IMG/VR virus record: IMGVR_UViG_3300025855_000003
From: a virus
Length of the DNA stretch: 34,094 nt
Reading direction: 5' to 3' (one strand)
In this document: one piece after another, positions 1 through 34,094 of the stretch
Position numbering within the stretch: the stretch's first letter is position 1
Layout: the number at the start of each line of letters is the position of its first letter
Position numbers and translations under genes: made by a program
The notes under the pieces: model-generated
Told to the model about the DNA's origin: nothing
Seen by the model: the letters and a program-made list of their open reading frames with translations, nothing else
Databases searched by the model: none

Positions 1-127
1 CAAGGTAATTTCTTAAGGTTTTTACCTGTTTTTTGTCTTCAGTGGTATAATTAGACATGTGTTTACTCTTGTTAGTAGAGTCTTCACATGTCTTTCCTCT
101 TTTGGTTTAGATCCTGGCCCGGGATCA
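1..127. repeat. Terminal direct repeat, left copy. It is identical to 33968..34094 and is read as a circular-contig overlap.
   Basis: Bases 1-127 (caaggtaatttcttaagg...cctggcccgggatca) recur base for base at 33968-34094, an offset of 33967 nt. The copy includes the first 58 nt of the HTH gene that starts at 34025. Confidence 0.9.
110..126. promoter_or_regulatory. GC-rich palindrome gatcc-tggcccg-ggatc in the divergent HTH/int intergenic region. Candidate attP core or operator.
   Basis: A 5-bp inverted repeat with a 7-nt spacer. It is a conspicuously GC-rich island (ctggcccggg) in an AT-rich genome and lies between the divergent starts at 58 (minus) and 284 (plus). Confidence 0.25.
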
Positions 128-237
128 ATACCAGCTTTAAGGGGAAAAGTCGAGTGAAGACTCCGACTTTGTTTTGTGTTACTTAAAAATTTACAGGAAA
201 AAAAGAGCAAAGTCAACTAGCAAGTTAATCCAGATGT

Positions 238-258
238 ACAATATCATTTTGATATTGT
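238..258. promoter_or_regulatory. Perfect 8-bp inverted repeat acaatatc-N5-gatattgt upstream of int. Candidate operator.
   Basis: Read directly: acaatatc attt t gatattgt, about 26 nt upstream of the int ATG at 284 and followed by ttatacaat (-10-like). Confidence 0.3.
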
Positions 259-283
259 TTGTTATACAATCGTTAGGTCAAAA

Positions 284-1213
284 ATGGATTTAACTGAGTT
301 TAAGTGCTTTCTACTTGAAACTGGCAAATCCCAAGAAACTGTTGGGTATTATGCACGTTTGATTAATAGCTTTCTAAAATTCAATGATTTCAACGATGAA
401 AATTGTAAAAAATGGATTTTAGAAAAAACTCTGAAATTCTCTGCTTCTTGTAGAAATAAATATATTAGTGCATTCAAGGCTTATGCTATTTTTTTGGGAA
501 TGGATTTTGCTCAAAAATATAAAAGAATTGCTGAACATGCCGATGAATACGAAAGACTAACGATTGACGAAACTTGGAAACTAATTGAGTTTGATCCATA
601 CCCAAATAGAATGAGTGTTTTGTTTCTTGTTATAGCATCAACTGGATGCCGACCCTCAGAAGTTTTAAAGGCTCAAAAAAGGCATTTATCTTTCAGAATG
701 ATAAAGATTAAATCAAAGACAGGTGAGATCCGAAGAATTGCTTTGAATAGCTTTGTTTATCAAAAGGTTTTGGAGTATTTGGAAAATACACAGATTGACT
801 CAGAATATATTTTTCCAAATTATAAAGGCTTAGTAATGACAACTGCCGGACTTTCCAAAGAGTTTAGAAAAAGGCTTGACTTGCTTGGTATTTATAAAAA
901 CACCAGAGTTTATGATTTAAGACATTCGTATATTACAAGACAGGTGAGAAATAACCCTCTTCCACATGTTCAAACACAAGTTGGCCACAGAAAGCTAGAT
1001 ACTACCCAACATTATACGCATCCTGATGATCAAGATTTGCTTTTATTATCCGAGAGAGATTCTTTGTTTGCGGAAAATATGGATTCAACAGAACAACTTT
1101 CAGAATTAATTGAAGAAGTTAAAAGAAGAGGATTTTTTAATAATAAAAAGTTTGAATGGAAAATCAGTAAAAATTCTTTGTCTATTGCTATTCAAAAAAA
1201 AGTGATACAGTAA
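284..1213 (+). CDS. int: Tyrosine recombinase / phage integrase (Xer-like, short N-terminal core-binding domain)
   Basis: 309-aa ORF carrying the catalytic signature in order: GCRPSEVL (Arg), YDLRHSYITR (H/Y-x-x-R), GHRKLDTTQHYTH (His...Tyr nucleophile). It is the only long plus-strand backbone gene. Confidence 0.9.
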   Translation: MDLTEFKCFLLETGKSQETVGYYARLINSFLKFNDFNDENCKKWILEKTLKFSASCRNKYISAFKAYAIFLGMDFAQKYKRIAEHADEYERLTIDETWKLIEFDPYPNRMSVLFLVIASTGCRPSEVLKAQKRHLSFRMIKIKSKTGEIRRIALNSFVYQKVLEYLENTQIDSEYIFPNYKGLVMTTAGLSKEFRKRLDLLGIYKNTRVYDLRHSYITRQVRNNPLPHVQTQVGHRKLDTTQHYTHPDDQDLLLLSERDSLFAENMDSTEQLSELIEEVKRRGFFNNKKFEWKISKNSLSIAIQKKVIQ

Positions 1214-1217
1214 AAGC

Positions 1218-1361
1218 GTGGTAAGTCAGTTAGAATTGGATCAACTTTTTTTACAACTGAAAAATTTGGCAGAAAACTACCCACATCTTGAAGTTGTAAA
1301 AACTAAGACAAAGATCATTATTAAGGTGAAAACCTTAAATAAAAAGAGAGCTACAAAATAA
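1218..1361 (+). CDS. Hypothetical 47-aa ORF (GTG start) immediately downstream of int
   Basis: It fills the int-to-lysis convergent gap. It is below the ORF-track cutoff, uses a GTG start 5 nt after the int stop, and has no clear SD. Confidence 0.2.
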   Translation: MVSQLELDQLFLQLKNLAENYPHLEVVKTKTKIIIKVKTLNKKRATK

Positions 1362-1376
1362 ATTCAAAAGAGTAAT

Positions 1377-1592
1377 TTATTTTTTCAAAGCCTCTAAAAC
1401 TCCCTCATTTTTGAGTTCTTTTTCTATCACCCAAATTATGTAGTTAATTGCTGGGCCAAAAATGGCAGTTAAGGCAACATCGCCAAAGATATATTTAGAC
1501 AATACATAGCCCAAACCACCAGAAATTGATAAATAGCCCACAATTTTTAAGTGCTTTTGAGCTACACTGGAAATTTGAATTTTGTTTTCCAT
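1377..1592 (-). CDS. Small two-TM membrane protein, holin candidate
   Basis: 71 aa with two hydrophobic segments (IVGYLSISGGLGYVLSKYIF, VALTAIFGPAINYIIWVI) and a charged C-terminus. SD aaagaaagga sits upstream, and the gene lies directly downstream of the endolysin. Confidence 0.65.
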   Translation of the reverse strand: MENKIQISSVAQKHLKIVGYLSISGGLGYVLSKYIFGDVALTAIFGPAINYIIWVIEKELKNEGVLEALKK

Positions 1593-1605
1593 AAATCCTT
1601 TCTTT

Positions 1606-2568
1606 TTAGAATTTGATATTGATAAATAACCTTAACCAAGTTTTGAAAGATAGAGTGCTGTATTGATTCTTTTGAGCATTTTCTAGCTGTGCTTTTGCTT
1701 CTGCCAGATCATTCAAAGCCTTTCCTTTAGCTTTTGCCTCTTCTTTGAGGTTGCTTTCTAGTTGCTCAATCTTTGCTTTGAATGGTTTAACTACTTCTTC
1801 GGAATTTATTTGGGTTGATTTTAGTGCGATGAGTTCAGCTTTGTGGAGTTCTTCCCTCTCTGACAGAGTTGTGGTAAGCCTGCTAACCTGTTCCACCCTA
1901 TTTTTGATCTCTTGAAGGGCCTTTGCTAGTTCTTCCCCTCTGGTAGATAGCTCAGTTTTGCAGGTAGTGAGCTTGCCATCTCTAGCTTCCAAAGAATTTT
2001 TAATTGTATTGAAACTTGTGTTATCTGCTTTATCTGCTAAACCAAGATACTTAACTGTCTCATCAGCAACGCCAGAATTATGTACTAACTTTTCAAACAG
2101 TTTACTTCCGTCATCATTTTTGGCAATTAAGCATGAATCGACTAGCTCCCAGCGTGGCCTTAAAACTCCTAAGAAGCCATTTTTGCCACCGTAGGAGTGA
2201 GTTGTTTTTGTAGCTTTTTGGATGCCATTCCAATTTTGATCCCATGAAATTATCTTGCTTTGGGTGCACCCATCATCTATTACGCAGATATGACCAGCTG
2301 TCCCAACCTCAGTTCCAAAAATACCAATGTCGCCCTGCTTTGGCACAAATTCTGGTGTGTTTGGAATGACCTCAAAATACTTTCTAGTTAAATCACTTGC
2401 TTTAGTAAATGCCTCATAGGCATAGAGGTGCTGAATAGTAGCTTTAGGGAATCCAAGAATAAATACCCATAAGTAGGCAAAATCCATGCACTGATAGATG
2501 TTGCTTTTATCCGAGACTTCCACCGCTTGATTAGGGATGTTTTCTATAAATTGTTGAAATTTTGACAT
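1606..2568 (-). CDS. CHAP-domain peptidoglycan hydrolase (endolysin) with a long C-terminal coiled coil
   Basis: The N-terminal ~140 aa carries the CHAP Cys/His pattern (IYQCMDFAYLW ... GDIGIFG ... GHICVIDDG). Residues ~190-300 are heptad-like and Glu/Lys/Ala/Leu-rich. The gene is flanked by two small membrane proteins. Confidence 0.85.
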   Translation of the reverse strand: MSKFQQFIENIPNQAVEVSDKSNIYQCMDFAYLWVFILGFPKATIQHLYAYEAFTKASDLTRKYFEVIPNTPEFVPKQGDIGIFGTEVGTAGHICVIDDGCTQSKIISWDQNWNGIQKATKTTHSYGGKNGFLGVLRPRWELVDSCLIAKNDDGSKLFEKLVHNSGVADETVKYLGLADKADNTSFNTIKNSLEARDGKLTTCKTELSTRGEELAKALQEIKNRVEQVSRLTTTLSEREELHKAELIALKSTQINSEEVVKPFKAKIEQLESNLKEEAKAKGKALNDLAEAKAQLENAQKNQYSTLSFKTWLRLFINIKF

Positions 2569-2976
2569 TTAACCTTTCTTTGGGATACTGATCTCAATAA
2601 TTGTTGCCAATTTAGTTATTTCTTTAGTCAGATTTAAGTTCATTCTATTAACTGATTGGGTTAATGTATCAACCTTTGTATCAACAGTATGGATGTGATT
2701 TTGTGCAAGAGTTAATGATTTATCCAATCTTTCACCAATTTCACTGAACCTTCGATTGTTGTCTTCTTTTTCGCTTTTGAATTGTTGGGCTAATAACTCT
2801 GCTTTTGTCTCTACTTCTTTTTGATCTAGAACAGTAGCTTTGTTTTTATCTCTCTCATCATTAAGAGCTTGTTTTTTGTCGAGATCAATTTGTGGATTTC
2901 TAAAGAAATGATAAACACTAAAAATAATCCCTATGATTGAGAGTAAAATGGCGATTGTTGATAGTGTTATTTGCAT
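2569..2976 (-). CDS. N-terminally membrane-anchored coiled-coil protein (holin or lysis-accessory candidate)
   Basis: 135 aa with one N-terminal TM (ITLSTIAILLSIIGIIFSVYHFF) followed by a charged helical region. Its stop abuts the endolysin ATG (ggttaaATG). Confidence 0.6.
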   Translation of the reverse strand: MQITLSTIAILLSIIGIIFSVYHFFRNPQIDLDKKQALNDERDKNKATVLDQKEVETKAELLAQQFKSEKEDNNRRFSEIGERLDKSLTLAQNHIHTVDTKVDTLTQSVNRMNLNLTKEITKLATIIEISIPKKG

Positions 2977-2993
2977 AGTTTTTTTAAAATTTT

Positions 2994-4667
2994 TTAAGCA
3001 ATGGTTGGTCTGGCATCAAAAACTAAATTTCTTACACCACCCCCATCCCCAACTAAAGTTCCAGGTTTTACTCCTGTTCCCAATCCACTGGTAACTCCAA
3101 TAATTAGCACAGAACCAGATTGCGAAGTTAAGACATCAAGAGTCATGCTTGTTAAATCAACAAGACTTCCAGAAATAAATCCAAACTTCCAGTCAGAGGC
3201 AGTCGCTATTAAAGTTGGTGTTTTAAGCATTGGTTCATCAAATAAAAACTCAACCGCTCCAGTGGTGTCATTAAAAGACAATCCACTTGCCACAATCCCA
3301 ACATTTGAAATTAAATATCCTCTACAATATTTTCTACAAGCTCTTAATTCATCTTTTTCACTTTTAGCATTAAAAGATAAAACTTTATCTCCTAAATTAT
3401 ATTGCCACTCACTAAATTCAAAGTTCTTAGTAGTAATAGCTCCACATTCTGCAATTATTTCGATTTCGATTCCATTGCTACAATCACCCATTGAAACACC
3501 CTCTAATTTAATAAGGGTATCTGCCCCACTTTCAACTGAAACTGCATCACCAGTTGCGATATTAGTTACTGCACTAAAATTATTTGCACTATTAGCCTTG
3601 TTGATTTTAATTGTATAGTTAATAGCCGAACCTACATCGTGCCTAACTAGAACTGAGAATGAAGCAGTTTTATTTTTATAATGAATTGCATTTGCACTGT
3701 CGATATTTCTATATCCGTAAACTATACCTGTGCCAGTTAAAGTTACTCCTGCTAATTTATCTGCAAAAGCAGTGGTCAAAGAAGGGGAAGCAGTATTTGA
3801 GATCGTTCCTGCGCTAACTGCCGTTCCTGCACCCTTAGCATAGAAAGTATCTGTGCCATAAAGTTTGCCAGTGGTTAAATTAACTGCTGTGACGATTTGA
3901 TTAATTTGGCAAGCACCGTTAATAATAGCATTTTGATATAAAAATGCCTTACCAACATCAATACCACTAATTTCTGTATCGACATAAGATTTTGAAGCTA
4001 ACCCACCTATTGAAGAAAGTATAAAATTAGTTCCATCATAAATAACAGTAACAATCGAGCCTGCTGGAATTTGACCATTAGCAGGATCTTCACCATTGGG
4101 AGTTTTTATTGACTTTGCTCCTAATTCATTTACATTTAAAGTACAAGCTCCAGTGTTAACAGTTGTTGCTTTGAAATTGACAATCATTCCCTCAAAATAC
4201 TCTACTGGAACAGGCGATAGTGTAATGACATAATCATCATCGCTTGCTTCATCTTCAGCATAATGACTCTCGTCAAAACCTTGCATTTTATGAGTTCCAT
4301 TTGGATTGTGTTCCACTTCTAAACCATCAATTAATTTGTTCCACATTGCTCCTGTTACTAAAATTTCAAGAACTGTGTCAGCTTCCCAAGCCTGAGCTTC
4401 ACCTTCAACTTGACGAATACAATTAATTAAGTTGGTTCCAGACAACTTGCCGATAAAGGTTTCTCTTTCGTTTGATGGGTTTTTTATAGTTCCGGCAGAA
4501 TTGACACGATTGGCGGTTACAACATACACATTCCCATCAGTTAAACCAGATGCAGATTGAAGTGGAAAGGTTCCTGCTACCGCAGAGGCCACACCACCGG
4601 CTCCTACTTTTCCAACCCATAAAGGTTTTGCTTCTATAAAATACTCGTTTACATTTGTTGCTGGCAT
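2994..4667 (-). CDS. Tail fibre / receptor-binding protein
   Basis: 557 aa counted from the internal ATG at 4667, which is preceded by aaaaggagaaatt. The protein is Gly/Thr/Ser/Asn-rich and beta-like, and it is the last structural gene before lysis. The 32-codon extension in the ORF track reads through the terminator hairpin and is rejected. Confidence 0.7.
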   Translation of the reverse strand: MPATNVNEYFIEAKPLWVGKVGAGGVASAVAGTFPLQSASGLTDGNVYVVTANRVNSAGTIKNPSNERETFIGKLSGTNLINCIRQVEGEAQAWEADTVLEILVTGAMWNKLIDGLEVEHNPNGTHKMQGFDESHYAEDEASDDDYVITLSPVPVEYFEGMIVNFKATTVNTGACTLNVNELGAKSIKTPNGEDPANGQIPAGSIVTVIYDGTNFILSSIGGLASKSYVDTEISGIDVGKAFLYQNAIINGACQINQIVTAVNLTTGKLYGTDTFYAKGAGTAVSAGTISNTASPSLTTAFADKLAGVTLTGTGIVYGYRNIDSANAIHYKNKTASFSVLVRHDVGSAINYTIKINKANSANNFSAVTNIATGDAVSVESGADTLIKLEGVSMGDCSNGIEIEIIAECGAITTKNFEFSEWQYNLGDKVLSFNAKSEKDELRACRKYCRGYLISNVGIVASGLSFNDTTGAVEFLFDEPMLKTPTLIATASDWKFGFISGSLVDLTSMTLDVLTSQSGSVLIIGVTSGLGTGVKPGTLVGDGGGVRNLVFDARPTIA

Positions 4668-4685
4668 AATTTCTCCTTTTAAAAC

Positions 4686-4732
4686 AAAAAAAGCGGTCTT
4701 ATTTCTAAGACCGCCCTTTTCATGGTTACGGA
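4686..4732 (-). terminator. Conserved CGTAACC box + GC hairpin + U-tract element, copy A
   Basis: Minus strand reads tccgtaaccatgaaaa GGGCGGTCTTA gaaa TAAGACCGC ttttttt. The SD and tail-fibre ATG follow 19 nt later. Confidence 0.8.
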
Positions 4733-4752
4733 TTTCTTCTCTAAATTGACAC

Positions 4753-4786
4753 AAAAAAACCACAATAAAAAAAAACTATTGTGGTT
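4753..4786 (-). terminator. Intrinsic terminator hairpin downstream of the 661-aa gene (upstream hairpin of twin-hairpin module A)
   Basis: Minus strand reads aaccacaat-agttttttttt-attgtggtt followed by tttttt. Confidence 0.7.
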
Positions 4787-4837
4787 CGGTTCCAGTCAAC
4801 GCTGGAGAAGAACTGATAAATATAATATAGCAGACAT

Positions 4838-6823
4838 TTAATTTTTTCGCCATATGCTAGGACTCTTTTTAAATATATATGGACCACTAGACTGAATAGA
4901 TAAAAGCCTCCAATCATTTCCAACCCCATTGCTAGTTACACGATATTTAATTGCATAAAGTTTTTTTCTTGGTCTAACTACTTTTTTGACAGAAGAGCTT
5001 GAGAAAGTAGTTGGTAAATCCAAAGTATCGGAGAATAGCATGTCAGAAAAAGCATCATCACCAATACCAGAATTAGAAAAAGATGAACTAATTGTTTTAT
5101 TTCCAACAGATTTAATATCAGCTTTTTTGGTTCTACCAAGAACACTAGCTGTTAACGAACCCCTAACCTCACCAAATTCAAAAATTGTTTCTTTAACTCT
5201 AGCCTGGACTCTGTGGTCGCTGGCATCTATTGGAATTAGTGGTGAAACATACTGAGAAAACATTGGACCACTTAAATCTGATAAAGCATTTGGAGAAATC
5301 TCAATAATTTTGTTATCATTATTTCTAACTCCGAGCAAGTGCGTTGTTCCTGATGTGTCTGTATATTCCATCATTTGTTTAAAACCAATTGTCCAGGACC
5401 AATTCCAGTTTCTTTTTTCATCATCCCAGAGAAAAATTAAGTCATTTTCTTGACCCATTGGAACAGAGAACATGAGTTTTGGAGATGAATAATAACCAAT
5501 AGATTTATGTATTTGTGAGGCATTTAAAGACTCAAATCTGTTTCTAAGTGGAGCAATCATGTTGTCGGTAGATAAAACATTGAACAACTGCTCTTTATTT
5601 CTTAAAAAGAACACACCTTTTTTGTTCAAAAAAGCTACATTATCCCCAAACTTAGTTACTGATCCCACCGCATCAGTTCCAACAGAACCAACGAGTTTAT
5701 AGGCTACTGGAACAATAATGTTTACATCACCAACAGTGATATTACTTAATTCAATCTGAAAGATTGTGCCATTACCATCAGCAGAAGAACAAAGCACAGT
5801 TGCAATTGGATCACCTTTTCCAGTTCTATAATGGACTACCGTAATTGGATAGTATTTGCCACCTCTCTCCAAATCAACCCAAAATCCTCCGTAAAATGGA
5901 GAGAAATAACCTAAATACTGGCTCGTTCCAGTTCCATAAACTCTCCAAGGATTATTTTTATCCTTTGTGGCCCACATTCTGTTTCCAGAAAGTTCCATAG
6001 AACCAAAAAGAGGTGCTGAAGTAGTGTTGTCATCTGGAATATCTTGGAAAGAATTAGTTGGGGTGCCAATATCTCTAAAAGTAAGCTCAGTTGTTGATCC
6101 TAAGTATTTTTCTTTACCAGAAACATCTCCAAGCCAAATATCGTAGCTTTCTGCTCCATCGATAGGTGCTGGTACTGTATATTCAATATACTCATTACTG
6201 TCTTTATCCCAAGCCTCTCTTGGTTTATTAGCAGTTACTTCTAAAACAGGAGAAGGATTTGTCCAACCAACCGAGTTATTGGCAGTATAACGAACATAGT
6301 ATTTATAACTACCATCTGAAAGACCGGCTCCTCTTGCAAGAGTAGGTGCATCCTCTGGATCTTCAATTTCATCAAACGATGCAAAAACTGAACCTTCATA
6401 ATAAACTACTGGATCCAAACCATTGGAAATCCAGAGTTGATTTTTAAACTGAAGAGAAACAAATTGTTGTCCTGGTGTCCAAGTGGCTCCTGCAACTTCT
6501 GTCCAGGTTTTACCATTATTTGTGCTTTTGTAGCCTTTGCCATTAGTACAAATTGCGATCAATTCTCTGGTTTTGTCTTCCTTTGTATATTCAGCTAAAT
6601 GTTCAATGCCACCAACACCAGGAATTTCTTTTCCATAGTAAAGAGTGCCTGGTCTTGGACCCCAAATGCCATCTTCATATTGCATGATATTGACTGACTC
6701 TACTGCGTATCTAGTATTAGAGGGTTTTTTACCTAAGCGAGCGTCAGAAATCACTGTCATGGATCCACCATTAAAAACATCTAGATTGTTTCTCCATTCT
6801 CCTGGTGTTCTGTATCTCGACAT
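4838..6823 (-). CDS. Large tail protein, beta-propeller-like (nozzle / tail tubular B-like candidate)
   Basis: 661 aa with a BNR/Asp-box-like motif (STNNGKTWTEV) and repeated beta-rich segments. It sits between the adaptor-like gene and the fibre gene. Confidence 0.6.
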   Translation of the reverse strand: MSRYRTPGEWRNNLDVFNGGSMTVISDARLGKKPSNTRYAVESVNIMQYEDGIWGPRPGTLYYGKEIPGVGGIEHLAEYTKEDKTRELIAICTNGKGYKSTNNGKTWTEVAGATWTPGQQFVSLQFKNQLWISNGLDPVVYYEGSVFASFDEIEDPEDAPTLARGAGLSDGSYKYYVRYTANNSVGWTNPSPVLEVTANKPREAWDKDSNEYIEYTVPAPIDGAESYDIWLGDVSGKEKYLGSTTELTFRDIGTPTNSFQDIPDDNTTSAPLFGSMELSGNRMWATKDKNNPWRVYGTGTSQYLGYFSPFYGGFWVDLERGGKYYPITVVHYRTGKGDPIATVLCSSADGNGTIFQIELSNITVGDVNIIVPVAYKLVGSVGTDAVGSVTKFGDNVAFLNKKGVFFLRNKEQLFNVLSTDNMIAPLRNRFESLNASQIHKSIGYYSSPKLMFSVPMGQENDLIFLWDDEKRNWNWSWTIGFKQMMEYTDTSGTTHLLGVRNNDNKIIEISPNALSDLSGPMFSQYVSPLIPIDASDHRVQARVKETIFEFGEVRGSLTASVLGRTKKADIKSVGNKTISSSFSNSGIGDDAFSDMLFSDTLDLPTTFSSSSVKKVVRPRKKLYAIKYRVTSNGVGNDWRLLSIQSSGPYIFKKSPSIWRKN

Positions 6824-6824
6824 A

Positions 6825-7514
6825 TTAAATTCTTTCTAGCTGTGATGCTAACCTGCCAAAGCCAGCTCCGTTGCGTAAATAACTCAGACCAGAAACTCTG
6901 TTTGGTGTGCCTGTGGGAGTTTTTGCTAGTGCTACTTTTTCCAAACGAAATTCCTCTTTCATTTTGCCTTCATACATCGTGGCTAAATCTTTGTTACTTG
7001 GATCATCTAAATAAAGAGAATTAAGGATGTAATAGACAGAATAAAGAGGTCTGGAAATATCCACCTCATCAGTTTCTTCAGTTGGAATTGATAAAGTTCC
7101 ATAATATGAATAGCTAACTGTTTCAATTGTCGTTGGAATTGGATTTATAACAATTTTGTAAGCTCCAGGTTTTCCAATAACTGAAAACCATTCATCATCG
7201 GGAAATAAACTCATCTTTTGAGGTGGTAAGTATTCAAGTTCTTTATCACCAATATAAATTTTATTTGCTGGTCTAATAAAATTAGTAGGAGCATCGATTG
7301 TTTTTTCACCTGAAGTGGTTTGTTTATCTCCAGTTGAAGAATCAGACAATTCTTTGTATCCCTCTTTTGTTTCTGGAAATTTGTTTGCCCAATCAATCAA
7401 TGAATCTTTAAGTAAAGCAAAAAATAACTGCATATCATCTTCGGCAAATTCTGGATAATCAGTATCTCCTTCATATTTTCTGTAAACCATTTGTAATAAC
7501 TCTGTTACTGTCAT
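6825..7514 (-). CDS. Virion structural protein (head-tail adaptor candidate)
   Basis: 229-aa ORF with SD gaaagg. Its stop lies 1 nt from the next ATG. The assignment rests on position in the tail module only. Confidence 0.45.
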   Translation of the reverse strand: MTVTELLQMVYRKYEGDTDYPEFAEDDMQLFFALLKDSLIDWANKFPETKEGYKELSDSSTGDKQTTSGEKTIDAPTNFIRPANKIYIGDKELEYLPPQKMSLFPDDEWFSVIGKPGAYKIVINPIPTTIETVSYSYYGTLSIPTEETDEVDISRPLYSVYYILNSLYLDDPSNKDLATMYEGKMKEEFRLEKVALAKTPTGTPNRVSGLSYLRNGAGFGRLASQLERI

Positions 7515-7523
7515 AAAACCTTT

Positions 7524-10500
7524 CTAAATTTTTAAACCCTGAAAATATGTGGGTTTTAATTTGATACTAGGCAAGTTCATCTTTTTTAGTTTGATTCTGC
7601 CATTTGTATTAGTCGTTGAGCTTAAATTTATCTCAGGAATAGAGGATAATCTTGATCTTCCTCCAGTAGAATTAAATTGAATAAGAGGAACCTTTGCACC
7701 TCCAGTAGAAAGTTGTCTGCTTGGAATAGGAGTTTCTTTAATTGAAATCTTTTTGCCTGCTTTTGAGGATTTCTTAACTGTTTTTGATTTTTCATCCCAT
7801 TGGATAGACTTTAAGTATTTGCCTTCAGCACTACTTAAAACTCCCTCATCTACCAATTCATTAATGTTGTTGTCAGAAAGTATTCTCGAACCTCGAACTT
7901 CTTTTCTAAGCAATGCCAAAGCCTCTAATTTGTCTTGGTCTTCTGGAATTGTGGCAATATATTGAGAAACAAACATTCTTCTGATTTGAGATGATTCATA
8001 ATCTGAACCAGAGGCAATATCGTAATAAGAGAGATCCTCACTAGAAACACCTAACTTTTTGAAAATAGCTTCTTTGTCTTGATCATTTAAAGTGTCTGTT
8101 TCAGCACGATAAATTTCCATTGCTTTGTCGAACTTCTCACCTTCAAAGCGGATTTTCTTAATTGGATCACTTGGAGCTTCTTCTGTGTATTTTGCAAAAT
8201 CTATTGTTTTAACGCTTTGAGCTTCATCATCCCAATACATTACTTTGTTATCTGTGGAAATTGAATCTTTTTTCATTGCCTTTGCTTGTTTTGGGCTAAA
8301 CAGAGATTCAAGCCAAGTTTTATCTTTGGGATTATATTTTTCTTCTAATTCCTTTTTTTGATCGCCCAACTCTTGGGCTTGTTTTTTAGCTTCAGAAAAC
8401 TGATAAGCTCCCTCTGGATTTTGCTCATAAAGATCTTTGAATTGTTGAATTTGTTTACCTTTTAGATGAGCAACATCGCTAGATGCTGATGGATAAAGAG
8501 GAACCTCTAACATTCCTGGCAGAGCTTCTTTTAAAGATCTCTGATCAGTTACTAACTCAAGCCCTGTTCTTATCCAGGGATGAGACATCTGACCGGCCAC
8601 TGCTCCGCTTATTTTTGAAAGTTTTGCTAAACCAGAATCATCTTCTTGGTAAATTGGTGAACCATAAAAGTTTCTGTTTGTCGCCACCATTGAGAGAGCA
8701 TTAACTGGAATAGAGGCAAAACTGGTCATTTTCTGAGTAGCTCCAGCAATATCTCCACCGGCTAATTCTCCACCGGCTTCAATAAATCTTCTTGGAACTG
8801 TGCCGATTGTGAATAAAAATGGTAGATAGAATGATCTACCACCACCAATAGGAATTTCCAGAGAAAGTTCTTTACCATCTTTGTTTTCAAACATCCAACG
8901 ACCAGTGCTTTGTTTATTCATTATGTTGTATAAGGCCCAAGTAATTCCTGCTCCAACAATGAATTTTCTATTTACTGAGAATGCTTTGTCGCTGAATGTT
9001 CTTGGGTCAATAGATTTAATTGTTTTTCCCCAAAAACCCATCATTGCTTCTCTGAATCTTGGAGCCATCACAAAAGCAGAAAGAATTTCTTCTGTTTGTG
9101 CTGGTCTTGAAAAAGCATCAGTTAAACCATAGAAGTTTTTAGTTGCTTCAGAAGCAATTCTTTTGGCTTGAGTAGCATCGATTCCATCTTTTAAAGCTCC
9201 TTCATAAGCATCTTTGTAAAACTGAGTTTGTAGAACAGGCATGAAACGCTTGAAAGTTGGTTCATTAAACCATGAATCAAAGACGTCTTTAGTTCCTCCA
9301 AACAAGTTCTGCCAGAAATTTTTCTTCTCTGCTAAGTTTTTATACATGGAACCAAAATCAGTATTGGTAAAAACTGGAATACCTTCGCTGGCCATGTCTT
9401 TTAGAGTTTGTTGGTTTTCTTTGAAATACTGTGCAGTTTTTTGATCAGAAAGCGAAATTGCTAATGAGGCAAATGGACCTTTTACTCTTCCTGCTAAGAT
9501 TTCTTTTTGCATATTCGCCAGAGTAAAAGAGTTAATTGGAGTTTTTGGAATACCAGCAGACAAAGCAAATTCTTGAACACCTTTAGATAATTTAGCCATT
9601 TTGCTTAAAAGACCTGGTTCTCTCACTTCAAAGATGTTGTTGATAGCATTAGCAATGTCCGGAGGAGCTTTGTAATCCATAACAATTGGATCGGAAACAC
9701 CTGTTTCTAGTTTTACCTTTGGAAAAAATGGCGATTCAATTGCTCTCCAATCAATAGGAGCTTTGCTTGATGGGAGAAGCAACTCAGATTCAATTAAACG
9801 ATCTGCCATTTTTCTATTGGCTAGAGCTTTGTCTAATTGCAATTTATAGTGAGCAACTAATTGAGCTGGATGTGTATATCTTGGAGTTAAACCAATGCTC
9901 ACACCTTCCTGATAAGTAGGAATAAATCTTTCTTTCGTAAAACCAGGATTTTTACCAGCTCCAGCTTTAATTTTGGCATTTATTTGATTCGGAGTTTCTT
10001 TCCAAATCTGATTGAGGTAATTATCTAAGTAATTGATCTCTAAACCCTGTTTTAAACCCTCTTGCCTCGTTGCATCATAGAATTGTCTTAACCTACTGAT
10101 TTGTGGTTGGTACTTATTAATATCTAGATCTAACTCATAAGCACTTCTGTTGGTTGGATTTTGAATATATTGGATAAGTTTCCACCCATCTTTTTCTGGA
10201 ATATCTGTAAATTCTTGAGCAACTTCATTAGCATTGACTCTTGAAGTCATGTTTTCATTTCTCCAGTCTTGCATTATTTCTTGGACCTCTTTGGGAGCAT
10301 TTTTAAGAGGATCAAAAACTTTATTAAACCAGCGTTTCAAACCAGATTGTTGAATCTCGTTGTAATAACTCTGTGCTTTTGCATAATCGACTTCTTCTTG
10401 AGTAGGATCAAATTGACTATATTTATTTCCAGTAATTCTCTTCGGAGTGTTGCCAATTTGAGGTTCGAACTCACCCATCATTGGAGTTCTGGTTCTTTTT

Positions 10501-13007
10501 GGTGAAGTTTTAGTTAAAATGCTTGGATCATAATCATATGGAGGAATGTTTTCTTCAATAATTCTTCTAGCCTCATTTGCTCCTATTTTGTCCACCTGAG
10601 CTTTTGAGTAACCCATTTGCATCAATCTAGAACCATCATTCATTAAATGATCTAGGTCTTGAAGTCTTGGATCAGAAGGATCTAGCTGAGTTTTCTTTAA
10701 GCGAACCTTACCTTTTTGTTCAATGACTTTTGAAACTGGAGTAAAACCAGATTGAACTGGTGCTTCATTAATCAATGGAGCTCTTTCAATAATATCTGTT
10801 TGTTTTTCTGTACTTTCTTTTGTACTTGGTTGTACTTGCTTAATAGATGGAGCATTTGAAAACAAACTTTTATCTACTTCAACCTTATAAATGTTATTTC
10901 CAGCTTCTTGTGCATTTTTTATAAAGTTTTTACTTCTTAACCAATCCAAATATCCTATGTTTGCCTGGTTTGGCTTAATATAAATAATGCTTTTTCTACT
11001 CTTCCACAAATCTCCGACAGGCTCAACAAGTTTAAATGTATCTCCAATTTGATGTTTTAGAGCATTCACTGGATCTGTTTCCAGAACAGTTGATGAAGAA
11101 CTTTTAGTGGTATTGTTTAAACTATCTAACTTTTGTTGAATGGTTGACGCTTCTTTTCTTAATCCATCAACCATTTGCACGAAATTTTTATCATTATTCA
11201 AATAAGCTCCATAGTGGGTATAGCTTTTAATCTTTTTATTTAAATTCTCCAAATCTCTTGAGAGAATTATCCTTTCATCAACTTTATATTTATTCGCCAA
11301 CTCTTCTTTGCTTAACTTAAGATCTGATGGATCTTGGCCAACACTCTTAAAAGCATCAGCAACTAATTTGTCTGAAGCATCCTCAAAGTCATTGCTATTT
11401 AGTTTTGTTTTTGAAGATAAAGGTACTTTGCCGGTTGGTTTTGCAGATTGGGCTTTCAAAATTTGATCTTCTAGAGAACTAACTCTTTCAAGAAGTTTTT
11501 TAGCTTCCACATCGCCTTGTTTTGCGTAATGCTCAATCTGGTCTTTTGCTGACTGTCTAGCCGGTAAATCTGCTTGCCATTTACCAGAAACATTAAATGA
11601 CTTGGTTCCTAAAATATCGTCAAGTTGAGTTTGAAGGGTTTTGATATCTCCACGAGAGTAATTACCATCAAACTTTAAATCTCCATTTTTGACCGCTTTG
11701 ATGCCTCCCATCAGAGCAATTCCTGCAATAGCTTTCTTTGGATCGACTTTGACTCCAACAATGTTTCCATTTTCGTCTTTTTCTGGCTCTAAACCGGCAA
11801 CTGCACCATATGCGGGTTGAAGTTGTTGCCTAACAAAACCACCATTCTCTTTTTGGGCCCAATTACCTCTTGGGTTTTGATATTTAAAATCAAATTCATT
11901 AAACATTTTTCTGAGTTTCGGAGAAAGATTGGCTTTATTAAAATCTGGATGAGTTCTTATGGTTAACATTTGTTCTTTTGTCCATCCACCATATTGACCA
12001 TTTTTAGATCTTGGTTGTTGTAAAAGGTCTTTTAAAGAGCCTCTGGCTTCTTGTTTTAAAGGTATTTTTTTGTTTCCAAGTCGAGAAGGAGCGTATTCAC
12101 CAGTCATTTGTTTGAATTTAGTTTTTATATCTTTGGCTTTATCTAAAACCGCACCACCAACTGGACCACTGGCACCTATACCAAAACCAATAGCTCCACT
12201 TGCTAAGCGGTCTTTGTTTGTAGGGGCTTGACCTTTTACTCTTGAAAGAATTTCATCTTCAATGATGTTGGCAAGGGCATTGGCACCACCAGAAACAGCA
12301 ATTTTTGTTTTTAAAGGAACTCTGGAAGTTTTGCCAACAATTTTATCGACTGATGGTTGAGTGAGTTTATTTACTCCTCTATACGAGAGAGAGTTACCAA
12401 CACCAGAACCAAAACCTTCAGCAAAGCTACCACCAGTTAGTTTATTTACTCCACCACCTATTCCTCCAGAGATTCCGGCATATTTAGCCAAATCTTTGAG
12501 ACTAGCTCCTTTAGCACCAAACAATTGAATCCCTGTTCCAATTGTGCCAGCGACAGTATCGCTAATGCCTTGCTTTACATCATCACCAAATCTTTTAAAT
12601 TGATTTGCCTGGTTTTCTCCATGATTAACAGAAATTTCAGAGAGTTTCCTAGCACGATCTATGTTTCCGGCTTTTAATTGACGATTTGACTGATTATTAA
12701 GGGTTTGTTGGAGCCTTCTTGTGGTTTCTGCCTCTTTATTTAAACGTGCCAATTCAAAAGGAGCTTTAATTGCTGTTCCAATACCTTTTCCCATTGTTTT
12801 GGGATTTTCAGAAAATTCCTTCCAAGCATTTTGAGAAGCCACTTTTATTGGTTCAACAACTTTTTTTATTGGTTGAGTGATAGGTCTTGCCCAATCACTT
12901 CTAGTTTCAGAATTAGAAATACTTCTGAGGTTCCCAACTATGTTTTGCTGAGAATCCTCAAGTACCTTTTTAACCCTTCGTAGTAAGTCTGATACTGTTT
13001 TTGCCAA
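7524..13007 (-). CDS. Giant virion-associated protein (internal/ejection or tape-measure-like), 1827 aa
   Basis: Uninterrupted 5.5-kb ORF with a TTG start preceded by aaggag. It has an N-terminal Gly-rich hydrophobic stretch (GTIGTGIQLFGAKGAS...GISGGIGGGVNKLTGGSFAEGFGSGVGNS) and many coiled-coil-like segments. I could not recognise any enzymatic motif. Confidence 0.6.
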   Translation of the reverse strand: MAKTVSDLLRRVKKVLEDSQQNIVGNLRSISNSETRSDWARPITQPIKKVVEPIKVASQNAWKEFSENPKTMGKGIGTAIKAPFELARLNKEAETTRRLQQTLNNQSNRQLKAGNIDRARKLSEISVNHGENQANQFKRFGDDVKQGISDTVAGTIGTGIQLFGAKGASLKDLAKYAGISGGIGGGVNKLTGGSFAEGFGSGVGNSLSYRGVNKLTQPSVDKIVGKTSRVPLKTKIAVSGGANALANIIEDEILSRVKGQAPTNKDRLASGAIGFGIGASGPVGGAVLDKAKDIKTKFKQMTGEYAPSRLGNKKIPLKQEARGSLKDLLQQPRSKNGQYGGWTKEQMLTIRTHPDFNKANLSPKLRKMFNEFDFKYQNPRGNWAQKENGGFVRQQLQPAYGAVAGLEPEKDENGNIVGVKVDPKKAIAGIALMGGIKAVKNGDLKFDGNYSRGDIKTLQTQLDDILGTKSFNVSGKWQADLPARQSAKDQIEHYAKQGDVEAKKLLERVSSLEDQILKAQSAKPTGKVPLSSKTKLNSNDFEDASDKLVADAFKSVGQDPSDLKLSKEELANKYKVDERIILSRDLENLNKKIKSYTHYGAYLNNDKNFVQMVDGLRKEASTIQQKLDSLNNTTKSSSSTVLETDPVNALKHQIGDTFKLVEPVGDLWKSRKSIIYIKPNQANIGYLDWLRSKNFIKNAQEAGNNIYKVEVDKSLFSNAPSIKQVQPSTKESTEKQTDIIERAPLINEAPVQSGFTPVSKVIEQKGKVRLKKTQLDPSDPRLQDLDHLMNDGSRLMQMGYSKAQVDKIGANEARRIIEENIPPYDYDPSILTKTSPKRTRTPMMGEFEPQIGNTPKRITGNKYSQFDPTQEEVDYAKAQSYYNEIQQSGLKRWFNKVFDPLKNAPKEVQEIMQDWRNENMTSRVNANEVAQEFTDIPEKDGWKLIQYIQNPTNRSAYELDLDINKYQPQISRLRQFYDATRQEGLKQGLEINYLDNYLNQIWKETPNQINAKIKAGAGKNPGFTKERFIPTYQEGVSIGLTPRYTHPAQLVAHYKLQLDKALANRKMADRLIESELLLPSSKAPIDWRAIESPFFPKVKLETGVSDPIVMDYKAPPDIANAINNIFEVREPGLLSKMAKLSKGVQEFALSAGIPKTPINSFTLANMQKEILAGRVKGPFASLAISLSDQKTAQYFKENQQTLKDMASEGIPVFTNTDFGSMYKNLAEKKNFWQNLFGGTKDVFDSWFNEPTFKRFMPVLQTQFYKDAYEGALKDGIDATQAKRIASEATKNFYGLTDAFSRPAQTEEILSAFVMAPRFREAMMGFWGKTIKSIDPRTFSDKAFSVNRKFIVGAGITWALYNIMNKQSTGRWMFENKDGKELSLEIPIGGGRSFYLPFLFTIGTVPRRFIEAGGELAGGDIAGATQKMTSFASIPVNALSMVATNRNFYGSPIYQEDDSGLAKLSKISGAVAGQMSHPWIRTGLELVTDQRSLKEALPGMLEVPLYPSASSDVAHLKGKQIQQFKDLYEQNPEGAYQFSEAKKQAQELGDQKKELEEKYNPKDKTWLESLFSPKQAKAMKKDSISTDNKVMYWDDEAQSVKTIDFAKYTEEAPSDPIKKIRFEGEKFDKAMEIYRAETDTLNDQDKEAIFKKLGVSSEDLSYYDIASGSDYESSQIRRMFVSQYIATIPEDQDKLEALALLRKEVRGSRILSDNNINELVDEGVLSSAEGKYLKSIQWDEKSKTVKKSSKAGKKISIKETPIPSRQLSTGGAKVPLIQFNSTGGRSRLSSIPEINLSSTTNTNGRIKLKKMNLPSIKLKPTYFQGLKI

Positions 13008-13024
13008 AGTTGACTCCTTTTTTA

Positions 13025-14308
13025 TTAAGCCAAATAGTCTTCTCTAATCTTTTTAGCGGTAGCTAATGGGTTGTAAAACTCTGAAGAGTTCTTTTCTCCA
13101 ACTGGTTGAGAAGAGTTCAACATTTGAAGCTCGTTAAAAACGATGTCTCTTGGGTTAAAATTAGCTTTTCCAGATAATTCCAACTTGATATTATTTAATT
13201 CAGACATACGACTGGTTGCCCAATTTGCAATATCTGTTTGTCTTTGTCTGGTTTCTGCCTCGAGATTTCTTAAGTTAGCTGTTGCCTCAGATAATAAAGA
13301 CTGACTCAAACTAGCTAAATCTTTGGCCTTATCCAGAGGAGCATTGGCAATGGCGAATTGGATATTTTTAATTGCATTTCCGTAATACTCTTTAACTGAC
13401 TGGAGTTTTTGTTCTTTTTGGATTTCTGTATCTCTCCACATTTCACTAAACTGAAGTTCAGTGTCTTTTTCTTGCTGATCAATTTCAAAGAGTTGCTGAT
13501 TAGATTGGTTTCTAACCGAACCTTCTTGCTGACCTGCAATTTTGGTGTAGGCATATGGCATCATTACTTTGGATGCTGAAGTATCACCACCACCCATTGC
13601 TCCAAGTTGCATAGACATACCACGAACAACATTCGAAAGATTGTCTTGAAGTTCTTTTATTGAAGAAGTTTCTCTCTCTTTGACCTGATTACGATTAATA
13701 TCCAGTTTTTCCATGTTGGTTTTTTTCTGGTCTTCCAGGCCACCAAAAATCTGTTCATATACCTTAGAAGCAGAACTCAAATCCTCTTCTTGAGATTTGT
13801 TATAAGAAGTTTCTAAACCACCTAATTTCTTGACATATTCGTCATAACCAGTATTGATTTCGTTGCGAACCTGAGCCTCTCTATTAGAAGGATTATTTTG
13901 ATTTAAATAATCTTGATACTGATTCCAGTTGTCAAAGCCTAGTGATCGAGCATAATCATCTTTTTTTACTGGATTGGAAAGATCGACAGAAGAATCTGAA
14001 GCTGAAACATTGGTTTTAGTGTTTCCAGTGTTGCCTCCTGTATTTTTAACAACATCTGTTAAAAATGGACCATTTTGATTACCACTTGGCCACTCTTGAT
14101 TTTCCTGAGCATGCACTTTAGATGGTTGTGATGTGCCAAATAAGTTATTTACTATATTTGAATACTGACCACCAGTGGCAGAATTTATTTTATTGCCAGC
14201 TTGATAAAGCAATCCAGTTGATGGAGCATTTTTTATTGCCTGTTCGATTCCATAGCTACCTGGTAATATGCCTATTGCTCCTGCTATTACGTCTTTAATT
14301 AATGCCAT
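13025..14308 (-). CDS. Virion internal/structural protein, 427 aa
   Basis: It has a Gly-rich hydrophobic N-terminus (MALIKDVIAGAIGILPGSYG), a Gln/Asn/Glu-rich coiled-coil body and SD gaaagga. It lies directly upstream of the giant gene. Confidence 0.5.
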   Translation of the reverse strand: MALIKDVIAGAIGILPGSYGIEQAIKNAPSTGLLYQAGNKINSATGGQYSNIVNNLFGTSQPSKVHAQENQEWPSGNQNGPFLTDVVKNTGGNTGNTKTNVSASDSSVDLSNPVKKDDYARSLGFDNWNQYQDYLNQNNPSNREAQVRNEINTGYDEYVKKLGGLETSYNKSQEEDLSSASKVYEQIFGGLEDQKKTNMEKLDINRNQVKERETSSIKELQDNLSNVVRGMSMQLGAMGGGDTSASKVMMPYAYTKIAGQQEGSVRNQSNQQLFEIDQQEKDTELQFSEMWRDTEIQKEQKLQSVKEYYGNAIKNIQFAIANAPLDKAKDLASLSQSLLSEATANLRNLEAETRQRQTDIANWATSRMSELNNIKLELSGKANFNPRDIVFNELQMLNSSQPVGEKNSSEFYNPLATAKKIREDYLA

Positions 14309-14336
14309 ATATGTCCTTTCGTGTTATAATTAGCTT

Positions 14337-14597
14337 GTGCAAAAAACAATTAAAAAAATCGGATACTTTAATTCTTTTTTGATTTCTATATGGTTTATTC
14401 CATTTTTTATTTCTATTGCTATATTTTTTAGTGTTTTAAATAAAAATTTATTTCAACTACTAGCTGATGGATTTATGGCTTTCCAGAATAATCCAAATGA
14501 TCTTGCTAGCTTAATCTCTGGTGGTTTGATTATTTTTGCCTCAATTCCGCTTTTTATTGCGGTTTTCACCAGAGTTAAAAGGAAAAACAAGTTTTAA
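14337..14597 (+). CDS. Small two-TM membrane protein (moron candidate)
   Basis: 86 aa with a GTG start 6 nt after a TATAAT hexamer (14325-14330) and no SD. There are two long hydrophobic helices. No competing minus-strand ORF exists here. Confidence 0.45.
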   Translation: MQKTIKKIGYFNSFLISIWFIPFFISIAIFFSVLNKNLFQLLADGFMAFQNNPNDLASLISGGLIIFASIPLFIAVFTRVKRKNKF

Positions 14598-14614
14598 TTT
14601 CTCCTTTTTAAAAC

Positions 14615-14661
14615 AAAAAAGCGGTCTTATTTCTAAGACCGCCCTTTATTTCGGTTACGGA
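14615..14661 (-). terminator. Conserved CGTAACC box + GC hairpin + U-tract element, copy B (orphan: no ORF follows)
   Basis: Minus strand reads tccgtaaccgaaataaa GGGCGGTCTTA gaaa TAAGACCGC tttttt gttttaaaaaggagaaatt. An AAA codon then occupies the position where copy A has its ATG. Confidence 0.75.
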
Positions 14662-14691
14662 TTGTTTAGTTGATCCCTAGCTTTTTGATAC

Positions 14692-14724
14692 AAAAAAAAC
14701 CGCACCAATAAACTATTGTGCGGT
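14692..14724 (-). terminator. Upstream hairpin of twin-hairpin module B
   Basis: Minus strand reads accgcacaat-agttt-attggtgcggt followed by tttttttt. Confidence 0.65.
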
Positions 14725-14820
14725 TCAGGACCAAGACAATGCTTGGGAAGAACTAAGTAACTATAACATGGGGTTTTTGCAAAAGTCAATAATAAGTGGT
14801 TTAATAAATAAAAGTTTAAA

Positions 14821-15105
14821 ATGATTGACTACAAAGAGAATAAAATCAAAGAAAAAAGAAAACTTGGTGATCCTAGACCAAAAACATGGATTATTCAATT
14901 AATCATAGGTGCTATTTTTAATTTCGTGATTGGCGGTGGAATTTTTGGAACAATAGGAACTATTCTCTTTTTGGTTGGATTTGCCAATTTTATTTTATTC
15001 ATTTACTTAAAAACAAAAAATATACCAGTTTTAAGATTTTTGGTACCAATTATTCTTATAGCAATAGTTCTTTTGATTGTAGCTAGCTTATTATCTGGTA
15101 GCTAA
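14821..15105 (+). CDS. Small polytopic membrane protein (moron / superinfection-exclusion candidate)
   Basis: 94 aa with a basic N-terminus followed by three hydrophobic helices. No SD. A TATAAC hexamer lies at 14762-14767. Confidence 0.55.
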   Translation: MIDYKENKIKEKRKLGDPRPKTWIIQLIIGAIFNFVIGGGIFGTIGTILFLVGFANFILFIYLKTKNIPVLRFLVPIILIAIVLLIVASLLSGS

Positions 15106-15111
15106 TTAGAG

Positions 15112-15402
15112 TTAGTAGCCTTTAAGAACGCAAGATTCGTTTAAATAACTCCACGCATCTTCGATATTTCCATAGCCATCTCCATCCATAAATAACTCAA
15201 TACTGTACATTGAATCTTCAACACTTCTGTATGTCGAAGAGAAACAATCTTCCATTCTTTTATTTTTCTCTTCTAGCTTTGAAATTTGCAATTCCAATGT
15301 CTCTTCTCTTGATTTAGAGGACTTCTTTAACTCTGGAGCAAAAGAGGCAAAAAAAGCAAAGGTTGCTAATAACGCGAAAGAAACTAATATACCTTTAAGC
15401 AT
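15112..15402 (-). CDS. Small secreted or membrane-anchored protein
   Basis: 96 aa with an N-terminal signal/anchor-like segment (LKGILVSFALLATFAFFASFA), followed by a coiled-coil segment and an acidic domain containing two Cys. Confidence 0.55.
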   Translation of the reverse strand: MLKGILVSFALLATFAFFASFAPELKKSSKSREETLELQISKLEEKNKRMEDCFSSTYRSVEDSMYSIELFMDGDGYGNIEDAWSYLNESCVLKGY

Positions 15403-15509
15403 TTGTTATTGGTATTCTATCAGAAAAAAACCAAGTGTTTAAAGTATAATAATACTAGAGATTATTTTAGTAATGGCACAAACAAATTTTTAAAATTTAA
15501 ACTAATAAT

Positions 15510-15926
15510 ATGAATCAAATCGAAGAAAACATTAAAAAACATCAACTCGAAGCTCATAAAAATAAAGTTTGGCAAGAGTATTCTAAATGGAGAGAAAATC
15601 CAGTTTATTGCCCAGCTTTAAAAGAAAAAGTAAATTTTACTTTGCGTGGGTGGAAACACACTGTTGGCGAAGACAAAAAGAGAACAATTGATGATATTCA
15701 AGTAAGACTGAGAATGATGTCAAAAGTGAGAGAAATTATTGAAAAATCCAATTTTATGCAAGATGTTGAATCGTTTGATGGCAAGATAAGGTACAGTTTT
15801 ATTGCGGTCGAAATGCTTAAGGAAGAAAGTGGATCAGCTTATACAAAACTCTTTGTGATCGTGGAAAAAGACAGCTATGGGAATCTCACTTTTTTATCAG
15901 TCTTTAGAAGAAGACCGAGACTCTAA
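15510..15926 (+). CDS. Hypothetical cytoplasmic protein, 138 aa (moron; function unknown)
   Basis: Clean 138-aa ORF on the strand opposite the backbone. It has no SD, and a TAAAAT hexamer ends 13 nt before the ATG. The basic C-terminus reads FRRRPRL. Confidence 0.6.
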   Translation: MNQIEENIKKHQLEAHKNKVWQEYSKWRENPVYCPALKEKVNFTLRGWKHTVGEDKKRTIDDIQVRLRMMSKVREIIEKSNFMQDVESFDGKIRYSFIAVEMLKEESGSAYTKLFVIVEKDSYGNLTFLSVFRRRPRL

Positions 15927-15936
15927 AACCCAAAAG

Positions 15937-16003
15937 GGTGAGGTGTCTCACGCTTCTGTAAGTTAACTTAGCGTTGTCGAAAGCATTGCTCTCTCACCTC
16001 ACC
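15937..16003. terminator. Large GC-clamped stem-loop between convergent genes (probable bidirectional terminator or structured RNA)
   Basis: ggtgaggtg (15937-15945) pairs with cacctcacc (15995-16003). An inner stem pairs acgct with agcgt (15950-15974). On the minus strand the structure is followed by cttttgggttt. Confidence 0.45.
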
Positions 16004-16046
16004 GAGAATTATACCAAATATGATATTGTTGTCAAACTAGCTGTAT

Positions 16047-16424
16047 CTATTGAGCTGATTGTAGCTCGGCCACAATTCTCTCAATTAATTCAAGTTTTTT
16101 GCCAGATTTATCAATTTTAAGGTCTTTAGCCATTTTCCATAATTCTGGCATACCTCTGGTTTTCAGGTGTTCGAACATATCTTCTATGCTGACATCCTCC
16201 TCTTTATCATTAGAAGCATTCACTGCCTTTTTTGAGCCTTTAGAAACTGGCTTAGACACTGGTTTTTCTTTTTCAGCATCAGGTTTTTCGACATCTGGAA
16301 CACCAAATGGACCATGCGGAGAATCACTCCAACCTTCAGGAATGTCTTCTGGTCTATCGAAAATTTTAGACTCTCCATTTGGACCAAACATGAATTTTGG
16401 ATATTCTATTACTGTTTCTGCCAT
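16047..16424 (-). CDS. Acidic/Pro-rich protein with a C-terminal HeH (SAP / Rho-N-like) motif
   Basis: 125 aa. The C-terminus MPELWKMAKDLKIDKSGKKLELIERIVAEL fits the helix-extension-helix pattern of Rho N-terminal/SAP-like domains. The gene lies immediately downstream of the capsid gene. Confidence 0.6.
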   Translation of the reverse strand: MAETVIEYPKFMFGPNGESKIFDRPEDIPEGWSDSPHGPFGVPDVEKPDAEKEKPVSKPVSKGSKKAVNASNDKEEDVSIEDMFEHLKTRGMPELWKMAKDLKIDKSGKKLELIERIVAELQSAQ

Positions 16425-16442
16425 AGTGTTCCTTTCTTGAAC

Positions 16443-16485
16443 AAAAAAAGCGAGCTATAAAGCTCGCCCTTGTTTATGGTTACGA
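16443..16485 (-). terminator. CGTAACC box + GC hairpin + U-tract element, copy C (variant stem)
   Basis: Minus strand reads atcgtaaccataaacaa GGGCGAGCT ttat AGCTCGC ttttttt. The SD (aaaggaa) and the ATG at 16424 follow. Confidence 0.75.
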
Positions 16486-16506
16486 TGGTTCTAGTATAGC
16501 ACAACC

Positions 16507-16535
16507 AAAAAAGGTGGCCTTTCGACCACCTTTTT
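16507..16535 (-). terminator. Intrinsic (bidirectional-looking) terminator just after the major capsid gene
   Basis: aaaaaggtgg-cctttcga-ccaccttttt, with T/A tracts on both sides, about 20 nt after the capsid gene stop at 16556. Confidence 0.75.
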
Positions 16536-16555
16536 CTTTAAGCTATTAGATTCAA

Positions 16556-17812
16556 CTAAGAAGTTATATCTAACTCAGCTTGCCCACTGATACGAATACC
16601 TAAGCGTGGATCGATGTTTTTAACACCATAGAGGACATCACATCTTGAAAGATGAGTGTCGTGTACGCCATCAGATATTCTCCAGAAACGAACACTGAGT
16701 CCAGTTTCTTTGTCGGTAGCAAAAGAGTAATTGCCACTTTCAGGAGCAACGAGCTTGGCACCAACCAAAGCGATAGAGCTACGATGGAAGATCGAGTTCT
16801 GTCGATAAGCGGTCGATGGATCACCAATAAAGGTTACTGGAGCTGAGTTTGCTGGAGCTGAAGTTACATTCTGGTAGGCACCAGTTGTGATGATTGGGTT
16901 AGCAATCGACACAGTAACTTTGCCATCAACACCGACTTCTTTGTCTGCTTGAACAACAAACATCTGTAAGTAACCAAGATCGGCTTTGTTAGCTGGGTTG
17001 ACTGCGTTTACACCTGCGATGGTGAAAACCTCACCAGCTTTAATAGTAGCTCCTGAAGCTAGACCCTTGAGTTTGAGGTCTTGAACATAGGTTGTTCTCA
17101 CAGTTTCATAAGCTACATTTTGACTGGCTCCGTCAACTTGACCAGCAGAAGAAGAAACACGAGTACCAGTAACCAAATTGATTACGTTTTGACTCATGTA
17201 AGCCTGGACATTACCAAGTAAAGGTAATTTGGCCTTCTCCAAAGCGGTTTTAACGGTTGAATCAGAGTTCAAACCAGTTAAACTTCCAGCTAATCCCCAA
17301 TAATCAGCAGGGGATAAAATACCAAAGCGATCATTGTTTGGAATGGATAACTCATCCATTCTTTGTGGACCAACAAAGAAATCTTTGGCACTGTCGATTG
17401 TTTCACCAGGAGTTCCAACCCAATGAGGGAACTTCAAGGTTTCAGCAACTATATCAGCATCAATCTGTTGGGCCAAAGCAGAGGCTTGGCTCTTCATGTT
17501 TTGATTTTTCAATAGTTCATCGACTTCCAAAGTAAGTTCTTTAGAGGTGAATTGAAGATCAACACCCTTCTGTTTGTCGATGGTAATATCAACAGAACCG
17601 GTTTTACTGTCTTGAACTTCGGCATCAGCACCATCACGGACTGTGTATTCCGGTGGTCTTCTAACTTTTACTGTATCGCCAACTGCAATTTGCTCACTTG
17701 AAAAATCTTTGTCGAATTTAGTATTGACGAGTTTGCCCATCACTAATTCATTTTTCAAAAGCAAAAGGAAAGCGTTAGCAACTTTTTGTGTGTTAACAAA
17801 TGAATTTGCCAT
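16556..17812 (-). CDS. Major capsid protein (HK97 fold, P22 coat-like)
   Basis: 418 aa located directly after the scaffold gene. From memory, the C-terminal stretch SRCDVLYGVKNIDPRLGIRISGQ resembles the P22 gp5 C-terminus ([24 protein letters not shown]). SD is aaggaaa. The gene is followed by two terminators, as expected for a highly expressed gene. Confidence 0.8.
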   Translation of the reverse strand: MANSFVNTQKVANAFLLLLKNELVMGKLVNTKFDKDFSSEQIAVGDTVKVRRPPEYTVRDGADAEVQDSKTGSVDITIDKQKGVDLQFTSKELTLEVDELLKNQNMKSQASALAQQIDADIVAETLKFPHWVGTPGETIDSAKDFFVGPQRMDELSIPNNDRFGILSPADYWGLAGSLTGLNSDSTVKTALEKAKLPLLGNVQAYMSQNVINLVTGTRVSSSAGQVDGASQNVAYETVRTTYVQDLKLKGLASGATIKAGEVFTIAGVNAVNPANKADLGYLQMFVVQADKEVGVDGKVTVSIANPIITTGAYQNVTSAPANSAPVTFIGDPSTAYRQNSIFHRSSIALVGAKLVAPESGNYSFATDKETGLSVRFWRISDGVHDTHLSRCDVLYGVKNIDPRLGIRISGQAELDITS

Positions 17813-17874
17813 ATGTTTTTTTCCTTAAGTTTCGAGAACGAAACATAATTATTAATAGATGGGAAATTTGCTTG

Positions 17875-18666
17875 TTAGGCTTTCGAGGAAAAGCCTTTTT
17901 CAAATTCTGAAAAGTCTTCCGTATTAGGGTCGGCCTTTTTAGAACTTCTTAGGCTTGTACTTATTGGAACAGCTTGATTCTGAGAAATTTCTTCTGAGTA
18001 TCTCTTGTTTGAAGTTGAATCAAACTCAGTAATACCATCGAGGTCTTTTTCTAGCTGACGAACAATTTCACTCATTTTTACAGCAGGAATAAATTCCTTT
18101 TTACCAGTAAGAGGATTAATTGCAGAATTAACTAACTCATACTGTTTGATAGCTAACTTTTCTAAGTGAGGCGGAACTTTCTCCGCCATACTCTCCAAGT
18201 CAGCTTGATGCTCTAAAACTGCGGACTTGTATTCATTGTTAAGTTGAGTAATTTTGTTAGATTTTTCAATCTGAGCAATTTTCTCTGAAACTTCAGCTTG
18301 AATGCGTTTTTGCACTCTTTCCTCAAAGCCCTCTGGATCCAAAGCTCCCTCTGCCCTCTCTTCTGGAGTAATCAGCGGAGTTTTAGAAATTTCTTTTGAA
18401 GGTGCCTTTTCTAGAACGGAATCAACGTTTGCTTGTCTTAATTTATTAAGAAGCTGGCCAACTCTTTTTTCAGCTCTAGTTGGTTTTTTCTGTTCCTCAT
18501 GATCTTCCTGATTTCCCTCAGGATTCTCATTCGAATGCTTTGTTTGTTCCTCATTTTGTTCTTGATTGGATTCTTCAATAATCCCATCATCAACTCGTGA
18601 ATTACTCTCTTCAGCAGGTGGCGTAACCTGCGAGGTCTGCAAGACCTCTTCATTTTGTTCTGCCAT
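17875..18666 (-). CDS. Scaffolding protein
   Basis: 263 aa, strongly acidic (Glu/Gln/Asn-rich N-terminus) and predicted helical/coiled coil. It lies between the portal-side genes and the capsid gene. Confidence 0.7.
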   Translation of the reverse strand: MAEQNEEVLQTSQVTPPAEESNSRVDDGIIEESNQEQNEEQTKHSNENPEGNQEDHEEQKKPTRAEKRVGQLLNKLRQANVDSVLEKAPSKEISKTPLITPEERAEGALDPEGFEERVQKRIQAEVSEKIAQIEKSNKITQLNNEYKSAVLEHQADLESMAEKVPPHLEKLAIKQYELVNSAINPLTGKKEFIPAVKMSEIVRQLEKDLDGITEFDSTSNKRYSEEISQNQAVPISTSLRSSKKADPNTEDFSEFEKGFSSKA

Positions 18667-18723
18667 AATGTTTTCTTTCTGACCACGCGTTTACTAGGGG
18701 TCGACCACTAGGTGTAACACAAC

Positions 18724-18771
18724 AAAAAAAGCGGTCTTATTTCTAAGACCGCCCTTAATTTCGGTTACGGA
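18724..18771 (-). terminator. Conserved CGTAACC box + GC hairpin + U-tract element, copy D
   Basis: Minus strand reads tccgtaaccgaaattaa GGGCGGTCTTA gaaa TAAGACCGC ttttttt, 57 nt upstream of the scaffold ATG. Confidence 0.8.
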
Positions 18772-18791
18772 TAACAAGTTCAATATATCAA

Positions 18792-19088
18792 TTATTTTTT
18801 TAATTGACAATCCTCAAAAATAGGAGTGCCATCTGCCATCTCTCCAATCATCCTTTTATCTCGAGGAATAAAAGTAGCATGAGGGAATGGACAAGAATTA
18901 CAAATCAATTGATTGCCTTTCTGTCGCCAATGATGAATTACTTTTTTGGCTTTGTCTAAAGCCTCATTGCGTATTCTTTCATATTCATGAGCTGAGATGC
19001 CTGGAATAACTGTTTCACCATCAAAAGGCAACTCTTTTTCCGGAGTTTCTTTTTGTTTTTCTGGTTGCTTTGAAAATTTATTCTTCAT
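18792..19088 (-). CDS. Hypothetical Cys/His-containing protein (98 aa from the ATG at 19088)
   Basis: The first ATG is M13 of the tracked ORF and overlaps the upstream stop by 11 nt. The protein contains HHW...CNSCPFPH...DC, a possible metal site. Confidence 0.55.
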   Translation of the reverse strand: MKNKFSKQPEKQKETPEKELPFDGETVIPGISAHEYERIRNEALDKAKKVIHHWRQKGNQLICNSCPFPHATFIPRDKRMIGEMADGTPIFEDCQLKK

Positions 19089-19401
19089 CTTTTGTAAGAA
19101 TTTTTTTGGCAACAATAGGCCCATTCTTTATTTTTTCTAGATACTCAATAGCGACTTGTGAGGCTAAGAATCTAAAACCTACCGCTTCAACACTATCTTT
19201 CTCTGTTATCGATCTAAGTTCTTTTAAATAAAGGATATAACTGTCAATAACCTCGACCATTGCTTTCCAATTACTAGAGTTTGCTAATCTTGCCAATCTT
19301 TCGGATTGAGTAGCTTTATGCTTAATAACTGGAACATCTTTTAACTTTTTATAACTAGCAAAAATTGCATCTGAACCTGGAACAATAGCACCTTCACTCA
19401 T
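19078..19401 (-). CDS. Hypothetical head-module protein, 107 aa
   Basis: Clean ORF whose ATG overlaps the stop of the upstream 52-aa ORF (ATGA). Confidence 0.6.
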   Translation of the reverse strand: MSEGAIVPGSDAIFASYKKLKDVPVIKHKATQSERLARLANSSNWKAMVEVIDSYILYLKELRSITEKDSVEAVGFRFLASQVAIEYLEKIKNGPIVAKKILTKDEE

Positions 19402-19556
19402 ATGGATTCAATCTCCCTTATTTCTTTTAATAAATTTCCTCTCTCTGAAGAGGAAAACTTTTTATATTGTTTTTCTGATCTAAGTTCTTTTTCTTGCTCT
19501 TTGACAAAATTGCGTTTTTTCTTAAATTTGAGTTTTTGATAATGTCTATCTTGCAT
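19398..19556 (-). CDS. Hypothetical very basic 52-aa protein (not in the ORF track)
   Basis: Translates as MQDRHYQKLKFKKKRNFVKEQEKELRSEKQYKKFSSSERGNLLKEIREIESI. It fills the portal-to-107-aa gap exactly, starting inside the last codons of the portal gene and ending in an ATGA overlap with the next gene. Confidence 0.45.
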   Translation of the reverse strand: MQDRHYQKLKFKKKRNFVKEQEKELRSEKQYKKFSSSERGNLLKEIREIESI

Positions 19557-21513
19557 TTCCTTGAGATATTTCTTGAAGTTCTTTCATTACTTCCGAAAAA
19601 GCCGGATCTTTGAAATCACCAATTGAAGAATTAGGGTTTGAATAATTAGCCGGTGGAGAGTAAGTAACTGGCGGATTAGAAGCACTAGGAACTACGCCAG
19701 GAGTTGATTGAGGTGGTGTGGTCGGTATTTCTTGAGCAGATGGAATATTATCTGGAGTATTTTGAGAAAACGCTGAGGGATTATTTTGTATTTCTTGCAA
19801 GATTTGTTTTACTAAACCTTGAACTTTTGGATCTTCTAGATTAAGAGGGTTTTCTCCATCTTCATTATTATCTGTGATAATTTTATCCCAATCGGATACA
19901 CCTGAAGAAATAACCCAACGTTTAATTAGTTCTCCAACATCAAGCGATTTATCACCAAGAGGAATCTTTCCACCTGAAGTTAAAGTGTCTAATGCACCAG
20001 GAATCTTCATCACAAAACCAATGATTTCTGTTAGAGTTTGGTTCTCCATGATCTCGTCTTTTTTGAGAGTAGAACCACGATCAATTTCATATCTGTATTC
20101 AACGTTGGCAATATCTTTGGGTTTGATTTTAACCATACCAGAATCGCCAGTTTCAAACATCTCAACAACGTCAGGAGCTACTTCTTTAACATTTAGAAGA
20201 TCTCTTTCTTTTAGATAGAGATTCATGGTTTTTTCTTGTTTTTTTGAAATTAAGTCAATCATTCTGTCAAAGACTTTTTCGATTCCGAGTTCGAGCATTC
20301 TTCGATCAAACTGAGTCTGCATTCCCTGAGTCATGGCTTGCATTTTCAAGGCTTGAGGAGTTTTTCCAAAACCAGGATCAACAGAGGAAGAAATGCTTGC
20401 ATCTGACGTTTGAGTAACTGTTAGCATCATTGCTTTTAAGAAGTTATATGTTGATTGAAACGCATCACTTGCTTGAGGAGAAACATTCATTTGAGCAACA
20501 CCATCAAAATTGCCTTTGCTCATTAGCCAAATCTGACCGGGCCCAATTCCATCTTTGAAATCATCCCAATTATCTACTGTGGAAGCATCAATCTTAAGTG
20601 GTGGGAAAATACCCATTTTAACACCATCCATGTATAAACTAATTAAACTACTTGAGGCAGAGTGAAGAGTCATTCCTCTTTCAAAATCGCCCAAGCCAAA
20701 GAATCTATCAATCAGAGGATATGAATGGCACATGATCACAGGGATTTTGCCATTCTTCTGAGGGTTAGGAATATCTCTCAATTCAAGATTGGAACCAGCG
20801 TGAAAAGTACGCCAGCGATCACCTTCATATCTAGAAATTAATTCAAATTCATCTTTTGTGGACATTGAGGTGTTGTCTTGTCTTTGAACAACACTTTGAG
20901 AATTTACATCACTTGGACCATCGCCTTTTGTTTTAAGAAGTTTATCAATGTTTTTCCAATACTTTTTATCTCTTGTTTCAAGCCATTTTTTGTTAACTCT
21001 GGATCTAATCCAAATATAATCGCTATCTTCAACTGTTGTTTTTCCAGATTGAGGAATAATATCTCTAGATGGTAAAAGAAAAAAATCTGGACCAGTATAG
21101 CCATTCTTGTTTGTTACAAAGTCAACTAAAACACCAAAAGAACCATAAACTTTTCTGTAAAAAGACCAAAGCCAAAGCTTTGTGAAGACATCAAATTGAG
21201 AAGTGGCATTTGGGATAACATGGTTATGTAGAATCAAATCCATGAATAAAGATTTGCCTTTATTTGCTTTAGTCATGGCAGTGATCTTGCCAGATGGCAT
21301 TTGTGCCATAATTTCATTGTTTTGTTTAAGAACTGAGGATAAAAGTGTTGGATCTGTTATTCTTGAGCTTGTTTCTTTTTGAGAAATCTGATCAACTGAT
21401 TGACTCATCAAAATGCGTTCTTTATCGTCAAAAGATTGATGAATTAAAGAAATAGCATCTAAATCTTTTCTGTATTCATCTAGAATTTCTTTTGTTTTAT
21501 CTGTTTCACTCAT
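19546..21513 (-). CDS. Portal protein
   Basis: 655 aa counted from MSETDK (ATG at 21513; the 7 upstream codons in the track run into the U-tract). Its size, its position just after the terminase genes (one small plus-strand ORF intervenes) and before the scaffold and capsid genes, and its Pro/Ser-rich C-terminal tail are typical of portals. Confidence 0.75.
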   Translation of the reverse strand: MSETDKTKEILDEYRKDLDAISLIHQSFDDKERILMSQSVDQISQKETSSRITDPTLLSSVLKQNNEIMAQMPSGKITAMTKANKGKSLFMDLILHNHVIPNATSQFDVFTKLWLWSFYRKVYGSFGVLVDFVTNKNGYTGPDFFLLPSRDIIPQSGKTTVEDSDYIWIRSRVNKKWLETRDKKYWKNIDKLLKTKGDGPSDVNSQSVVQRQDNTSMSTKDEFELISRYEGDRWRTFHAGSNLELRDIPNPQKNGKIPVIMCHSYPLIDRFFGLGDFERGMTLHSASSSLISLYMDGVKMGIFPPLKIDASTVDNWDDFKDGIGPGQIWLMSKGNFDGVAQMNVSPQASDAFQSTYNFLKAMMLTVTQTSDASISSSVDPGFGKTPQALKMQAMTQGMQTQFDRRMLELGIEKVFDRMIDLISKKQEKTMNLYLKERDLLNVKEVAPDVVEMFETGDSGMVKIKPKDIANVEYRYEIDRGSTLKKDEIMENQTLTEIIGFVMKIPGALDTLTSGGKIPLGDKSLDVGELIKRWVISSGVSDWDKIITDNNEDGENPLNLEDPKVQGLVKQILQEIQNNPSAFSQNTPDNIPSAQEIPTTPPQSTPGVVPSASNPPVTYSPPANYSNPNSSIGDFKDPAFSEVMKELQEISQGNAR

Positions 21514-21532
21514 AAAATCCTGTTTTTGACAC

Positions 21533-21581
21533 AAAAAAAAGCGGTCTTATTTCTAAGACCGCCCTTAATTTCGGTTACGGA
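21533..21581 (-). terminator. Conserved CGTAACC box + GC hairpin + U-tract element, copy E
   Basis: Minus strand reads tccgtaaccgaaattaa GGGCGGTCTTA gaaa TAAGACCGC tttttttt gtgtcaaaaacaggatttt ATG (portal). Confidence 0.8.
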
Positions 21582-21616
21582 TATAGCCACCTTTATGGGT
21601 AACTATTTAAAGTATA

Positions 21617-21796
21617 TCACGAATAAAAAGAATGTGTAATACTACTGGATAATCTAAAGCCTCTTAAAGATATATCTAGCCTGACTGATTCAGAAATCGA
21701 AATTGCTTTTTTGTTTTTTTCTATCCAGTCATGCAACTGATCTATTCTTTTTTTCTCAAGTGATTCTTGATTTTGAACAGGTGTAGTATTAAGCAT
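21617..21796 (-). CDS. Hypothetical 59-aa ORF (weak)
   Basis: Translates as MLNTTPVQNQESLEKKRIDQLHDWIEKNKK... It has no SD and is one codon under the ORF-track cutoff, so it could be a chance ORF. Confidence 0.2.
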   Translation of the reverse strand: MLNTTPVQNQESLEKKRIDQLHDWIEKNKKAISISESVRLDISLRGFRLSSSITHSFYS

Positions 21797-21820
21797 TTGT
21801 CTGTTATAATTTAACTCAAA

Positions 21821-22156
21821 ATGAACAATTTAGCAACATATATTTCGCTTGATAATCTGCTACAAAACCTATCTCATGGCAAAGTTGAATTAGGACTCCA
21901 AGTGAGATCGGGATCTATTGTTTCAATGCTCGTTAGTGGCAAAAAAAGGCTTATTTATAACTCATCAAATAAAGACTTGAATACTAATCAAAAAGCCATA
22001 GAAGACATTGCTAGAAGGATCGTGCAACAACTAAAAAGCGGTGTTTCTAGTGAAATATCTTTCAAAATAAAGAACTTGGGAAATAAAATTAAATGGATTG
22101 AAATTGCCAGCGATCAAAACATTAATCTTAATAAAACTTCTTCATCTGTTGCATAA
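21821..22156 (+). CDS. Small opposite-strand protein, YezD/DUF2292-like N-terminal half (tentative)
   Basis: A 111-aa ORF fills the ~330-nt gap between TerL and portal on the opposite strand. The pattern LSHGKVELGLQVRSGSIVSMLVSGKKRL fits the 'G-x-V-x-h-x-V-x-x-G-x-h-V' signature I recall for YezD-like proteins. TATAAT (21805-21810) ends 10 nt before the ATG, and there is no SD. Confidence 0.5.
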   Translation: MNNLATYISLDNLLQNLSHGKVELGLQVRSGSIVSMLVSGKKRLIYNSSNKDLNTNQKAIEDIARRIVQQLKSGVSSEISFKIKNLGNKIKWIEIASDQNINLNKTSSSVA

Positions 22157-22790
22157 TGTTTTTTGCTACCTCTCTGGCCTTTGCCTGTTTTTCTGGTGAA
22201 GGGGGGAGAATAGGTCTTTCTGTCTGGTACATTTGCCAACCAATTGCCAAAGCCATTACTCCATCATCATGTTTGCCAGTAGAGGCTTGAGGTTTGCCAG
22301 TTCTGCTTTTAATAAATGTTTTGTGATGATCTAATAAATCTTGATCAAAGAAAGCAAAAGAATGAGAATCAAATTGACTTTTCCAATCGCCTGTTAAATA
22401 TGGCCTTGTTATAGAACTGGTTACCCAACCTAAGAGATTTGATTCCTCTTCTCCATCAATTTTGCCTCGATTTTTCATTACATAAAGCACATATTTATTC
22501 AATCTATTTAAAACTCTGAGTCTTTCCATTTCTGATGCACCACCATTATTTCTTTCAAAACCAACAACCGGAGGAACGCCAGTTAAATCAAACAAAAACT
22601 CCAAAGCTAAATGAATGTCTGGTGTCATGTCTGAGGCAACATCATTATTCCAATAAGTAATTGGTACATCAAGTTTGTTGTAGCTCATAAATGGAACGCA
22701 ATTTGAATCTCCACCACCTTGTGCGGTATCACCTGGAACAATAAAGAACTCTCCATATTCTATTTTTCTGAAGATTCTAAATTCTCCCAT
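22128..22790 (-). CDS. terL: Terminase large subunit, C-terminal RNase H-like nuclease domain (separate ORF)
   Basis: 220 aa with the acidic triad in the expected context: FIVPGDTAQGGGDSN, GFERNNGG, GKHDDGVMALAIG. It starts 14 nt before the stop of the ATPase ORF, in the +1 frame. Confidence 0.8.
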   Translation of the reverse strand: MGEFRIFRKIEYGEFFIVPGDTAQGGGDSNCVPFMSYNKLDVPITYWNNDVASDMTPDIHLALEFLFDLTGVPPVVGFERNNGGASEMERLRVLNRLNKYVLYVMKNRGKIDGEEESNLLGWVTSSITRPYLTGDWKSQFDSHSFAFFDQDLLDHHKTFIKSRTGKPQASTGKHDDGVMALAIGWQMYQTERPILPPSPEKQAKAREVAKNIMQQMKKFY

Positions 22791-23793
22791 AAATATCCTT
22801 TAGATTTGCTCCAACTATCAGAGGCTTCTTTATTAAACTTTGATAATACATAAGAGCTTCTTTGTTGAAATATGGATCTCCACCAAGCAAAAATGCTTCT
22901 GTGTCATAAGTTGGATATTCTCTTAACTCATCTAAATCAAACTCTTCATGATTTTTGGGGTTTCTAGTAGCGAGATGATGCCAATAGCATTGAGCCTTTG
23001 TAACTCCATACTCGACCATTATTTTGTTGTAATACTTTGGAACTATCCAATTAGGAGGTGGCTCTGTTGAGTATTCTTTATGCAACCACCAACTGAAGAA
23101 TCTGCTTTTATATCTGGCTCCTGGCAGTTTTCCGTTATCGTATTCAACTTGCCAATAATCACCAGTTAAATTTCCAGATGATTCTCTGAATATCTTGCCT
23201 GTGCCTGGTAGAACTTGCTTTTCTGCACCAGTTACCAGTTTTTTGGCATTCATTACTTCTGTGTTTGGATAGAAAGCAATCTCTGTAAAAAGAAGATTTT
23301 GCTTTGTACCACCACGACCTGACGTTTTGGCGTTAGCAGTAGCAGTGGAAAGAATAGATCCTTTGTTGCCTTCCATTTTCTGGCCAAGCTCATCAGATCT
23401 TAAATACATTTTTCTAAGTTTTGATAAATCCTGAGGATCATCTGTTTGAAAGTTTTTAATAAGCCATGAATTTAAAAAGTGGCTACATCTTGCAAAATGA
23501 ACATAAGTTTCTTCGTCTTTGTGAGAATAAATAACTGAATCAGTCAGGGGCATTTGACCAATTTCTGAAAGAATAAAATCAGTCATAAAAAAGCCAGCAA
23601 CCATTGTTGAGCCACCCCACTGACGAGCTTTGAGCCAATTTTCTCTTATGCCTTTAAAATCTGGATAATCTTTTTCTAGTTCTCTATAAACAAAGTTTTG
23701 TGTGTCATTGAAAATAAATGGAATTACTTCACCTTCTTTGTTAACTAGAGTAAAGTTTTCTTCAATAAATGCTTTGTAATCTACATATTGCAT
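22777..23793 (-). CDS. terL: Terminase large subunit, N-terminal ATPase domain (separate ORF)
   Basis: 338 aa from MQYVDY (ATG at 23793, SD aaggaaag). Walker A-like WLKARQWGGST and Walker B-like NLLFTEIAF are present. The ORF ends at TAG 22777. Confidence 0.8.
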   Translation of the reverse strand: MQYVDYKAFIEENFTLVNKEGEVIPFIFNDTQNFVYRELEKDYPDFKGIRENWLKARQWGGSTMVAGFFMTDFILSEIGQMPLTDSVIYSHKDEETYVHFARCSHFLNSWLIKNFQTDDPQDLSKLRKMYLRSDELGQKMEGNKGSILSTATANAKTSGRGGTKQNLLFTEIAFYPNTEVMNAKKLVTGAEKQVLPGTGKIFRESSGNLTGDYWQVEYDNGKLPGARYKSRFFSWWLHKEYSTEPPPNWIVPKYYNKIMVEYGVTKAQCYWHHLATRNPKNHEEFDLDELREYPTYDTEAFLLGGDPYFNKEALMYYQSLIKKPLIVGANLKDIYGRI

Positions 23794-23797
23794 TGCA

Positions 23798-24277
23798 TTA
23801 TCTTTCCTTGACGTATTTGGTCGAATTAAAGTTGAACTGTTGAAGTGGAGTAACAGGTGTTTGCGGAGAATCTGCCTCATTTGAGAGATTGCGACCGGCA
23901 ATTTTTTGCATGGCTTCCCAATAGCGAAAATCTGTTTTTGCTTTTTTGATGCCGATGTTATCCAATTTGGTTCTAACTATTGTCATTAAGTTTTTTCTTT
24001 CTTCTTCGTACCATTTGAGAAATCCAGGCTTTTTAATCCAGTCGTACCAGTTAGTTCTTTGTTGCCTACATTCCTTTGAAATTTCTGTGATGTTGTCTGT
24101 AACCAATTGTGCTGATGTAGCCACCCATAATCTCATTGCTGGAGTAGGTTTAAATGCCTCCTCTTCTGTTGGCATTACCGACAATTGCTTTGTATCAGTC
24201 TTTTTAGTTGCAACCTCACTTTTTATTTTTGAGATTATTGCTTTTGTGTTTGGTTTTGTTGGGCTTGGTTTTTGCAT
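23798..24277 (-). CDS. terS: Terminase small subunit (HTH-containing)
   Basis: 159 aa immediately upstream of TerL. It has a basic N-terminus and an HTH-like segment (TDNITEISKECRQQRTNWYDWIKKPGFLKWY). Confidence 0.65.
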   Translation of the reverse strand: MQKPSPTKPNTKAIISKIKSEVATKKTDTKQLSVMPTEEEAFKPTPAMRLWVATSAQLVTDNITEISKECRQQRTNWYDWIKKPGFLKWYEEERKNLMTIVRTKLDNIGIKKAKTDFRYWEAMQKIAGRNLSNEADSPQTPVTPLQQFNFNSTKYVKER

Positions 24278-24279
24278 AA

Positions 24280-25122
24280 TTACTTTTCAATTAAAATAAA
24301 TTGATCTAATGATTGGTCTGACTTAAAAATATATGGAAGTTGATTTTGCCATCCCATTTTTTGATAAAGTTTTGGAGTGAAATGGATTCCTTGCTGACCA
24401 ATGTAAAAACCACGATTAACAACTGCTGTCATTCTTTTGAACTTGGCTCTAAATAACGAAAAATCTTTGCCAGCATCTTGCGAACATTGAGTTTTGGTGA
24501 AATTATACTTTTTAAATAATTCTTGGATCTTTTCTCTGGGAATGTCTGAATAATCGACCTCTTCTATTAGCCTAAAATAGTCTTTGAAATACTCTTTGGC
24601 TATCTTCCATCGTCTGGAAATATAGCATTCTGCCCACCAATGAGTTTCTGCAAAAATTACTTTGTTAAGGGTTTTTTCTGTTGGCTTAGATAACTTCTTA
24701 AAGTTTAAATTAAAAGAATGAAGATCACTTCTATTGCCAAACTGATCGATTAGAACCCGGCATAGTCTAAAATAATCGGGAGAGAGTAAAACATCATCTT
24801 CAATTACCAAAAAATAGTCATATAAAGAAGACATTATTTCGTTAGCAGTAAATTGGTTTCTACCATTACCAACGTTTTGATCAACTCTTAAAATACTTCC
24901 GCCTTTGTCTAAATTTGATGATTTAAAAATAGAAATTGACTGCTCGATGTCTTCTTTTTTAGCTTTAATCTTTCCGGAAAATATATTTTTAAACCCATCT
25001 TGGAACAAATGAAATTTTGTGTTTTCTAAATACGATTGTTGTTCTAATGAATTAATTACTCTAGAAAGATATTTTGGTCTATTAAATGAAATGATGGCGA
25101 CTCCGATTTTGCCTTTATACAT
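24280..25122 (-). CDS. GT-A fold glycosyltransferase (GT2-like)
   Basis: IGVAIISFNRPKYLSRVINSLEQQ forms the N-terminal nucleotide-sugar-binding strand and helix, and FLVIEDDVLLSPDYF is a DxD-type motif. The ATG at 25122 is preceded by ggagg; the tracked start at 25128 is TTG. Confidence 0.75.
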   Translation of the reverse strand: MYKGKIGVAIISFNRPKYLSRVINSLEQQSYLENTKFHLFQDGFKNIFSGKIKAKKEDIEQSISIFKSSNLDKGGSILRVDQNVGNGRNQFTANEIMSSLYDYFLVIEDDVLLSPDYFRLCRVLIDQFGNRSDLHSFNLNFKKLSKPTEKTLNKVIFAETHWWAECYISRRWKIAKEYFKDYFRLIEEVDYSDIPREKIQELFKKYNFTKTQCSQDAGKDFSLFRAKFKRMTAVVNRGFYIGQQGIHFTPKLYQKMGWQNQLPYIFKSDQSLDQFILIEK

Positions 25123-26164
25123 TTTCAAAAACCTCCTTTACCCTTTTGATCATTGCTTTAAAATCAAACATTGTTTTCTCTTCCTCAAAAGCTCTTTGAT
25201 ACAAACATTGATTTAATTTGAGGGCTAAATCTTTATGATTGTTGAAGCTGGCAAAATATATGTTCTTCGCACCTGAAAAATTAGCAATCTCTCTCATAGT
25301 CGGATAGTTATAACAAACAACTGGTGTACCACAGGCAATTGCTTCCGCCATCCAAATGCCAAATCCTTCAAAGATTGCTCCGTTGATCATGACTGAGGCA
25401 CCTCTTATAAGTTCGAACTTTTCTTTTTCAGTGGCATTAAAATAAAAATCTGTCTGCTTATCCATTCGATAAGCCCGAACAATTTTCTTATAATCTATCT
25501 CCGATATAGAAGTGATAACTTTTAATCTTAAATTATTTTGTCTGCACGCCCATACAACGTGATCAAACTTTTTATTATGCACAAGCCTGGAAACAAAAAC
25601 TGCATAATTGTTTCTGTCTGGCTTCTTTGATTTTTTCTTAGCTTCAGAGTTTATGCTTGGATAAATTGGGAGCAATTGATCATCTGTTTTATTAAGCCAA
25701 TTATAGATGTATGGATGAGTTGCGTGGCACAAAGTGATTATTTTTACAGCAGGTTCTTTTAAAAGATTGGTTAGCTCAAGCCATCCACGAAAAGTTTTTT
25801 TCTTTAAGAATTTATAGATCATTGGTAAAGGATCAAAAAGTATTGGAAAGGCTTGTTTTTTGTACTTTAAAGCGTTTTTAATGGCACAAACATCACCATA
25901 AATTGGTGATCCAATATAAACATCAGCTTTGATTTTTAGAAAAGAAAGTTCTTTTTGAGTACAATCATGGACCACAAGTTTTGGCTTCTTATATGCTGAG
26001 AAGTAATTAAAAAATGTTGGCTCTGCGTTGGTGTGAATTGTTACATCGAAACCAGCTTCTTTTAAAGCAACTGCAATCATCCAAGAATAATATCTACCAC
26101 CGGTTAAATGGTTGTTATTCTCCGTTATTACAACAAATTTTTTCTTTTTATTGCTCGTTTTCAT
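25115..26164 (-). CDS. GT-B fold glycosyltransferase (GT4/GT1-like)
   Basis: It carries the E-x7-E motif in context: GASVMINGAIFEGFGIWMAEAIACGTPVV. The start is taken at MKTSNKKKKFVV (26164); the 7 upstream codons in the track read through the hairpin. Confidence 0.8.
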   Translation of the reverse strand: MKTSNKKKKFVVITENNNHLTGGRYYSWMIAVALKEAGFDVTIHTNAEPTFFNYFSAYKKPKLVVHDCTQKELSFLKIKADVYIGSPIYGDVCAIKNALKYKKQAFPILFDPLPMIYKFLKKKTFRGWLELTNLLKEPAVKIITLCHATHPYIYNWLNKTDDQLLPIYPSINSEAKKKSKKPDRNNYAVFVSRLVHNKKFDHVVWACRQNNLRLKVITSISEIDYKKIVRAYRMDKQTDFYFNATEKEKFELIRGASVMINGAIFEGFGIWMAEAIACGTPVVCYNYPTMREIANFSGAKNIYFASFNNHKDLALKLNQCLYQRAFEEEKTMFDFKAMIKRVKEVFENV

Positions 26165-26224
26165 AAAAAAAGCGACCACTCTCAAGTAAATGAGAAATGG
26201 TCGCCTAACTTCAATTAGTTACGA
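26165..26224 (-). terminator. CGTAAC box + hairpin + U-tract element, copy F (variant stem), directly abutting the GT-B ATG
   Basis: Minus strand reads tcgtaactaattgaagttag GCGACCAtttctcatttacttgagagTGGTCGC ttttttt ATG. The box begins right after the stop of the 55-aa ORF. Confidence 0.7.
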
Positions 26225-26392
26225 CTATTCCGGAAAAGTAGTGATGTGGCCCATCACGCTTTTTCCCTTTAAATTAATTTCTAGTTTAACACGATCATAA
26301 GATAAAATGAATGGAGCATACTTTTTGATCCAATCAATGAGATCAATCATTCTCTTTTCCACATCGAACTGATTATTTAATTTTTCATTCAT
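26225..26392 (-). CDS. Hypothetical 55-aa protein
   Basis: Start taken at MNEKLNNQF, in an ATGA overlap with the upstream gene's stop. Confidence 0.5.
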   Translation of the reverse strand: MNEKLNNQFDVEKRMIDLIDWIKKYAPFILSYDRVKLEINLKGKSVMGHITTFPE

Positions 26393-26706
26393 TTTTCTTC
26401 TAAAACTCCCTTTACTGCTTCCCAAAGAGCATCGCAAAGCTCTTTACAAATATATTTAACTTCTATCCTTTTTGGATGATTTAATACCCACTCATCAGTT
26501 ATAAAACTTTTAACAATACAAGCATTTCTTTTATTCTGCTCATCCAAAAATTCAATCATCTCTCCGATATTAAGCAAAGCTGTTTGATAATACTTTTCTG
26601 GCCAGTCCAAAGACGAAGATATGTTTATACCTAAATACTTGTGGAGTTTTTCTTTGGCTTTCGGTGATAGCTCGTCAAGTTGCTGTTTAGTGATGTTTTG
26701 TTTCAT
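26389..26706 (-). CDS. Hypothetical protein, 105 aa
   Basis: Clean ORF with a 4-nt overlap with the upstream gene. Confidence 0.6.
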   Translation of the reverse strand: MKQNITKQQLDELSPKAKEKLHKYLGINISSSLDWPEKYYQTALLNIGEMIEFLDEQNKRNACIVKSFITDEWVLNHPKRIEVKYICKELCDALWEAVKGVLEEK

Positions 26707-27041
26707 AACAAGTCCTTAATTGATAGAAATTCCCTCTTCATATGAAAGTCTTGATATTTGAATTTTTTCCAAAAAATAAATTTGTGCCACCATCTTGGAA
26801 CTAAACAATCAACTTTATGATCTAGAGAAATTGAGTAAATTGGAACTATCTCGCTTATCTTTTTTGATCCCTTGAGTTTTCTCTTATCTATATTTATTTT
26901 GAAATTTGCAGTTAAATCTTTTTTTCTTAGTTTAATAAATTCTTCTTTTTTGAAAACATAAGTAGGTCTTAGAAGACTAAATGCACTATCTAAAAAATTG
27001 TTTAGTGATGTTTTAAAATCTTTTTCTGCTGGATTTGACAT
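26703..27041 (-). CDS. Hypothetical basic protein, 112 aa
   Basis: Clean ORF, tightly packed against its neighbours. Confidence 0.6.
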   Translation of the reverse strand: MSNPAEKDFKTSLNNFLDSAFSLLRPTYVFKKEEFIKLRKKDLTANFKINIDKRKLKGSKKISEIVPIYSISLDHKVDCLVPRWWHKFIFWKKFKYQDFHMKREFLSIKDLL

Positions 27042-27042
27042 T

Positions 27043-27393
27043 CTATTTTCCTTTTAGCAAAAAATGCTTAGTTCTTCTGTATAAGTGAACTATTGGCAAA
27101 ATCATTTTTTCTAATAAATTGTTTTTTATTTTGCCACAATAAGCACAACCTAAAGTAGAATCACCAAATGTACCATGCTTTAGACATTCCCAAGACGGAT
27201 ATTTTTCAGCTTTACAGAGTTCATAGTTAATTTTTGGATTATAGAATGATACTACTGGGTTGATCTGGAAAAACTTTGGTATTGACAAGTCTTTTTTTTC
27301 ACCATCGATAATGCAATATCGTTCTACTAAAAAACCTTTCTTGTTATACTTATCTGTTATTTCTATAAAGCTATCATTTGTCAGTTTTGACAT
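27043..27393 (-). CDS. Hypothetical Cys-rich protein, 116 aa (possible Zn-binding)
   Basis: Contains ELCKAEKYPSWECLKHGTFGDSTLGCAYCGK. Confidence 0.6.
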   Translation of the reverse strand: MSKLTNDSFIEITDKYNKKGFLVERYCIIDGEKKDLSIPKFFQINPVVSFYNPKINYELCKAEKYPSWECLKHGTFGDSTLGCAYCGKIKNNLLEKMILPIVHLYRRTKHFLLKGK

Positions 27394-27411
27394 AGTGTTT
27401 TATTTAGTCAT

Positions 27412-27549
27412 CTACCAACATCTTCCTGGCATTGTATAGTTTATATTTTTAAGCACTTCACAATCAGCAAACCACCACAACCAAATTCCAATAGCAAAAA
27501 GTGTTACAAATATTAAAAAATAAATTGTTAATATCATTAATTCTTTCAT
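27412..27549 (-). CDS. 45-aa single-TM micro-protein (not in the ORF track)
   Basis: Translates as MKELMILTIYFLIFVTLFAIGIWLWWFADCEVLKNINYTMPGRCW. SD gaaagg lies 6 nt upstream, and the ORF fills an otherwise empty gap. Confidence 0.45.
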   Translation of the reverse strand: MKELMILTIYFLIFVTLFAIGIWLWWFADCEVLKNINYTMPGRCW

Positions 27550-27562
27550 ATCTACCTTTCTT

Positions 27563-27811
27563 TTATTTAGTTAGTAAGTCAGGATGTTTTTCTTCTAGCC
27601 ATTTACCAAGTTTAACAATTCTAATTGCTACATCTTTTTCAAAACTATCTTTTAATTTTTTTCTAGTGTCGTCATCAATAGCACCATAAAGGTCTGACAT
27701 AAGTCTTGTAGGAATATCAAGTGATTTAGTTCTTTCAAATCTTCCAACAAACCAACCAATAATCATCCAAACACTAAGTGCTTGTCTTGGTGTAAATTTA
27801 ATTTCTCTCAT
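27563..27811 (-). CDS. Hypothetical protein, 82 aa
   Basis: Clean ORF in the backbone orientation. The competing plus-strand ORF 27501..27689 looks like an antisense artefact. Confidence 0.55.
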   Translation of the reverse strand: MREIKFTPRQALSVWMIIGWFVGRFERTKSLDIPTRLMSDLYGAIDDDTRKKLKDSFEKDVAIRIVKLGKWLEEKHPDLLTK

Positions 27812-27836
27812 TCTTTCCTTTCTAACTTCTAAAACC

Positions 27837-28439
27837 CTATATTTTTATTGCTATTTTTTTCATTTGTTTTTCCTTAGCAAAAATCAAATTTGCTCCCAAT
27901 CTTTTAACTTCTTTGTACTCAGGCCAAGCACTGAGATATTGCTTAATTTCTTTATCTCTCTGGACCCCTAATGTATTAAATTCAATAATCATTATTTCTG
28001 GTGAATGCTTTCTTATGTCAAAAGACTTTAAAACGTTTATTTCGGCTCCTTCAACATCAATGCTCAGAATATCTATCTTGCCAATGCTTTGTGCTTTTAA
28101 AACTCTCTCAAGGGTTTTAGTTTCAATCCGAATCGAATTGTCTTCGTTGGTTTTACAAATCCTGCTTAAATCCAGCTTTTCTTGTTTAAAATAAACCGGA
28201 GTAGTGTCATAAATCACTGCTTTAACAACGTTTTTTCTTTCTTCTTTGAGTTTTTCGATTTGTCTAGAATCAGCATCTATACAAAGAACGTTCCAACCAA
28301 GTTTTTCAAAAAAATAAGAATTAGAAAGATGTTTTGGATCACCAGCTCCAACATCAACAAAGACACCATCTGTTTTCTGAGTAAAATTTTTGTAAATCCA
28401 GCGATCCTCGCCAAATTGTGAATAAAATGTTTTTTCCAT
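27837..28439 (-). CDS. FkbM-family SAM-dependent methyltransferase
   Basis: GVFVDVGAGDPKHLSNSYFFEKLGWNVLCIDAD is the SAM-binding motif I region, and IDILSIDVEGAEINVLKSF is characteristic of the FkbM / Methyltransf_21 family. Confidence 0.8.
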   Translation of the reverse strand: MEKTFYSQFGEDRWIYKNFTQKTDGVFVDVGAGDPKHLSNSYFFEKLGWNVLCIDADSRQIEKLKEERKNVVKAVIYDTTPVYFKQEKLDLSRICKTNEDNSIRIETKTLERVLKAQSIGKIDILSIDVEGAEINVLKSFDIRKHSPEIMIIEFNTLGVQRDKEIKQYLSAWPEYKEVKRLGANLIFAKEKQMKKIAIKI

Positions 28440-28440
28440 A

Positions 28441-28527
28441 TTAGTCTTTAAAAAGTTTGAATAGCAATATAGTTGTAATTATTGTTATTACGCCAGACAT
28501 TATGTCTGTAACCATTTTTTCAGTCAT
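28441..28527 (-). CDS. 28-aa hydrophobic micro-ORF (not in the ORF track)
   Basis: Translates as MTEKMVTDIMSGVITIITTILLFKLFKD. It has a strong SD (gaggagaaataacaatATG), an ATGA overlap with the upstream stop, and a stop 1 nt before the FkbM ATG. Confidence 0.4.
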   Translation of the reverse strand: MTEKMVTDIMSGVITIITTILLFKLFKD

Positions 28528-28712
28528 ATTGTTATTTCTCCTCGATTTTTTCTTTTTTTCCAGTATTTAAGGTGATTTGGTTGGTGAGCAATGCTTCTCT
28601 CAGCATGATTGGTTTTGTTGCAACTAACCTCTTCAGAAGGGAAAGAGTAAATTTTTGGGTTTTCACTTTCCCTTTTTAGTTCTTCTGGGCAAAAAGAAAG
28701 TCTTTCAGACAT
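28524..28712 (-). CDS. Hypothetical protein, 62 aa
   Basis: Clean ORF, tightly packed. Confidence 0.5.
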   Translation of the reverse strand: MSERLSFCPEELKRESENPKIYSFPSEEVSCNKTNHAERSIAHQPNHLKYWKKRKNRGEITI

Positions 28713-28714
28713 TT

Positions 28715-29056
28715 TTAATTTTTAGCCTCCTCAACTAAGTCATCCAACTTGATATTTGCAAACTCTAGTAGTTTTTCTGGAATTGTTTGGACCTGTTCGT
28801 TATTTACCACTTTTGGAATACCATAAATTGCCACCAACTCTTTGGTTGAGGGAATAAATGTTATGAGTAAAGCTCCAGCAATTATTGATACAACAAACCA
28901 TTTGCTATATTTTTTCGCAGGTTTCCAGTTTTCAGTAATACCTCCAAAAAAGAGAAGTGTGAGAAAACCAGAAAATCCTAGCGTTAGTAATCCAATTCCA
29001 ATTACGTCTGTTATCTTTGGCAAAGTGATTAACCAATAAATTTGTGTTTCTGACAT
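28715..29056 (-). CDS. Polytopic membrane protein, 113 aa
   Basis: Three hydrophobic helices followed by an acidic C-terminal tail. Confidence 0.6.
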   Translation of the reverse strand: MSETQIYWLITLPKITDVIGIGLLTLGFSGFLTLLFFGGITENWKPAKKYSKWFVVSIIAGALLITFIPSTKELVAIYGIPKVVNNEQVQTIPEKLLEFANIKLDDLVEEAKN

Positions 29057-29119
29057 AAAACCTTTCTTTTAATAAGTTTCTAATCTCTGCCTATTGGTGT
29101 TATAAGCAGAGTCAAAAGC

Positions 29120-29638
29120 CTATTCGTTTTCTGATTCTCGCTTTTTAATTTCAGCTAATTCTTTAATAGCCATTACGCCAAGCTCTTCTTTGAATTTCTC
29201 AAAACAAAGCTCAGTTAAACGAGTTTCGCCTTTTTCAGTGGGAGCGAGGTCTTGATCTATCCATCCAAGCTGGTACATGGCTCTAGTTGGCTTATTCAGC
29301 AATTTTTTAATGTTTTTTGGTATGTCGGTTAAAAATGACATAGCTCCTTTCTTTTTATTTTTTAATTCTTTGTTGTATCGGATTAGACTCCCATATTTTT
29401 CAGTCCAGCGTTTGGAATAAAATCTGGCATTGAACTTCTTTGAAAAAAGGAAATCATTAAGAGGAAAAACATCAGCTTTGCGTATATATCTACCTTTGGT
29501 ATCGACAAACGTATCTGGTGAAAGAGTGCTAAGATCTGAAACTTCAACTATTTCACCACATATTAATGATGGGGATTGATTGTAATCTGGAACAATAACC
29601 ATGTATTTTTCTCCAGGTTTAAAATTTTCAACTAACAT
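29120..29638 (-). CDS. Hypothetical protein (172 aa from the ATG at 29638)
   Basis: The ATG is preceded by gaaagg. The tracked start at 29704 is a TTG that overlaps the upstream stop. Confidence 0.55.
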   Translation of the reverse strand: MLVENFKPGEKYMVIVPDYNQSPSLICGEIVEVSDLSTLSPDTFVDTKGRYIRKADVFPLNDFLFSKKFNARFYSKRWTEKYGSLIRYNKELKNKKKGAMSFLTDIPKNIKKLLNKPTRAMYQLGWIDQDLAPTEKGETRLTELCFEKFKEELGVMAIKELAEIKKRESENE

Positions 29639-29700
29639 ATTTTTGCCTTTCTTTTTTAATTGCTTATCTTTGCCTATTAGCAAGTAGGCAAAGTAAATAA

Positions 29701-30030
29701 TCAAAGCTGTAATCTTTTCTCAATTTCTTTCATCAAATCAATAGAATTTTGAATAGAAGTTTTAATTCTCATGATTTGGTAAAAAATCTTTTTAGAATTA
29801 GCGACCGGTTCTGAATCACTGACAGGAAAGCCATGTAGAGAGTTTTCTGAGCAGGCTTCCGATTTGTCATCCATCACATCTCTAAGCCTAGAATAAAGAG
29901 AATCTACTCTTGCTTGGCAAAACATGGCTAGTTTTGCTAAATCTTCAAGTTCAGCTGGGATTGGTTTTAAACCAACAACTCCCTTTACTGCTCGATCTGG
30001 ATATAATTCTTGGTCATTGTCTTCGTGCAT
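29701..30030 (-). CDS. Hypothetical acidic protein, 109 aa
   Basis: Clean ORF. Confidence 0.55.
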   Translation of the reverse strand: MHEDNDQELYPDRAVKGVVGLKPIPAELEDLAKLAMFCQARVDSLYSRLRDVMDDKSEACSENSLHGFPVSDSEPVANSKKIFYQIMRIKTSIQNSIDLMKEIEKRLQL

Positions 30031-30065
30031 AATTTTTCCTTTCCGGCTTTCGCCTGTTTTTTAAT

Positions 30066-30206
30066 TTATCCACAAGAAACACAAAAAACTTTTAATGCTT
30101 CTAAAATATGGAAATTCCTAAATACAGAAGTGATCATCATTGTTGCAAACACAACAGATGTTAGAAAAATAAGCATTTTATAAAATTGATAGTTTTGATC
30201 TTCCAT
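30066..30206 (-). CDS. 46-aa single-TM micro-protein (not in the ORF track)
   Basis: Translates as MEDQNYQFYKMLIFLTSVVFATMMITSVFRNFHILEALKVFCVSCG. It starts 2 nt after the stop of the 43-aa ORF. Confidence 0.4.
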   Translation of the reverse strand: MEDQNYQFYKMLIFLTSVVFATMMITSVFRNFHILEALKVFCVSCG

Positions 30207-30208
30207 AG

Positions 30209-30340
30209 TTATTCTTTTTTCAATTTAATTTTTAATTCTTTTATCGGTCTGATTTTTGCCTTGTTCTGAGCTGTTGTGCTAACTGAACAGTATGGGCAAA
30301 GACATTTTCCGTTTTTGTGAAAATAGCCATGATTCACCAT
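30209..30340 (-). CDS. 43-aa Cys-containing micro-protein (not in the ORF track)
   Basis: Translates as MVNHGYFHKNGKCLCPYCSVSTTAQNKAKIRPIKELKIKLKKE. It has a strong SD (ggaaggagaaaacaaataATG), and its start overlaps the upstream TAA by 1 nt. Confidence 0.45.
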   Translation of the reverse strand: MVNHGYFHKNGKCLCPYCSVSTTAQNKAKIRPIKELKIKLKKE

Positions 30341-30690
30341 TATTTGTTTTCTCCTTCCAGTTTTTTAGCTCTCTCAGCTCTGTGCTTTTGATTTCCTCTC
30401 AAAATACCCAAAGTTTTTACTCTGATGCGAAAATGTCTCATATTTTCGATATTGACCATCTTTTTGTCTTTATCAGAGAGTTGAAAGAAAATGTTAGCTG
30501 TTGCAATGTTGTAGGCTTCTTTGACCTTTCGGGCCTCTATCGCTTGCATACGGAAACTAGCTTTTCCCTTGAGTGTTATTTTTTGTTGGATCAAAAATCT
30601 TGGCATTTTTTCTTTCTTTGTTATTCTTTTAATTTTTGCTAGTTTTTTAAGAGGTCTAGCAACTCCGTTCAGGTTGTCTATCAGCTTCAA
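30340..30690 (-). CDS. Highly basic small protein (nucleic-acid-binding candidate)
   Basis: 116 aa from a TTG start, or 88 aa from the ATG at 30606 (MPRFLIQQK...). It is Lys/Arg-rich throughout. The overlapping plus-strand ORF 30292..30642 is rejected as an antisense artefact. Confidence 0.5.
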   Translation of the reverse strand: MKLIDNLNGVARPLKKLAKIKRITKKEKMPRFLIQQKITLKGKASFRMQAIEARKVKEAYNIATANIFFQLSDKDKKMVNIENMRHFRIRVKTLGILRGNQKHRAERAKKLEGENK

Positions 30691-30741
30691 CCCGATTGGC
30701 TATTTAGATCCCCTGCTTCTGCCAAGCAGAGAAGAAAATAA

Positions 30742-30996
30742 CTACTTTTTTACTTTTGGCGTTAATACAAACATGACACTTTCTCTGTCTGCTTCTGCTC
30801 TCATGTAGCCACCACGACACTCATAAACATTTGCACCAAAAACCTCATCATGCTCTCCAACAAAAGTTCCTCTTTTAATAACAGTGTGAATATCGTCATC
30901 TGGTGTAATCATTTTTAGAGCTTCTTTTTCATTTTCTGTTTCAGGAGTAAACATTATTTGTTTAACTCCATCTGCTAATAAAATTGCTGTTTTCAT
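30742..30996 (-). CDS. Hypothetical protein, 84 aa
   Basis: Clean ORF. Confidence 0.55.
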   Translation of the reverse strand: MKTAILLADGVKQIMFTPETENEKEALKMITPDDDIHTVIKRGTFVGEHDEVFGANVYECRGGYMRAEADRESVMFVLTPKVKK

Positions 30997-31001
30997 TTTT
31001 T

Positions 31002-31346
31002 TTAGACCTTCACTAAAGTAATTTTGTATTTACAGTTTTTTCCGTATTTATCTTTAAAGAGATCCCATTTCATTTTCCAAATGTTTGTCTCAAAACCCTT
31101 TACCTCAATAAACTCAGTAATTCCACCATCAAGTTCGACCATAAAATCAATGTAGTAATTGCAAATAAAGCCACCATTTTCACCCCGAAGTTCAATTTTG
31201 TGCTGAGGTTTCCAAGACTTTATCTCTCCATTTTTGAGTTTTTGATCTAAATACATCGCATAAGAGGCTTCTGCTCTAGAATGATAAGATCTGCCCTGAT
31301 AGGTTTGTTTTGTTGCGTTGGTGTTGTAGCGATTAAAATTTGCCAT
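31002..31346 (-). CDS. DUF1064-like PD-(D/E)xK nuclease (Holliday-junction-resolvase-like)
   Basis: The pattern YHSRAEASYAMYLD ... YYIDFMVEL ... FIEVKG ... KMKWDLFKDKYG matches the F-x-S-x-x-E ... D-F ... E-x-K-G ... K layout I recall for DUF1064. The ATG at 31346 is preferred over the tracked TTG. Confidence 0.65.
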   Translation of the reverse strand: MANFNRYNTNATKQTYQGRSYHSRAEASYAMYLDQKLKNGEIKSWKPQHKIELRGENGGFICNYYIDFMVELDGGITEFIEVKGFETNIWKMKWDLFKDKYGKNCKYKITLVKV

Positions 31347-31459
31347 ATTTTTTGTGAGAAAGGCCGGTGTTGAACCTGGCAAGTTCCGCAGTGTCCAAAG
31401 AGAGGCACCGCAGATGTTTTTCCTCTTAAACTACTTTCTCTTTTTAATTTGCCTGTCTT

Positions 31460-31825
31460 CTACAAAAGAGCATTTTGAACAGTTTCTTTAAAAGCTGTTG
31501 TCGTTCCTGGTTTTGGACCTTCACCTCTTAAAAATGCTCCCATTTCACCCCAAGTTTTCATTACTTGAGGATCAATGACTTCTGGTTTTTTAGGCCCGTG
31601 ATTGGTGAAGGATTTGAGAACAAAGTGTCCAGGAGTAACATTAATTATTTTGTGGCCAAGCTCTCTGAGTTCTTTAATTCTGGCGTTGTATTGGGCTATT
31701 CCAAGACCATTGGGTCTAGGAGCCATAATTTCATAGACCATAACGCCTTCATCGCCTCTCTCTTGCAAGAGTGTTAAGATTCTTTCTTTTTGACTTAAAT
31801 CAAATAAGCTAGGATTTATTTTCAT
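31460..31825 (-). CDS. Winged-helix DNA-binding protein (replication-associated)
   Basis: 121 aa containing KERILTLLQERGDEGVMVYEI...GIAQYNARIKELRELGHKI. It is linked to the replisome-organizer gene by an ATGA overlap. Confidence 0.5.
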   Translation of the reverse strand: MKINPSLFDLSQKERILTLLQERGDEGVMVYEIMAPRPNGLGIAQYNARIKELRELGHKIINVTPGHFVLKSFTNHGPKKPEVIDPQVMKTWGEMGAFLRGEGPKPGTTTAFKETVQNALL

Positions 31826-32544
31826 GCTTTTAAACCCTTCTTTAGAACTTTTTGTCTAATTTCAGCAATCATTTGGATATTTTTAACTCTCTCTTCTTCT
31901 GAGATTTCCAAAATTTCTGGTTGCTTAAAAACCTCTACTTTGAAGATTTTTTTATCTTTAATGGCTCTTCTCACCCAATTTTGAAGAGTTGCTTTATAGT
32001 TGCTATATTTCTTTGCTTTTGAATCGCAATACAAAACAAGATCATCTCTTAAATCTTTAACTGCCTTTAATGAAACCGAATACTGATTGGAAATTTCCTC
32101 GCAAACTTCGTCTGTTAAACTTTTGCGAGAACTATATATATTATTCTTATCATTCTTTACATTCTTGTTTGTGTCCATTTGTTGTTCATCTGTTGTTTTT
32201 TTGTTGTCGGATTGACTGTCGAAACCTTGATAATCACTCCAGTTTTTGATTGAAATAACAGAGTATTTACTACTTGGAATAATGTCGATGTAGCTGTCGG
32301 ATTTTAGTTGGCAAATCCACCCCCAAACAGTTGACTGTTTCATGCGTAATTCGCCAGAGGCAACTTGACGACCAAAAACAAATTGTCCAGGATTTAATTT
32401 AACTAATGATCGACCAACATATTGCTCATAACCGCTATGAGTAGCCTTTAGAAGGCACCAAACCCATACTTTTAAGCCTTTTTCACTAGAAAAGATCGGG
32501 CTATTAAGCAATTTCCGATAGAGTTTTATCCACCCTTGTTCCAT
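31822..32544 (-). CDS. Phage replisome organizer / DnaD-like replication initiator
   Basis: The N-terminus MEQGWIKLYRKLLNSPIF...LKVWVWCLLKA is the characteristic opening of phage replication-organizer N-terminal domains. It is followed by a low-complexity linker and a C-terminal helical domain. Confidence 0.7.
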   Translation of the reverse strand: MEQGWIKLYRKLLNSPIFSSEKGLKVWVWCLLKATHSGYEQYVGRSLVKLNPGQFVFGRQVASGELRMKQSTVWGWICQLKSDSYIDIIPSSKYSVISIKNWSDYQGFDSQSDNKKTTDEQQMDTNKNVKNDKNNIYSSRKSLTDEVCEEISNQYSVSLKAVKDLRDDLVLYCDSKAKKYSNYKATLQNWVRRAIKDKKIFKVEVFKQPEILEISEEERVKNIQMIAEIRQKVLKKGLKA

Positions 32545-32546
32545 AG

Positions 32547-33011
32547 TTAAGTTAGATATTTACTAAATAAATAATCTTTGTTTTCTTTGATGATTACTGC
32601 TGTTTCTGTCGTTATATCTGTTGGATTAACTCTTGAAACTTTATAACGAGATTGTTTCCCTAGACCGCTTCTTTGAATGTTTATTTCAAAAGTGAGTTTG
32701 TTTTCTTGCTTGCCGATGATGCAGATTTCATCTCCCACTTGTGGACCAACTGATAAAACCTTTACATCACCTGTTTTTGGAGAATAAACGATCCACTTAT
32801 ATCTAAGTTTGGCTTCATTCCCCTTCCTGCATTGAGGGCATTTTGAGTCTTCTGTACAAGTTCCCATTGGAATGTATTTCCCATTGCTTAAAACAATTCC
32901 ATGTTCGTAACATATGACTCCTTCACTCACTATTCGCAAGCGATTGTCTCCTTGTTCTAATTTAAGAAAATGAGTTGGTTTAACGTAGGTTTTGTAGTCA
33001 ATTATTCTCAT
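32547..33011 (-). CDS. Putative ssDNA-binding protein with a Zn site (gp32-like arrangement)
   Basis: 154 aa with the spacing H37-x13-C51-x5-C57-x2-C60, resembling the T4 gp32 His/Cys3 zinc site. It is beta-rich and adjacent to the replication initiator. Confidence 0.4.
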   Translation of the reverse strand: MRIIDYKTYVKPTHFLKLEQGDNRLRIVSEGVICYEHGIVLSNGKYIPMGTCTEDSKCPQCRKGNEAKLRYKWIVYSPKTGDVKVLSVGPQVGDEICIIGKQENKLTFEINIQRSGLGKQSRYKVSRVNPTDITTETAVIIKENKDYLFSKYLT

Positions 33012-33229
33012 TATTTGATCTCCGGTATTCCTGGCACCATTTGTTTGTGCTGGTCAAATTTTGGTAAAGGATTTAATAATGGTTTTTCAGTTTCAAGTAG
33101 TTCTTGGGCTTGCTTTCTTATTCCTGGCAATTCGTGAACAAACGAGCTAATGTTGAAGTAACTGCCTTCGTGAAGAACTTTTCCTGAATTGTCGGTAACT
33201 GTTAAGTTGTAAATAATTGTTTTTGACAT
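33011..33229 (-). CDS. Hypothetical protein (72 aa from the ATG at 33229)
   Basis: The ATG lies 2 nt after the upstream stop, and the stop overlaps the next ATG (taATG). Confidence 0.5.
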   Translation of the reverse strand: MSKTIIYNLTVTDNSGKVLHEGSYFNISSFVHELPGIRKQAQELLETEKPLLNPLPKFDQHKQMVPGIPEIK

Positions 33230-33231
33230 GG

Positions 33232-33801
33232 CTATTTCTCCAAGTAGGTTTTTTGACCAATAACTTTGGCACAAGTCCAATCTGTAAACTTGTTGCCACG
33301 ATTTTTATATTTCTGATAACCTCGATCGATGTTGTATTTCCAATCTTTGAGTTTTTCGATTTCTTCGGTGTTATTCTCATCAACATTGATTTGCATAACT
33401 CCTACGTCATAGGACCTTCTGCCACTTTTCTGAATGTTTAATGGAGATACTCTTCTTGGATCTAATGTGGAATTTTCACAGATTTTAACCATTGCAATGG
33501 CACTGTCTGCATCATTGCCAAACTTCTCAATCATGTAGGACATGATCTTTTGTTTTTCTGTGAAGTTTTCTTGACCTGAAATAACTACGATTGGTTTGTC
33601 ATATCCTTTAGCTTCAACTAACTGAGGCTTTCGCAAATCTAAAATGCCACCAACAAGCATTGCTATTCCAATAAGTCCAAATGAGGCGAAAAGACCAGCA
33701 ACTCCAAACCATCTTGAACCTTTTATAAAATCATATCCTCCGTTTACTTTTACCCTGCGAGTTCCTTTGTTCCACGCCAAACGAGAACGAGCTTTTTTCA
33801 T
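33232..33801 (-). CDS. Membrane-anchored lytic transglycosylase (SLT domain)
   Basis: It has a basic N-terminus plus a TM segment (WFGVAGLFASFGLIGIAMLVGGIL), followed by SLT motifs: catalytic Glu in KICENSTLDP, then SYDVGVMQIN, then a downstream Y. Confidence 0.8.
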   Translation of the reverse strand: MKKARSRLAWNKGTRRVKVNGGYDFIKGSRWFGVAGLFASFGLIGIAMLVGGILDLRKPQLVEAKGYDKPIVVISGQENFTEKQKIMSYMIEKFGNDADSAIAMVKICENSTLDPRRVSPLNIQKSGRRSYDVGVMQINVDENNTEEIEKLKDWKYNIDRGYQKYKNRGNKFTDWTCAKVIGQKTYLEK

Positions 33802-34025
33802 TGCTGACCTCCATATCTCTCCTCAAGCATCTTCGCGGATGCACTAGAAGTTAACTCCAATCCTTTTGCTATTTCTGCATAGGTTAATGGAGAATGTTTT
33901 CTTAATAGGGAAATTGCTAAAGCTAATTTGTGAGAAACAAACTGAACAGAAAGTTTTGTCTGTGTATCAAGGTAATTTCTTAAGGTTTTTACCTGTTTTT
34001 TGTCTTCAGTGGTATAATTAGACAT
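33798..34025 (-). CDS. Small HTH DNA-binding regulator (first gene of the minus-strand early operon)
   Basis: 75 aa. LTYAEIAKGLELTSSASAKML is a classic helix-turn-helix. The start lies inside the terminal repeat, equivalent to position 58 of the left copy. Confidence 0.65.
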   Translation of the reverse strand: MSNYTTEDKKQVKTLRNYLDTQTKLSVQFVSHKLALAISLLRKHSPLTYAEIAKGLELTSSASAKMLEERYGGQQ

Positions 34026-34094
34026 GTGTTTACTCTTGTTAGTAGAGTCTTCACATGTCTTTCCTCTTTTGGTTTAGATCCTGGCCCGGGATCA
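33968..34094. repeat. Terminal direct repeat, right copy (identical to 1..127)
   Basis: Exact 127-nt identity with the window start. Confidence 0.9.

Follow-up and report, generated by a model that had tools for sequence, protein, structure and literature searches.

The window analysed here is a 34,094-nt stretch of DNA (IMGVR_UViG_3300025855_000003) from an uncultured temperate phage. It carries six minus-strand copies of an element composed of a CGTAAC(C/T) box, an A-rich spacer of 7-10 nt, a GC hairpin and a run of six to eight T residues, and these copies precede late-gene blocks (Table 1). All six were found at the places and on the strand given in an initial annotation of this DNA. The strict pattern CGTAACN{6,16}GGGCG matched five times, each time at one of these places on the minus strand, compared with 0.01 expected matches, and none of 100 shuffled sequences reached five. 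The window contains eight CGTAAC hexamers, six of which are part of element copies. Some details had to be revised: four copies have C and two have T at the base 5' of the box, which had been described as T or A; the spacer from the box to the GGG stem base, given as 8-13 nt, measures 7-8 nt (10 nt in copy 6); and the T-run, given as seven or eight residues, can be as short as six.

Table 1. Coordinates of the cassettes and of the two related small ORFs in the window
Feature	Coordinates	Strand	Details
Copy 1 cassette	4686..4832	-	Covariance model 72.6 bits
Copy 1 promoter	4829-4824 (hexamer)	-	Extended -10, TGcTATATT
Copy 1 T1	4784-4753	-	Weak box-less terminator
Copy 1 box	4730-4724	-	Followed by terminator, T7, RBS
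Copy 1 target	ATG at 4667	-	Tail-fibre gene
Copy 2 cassette	14615..14789	-	Covariance model 73.5 bits
Copy 2 promoter	14789-14760	-	TTGACT-18-TGtTATAGT
Copy 2 T1	14723-14692	-	Box-less terminator
Copy 2 box	14659-14653	-	Followed by terminator, T6, ghost RBS
Copy 3 cassette	16443..16530	-	Covariance model 59.8 bits
Copy 3 T1	16530-16507	-	3' of coat gene
Copy 3 promoter	16498-16493 (hexamer)	-	Extended -10, TGcTATACT
Copy 3 box	16484-16478	-	Followed by terminator GGGCGAGCT-TTAT-AGCTCGC, T7
Copy 3 target	ATG at 16424	-	SAP/HeH protein gene
Copy 4 cassette	18724..18810	-	Covariance model 78.6 bits; fold -20.4 kcal/mol
Copy 4 promoter	18810-18782	-	TTGTCA-17-TGaTATATT
Copy 4 box	18769-18763	-	Followed by terminator, T7
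Copy 4 target	ATG at 18666	-	Scaffold gene, after conserved 57-nt leader
Copy 5 cassette	21533..21640	-	Covariance model 73.8 bits
Copy 5 promoter	21616-21611 (hexamer)	-	Extended -10, TGaTATACT
Copy 5 extra hairpin	about 21605-21584	-	TAGTTACC/GGTGGCTA
Copy 5 box	21579-21573	-	CGTAACC, followed by terminator GGGCGGTCTTA-GAAA-TAAGACCGC, T8
Copy 5 target	ATG at 21513	-	Portal gene
Copy 6	26165..26224	-	Covariance model 21 bits, E = 0.007
Copy 6 box	26223-26217	-	CGTAACT within TCGTAACT, followed by 10-nt spacer, long hairpin AGGCGACCA...TGGTCGC, T7
Copy 6 target	ATG at 26164	-	GT4 glycosyltransferase gene
55-aa protein ORF	26225..26392	-	MNEKLNN...HITTFPE; stop included, abuts copy-6 box
59-aa paralog of the 55-aa protein	21617..21796	-	Stop included; 40% identity, E = 1e-8

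As had been noted, the stem-loop GGGCGGTCTTA-GAAA-TAAGACCGC is identical in the copies at 4686-4732, 14615-14661, 18724-18771 and 21533-21581, and the stems of copies 3 and 6 differ from it. The four identical copies are a product of gene conversion and hence do not constitute independent evidence. Copy 6, at the early/late junction, is diverged (TCGTAACT, AGGCGACC..., long stem), yet it was recovered by the covariance model and folds at -24.3 kcal/mol (z = -4.5); an ortholog with the box CGTTACT occupies the same position in the related contig L002 (3838-3896). The L002 ortholog of copy 5 has compensated stems in both of its hairpins. The covariance model revealed no further convincing copy in the window, including the early region at 26.3-34 kb. 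The distance from the element to the late-gene RBS is 0-57 nt, except for copy 2 (~300 nt). Copy 2 had been regarded as an orphan, but it lies upstream of a 427-aa gene (13025-14308), the first in a block encoding proteins of 427, 1827, 229 and 661 aa, and it represents a duplicate of ~170 nt of the copy-1 region, ghost RBS included.

The element is conserved across 13 related contigs. In an alignment of 17 copies, 98% of the cells were paired, six of ten pairs had changed on both sides and G-U pairs were present; the observed pairing score was attained by none of 500 shuffles. Six representative copies folded at -16.6 to -24.3 kcal/mol with z of about -4. On the late-gene sense strand, selection maintains the terminator as an RNA hairpin. 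This bears out the earlier view that a terminator stands before the late genes, so that it must somehow be bypassed. The box is conserved far above the stems (T3 in 34/34 copies, A5 and C6 in 33/34 each, C7 in 32/34). Box, spacer length (7-10 nt, mode 8) and the GGGC stem base are conserved features, and the stems vary with compensatory changes. The consensus reads wAU-CGUAACC-RAAnnAAR, then GGGC as the 5' stem base, and U5-9 with a mode of seven. A search of 2.9 million viral contigs with the strict pattern gave one true match, and the element was absent from coat relatives at ≤51% identity. Judged from these comparisons, the element is clade-restricted.

Copies 1-5 each possess a sigma-70-type promoter within 8-95 nt of the box. 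Promoters were called from a -10 hexamer with A2, T6 and at least four of six matches, plus TG or a good -35. By this measure, 28 of the 34 copies in the 13 related contigs had a -10 hexamer ending 7-16 nt 5' of the box, whereas shuffled controls averaged 3.6 such copies and never exceeded 9. Many of the cassette promoters conform to TTGACA-17/18-TAnnnT. A -10 hexamer at this distance places the box at or near the 5' end of a leader RNA of ~45-65 nt that ends in the terminator. The -10-to-box distance is nevertheless variable (7-16, about 30 or about 95 nt, or no promoter at all), and in the window copy 6 alone lacks a promoter. The initial annotation had pictured polymerase from the early region as meeting six stops; given the promoters of copies 1-5, only copy 6 would be reached from upstream. 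A box-less terminator, T1, lies upstream of copies 1-3. The order T1, promoter, box-terminator (T2) 3' of the coat gene was observed in the window, L002, L120, L118 and L138 and also in L162, L163, L166 and L170. A constitutive T2 would leave the promoter between T1 and T2 pointless. The first reading had described neither the promoters of copies 1-5 nor T1 at copies 1-3, nor that copy 6 adjoins the stop of a small ORF.

We propose, with a probability of roughly 0.5, that repeated promoter-proximal conditional terminators, linked to the box, gate each late transcription unit. A host-type (sigma-70/sigma-A-like) promoter would fire a transcript starting at or just upstream of the box, and its leader would comprise, in this order, the box, the A-rich spacer of 7-10 nt, a strong intrinsic terminator and the RBS of the late-gene block. 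By default, an RNA of 45-65 nt would be made and the late block would stay silent, a state that suits the near-consensus late promoters of a temperate phage. Late expression would require that the hairpin be prevented or ignored. We infer conditional read-through, brought about by a conserved trans factor that recognises the single-stranded box in the nascent RNA, beside the 5' strand of the stem. This factor would act locally, cassette by cassette, and at the early/late junction the promoterless copy 6 would serve the same function.

Among the three ideas of the initial annotation, antitermination fared best, but the gating probably acts on each terminator by itself and not processively. T1, which lies between promoter and box in copies 1 and 2 and would need a general bypass, is not accounted for by a strictly box-dependent local mechanism. 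Such a bypass would be provided by processive antitermination as in Q, AlpA, N or put systems, in which a factor or the leader RNA modifies polymerase for all later terminators. A constitutive-looking promoter, a promoter-proximal terminator and late genes are the defining layout of Q cassettes (10.1101/651190) and AlpA targets (PMC7969949). The lambdoid Q cassette (Q gene, PR', QBE, sigma-dependent pause element, tR', late genes) is similar in layout: as at lambda PR'-tR', an intrinsic terminator stands shortly after a constitutive-looking host-type promoter and keeps polymerase from the late genes, the default product is a short terminated RNA, and a small gene lies directly upstream of the first cassette. 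However, the phage described here has six cassettes, against one in the lambdoid system, and its conserved element goes with the terminator and not with the promoter: the box is at no fixed promoter distance, and copy 6 has no promoter. The consensus also contains no conserved -10-like pause element. Moreover, if polymerase were modified processively, equipping each block with its own box-less terminator, promoter and box-terminator would be superfluous. Neither a Q, N or NusG-like gene in the window, as the initial annotation had also noted for N and Q, nor an Rfam match to the element was found. Processive action is quite unlikely. AlpA of Pseudomonas aeruginosa is a small regulator that lets RNA polymerase bypass intrinsic terminators that stand immediately before lysis-type operons at two or more loci (PMC7969949, PMC9371919), and the placement of terminators is similar here. 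In contrast, AlpA binds to a DNA element located between -35 and -10, and its bypass does not depend on the terminator (PMC7969949, PMC9371919), whereas our box is found 3' of the -10 and keeps a fixed spacing to the hairpin; an AlpA-type winged-helix protein was not detected.

In a sister subclade, the portal leaders of L118, L162, L163, L166, L168, L169 and L170 kept the promoter and a variant of the box (GTAATCC, CATAACC, CATAGCC or GATAACC), followed by a hairpin without U-tract. This hairpin pairs the AUG in five of the six leaders folded, and in several it also pairs an SD-like stretch. Box variants thus precede two kinds of hairpin, one of them translational, which points to an RNA-level operator. 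These variants are left unexplained if the element is a constitutive leaky attenuator that trims the output of strong promoters and insulates the blocks, with a 5' hairpin protecting read-through mRNA and the box as an RNase or 5'-end determinant, all without regulated antitermination. The hairpin lies 0-57 nt before the start codon and would indeed stay at the 5' end of the read-through mRNA. An A-rich single strand before a stable hairpin resembles described RNase Y determinants, and L164/L165 manage with bare promoters. On the other hand, the folding energies of the six representative copies (-16.6 to -24.3 kcal/mol) and the T-run mode of seven look like those of efficient terminators, a weaker promoter would give the same tuning, and it is left unexplained why a 7-mer should be nearly invariant and fixed in its spacing to the stem. 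We regard this account as unlikely.

The leader could also be a product in itself: strong promoter, conserved 5' single strand and terminator hairpin with U-tail are the anatomy of a small-RNA gene, and StxS is a functional small RNA arising from early termination at a phage late promoter (PMC7547250). Multi-copy phage RNAs of 45-65 nt with the 5' seed CGUAACC would then act on host or phage targets or titrate an RNA-binding protein, and late-gene read-through would be secondary. Against this, each copy is followed by a late-gene RBS (after 0-57 nt, or ~300 nt in the case of copy 2), copy 6 is promoterless, the portal variants swap the terminator for a start-codon-occluding hairpin, and the complement GTTACG occurs on the sense strand of the window only twice (18622, 32906), making this reading very improbable.

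For conditional gating, the partner of the box has to be sought among conserved phage proteins or host factors, as early regions are not conserved among element carriers. Two of the three ORFs proposed earlier as coding for trans-acting factors, 30340..30690 (the basic protein) and 33798..34025, were covered by a test of early-region proteins (27-34 kb), and none of the proteins tested had a homolog in any of 12 related element-carrying loci. The only protein family that tracked presence and absence of the element was that of the 55-aa protein (46 clusters), a candidate trans factor on this ground; the co-absence comes from one lineage, L164/L165, represented by partial contigs. In this lineage, whose coat protein is 63% identical to that of the window and so as close as those of other relatives, promoters occur at the same three sites, and both the box-terminator and the 55-aa gene are missing. 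Encoded immediately upstream of the first cassette, its stop one base before the copy-6 box, the 55-aa protein is the best factor candidate, albeit a doubtful one. It is not basic, had no Pfam, PHROG or fold match and was modelled as a helix plus beta-hairpin (pLDDT 72). Its gene occupies the terminase-portal slot, a frequent location of genes for small structural proteins, and an adjoining 102/111-aa protein weakly resembles phage neck proteins. The 59-aa paralog ORF ends inside the copy-5 promoter.

Local control, one terminator at a time, is known from BglG/LicT-RAT, HutP and ANTAR systems, in which the cis site directly precedes the 5' strand of the terminator stem or overlaps with it. Similarly, GGGC stem base and box are conserved here and the rest of the stem drifts. 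However, neither an alternative antiterminator structure nor a CAT/PRD, HutP or ANTAR domain was found, and the present system is phage-borne and repeated before structural genes. The LoaP leader of Bacillus velezensis also presents a small conserved RNA element, required for antitermination, ahead of an intrinsic terminator in a 5' leader (PMC12691694), and with its sigma-A-type promoters the present context is Gram-positive-like as well. LoaP itself, however, is a paralog of NusG whose RNA element is a hairpin, whereas a single-stranded 7-mer occurs here and the window yielded no KOW or NusG-like gene. The likeness to lambda nut (boxA + boxB) and HK022 put drawn in the initial annotation is, as for Tn916 canT (PMC11658703), limited to the succession of box and hairpin in the nascent RNA, ahead of genes that require read-through. 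In those systems the hairpin is not a terminator and either its loop (nut) or its two-stem fold (put) shows conservation; in the present element the hairpin serves as the terminator and is followed by a U-tract, loops vary, and neither a boxA-like sequence, a constant two-stem structure nor anything in Rfam was found.

Finally, the box overlaps or adjoins the predicted start site in 28 copies, as would befit a DNA-level element, either an operator for a repressor or activator or a linker for module exchange like the PeSLs of T4. Recombination at the cassettes is evident from the ~170-nt duplication of copies 1 and 2 with its ghost RBS and from the four homogenised copies, and gene content between cassettes is mosaic among relatives. 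Yet the box is non-palindromic, its distance is fixed to the hairpin and not to the promoter, and it is kept without a promoter in copy 6 and the L002 ortholog; G-U pairs and compensatory changes in the stem matter only in RNA, and recombination accounts for spread but not for conserved anatomy. A DNA-level element is improbable as the main reading. T4 PeSLs share the repeated promoter and stem-loop at gene-block borders and recombination between copies, but they flank small early ORF cassettes and lack a conserved box at fixed spacing, whereas the repeats described here head late structural operons and are under RNA-structure selection. PeSL-like recombination and the definition of processed mRNA ends, the two other ideas of the initial annotation, may be secondary roles of the cassettes.

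All six copies of the box-hairpin-T-run element described in the initial annotation were confirmed at their positions on the minus strand, i.e. in the sense orientation of the late genes (see table). The pattern CGTAACN{6,16}GGGCG occurred 5 times in the window compared with 0.01 occurrences expected. Copy 6 had diverged, yet it was recovered by a covariance model built from the other copies, and its ortholog was present at the same place in one relative. The covariance model, a check that the initial annotation had proposed, also detected the element in all twelve related contigs at the same sites, i.e. before the portal gene, before the scaffold gene, and after the coat gene. Further convincing copies were not found with this model in the window, and none were found in the early region. 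The order of box, hairpin, and T-run was as originally described, but the base preceding the box was C or T, the spacer measured 7-10 nt, and the T-run comprised 6-8 residues. Copy 2, formerly regarded as an orphan, is located ~300 nt ahead of the gene for a 427-aa protein that heads a large tail/internal-protein block.

Coordinates of element copies, leaders, and genes in the window and in related loci
Feature	Sequence	Coordinates	Strand
Copy 1 (before tail fibre gene)	window	4686-4732	minus
Copy 2 (before 427-aa block)	window	14615-14661	minus
Copy 3 (before SAP/HeH gene)	window	16443-16485	minus
Copy 4 (before scaffold gene)	window	18724-18771	minus
Copy 5 (before portal gene)	window	21533-21581	minus
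Copy 6 (before GT4 glycosyltransferase gene)	window	26165-26224	minus
Paralogous region of copy 1	window	4640-4830	minus
Paralogous region of copy 2	window	14570-14760	minus
Scaffold leader, copy-4 terminator to scaffold ATG	window	18664-18723	minus
Integrase	window	284-1213	plus
P22-type coat protein	window	16556-17812	
Portal	window	19546-21513	
55-aa ORF	window	26228-26392	minus
59-aa paralog of 55-aa protein	window	21620-21796	minus
111-aa gene (102/111-aa family), adjoining a 55-aa family gene	window	21821-22156 (region 21803-22156)	plus
Terminase slot	window	22128-24277	minus
Transcription unit past SAP/HeH gene	window	15930-16035	minus
ORF converging with this unit	window	15510-15926	plus
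Portal leader, terminator replaced	L118	6370-6440	
Portal leader, terminator replaced	L162	10740-10812	
Portal leader, terminator replaced	L163	8808-8883	
Portal leader, terminator replaced	L166	10169-10235	
Portal leader, terminator replaced	L168	2888-2955	
Portal leader, terminator replaced	L170	9150-9296	

Anatomical features were counted in 34 copies, whereas covariation statistics were derived from 17 copies and folding energies from six. The 34-copy consensus was wAT-CGTAACC-RAAnnAAR-GGGC. The box was almost invariant (T3 in 34/34, A5 in 33/34, C6 in 33/34, and C7 in 32/34 copies), its distance to the stem was 7-10 nt, mostly 8, and the T-run had 5-9 residues with a mode of 7. The stems varied among genomes as well as among copies with pairing kept: in the 17 copies, 98% of cells were paired, six of the 10 stem pairs were changed on both sides, and the observed covariation score was matched by none of 500 shuffles. 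The GGGC at the 5' base of the stem was conserved, the stem interior drifted, and G-U pairs marked the RNA strand. Hairpin loops were variable (GAAA, UUAU, UAUA, GAGA, GCUUAAA, and others), and a second hairpin was seen only in copy 5 and in its ortholog in the related contig L002. The six folded copies had energies of -16.6 to -24.3 kcal/mol. A compensated GC-rich hairpin with an immediate U-tract on the sense strand defines the element as an intrinsic terminator. The element is thus a genuine feature that is conserved and under selection. Its box, (U/C)CGUAACC(G), e.g. at 18763-18770, resembles two stretches near the 3' end of 16S rRNA, UCGUAAC and GGUAACCG (1492R primer region); as the box is a 7-mer, this likeness may well be due to chance.

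Five of the six window copies (copies 1-5) proved to have a host-type promoter of their own, which had been missed before. In copies 3 and 4, an extended -10 or a -35/-10 pair ends 8 and 12 nt ahead of the box. Copy 5 has TGaTATACT ~30 nt upstream of the box and a small extra hairpin in between, and in copies 1 and 2 the extended -10 promoter lies ~95 nt upstream, and the leader contains a second, box-less terminator (T1). Copy 6 is the only one lacking a promoter; the early operon ends there in a small ORF, and the box of copy 6 starts one base past its stop codon. A sigma-70-type -10 ended 7-16 nt before the box in 28 of the 34 copies, compared with a mean of 3.6 and a maximum of 9 for shuffled upstream sequences. 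With this spacing, the box marks the 5' end of a leader RNA of 45-65 nt or lies close to that end. After the coat gene, the recurrent order was box-less terminator, promoter, box, terminator, and RBS. The box is coupled to the hairpin rather than to the promoter. As the promoters of the late blocks are followed almost at once by terminators, the earlier picture of a polymerase that enters from the early region and must stop six times is wrong and is contradicted by the promoters of copies 1-5.

The best-supported interpretation is that the elements form a set of promoter-proximal conditional terminators. In the prophage state, a terminator placed a few dozen nucleotides beyond each strong host-type promoter would render it harmless, and a late unit would open once hairpin formation was prevented. 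A constitutive attenuator combined with a 5' stabiliser remains as an alternative, as does the production of functional small RNAs, for which StxS from PR' provides an example (PMC7547250). A truly processive mechanism also remains among the rivals; it is disfavored by the fact that terminator, promoter, and box recur at each block.

DNA-level roles, including that of recombination linkers, likewise remain. The regions of copies 1 and 2 are paralogs of ~170 nt that share leader, T1, box, terminator, and RBS. In copy 2, the RBS AAAAAGGAGAAATT is retained but no start codon follows; this ghost RBS records a recombination event by which a whole cassette was moved. In addition, four window copies are identical (homogenised), and the gene blocks between cassettes are mosaic among the relatives. 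The duplication and the homogenised copies favor recombination as a side effect. T4 PeSL cassettes consist of a repeated promoter and stem-loop at the borders of exchangeable cassettes, an arrangement to which the present elements may be akin; RNA-level selection and a fixed box are features foreign to PeSLs.

With respect to known antitermination systems, one likeness was to the lambdoid Q cassette, in which a sigma-70 promoter and a promoter-proximal terminator precede the late genes, as they do here in 28 of 34 copies (3.6 expected) and in window copies 1-5. The logic of a promoter silenced by a downstream terminator is shared by lambda PR'-tR' and by AlpA (10.1101/651190, PMC7969949). Unlike the Q-binding element, which stands at a fixed promoter distance, the box was found 7-16, ~30, or ~95 nt from the -10 or without any promoter, and the CGTAACC-RAAnnAAR consensus contains no conserved TAnnnT (-10-like hexamer) as in the Q cassette pause element. 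A Q-family protein was not found in early and junction ORFs by Pfam and PHROG scans, and an AlpA-like protein was not found either. Membership in the Q/AlpA group therefore fails. The scans agreed with the initial annotation in revealing no N- or Q-like gene, and no arginine-rich N-like protein was matched.

The proposed analogy to nut and put sites did not hold. The box is unrelated in sequence to lambda boxA (CGCUCUUA-like). In contrast to boxB, a non-terminator with a conserved GNRA-like loop, the loops vary and the hairpin is followed by a U-tract. put, EAR, and canT are larger conserved multi-stem RNAs without a terminator, whereas the single hairpin here is the terminator. Rfam at E <= 1 yielded sub-threshold noise only, i.e. 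the Moco riboswitch at 30.3 bits versus a gathering score of 36 and an L20 leader match confined to the terminator. NusG or KOW family proteins of the RfaH-ops or LoaP type were absent from all scanned window ORFs, and the ops-like GGGCGGT was limited to the four homogenised copies. The nearest functional analogy is offered by the leader-RNA-dependent LoaP system (PMC12691694) together with attenuation-type RNA-binding antiterminators, though proteins of neither type are present and no known antiterminator domain was found. In attenuation-type systems, a protein binds at a site adjoining or overlapping the 5' side of the terminator stem; the box, a putative binding site, is spaced 7-10 nt from a stem whose GGGC 5' base is conserved while its interior drifts. 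Thinking of antitermination in view of terminators before late genes was thus a reasonable instinct, but the specific analogies and candidate factors were unsupported.

Relatives were sought with the coat protein, a 102-aa protein, and the 55-aa protein as queries. The twelve contigs recovered had coat identities of 63-75% and GC contents of 38-45%; in more distant, mostly high-GC coat relatives, the coat gene was followed by a plain terminator alone. The strict pattern gave one true match in 2.9 million viral contigs, showing that the element is specific to this clade; a degenerate pattern returned >100 one-off chance matches and was uninformative. In seven relatives, the promoter was retained in the portal leader together with a variant of the box (GTAATCC, CATAACC, CATAGCC, or GATAACC), but the hairpin that follows had no U-tract. 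This hairpin paired the start codon and neighboring bases in five of six folded leaders and in several also a Shine-Dalgarno-like stretch; in L168, AUGGCUAU is paired by the box variant itself. Inhibitory hairpins of two kinds are thus preceded by box variants, a situation most easily understood if the box is read in RNA. In the L164/L165 lineage, whose coat protein is as close to that of the window as other relatives' coats, good promoters were kept at the three sites named above, whereas box, terminator, and 55-aa gene were all absent.

Homologs of the tested early-region proteins were not found in any related locus, although several of these span 8-10 kb of early region. The basic 116-aa protein (30340..30690) and the product of 33798..34025, both put forward as trans-acting factors, are accordingly not supported, and the partner of the box must be a host component or a conserved phage protein. 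The only conserved phage protein whose distribution follows the element is the 55-aa family: element and gene occurred together in 13 contigs and were both missing from one lineage (L164/L165). The gene always ends directly ahead of a cassette. In the window and L002, genes of this family precede copies 6 and 5; in other relatives, the gene is located between the terminase genes and the portal cassette. The protein belongs to no Pfam or PHROG family and is not basic; its model, a helix plus beta-hairpin (pLDDT 72), gave no structural match in a fold search. It is therefore kept as a candidate trans factor only. Homology of the 55-aa family to the neighboring 102/111-aa family was unsupported (hhalign probability 0.5%). 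The 102/111-aa protein is also encoded in the element-less lineage, and the 111-aa model shows two helix-plus-long-beta-hairpin repeats with a weak match to phage neck and tail-terminator proteins. In the window, L002, and L164, the 111-aa gene runs opposite to all late genes, whereas it points the same way in the other relatives. An extended -10 promoter of its own, TGtTATAAT, lies only ~9 nt ahead of the ATG, which makes the mRNA nearly leaderless.

The conditional terminators could operate as a cassette-wise late switch, previously undescribed, to which we assign about one chance in five. The 5'-proximal single-stranded box (AUCGUAACC-RAA) in the RNA would be recognized by the 55-aa helix-plus-beta-hairpin protein or a different conserved factor, which would locally block formation of the adjacent hairpin. 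The same protein-box pair would switch on transcription at the terminator hairpins of some late units and translation at the start-codon-occluding hairpins of others, without a processive change of RNA polymerase. Late control in temperate phages is known mainly via Q, N, Ogr/C-type activators, and phage sigma factors. The present clade appears to place strong host-type promoters before every structural block and to shut off each of them with a separate boxed terminator. Should read-through depend on the box, promoter, box, terminator, and regulator would form a compact, portable set with a new kind of antitermination partner, of use in annotating uncultured phages and as a synthetic-biology switch.

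Other readings were rejected. An ECF-type or phage-sigma promoter with GTAACC as -35 and the -10 in GGGCGR would leave only 11-12 bp from AAC to CG, and inspection revealed varying stems and no conserved -10 at 16-17 bp. For an N4-like hairpin promoter read by a virion RNA polymerase, the 1827-aa protein of the virion block gave no PHROG, Pfam, or PDB-sequence match. Antisense control from the inverted 111-aa gene was dismissed because its transcript, owing to its own promoter and near-leaderless start, does not cross copy 5. Alternative antiterminator pairing of the box with the stem found no complementarity that survived stem variation on inspection.

A second conserved motif was seen in the scaffold leader: GG(A/T)CGAC(A/C)C in a small hairpin with a variable stem, followed after ~12 nt by G(G/A)GTCAG. 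It was present in 14 of 14 genomes (window, L002, L118, L120, L123, L138, L162-L164, and L166-L170), including L164, which has no box-terminator. RNAalifold paired only GAC with GTC and detected no covariation. Autoregulation has been reported for the P22 scaffolding protein, and by analogy the motif may be an operator for scaffold autoregulation.

The window is a ~34-kb temperate, podovirus-like phage with 35% GC, strong AGGAG-type ribosome-binding sites, a CHAP-domain lysin, and glycosyltransferase genes with which the late region begins; hardly any of the early region (26.3-34 kb) is annotated. A near-identity search found no close relative among cultured phages, and the coat protein retrieved only Vibrio-type podophages at <=33% identity. 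The contig of L118 (JACRBJ010000081.1, 143 kb) was assigned to a Chloroflexi MAG with 54% GC in its name, whereas the 21-kb locus of the related prophage has 40% GC, which makes the host assignment of the clade uncertain. In the terminase slot, where relatives encode Pfam-recognisable small and large terminases, the window has ORFs of 159, 374, and 220 aa without Pfam hits. They are homologous to two-ORF arrangements of L138, L162, L168, and L169, and the packaging module is apparently of a different, split, or highly diverged type. Finally, a moron-like insert at 14.8-16.0 kb, absent from the relatives, contains a perfect promoter (TTGACA-16-TGgTATAAT) just past the SAP/HeH gene. It drives a region of ~70 nt in which GGTGAGGTG pairs with CACCTCACC, followed by CTTTTGGGTTTT. 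This unit converges on a plus-strand ORF and could be a small-RNA or antisense gene.

Follow-up and report, generated by a model that had tools for sequence, protein, structure and literature searches.

In the viral sequence analysed here (the window, 34,094 nt), four small genes, P1 to P4, stand at positions 14309-16046 within a late operon that otherwise reads on the minus strand, and three of them face against it. The first-pass annotation had suggested that they might form one module, a membrane sensor or effector with a cytoplasmic partner, which raises the question of whether these genes belong together at all and what they might do for the phage. The phage genome is complete (33,967 bp), being closed by a terminal 127-nt repeat, and it encodes a tyrosine integrase (284..1213, plus strand; Pfam Phage_integrase, E=1.2e-20). 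On the basis of this integrase we call the phage temperate, and expression of the slot genes as cargo in the lysogen is plausible. The host is probably a bacterium of the Patescibacteria (CPR), an assignment that is indirect because the MCP of one relative lies on a 143-kb contig labelled Chloroflexi.

Gene order in related phages bears out the suggestion that the region is a variable slot. The conserved backbone runs portal, scaffold, MCP, SAP-like gene, slot, a gene of ~400 aa and a giant protein, such that the slot sits between the head genes and those for internal or ejection proteins. Its head-side border is the gene of a 125-aa SAP-domain protein (16047..16424, minus strand) with a SAP-like C-terminus (Pfam SAP_new25, E=5.7e-5), homologues of which stand in this position in every relative examined. 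The other border is a 427-aa gene (13025..14308, minus strand) followed by that of an 1827-aa giant protein; it has homologues of 42-64% identity in L006-L012, directly upstream of giant proteins of 1,093-1,932 aa, of which the one in L008 contains PBECR1, a domain of polyvalent proteins. Between these borders the relatives carry from 0 to 5 unrelated genes: 138-, 96-, 94- and 86-aa genes here and in the nearest relative (L004, 89% MCP identity), 127 and 85 aa in L005, 89 and 171 aa in L006, 426 and 134 aa in L008 (opposite strand in both of the latter), and three or four same-strand genes in L010 and L011. Slot genes on the opposite strand are found in three lineages. The slot of L012 is empty, only 118 nt separating the SAP-like gene from a 388-aa homologue of the 427-aa gene. 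Since the border genes are conserved and the content is unrelated or nil, this part of the late operon (14309-16046) is a hypervariable slot for accessory genes ('morons'). The four genes are far from universally conserved: outside this phage, P1-P3 are seen in its nearest relative alone, and L012 has nothing in this place. A DNA search with the island against 50,697 phage records gave no match, and neither did scans of IMG/VR with the MCP, P3, the P4 alignment or the small-RNA sequence described below as queries.

Phage morons are independent transcription units inserted in the late operons of lambdoid and HK97-like phages. The slot genes resemble them in lying between two genes that are neighbours in a relative, in a GC content below that of the flanking genes and in being carried by a temperate phage, and, with their promoter-like and terminator elements, may likewise be independent units; unlike a single moron, however, the present slot is a multi-cassette hotspot.

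The coordinates and strands first given for the four reading frames were all correct, and hydropathy analysis confirmed the membrane and signal predictions: P1 has two hydrophobic segments and P2 has three, P3 has a single one at the N-terminus, and P4 lacks them. Codon-usage scoring ranked the own frame first of six for each ORF, and the scores of P2, P3 and P4 (0.17-0.18; P2 0.18) are those of other small genes of this genome. P1 (86 aa; 14337..14597, plus strand), which is divergent from the 427-aa gene and has a GTG start, two TM segments and a basic C-terminus, scores 0.084, top of its six frames yet low, and is overlapped by a 45-aa antisense ORF with a strong Shine-Dalgarno (SD) site; of the four ORFs, it is the one least surely coding. 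P2 (94 aa; 14821..15105, plus strand) has three TM segments and a basic N-terminus, and converges with P3 (96 aa; 15112..15402, minus strand), which has a signal or anchor segment at its N-terminus, two cysteines and, by prediction, a long helix, and is thus probably extracytoplasmic. P3 is under purifying selection relative to L004 (dN/dS 0.17), with changes mostly in the signal segment. No homologues of P2 or P3 were found beyond L004, tblastn of P1, P2 and P3 against phage records gave no match, and the single-sequence AF2 model of P3 was of low confidence (pLDDT 64), too poor for a fold search.

SD matches are absent in P1-P4, and most backbone genes have AAAGGA-type sites. The -10-like hexamers reported upstream of the island genes do exist, 6-11 nt upstream of each start, including TGTTATAAT 6 nt upstream of P1 and an extended -10 element, TGaTAGAAT, 11 nt before the ATG of P3, which is kept in L004. 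By themselves they are not above chance, because promoter-like sites in 13000-18000 show no overall enrichment (15 versus 12.7 +/- 3.5 in shuffles).

Could P1 and P2, with or without P3, be lysis proteins (holin, antiholin or lysis accessory) instead of lysogenic cargo? P1 resembles class II holins in its small size, two TM segments and highly basic C-terminus, and P2 is likewise small, with three TM segments. We consider this improbable, as both genes lie 12 kb from the only lysin candidate, a CHAP-like 320-aa protein (1606-2568) that has its own flanking small single-TM proteins at 2569-2976 and 1377-1592, and their transcription runs against the late operon. Lysis functions should moreover be conserved, and P1 and P2 are missing from all relatives but the closest; neither the vicinity of an endolysin nor the conservation among relatives expected of holins is found.

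The identity profile against L004 speaks to the history of the island. The contig of this relative ends at 14634, and the comparison covers the island from there on: 14634-15300 is 97-100% identical, with P2 at 100% nucleotide identity, and the rest 73-96%. A recombination breakpoint inside P3 thus parts P2 from P4 historically. Based on this profile, the island is a mosaic, not one four-gene system, although the 100% identical block common with L004 could be an assembly chimera.

Module B (14600..14790, minus strand), which lies within this mosaic, is a copy of a regulatory cassette that recurs along the late operon. In minus-strand reading it comprises a promoter-like site (14789..14760), a terminator hairpin followed by a U-run (~14700-14723), the box ATCCGTAACC (14653-14662), a bidirectional terminator hairpin (14616-14647) and, at its end, an AAAGGAG ribosome-binding site. 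Its repeat family (D1) has 4 copies, ATCCGTAACC occurs exactly four times, a match count reached in 0/100 shuffles, and L005 carries a cassette of the same architecture after its MCP gene. Weak Rfam matches of the repeated cassettes to the Moco riboswitch and the L20 leader fell below threshold, and these identities were rejected. Hairpin modules had been thought to bound the island, which holds only loosely: module B lies inside it, between P1 and P2, and module C (16441-16550), upstream of the SAP-domain gene, is one conserved backbone gene away. A third supposed boundary element, a 'clamp hairpin' downstream of P4, is instead a conserved small-RNA gene.

P4 (138 aa; 15510..15926, plus strand) is a soluble, solo LPD3-like protein and a candidate BECR-like RNase, as judged by HMMER, AF2 and Foldseek. 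Its mRNA is probably leaderless, since an SD site is absent and TAAACT lies 6 nt before the ATG. A word-indexed homologue search retrieved P4 itself only, but a full HMMER search recovered a family of 86 representatives, nearly all of 105-156 aa. Pfam LPD3 (PF18798) is matched by 24 of 50 family members at E<0.01 (best E=7.8e-8); P4, at 19.5 bits (E=1.2e-3), stays below the 27-bit gathering threshold. The AF2 model has a pLDDT of 95.7, and its top match in BFVD is an LPD3-annotated protein (E=1.3e-5, TMq 0.64), the next two being in giant viral proteins, one of them annotated as large polyvalent protein-associated domain. The best PDB match in Foldseek is 6CP9 (probability 1.00, borderline E=3.7e-3, TM 0.46-0.52), and the matched chain is the CdiA-CT toxin, as the chains are 117-119 residues long, more than the 116 aa of the immunity protein. 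P4 is under strong purifying selection relative to L004 (dN/dS 0.027), and in the family G47 and H50 are invariant, Y24, P35, R58, R66, F128 and S130 at least 90% conserved, and the C-terminal tails of the homologues basic. No significant match to P4 or its relatives came from PADLOC, NCBIfam or PHROGs, a sequence-profile search of the PDB gave noise only, and a protein-pattern scan of genome contigs had no match; alignments A1 and A3 had been left out of pattern design as too divergent.

The small-RNA gene (~73 nt; 15931..16003, minus strand) converges with P4, its 3' end lying 5 nt from the P4 stop codon, and the covariance model scores 70.6 bits at this locus (E=9e-16). The RNA is a three-way junction with a closing helix P1 (9 bp here), a hairpin P2 (6 bp) and a helix P3 (5 bp plus an insert that differs in length and sequence between loci), and the MFE fold gives all three helices. 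An invariant stretch, AAGCGUGAG, precedes the 3' arm of helix P1, and a CCCUUUUGGGUUUU tail follows; several copies end in a U-run, which is clear in only about half. Across 27 distinct copies, 16 of the 21 base pairs show compensatory changes on both sides and 93.8% of cells are paired, a result reached in 0/500 shuffles and compared with at most 53% in slid controls; a structure-blind MAFFT alignment gave the same covariation result. The RNA has 1 mismatch to that of L004, versus 12% divergence in the P4 coding sequence. Rfam 15 contained no relevant match to the window or to nine other loci, even at E<=1-10.

Upstream of the RNA lies a promoter (16008..16035, minus strand), TTGACA, 16 nt and TGgTATAAT, a 12/12 consensus match with extended -10 and the only such match in 13000-18000, 12 nt beyond the SAP-domain gene's stop codon. 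TTGAC, a spacer of 16-19 nt and a -10 hexamer stand at the same position in 22 of 27 distinct homologous loci; four of the other five have a near-consensus variant, and in the fifth, the orphan copy of L042, the promoter is degenerate. With 29 G.U cells versus 11 A.C cells, the strand convergent to P4 is favoured as that of the RNA. This bears on whether the conserved element might be no separate RNA, and instead a DNA site for recombination or transposition, or a cis-acting 3'-UTR or terminator of the P4 mRNA, as could be argued from the inverted repeat that RNA helix P1 forms at the 3' end of the P4 gene, from the mobility of the pair and from the IS1595 transposase that adjoins it in L014. 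The promoter kept on the opposite strand, the G.U excess, the wobble pairs of L014 and L021, which are mismatches on the protein-sense strand, the covariation of two internal hairpins and the lack of a U-run after the stem on the mRNA-sense strand together make this highly unlikely.

The RNA adjoins a P4-like gene in every locus in which that flank is present, i.e., in ~25 distinct loci, ~12 of them Patescibacteria genomes with unrelated neighbouring genes. The covariance model finds a single match in each locus, invariably adjoining the 3' end of the P4-like gene and on the other strand, and no match in relatives that lack P4. The linkage also holds when searched from the RNA side: an RNA-only pattern search of GTDB genomes yielded 14 verified RNAs, beside 12 of which an LPD3-like ORF runs convergently (E between 1e-41 and 1e-54), the other two being a truncated locus and one with a gene remnant only. 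The RNA gene overlaps the P4-like coding sequence in four loci (L016, L028, L029, L031), and in the others the end of its 3' arm is at most ~20 nt past the P4-like stop codon; no mRNA terminator was found between the two genes. The neighbours of the pair are unrelated between loci (thrS/trpS, nifSU/dNK, TsaD, UvrD, Fic, ParA, SpoIID) and no adjacent protein partner recurs across them, therefore the P4–RNA pair is an autonomous mobile unit of ~0.55 kb, common in Patescibacteria.

This autonomy weighs heavily on the initial proposal that the four genes make up a single exclusion or defence system, with P1-P3 at the membrane as sensors or executors and P4 as the cytoplasmic partner. In its favour, the genes lie side by side in a variable slot, the phage encodes an integrase, three of the four products are membrane or secreted proteins, and each of the four genes lacks an SD site and has a -10-like hexamer nearby. 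Yet homologues of P1, P2 and P3 occur in none of the ~25 other distinct P4 loci, which belong to phages and to Patescibacteria chromosomes, the genes are convergent or divergent with a promoter-like site each, a double terminator cassette separates P1 from P2, the breakpoint inside P3 lies between P2 and P4, and PADLOC returned only weak sub-threshold matches for the four proteins (best E=7e-4). We thus regard a four-gene system as very improbable.

On balance we lean towards reading the island as a moron mosaic of independent cassettes with, at its core, an autonomous RNA-antitoxin-like toxin or abortive-infection module. The cassettes would be the pair of P4 and its convergent ~73-nt structured small RNA, the mobile unit of many other genomes; P3, a putative small secreted or anchored protein with a putative promoter of its own; P2, with three predicted TM segments, within recently exchanged DNA; module B, a copy of the backbone terminator/promoter cassette; and P1, a two-TM ORF of uncertain coding status. 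For the core, a mechanism that we find quite possible, if somewhat short of probable, is that P4 acts as a BECR-like RNase toxin and the small RNA, made from a near-consensus and supposedly constitutive promoter, as the antitoxin that would neutralise it. The RNA may pair, in obligatory antisense, with the 3' end of the P4 mRNA, because the genes abut or overlap, and it may also bind P4 directly, because its structure and junction sequence are conserved far beyond the needs of antisense pairing. A comparison of the RNA with the 5' region of the P4 mRNA, with duplex output that was hard to interpret, found no consistent pairing above shuffled controls. If expressed in the lysogen, the pair would make the prophage more stable, abort superinfection once RNA synthesis ceases, or do both.

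A counterpoint to this toxin–antitoxin reading is that known RNA-antitoxin systems are built differently. Iyer and colleagues furthermore did not count LPD3 among the probably enzymatic LPDs, and suggested for solo LPDs a help in early invasion, a non-toxin role (Iyer et al., 2017; PMC5512222). The pair could accordingly be a non-toxic ribonucleoprotein, in which P4 binds or processes RNA, the structured RNA is its dedicated partner, and the complex serves as a regulator, an anti-defence or 'early invasion' factor, or an RNA-guided or -scaffolded effector that uses the variable insert of helix P3. That RNA structure and junction sequence are both conserved implies recognition by a protein, beyond antisense pairing, and the basic tails of the P4 homologues, the insert that varies between loci and the presence of LPD3 domains, whose fold P4 matches, in injected polyvalent proteins (PMC5512222) would all suit such a complex. 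However, an isolated pair among unrelated neighbours, including housekeeping genes, and an orphan RNA beside a decayed protein gene fit a selfish toxin–antitoxin better, the best solved-structure match of P4 is a toxin RNase, and a near-consensus RNA promoter against weak or leaderless P4 expression follows the logic of an antitoxin in excess. We therefore judge a non-toxic role rather unlikely, and retain the toxin–antitoxin reading as the working model.

In its strongest form, which we put forward tentatively and with some doubt, this reading would define a new class of RNA-neutralised toxin or abortive-infection system, found widely among Patescibacteria and borne by their phages, in which a BECR-like RNase is held inactive by one structured RNA that binds this protein besides overlapping its mRNA at the 3' end; the LPD3 domain of injected polyvalent proteins would thereby gain a first functional handle. 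Patescibacteria make up a large, mostly uncultured share of bacterial diversity, the phages, defence systems and non-coding RNAs of which are poorly known, and for these bacteria the locus yields a complete temperate phage that probably infects CPR bacteria, a family of structured RNAs, strongly supported by covariation and missing from Rfam, and a strict genetic link between this family and an LPD3-related protein family.

Among the systems with which the pair can be compared, LPD3 (PF18798) is closest on the protein side: the fold of P4 matches LPD3-annotated viral proteins, about half of the family members match the Pfam model, and solo LPDs have been reported beside phage structural genes, as is the case for P4 (PMC5512222). 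In contrast to LPD3 in giant injected proteins, P4 stands alone and falls below the Pfam cutoff, and the P4 family has an RNA partner, whereas none has been reported for LPD3, the function of which was described as unknown (PMC5512222). With BECR tRNase toxins such as CdiA-CT of Klebsiella pneumoniae 342 (PDB 6CP9; PMC9086364, PMC6851490), the modelled P4 seems to share a topology of helices followed by a four-stranded sheet, and the conserved Tyr, His, Arg and Ser of its family resemble the Lys/Tyr/His/Arg/Thr active site of these toxins and are candidate catalytic residues. Yet sequence similarity is not detectable, the TM-score is only ~0.5, and BECR toxins are neutralised by protein immunity factors and not by RNA (PMC9086364, PMC6851490).

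On the side of the RNA, type I toxin–antitoxin systems offer the same arrangement of a protein gene and a small-RNA gene that are convergent with overlapping or abutting 3' ends, in a self-contained, prophage-carried pair whose RNA has its own strong promoter; yonT/SR6 and bsrG/SR4 of the Bacillus subtilis prophage SPbeta are examples with a 3'-overlapping antisense RNA (PMC5848175). By its geometry, the RNA of the P4 pair is likewise antisense to the mRNA of the putative toxin. Type I toxins are, however, hydrophobic peptides of <60 aa, and P4 is a 138-aa soluble alpha/beta protein devoid of hydrophobic segments; type I antitoxin RNAs are also not conserved in sequence or structure across distant homologues, unlike the RNA described here. 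The proposed logic is rather that of the type III systems ToxIN, CptIN and TenpIN (PMC8860590), in which an endoRNase toxin is neutralised by a structured non-coding RNA, as would be the case for P4, and which act as phage-defence or abortive-infection modules on mobile elements, again as proposed here. Their antitoxin is, though, a tandem array of ~36-nt repeats lying ahead of the toxin gene in the same orientation, whereas the present RNA is single-copy, convergent and downstream in all loci, and P4 has no similarity to the type III toxins ToxN/AbiQ. Should the pair prove to be an RNA-antitoxin system, the LPD3 domains of injected polyvalent proteins would be RNases or RNA binders, and its architecture would be a new one, standing between types I and III.

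The valuable outcome of this analysis is a conserved pair, an LPD3-like protein and a small RNA, lying in a hypervariable slot of the phage genome. Since bases 1-127 recur at 33968-34094 as a terminal repeat, the window (JGI contig 3300009782 Ga0116157_10000701) is a closed genome of 33,967 bp. Almost all of its genes lie on the minus strand, and it encodes a P22-type coat protein (16556-17812, Pfam 3e-37), an SU10-like portal (19546-21534), a tyrosine integrase (284-1213, plus strand, 1.2e-20) and a CHAP-like lysin candidate (1606-2568) with small single-transmembrane proteins on both sides. A GT4 glycosyltransferase (25115-26185) that also matches "GT4-conflict" weakly, a weak GT2 match (24280-25128) and an FkbM-type methyltransferase (27837-28439), all on the minus strand, could modify DNA or the cell surface. 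The INPHARED collection holds no phage similar at the DNA level, and its closest coat protein shows 33% identity. Coat-protein homologues (51-89% identity) gave access to contigs of ten relatives, all of which share one arrangement of genes: portal, two small genes, scaffold, coat, SAP-like gene, slot, a ~400-aa gene and a giant protein (1,093-1,932 aa). A 111-aa gene of the packaging/portal region is present in all relatives in varying orientation, which represents a single-gene inversion: it is opposite to the backbone in the window (21821-22156, plus strand), L005 (5724-6056) and L008/L009 (L008 5795-6103), and on the backbone strand in L006/L007 (L006 6017-6319) and L010-L012 (~5897-6509). 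In the window, TGTTATAAT lies 10 nt before its ATG, which has no Shine-Dalgarno site.

Both genes flanking the slot, SAP-like and ~400-aa, are conserved throughout the relatives (tblastn), and the content between them is not. The window carries genes of 138, 96, 94 and 86 aa; the closest relative, L004 (coat identity 89%), carries 138, 96 and 94 aa up to its contig end; L005 (74%) has 127 + 85 aa on the same strand, also up to the contig end; L006/L007 (68%) have ~1 kb in which no genes are called, followed by opposite-strand genes of 89 + 171 aa; L008/L009 (68%) have a multi-transmembrane protein and a weak CAP-like protein (426 + 134 aa, opposite strand); L010 and L011 (66-67%) have three or four unrelated same-strand genes; and in L012 (66%) the slot is empty. 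The four genes of the window were found only there and in L004 among the compared relatives, which supports the proposal of the first-pass annotation that this is a variable hotspot for morons. The L005 cargo possesses a strong promoter of its own (11770-11870; TTGACA, 17 nt, TATATT), flanked by an inverted repeat, GGGTAAAT/ATTTACCC, that looks like an operator. The gene-free stretch of L006 (11797-12827) contains several terminator-like hairpins and 16 promoter-like sites versus 7.2 expected, and may therefore encode a non-coding RNA.

The four ORFs of the slot were recovered with the coordinates and strands first assigned to them: P1 (14337-14597, plus strand, 86 aa, GTG start), P2 (14821-15105, plus, 94 aa), P3 (15112-15402, minus, 96 aa) and P4 (15510-15926, plus, 138 aa). 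Kyte-Doolittle profiles agree with their membrane and cytoplasmic assignments: P1 has two hydrophobic segments, P2 three, P3 a single N-terminal one and P4 none. In a codon-usage log-odds test, for which 19 long window genes served as the training set, every ORF scores best of the six frames in its own; P2, P3 and P4 (0.17-0.18) are in line with the remaining small genes of the phage, and P1 reaches only 0.08. Unlike most backbone genes, which are preceded by AAAGGA-type sites, none of the four shows a Shine-Dalgarno match (duplex dG 0 to -0.6). Hexamers resembling a -10 element, noted earlier for three of the genes, lie 6-11 nt upstream of all four starts; by themselves they prove little, because the region shows no enrichment of promoter-like sites (15 versus 12.7 +/- 3.5). 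P3 is a real gene, as its dN/dS of 0.17 indicates, and its two cysteines and signal-like segment make an extracytoplasmic location probable; P2 is probably a real gene too, and the coding status of P1 is uncertain. Antisense to P1 lies a 45-aa ORF with a TTG start (14453-14590, minus strand), which scores below P1 over the shared stretch. No homologues beyond L004, no family matches and no usable predicted structure were obtained for P1, P2 or P3. A role in lysis is unlikely, since the lysin and its own membrane partners are 12 kb away; putatively, the three are likeliest lysogen-expressed surface or exclusion cargo, as suggested before.

The slot is not bounded by the repeated hairpin modules B and C, as had been thought, because B (14600-14790) lies inside it and C (16441-16550) beyond it, upstream of the conserved SAP-like gene. 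Both are members of a family with five copies along the late operon, all of them reading on the minus strand (4681-4735, 14609-14663, 18719-18773, 21529-21583 and the variant 16441-16550). In this cassette a box, ATC(C)GTAACC, is separated by ~6 nt from a strong terminator hairpin, and each copy stands immediately ahead of a late gene's ribosome-binding site (the 557-aa gene, the 427-aa region, SAP-like, scaffold and portal). In module C the order is terminator, TGCTATACT extended -10, box, terminator, ribosome-binding site, and L005 shows the same cassette layout as the window. This looks like a promoter-proximal terminator/antitermination design. The ribosome-binding sequence AAAAGGAGAAATT before the 45-aa antisense ORF also precedes the 557-aa gene behind module A, which suggests that module B was copied along with it. 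From 14634 to ~15300 the window is 97-100% identical to L004, a block that runs through module B and P2 and on into P3, of which it covers the 3' two-thirds; identity drops to 79% in the P3 signal segment and ranges over 73-96% elsewhere. Since the P2 DNA is 100% identical while neighbouring genes have dS values of 0.26-0.89, the block reflects either recent recombination or a chimeric L004 assembly.

P4 is the member of the slot with a wider family. A word-indexed protein search returned nothing except P4 itself, and HMMER, run in full against 1.84 billion representatives, returned 86 proteins at E<1e-3, nearly all of 105-156 aa. In their alignment G47 and H50 are invariant, and conservation is 90% or higher at Y24, P35, R58, R66, F128 and S130. 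Pfam LPD3 is matched by 24 of 50 family members (best E=7.8e-8); P4's own score is below the cutoff. Between the window and L004, P4 shows 41 synonymous and 8 non-synonymous differences (dN/dS 0.027), and is thus under strong purifying selection. The AlphaFold2 model built from the family alignment (pLDDT 95.7) combines three helices and two short strands with a four-stranded sheet. Its top match among viral structures is LPD3-annotated (E=1.3e-5, TMq 0.64), followed by two matches in giant viral proteins, one annotated with a large polyvalent protein-associated domain. LPD functions have been described as unknown, and solo LPDs were noted beside phage structural genes (Iyer et al. 2017, PMC5512222). 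Downstream of the slot, the window encodes a giant protein of 1827 aa (7524-13007, minus strand) without a Pfam match, whose counterpart in L008 (14945-20743) has PBECR1, a polyvalent-protein domain, so that the backbone may code for an injected polyvalent protein directly beside the solo LPD3-like gene.

The hairpin at 15937-16003, formerly read as a clamp flanking the island, turned out to be a small-RNA gene (15931-16003, minus strand). The sole 12/12 promoter match of the region (minus strand, 16035..16008; TTGACA, 16 nt, TGgTATAAT) points straight into it. Over promoter and hairpin (112 nt) the window and L004 differ at 3 positions, of which just one, at a loop position, falls within the RNA; the P4 coding sequence next to it diverges by 12%. 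Downstream of P4 homologues on unrelated contigs, the same element was found at every locus with sequence there, just beyond or overlapping the stop codon and with an opposite-strand TTGAC-type promoter. A structure-blind MAFFT alignment of 12 copies supported three helices, termed P1 (10 bp, joining the 5' end to the 3' end), P2 (6 bp) and P3 (5 bp), with 96% of cells paired and two-sided changes in 13 of 21 pairs; none of 500 shuffles equalled this, and in slid controls at most 56% was paired. The covariance model built on this alignment matched exactly once per locus, on the other strand from the P4-like gene, and had no matches in relatives without P4. Across 27 distinct copies, 16 of the 21 pairs covary (110 cells). 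Three observations support the convergent strand as the transcribed one: G.U cells outnumber A.C cells (29 versus 11), wobble pairs at loci L014 and L021 would become mismatches on the protein-sense strand, and 22 of 27 loci retain the promoter. Roughly half the copies terminate in a U-run behind helix P1. Rfam 15 contains no matching family.

RNA and protein gene are strictly linked, also when approached from the RNA side. An RNA-only pattern (ATGACGCTAA, gap, AAGYGTGAGG), searched in one-genome-per-species GTDB contigs, matched 21 places, of which 14 were full covariance-model matches at 73-87 bits. Patescibacteria MAGs account for twelve of these (Daviesbacteria, Shapirobacteria, Woesebacteria, Beckwithbacteria, Blackburnbacteria, Nomurabacteria, Paceibacterota and Saccharimonadales). 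A convergent LPD3-like ORF (E 1e-41 to 1e-54) accompanies 12 of the 14; one of the other two loci is truncated, and the second, in a Candidatus Shapirobacteria MAG (L042, 2200-2364), has nothing left of the protein gene but its final codons (...MDKKRRP*) beside an orphan RNA with a degenerate -35. This is the only case found with one partner missing, and the lost partner is the protein. On indirect grounds the host of the phage is probably a CPR bacterium; against this stands the coat gene of one relative, which sits on a 143-kb contig labelled Chloroflexi. Judging by its surroundings, the pair is an autonomous two-gene unit, because neighbouring genes differ at every locus (thrS/trpS, nifSU/dNK, TsaD, UvrD, Fic-MerR, ParA, SpoIID). 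No homologue of proteins P1, P2 or P3 accompanies any other copy, which argues against the first-pass annotation's single four-gene system; its observation was otherwise largely right, and its idea of a moron hotspot is supported. On an unrelated phage-like contig, a suppressor tRNA with anticodon UUA, reading UAA (L014 2069-2155, L015 5706-5792), lies directly upstream of the P4 homologue, and an IS1595 transposase is inserted beside the pair in L014.

We searched Rfam, Pfam, PADLOC and the searchable literature and found no description of such a pair. The top PDB match of the P4 model is a borderline one, to 6CP9 chains A/C/E/G (E=3.7e-3, TM 0.46-0.52), which are the CdiA-CT toxin since their 117-119 residues exceed the 116-aa immunity protein. 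CdiA-CT is a BECR-fold tRNase toxin with a Lys/Tyr/His/Arg/Thr active site (PMC9086364, PMC6851490). P4 might thus be a BECR-like RNase toxin, and the small RNA its antitoxin. At its 3' end the coding sequence meets or overlaps the RNA gene with no mRNA terminator between, so that the two transcripts must have complementary 3' ends; a near-consensus promoter drives the RNA, and the protein gene often lacks a leader and has just a lone -10 hexamer ahead of it. The conserved structure of the RNA and its invariant AAGCGUGAG junction are more than pure antisense regulators need. The RNA would then work through type I-like antisense pairing, through type III-like direct binding or through both, and in a prophage the effect would be plasmid-like addiction or abortive infection. 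We hold this toxin-antitoxin reading tentatively, at somewhat less than an even chance, as the fold match is borderline, LPD3 is not flagged as enzymatic and known RNA-antitoxin systems have a different build. That protein and RNA form a non-toxic ribonucleoprotein is rather unlikely, and the remaining readings are each very improbable. If the toxin-antitoxin reading holds, the pair would be classed with RNA-neutralised toxin modules as a variant.

Follow-up and report, generated by a model that had tools for sequence, protein, structure and literature searches.

To our knowledge, glycosylation of phage virions has been shown experimentally only in a few mycobacteriophages, where it alters antibody recognition. 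Prophage genes of the gtrABC or TarP type have signals of their own that drive expression in the lysogen, and they usually lie near int/att; the gtrABC set includes membrane proteins. Lambdoid late cargo, such as stx downstream of PR'-tR', is located just past the first late terminator and is expressed on induction by read-through. Regarding the virion, a cassette of glycosyltransferase (GT) and methyltransferase genes has been published within the structural module of Corndog, a Cluster O mycobacteriophage (PMC4351075). Its products gp35-38 are an O-methyltransferase, two glycosyltransferases and a GlcNAc-transferase, and the GTs of Che8 are encoded in the right arm of that phage. Che8 gp110 and Corndog gp38 have been described as essential for capsid glycosylation, and the GTs are not themselves components of the virion (PMC12363180).

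The window analysed here, that is, the whole stretch of 34,094 nucleotides of viral DNA, is a complete genome of ~34 kb from a phage which, like Che8, is temperate, and which presents a P22-type coat, an SU10-type portal and a split large terminase. No tRNA was found in the window. Its host is uncultured, low-GC and possibly a Patescibacterium: the labels of metagenome-assembled genomes for contigs that carry the GT-A gene conflict (Gammaproteobacteria, Saccharibacteria, Thermoplasmatales and unclassified), and the single hint of an integrated relative is a homologue of TerL-N on a 152-kb Saccharimonadales contig. The features of the locus, all of them on the minus strand, are the following:

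27837..28439, minus strand: SAM methyltransferase of the FkbM family (PF05050, E 1.7e-14; TIGR01444, 43.5 bits against a cut-off of 37.7)
26225..26392, minus strand: small ORF of 55 aa, separated by 1 nt from the element F box that follows it
26166..26223, minus strand: element F, an intrinsic-terminator-like hairpin with a CGTAAC box (from sequence, fold and pattern count); box at 26223-26218, 15-bp hairpin at about 26205-26172, T7 run at 26171-26165
25115..26164, minus strand: GT-B, a soluble GT4-like glycosyltransferase of 349 aa and the first gene past element F (Pfam, PHROG, EX7E motif)
24280..25122, minus strand: GT-A, a soluble glycosyltransferase of GT-A fold, 280 aa, EDD at residues 108-110 (family alignment, AF2, Foldseek)
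23798..24277, minus strand: terS, putative small terminase of 159 aa
22777..23793, minus strand: TerL-N, ATPase domain of the large terminase as a separate ORF of 338 aa (AF2 and Foldseek)
22128..22790, minus strand: TerL-C, nuclease domain of the large terminase as a separate ORF of 220 aa (phrog_24361 terminase, E 7.4e-9)

An earlier note on this DNA had recognised in the first of the two enzymes a glycosyltransferase with a GT4-like E-x7-E motif, and this identification is borne out by the family searches. GT-B matches Pfam PF00534 (Glycos_transf_1) with an E value of 4.2e-21 and 75.7 bits (cut-off 26.4), PF13692 with 8e-10 and 39.5 bits (cut-off 27), and the PHROG 2170 glycosyltransferase family over residues 16-313. 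The EX7E motif reads EGFGIWMAE and occupies residues 266-274, in the C-terminal domain. The listed ORF extends over 25115..26185(-); the likely true start is the ATG at 26164, which yields a protein of 349 aa, the length of the closest homologues, which start at the equivalent ATG. As judged from these matches, GT-B is a GT4-type enzyme, expected by the family rule to be retaining. Neither GT-B nor GT-A presents a transmembrane segment (maximum KD19 of 1.28 and 0.96, respectively).

The second enzyme had been described as a GT2-like glycosyltransferase with a DxD motif. The GT-A fold and an acidic motif, in the form EDD, stand; the GT2 label is only approximate, since the protein falls below the Pfam threshold for Glycos_transf_2 (E 0.0019, 18.6 bits versus a cut-off of 23.3) and its predicted fold is GT13/GT16-like. 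The listed ORF, 24280..25128(-), probably starts at the ATG at 25122, which gives 280 aa. In the family alignment, E110 and D112 are invariant and D111 nearly so (at least 90%), defining the EDD motif, and further invariant positions are H163, SQD216-218, R232, NR238-239 and H249. The AlphaFold2 model (pLDDT 95.4) finds its best Foldseek match in MGAT2 (5vcm, E 4.7e-10), followed by GnT-I, POMGnT1 and SpsA; 331 PDB matches reach E<=0.001, the 50 listed being GT-A enzymes throughout, and the structural matches include TarP, a wall-teichoic-acid GT of prophages. The TM scores against MGAT2, GnT-I and POMGnT1 are only 0.5-0.6. In the model, the fold is nearer to GT13/GT16 than to typical GT2, and catalysis would be inverting by the family rule. 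Single-sequence and profile searches of the PDB gave marginal GT-A matches only (SpsA, E 0.019). The window protein has no match to the Pfam GNT-I or MGAT2 families, and a distant cellular homologue in locus L027 passes GNT-I with 30.6 bits (cut-off 25.4). Across 37 family members, Pfam reports GT2 in 11 (E<0.01), MGAT4 in five (weak) and MGAT2 in three. The broad domain family comprises 346 representative clusters at E<=1e-30, with multidomain members that include a fusion to an O-methyltransferase, and is poorly covered by Pfam. A domain of the long fusion protein P0309, which looked GT4-like by eye, was set aside after the GT-B HMM and a PDB search gave no confirmation.

The two GT genes and the terminase genes are packed against each other. 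The stop of GT-B and the ATG of GT-A overlap by 8 nt (ATGTATAA), 2 nt separate the GT-A stop from the terS ATG, 4 nt separate the terS stop from the ATG of TerL-N at 23793, and the two TerL ORFs overlap by 14 nt. The overlapping or abutting frames upstream of terS described before are thus read directly from the sequence. terS has no family match and is called from its position and size; the position is kept in the related phages L028-L031 and L054. For TerL-N, searches by sequence family and PDB searches by sequence or profile gave no match, so that structure prediction was needed: its AF2 model (pLDDT 81.7) matches best the ATPase of T4 gp17 (2o0j, E 1.8e-10), and then the terminases of P74-26, HK97 and Sf6. 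Its homologues form more than 300 clusters, all of ~335 aa, and the split large terminase is common to the relatives L028, L029, L031, L054-L057, L063 and L064. Neither a promoter nor a terminator would fit into the space from GT-B to the TerL genes. Since GT-B, GT-A, terS and TerL are packed without gaps behind element F, the pair would be co-transcribed with the terminase genes, in agreement with the earlier view of a pair wired into the late operon. The GT pair is a translationally coupled cassette with which the packaging/head transcription unit opens at its 5' end, and the enzymes are probably made only during the assembly of new virus particles, a timing deduced from the gene architecture.

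Element F, whose T7 run directly abuts the ATG of GT-B, folds into a 15-bp stem followed by U7 (dG -24.9 kcal/mol, z -3.1). The pattern CGTAAC-N5-15-GGCG-hairpin-CGCTTTTTT occurs in six copies, all on the minus (coding) strand, with 0.00 expected from 100 shuffles, which confirms that the element before the pair is of the same box-hairpin type as those of the late blocks; it is the most divergent of the six, and the remaining five precede late blocks. The element is kept in L028 and L031 with a compensatory change (CTCA/TGAG to CCCA/TGGG), and compensatory stem changes are found in the orthologous elements of L031, L054 and L005. No terminator of similar strength lies upstream of it on the minus strand, from 34 kb to 26.2 kb. 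By its sequence, element F looks like an intrinsic terminator, the first strong one after the non-structural genes, and as a canonical one it would mark a point of read-through or antitermination rather than an obvious promoter. Rfam gave no match anywhere in the window. Scans with the exact pattern in IMG/VR and a metagenome collection returned one known locus and two doubtful ones, not enough copies to support a covariance model. The 55-aa ORF that precedes the element is a paralogue of a 59-aa ORF before the portal element (BLASTP, 40% identity over 48 aa, E 1e-8). In L031 a homologue of this ORF precedes GT-B; in L054, which is without the GT pair, the only homologue is the one that precedes the portal gene. 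The small-ORF-plus-element unit before GT-B is a paralogous duplicate of the portal-proximal unit.

From the perspective of its distribution, the GT pair is accessory cargo. The order small ORF, element F, GT-B, GT-A, terS and TerL is kept in L028-L031; the pair is absent upstream of terS in L054, L055, L061, L063 and L064, and in L005 it precedes the tail genes. Wherever upstream sequence is available, every relative whose GT-A is at least 44% identical has both GTs, inherited together and translationally coupled. Members of the same GT4 and GT-A families are likewise found in phages whose capsid/portal modules are unrelated (L001, L004, L006, L011, L033 and L035), where the neighbours of the cassette include a ParB-N6/N4 methylase (L001), a C5 DNA methylase (L004) and a TAGT-family protein with ParB (L006). 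In other phages the families are accompanied by genes for an epimerase/dehydratase, a DegT aminotransferase, FdtA, a UDP-glucose dehydrogenase and a sulfotransferase. Directly 3' of the major capsid protein gene, L056, L057 and L063 carry unrelated cassettes, composed of a TPR-GT4, a GT2 and a methyltransferase, or of a double GT2 and a methyltransferase. No homology was found between the L057 cassette and the window pair, and it is treated as analogous only. The GT/methyltransferase cassettes embedded in the structural modules of related phages mirror the published Corndog arrangement (PMC4351075).

The methyltransferase reported earlier is a genuine FkbM-family gene. Its role as a partner of the GTs is less firm, as it lies 1.65 kb upstream of GT-B, also upstream of element F and outside the GT/terminase unit. 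L028 has the gene; in the relative L031, which is 74% identical, it was not detected within the 3.9 kb that precede the pair. A distant GT-A homologue is directly followed by an FkbM gene on Bacteroidota chromosomes, in at least five loci. The FkbM enzyme is a possible, non-obligate partner of the pair.

By analogy, the GT pair resembles the known mycobacteriophage arrangement for capsid glycosylation. As in Corndog and Che8, genes for soluble GTs, with a methyltransferase gene nearby, lie in or beside the operon for virion structure and assembly. Unlike in those phages, the pair precedes terS and follows a terminator-type element, is known here from its genes, belongs to a phage of an uncultured, low-GC host, and has no detectable sequence homology to the mycobacteriophage enzymes: in a tblastn search of 50,697 phage records GT-A had no match and GT-B two weak partial ones. 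Likewise, positions 22000-29000 show no DNA similarity to cultured phages. With P22/SfV gtrABC, the O-acetylases and TarP, itself a soluble GT-A enzyme, the pair shares its presence in a temperate phage. In contrast to gtrABC and TarP, it has neither signals of its own nor transmembrane segments and forms one string with the terminase genes, and it therefore lacks the layout of a moron or seroconversion cassette. The family scans found in the genome no GtrA/GtrB/GtrC-type set, flippase, membrane GT or transporter partner, and the integrase gene (284..1213) is ~23 kb away, which supports the earlier view that the pair does not look like classical seroconversion. The layout also recalls the lambdoid stx logic, in architecture only, with no Q-like antiterminator or late promoter identified.

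The acceptor of the cassette in this packaging/head unit would be a molecule that is plentiful in the late phase of infection, with virion proteins as the most probable choice, a reading to which we give a probability of roughly 0.4 and which draws on the analogy with the mycobacteriophages. According to it, the GT mRNA would be made only on read-through of the element F terminator, along with the terminase message, and hence in lytic growth but not in the lysogen. Both soluble enzymes would then work in succession in the cytoplasm, using nucleotide sugars to build a short glycan with two sugars or more, which the FkbM enzyme may O-methylate. Such sequential building is suggested by the enzyme families, by the cellular cousins in Wzm/Wzt loci and by the GT-A/O-methyltransferase fusion proteins. 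The least secure step is the last one, in which the glycan would be transferred to the late-abundant acceptor, most probably virion proteins, as in Corndog and Che8. In many phages cargo commonly collects just ahead of terS, and position alone is thus weak functional evidence.

The main alternative, which has a substantial though lesser chance of being right, places the acceptor in the host envelope. The soluble GT4 and GT-A enzymes would act at the cytoplasmic face to cap or branch a lipid-linked glycan or wall polymer (a polysaccharide, a teichoic-acid-like polymer, or the precursor of an S-layer or pilin glycan), and would thereby hide the receptor of the phage, on cells already infected as well as on debris, or alter the host surface, the "AMG" reading. 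Published work on phages of Patescibacteria (CPR) interprets their GTs as such host-surface AMGs (PMC12911398, PMC12647753). Distant cellular GT-A homologues (21-27% identity) are found in Bacteroidota loci for ABC-transporter-dependent polysaccharides, such as L027, in which Wzm, Wzt, a GNT-I-like GT-A, FkbM, GT4 and GT2 occur together, and the ancestral acceptor was thus probably a lipid-linked glycan. The fusion to an O-methyltransferase is an architecture taken as typical of polysaccharide synthases, the sugar-modifying genes that accompany the families elsewhere point in the same direction, and so do the integrase in the phage genome and the presence of TarP among the structural matches. 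Additionally, as the families are shared by phages with unrelated virion modules, a shared host-derived acceptor would explain the distribution at least as simply. Against this, the Bacteroidota loci are cellular and contain a deacetylase and additional GT2s besides the Wzm/Wzt genes for export, whereas the phage has no export or lipid-carrier genes. The pair is not close to int/att, and its fusion to terS/TerL with no promoter or terminator of its own means that expression in a lysogen would bring the terminase too; remodelling restricted to the late phase would in turn leave little time before lysis. The relatives that place other GT/methyltransferase cassettes right 3' of the capsid gene, one of them with the TPR protein-interaction domain, also speak against this alternative.

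Less probable, and on balance unlikely, is that the pair is cargo whose enzymes share no joint pathway or modify some other acceptor, such as a small molecule, a host protein or a defence signal in counter-defence or takeover, their late position being incidental. GT-B has a weak match, below threshold, to the Pfam "GT4 in conflict systems" family (E 2.8e-5, 23.7 bits, cut-off 26), which is limited to the generic EX7E region, and the PDB entries closest to it in sequence are enzymes with small-molecule substrates (UDP-glucose:tetrahydrobiopterin glucosyltransferase, E 3e-4). The cassette is, moreover, variable between relatives. The co-inheritance and coupling of the two GTs described above stand against this explanation, and the glycan-building context of their homologues argues for a shared glycan pathway.

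Finally, glycosylation of a modified base (5hmC/5hmU) just before packaging would explain the adjacency to terS/TerL, a frequent site of DNA methylases, and would fit the methylase, ParB and TAGT-family neighbours of the cassette elsewhere, as well as the documented phage DNA GTs, which span the GT-A and GT-B folds and have TarP-like and BshA/MshA-like structural neighbours (bioRxiv 10.1101/2023.12.21.572611); it is nevertheless highly improbable. The T4 alpha/beta-GTs and the C5-MT + 5mYOX/TET + GT clusters (Pyle et al.) likewise combine GT-A and GT-B enzymes, sometimes successive and often near terminase, ParB or methylase genes, but such clusters need a source of hydroxymethyl-pyrimidine, which this complete genome does not provide: Pfam and PHROG scans of the window ORFs (those below 70 aa partly covered) revealed no thymidylate-synthase-like enzyme, dNMP hydroxymethylase, TET/JBP (5mYOX) or C5 DNA methylase. 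The earlier argument against DNA modification, based on the first two of these, was incomplete because a post-replicative C5-methylase/TET route needs no dNMP hydroxymethylase; its conclusion survives, as the C5-methylase and TET genes are absent too. GT-A has no Pfam TAGT match, its best structures are the glycan-extending MGAT/GnT enzymes and not JGT or the T4 GTs, and when the 64 families of neighbouring genes from 14 related phage loci are ranked by frequency, Tet_JBP is not in the top 25. In the same survey of phage DNA GTs, the ~65% of GT contigs without base-modification genes were judged less likely to act on DNA (bioRxiv 10.1101/2023.12.21.572611).

Returning to virion proteins as the acceptor, a candidate site is an 8-residue C-terminal tail of the coat protein (..SGQAELDITS). 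This extension is present in the window phage and in L031, which carry the GTs, and absent in L054 and L061, which do not, a correlation of two versus two phages in which the GT carriers are sister taxa (75% coat identity) and which may therefore reflect a single event. The P/S/T-rich C-terminal tail of the portal (57% S/T/P over 40 aa) was also considered as an acceptor and rejected, because the corresponding tail of the GT-carrying L031 is P/Q-rich with no S/T and because GT-less relatives have low-complexity tails as well.

A broader reading, which is tentative and rather doubtful, holds that a phage-borne clade within an uncharacterised GT-A family, together with a GT4 enzyme and optionally a methyltransferase, may decorate the coat at its short C-terminal tail, and other virion proteins perhaps as well. 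Virion glycosylation would then occur outside the actinobacteriophages, in small temperate phages whose terminase is split and whose portal is of the SU10 type, which infect uncultured, possibly Patescibacterial hosts, and would be gated by read-through of a conserved box-plus-terminator element. The practical significance is moderate. If the reading is true, the cassette would offer a compact two-enzyme system with a candidate acceptor peptide, testable in E. coli. If the pair modifies host glycans instead, it would represent surface remodelling gated to the late phase and not to lysogeny. If virions are glycosylated by the cassette and its analogues, phages from the environment whose hosts are uncultured would share the trait, and the non-orthologous GT/methyltransferase cassettes at three positions of the late module would make virion glycosylation a widespread and repeatedly acquired trait.

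The window begins and ends with the same sequence, positions 1-127 and 33968-34094 being identical, and from this 127-nt exact terminal repeat it follows that it holds a complete phage genome of ~33,967 bp, circularly assembled or terminally redundant. Its G+C content is ~35%, nearly all of its genes are carried by the minus strand, and no resemblance to cultured phages was found at the DNA level. Its tyrosine integrase shows that the phage is temperate.

Gene order of the phage in the direction of transcription, with the integrase last
First, minus strand: early and replication genes (DnaD-like loader, SSB-like protein, DUF1064)
After these, minus strand: run of small ORFs that includes the FkbM methyltransferase gene
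Between the small-ORF run and the terminase genes, minus strand: glycosyltransferase pair
After the pair, minus strand: terminase genes, SU10-type portal, scaffold-sized gene and P22-type coat (PF11651, E 3e-37)
Last, minus strand: large tail/injection proteins, tail fibre and CHAP-domain lysin
284..1213, plus strand: tyrosine integrase (E 1.2e-20), the sole large plus-strand gene near the left end

A perfect (12/12) extended sigma-70-type promoter (16008-16035, minus strand, TTGACA-16-TG-TATAAT) lies where the head module gives way to the tail module. It adjoins a small island (14337-15926) with plus-strand ORFs at 14821-15105 and at 15510-15926, the second of which weakly matches LPD3, and this island is possibly a moron region with expression of its own.

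The first enzyme of the pair, GT-B (25115..26164, minus strand), matches Pfam Glycos_transf_1 far over the threshold (E 4.2e-21) as well as PHROG 2170, and carries an EX7E motif at residues 266-274, in agreement with the GT4-like motif attributed to it in the earlier note. The reading frame of the second, GT-A, runs from an ATG at 25122, which sits 8 nt past AAGGAGG, to 24280 on the minus strand, and encodes 280 aa, as many as in its homologues. These form 47 clusters of ~280 aa, retrieved by database search, every one on phage-sized metagenomic contigs. E110 and D112 of an EDD motif are invariant in the family alignment, which also shows the blocks HWWAE, SQDxGKD and VNRG..G..G.H. The best PDB matches of a confident AlphaFold2 model of GT-A (pLDDT 95.4) are all GT-A enzymes: MGAT2, GnT-I and POMGnT1 come first (E 5e-10 to 1e-8), SpsA next, and TarP and others rank lower. 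Consequently, the assignment of a GT-A enzyme with a DxD-type motif stands, while the label "GT2-like" is approximate, given a Pfam GT2 score of 18.6 bits against a cut-off of 23.3 and the identity of the leading structural matches; across the family, GT2 is matched by 11 of 37 members, MGAT4 by five and MGAT2 by three. Neither enzyme contains transmembrane segments, and the retaining or inverting chemistry of each is presumably that established for its family.

The pair is tightly packed with the genes downstream, as had been claimed. Measured on the sequence itself, the GT-B frame extends 8 nt into that of GT-A, and gaps of 2 nt and 4 nt separate GT-A from the putative small terminase gene and the latter from the large one.

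Terminase genes, all on the minus strand
23798..24277: putative terS, named from position only
22777-23793: TerL-N, large terminase ATPase ORF, 338 aa
22128-22790: TerL-C, large terminase nuclease ORF, 220 aa, overlapping TerL-N by 14 nt

TerL-N has no sequence-family match of its own; its predicted structure matches the ATPase domain of T4 gp17 (E 1.8e-10) and other large terminases, and its Walker A-like segment, RQWGGST, is without the usual lysine. TerL-C matches a terminase PHROG, and phrog_38407 covers both parts. More than 300 protein clusters of ~335 aa show the split to be a lineage-wide trait, not a sequencing error; the two parts may be joined by frameshifting or act as two subunits. 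A 111-aa gene on the plus strand (21821-22156) is wedged between TerL-C and the portal block, overlapping the 3' end of TerL-C by 29 nt, and is found at the same site and in the same orientation in two relatives (L029 and L031). The portal (19546-21510, minus strand) has a C-terminal low-complexity linker at residues ~590-630 (57% Pro/Ser/Thr); the portal linkers of relatives are Pro/Gln-rich, with or without glycosyltransferases.

The start of GT-B is abutted by element F. This element is real: its composite pattern occurs six times in the window, on the coding strand every time, where no occurrence is expected.

Box-hairpin elements, all on the minus strand
4687-4730
14615-14659
16444-16484
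18725-18769
21535-21579
26166-26223 (element F)

Each of the six has a CGTAAC(C) box and an A-rich spacer, then a G+C-rich hairpin that opens with GGCG and a run of 6-8 T, and is located just 5' of the ribosome-binding site or start codon of a late gene. By this composition they would be intrinsic terminators of the canonical type to which a conserved box has been added; no Rfam family was matched. Orthologous elements in three relatives (L031, L054 and L005) keep box and hairpin, with compensatory changes in the stem. In 16 of 16 copies, the base preceding CG in the box could form a pair with the one that follows GCG in the 5' arm of the hairpin (T-A in eight, C-G in six, wobble in two), and therefore the box imitates the last part of the 3' arm; such mimicry could provide an antiterminator/terminator alternative or a candidate protein-binding site.

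Element F is the first strong terminator past the non-structural genes, and its T-run touches the start codon of GT-B, leaving no space for a separate promoter. The ORFs upstream of it are also contiguous: a 55-aa ORF overlaps the stop codon of the ORF before it (ATGA), and what looks like a gap at 27393-27563 is taken up by an unannotated membrane ORF of ~45 codons (27405-27546, minus strand; hydrophobic peptide MKELMILTIYFLIFVTLFAIGIWLWWFADCEVLKNINYTMPGRCW), followed downstream by a Cys-rich 116-aa ORF (27043-27393, minus strand). In the simplest reading, the glycosyltransferase-terminase block would be reached via read-through or antitermination at element F. The 55-aa ORF (26225-26392, minus strand), whose stop is 1 nt away from the element F box, has a 59-aa paralogue (21617-21796, minus strand; 40% identity, E 1e-8) that directly precedes the portal-proximal element, and both are candidate cis-linked regulators or leader-like ORFs. 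As L054, a relative without the glycosyltransferases, has this unit of small ORF and element at one place only, before its portal gene, the pair sits behind a duplicated late-region control unit, an arrangement that supports its co-regulation with the virion genes. Frame packing and element F thus uphold the claim that the pair is wired into the late operon with the terminase genes; late timing itself, and sequential action of the two enzymes, are what we infer. In lambdoid late operons, cargo such as stx lies just behind the first late terminator, and by analogy the window would follow the same logic.

As regards the origin of GT-A, an exhaustive profile search yielded 346 representative clusters at E<=1e-30, a number that rises to 1,396 at E<=1e-10. 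Many members are long multidomain proteins, one of them with a C-terminal O-methyltransferase domain; the domain family is therefore broad, and its phage-borne part is the ~280-aa clade only. Distant homologues (21-27% identity) are encoded in a conserved locus of Bacteroidota chromosomes (L027:7166-15600; also L013, L014, L016, L018, L020, L023 and L024). This locus comprises Wzm, Wzt with a C-terminal carbohydrate-binding domain (Wzt_C), a 237-aa protein, a GNT-I-like GT-A over the Pfam threshold, FkbM directly downstream of it, a polysaccharide deacetylase, one GT4 and two GT2s, and thus specifies an ABC-transporter-dependent polysaccharide pathway. The three enzyme types of the window recur in this locus, their cellular counterpart, which by analogy supports that GT-A would extend a glycan and not start one, and that methylation would be its natural partner reaction. 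The FkbM methyltransferase gene of the window (27837..28439, minus strand) is confirmed; it lies upstream of element F and is absent from that site in L031.

Virion proteins are tentatively favoured as the acceptor, with a probability of about 0.4, on the grounds of the late wiring, the soluble, cytoplasmic nature of both enzymes and the capsid-adjacent cassettes of relatives, one of which includes TPR, a protein-interaction domain. A further point in favour is that mycobacteriophage virion glycans reportedly sit at the C-terminal ends of their capsid and tail-tube subunits (PMC12619734). The coat protein of two glycosyltransferase-carrying phages has an extra eight residues at its C-terminus (..SGQAELDITS in the window, ..SGQAELDYNS in L031), whereas in two relatives without the enzymes (L054 and L061) it ends in ..IAG or ..LSG.

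Coat genes compared
Window 16556-17812, minus strand: with tail
L031:12192-13448: with tail
L054:10443-11672: without tail
L061:10001-11236: without tail

The tail (QAELDITS or QAELDYNS) is a possible glycosylation site, put forward as a hypothesis and not as evidence of selection, because the comparison is of two phages against two and the two carriers are sister taxa, phylogenetically non-independent. Mycobacteriophages are already known to have glycosyltransferase cassettes with a methyltransferase in structural operons, which the window pair resembles, although its enzymes are non-homologous and the phage lineage is different.

A host glycan is a possible acceptor too, if a somewhat doubtful one: the enzymes are of polysaccharide ancestry, the same families occur in phages with unrelated virion proteins, the phage is temperate, and genes of this kind in Patescibacteria phages are mostly read in this way. 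Some other acceptor is unlikely, and DNA decidedly more so, since no C5-methylase, TET or ThyS-like gene was found in the complete genome; the earlier conclusion against DNA hypermodification holds, although the reasoning behind it left out the post-replicative route via C5-methylase and TET that Pyle et al. describe. The case against classical seroconversion holds up as well: the pair lies far from int/att, lacks expression signals of its own and includes no membrane components, at odds with the established gtrABC layout.

Beyond the window, the order small ORF, element F, GT-B, GT-A, terS, TerL-N, TerL-C and portal is kept in the close relatives L028-L031 (GT-A identity 74-91%), while in L005 (60% identity) the pair precedes tail genes with no element in front. 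No glycosyltransferase lies upstream of terS in the relatives found via TerL-N (L054 (65%), L055, which is on a 152-kb Saccharimonadales contig, L063 and L064) or in L061, found via the coat protein. Other cassettes, with no homology to the window pair, stand right behind the major capsid gene (L056:8403-9755, L057:10275-13687 and L063:13110-15084) and encode a methyltransferase together with either a TPR-containing GT4-like protein and a GT2 or a double GT2; L064 has GroES/GroEL in its early region instead of such a cassette. The GT4 and GT-A families of the window also co-occur in unrelated phages, whose capsids are of the HK97 type and whose portals belong to PF04860. Their cassettes, also placed between recombination and terminase genes, are larger, with extra GT2s, NAD-dependent epimerase/dehydratases and Methyltransf_24; DegT, FdtA, UDP-glucose dehydrogenase and a sulfotransferase each occur in single cases. 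In L006, which has the same two families, a Pfam TAGT-family protein (12937-13575) adjoins a ParB-like gene and terS, and no TET/JBP gene was seen in the 21 kb of it that was analysed. These phages thus repeatedly carry glycan-building cargo in their late region, of which the pair in the window is one accessory version.
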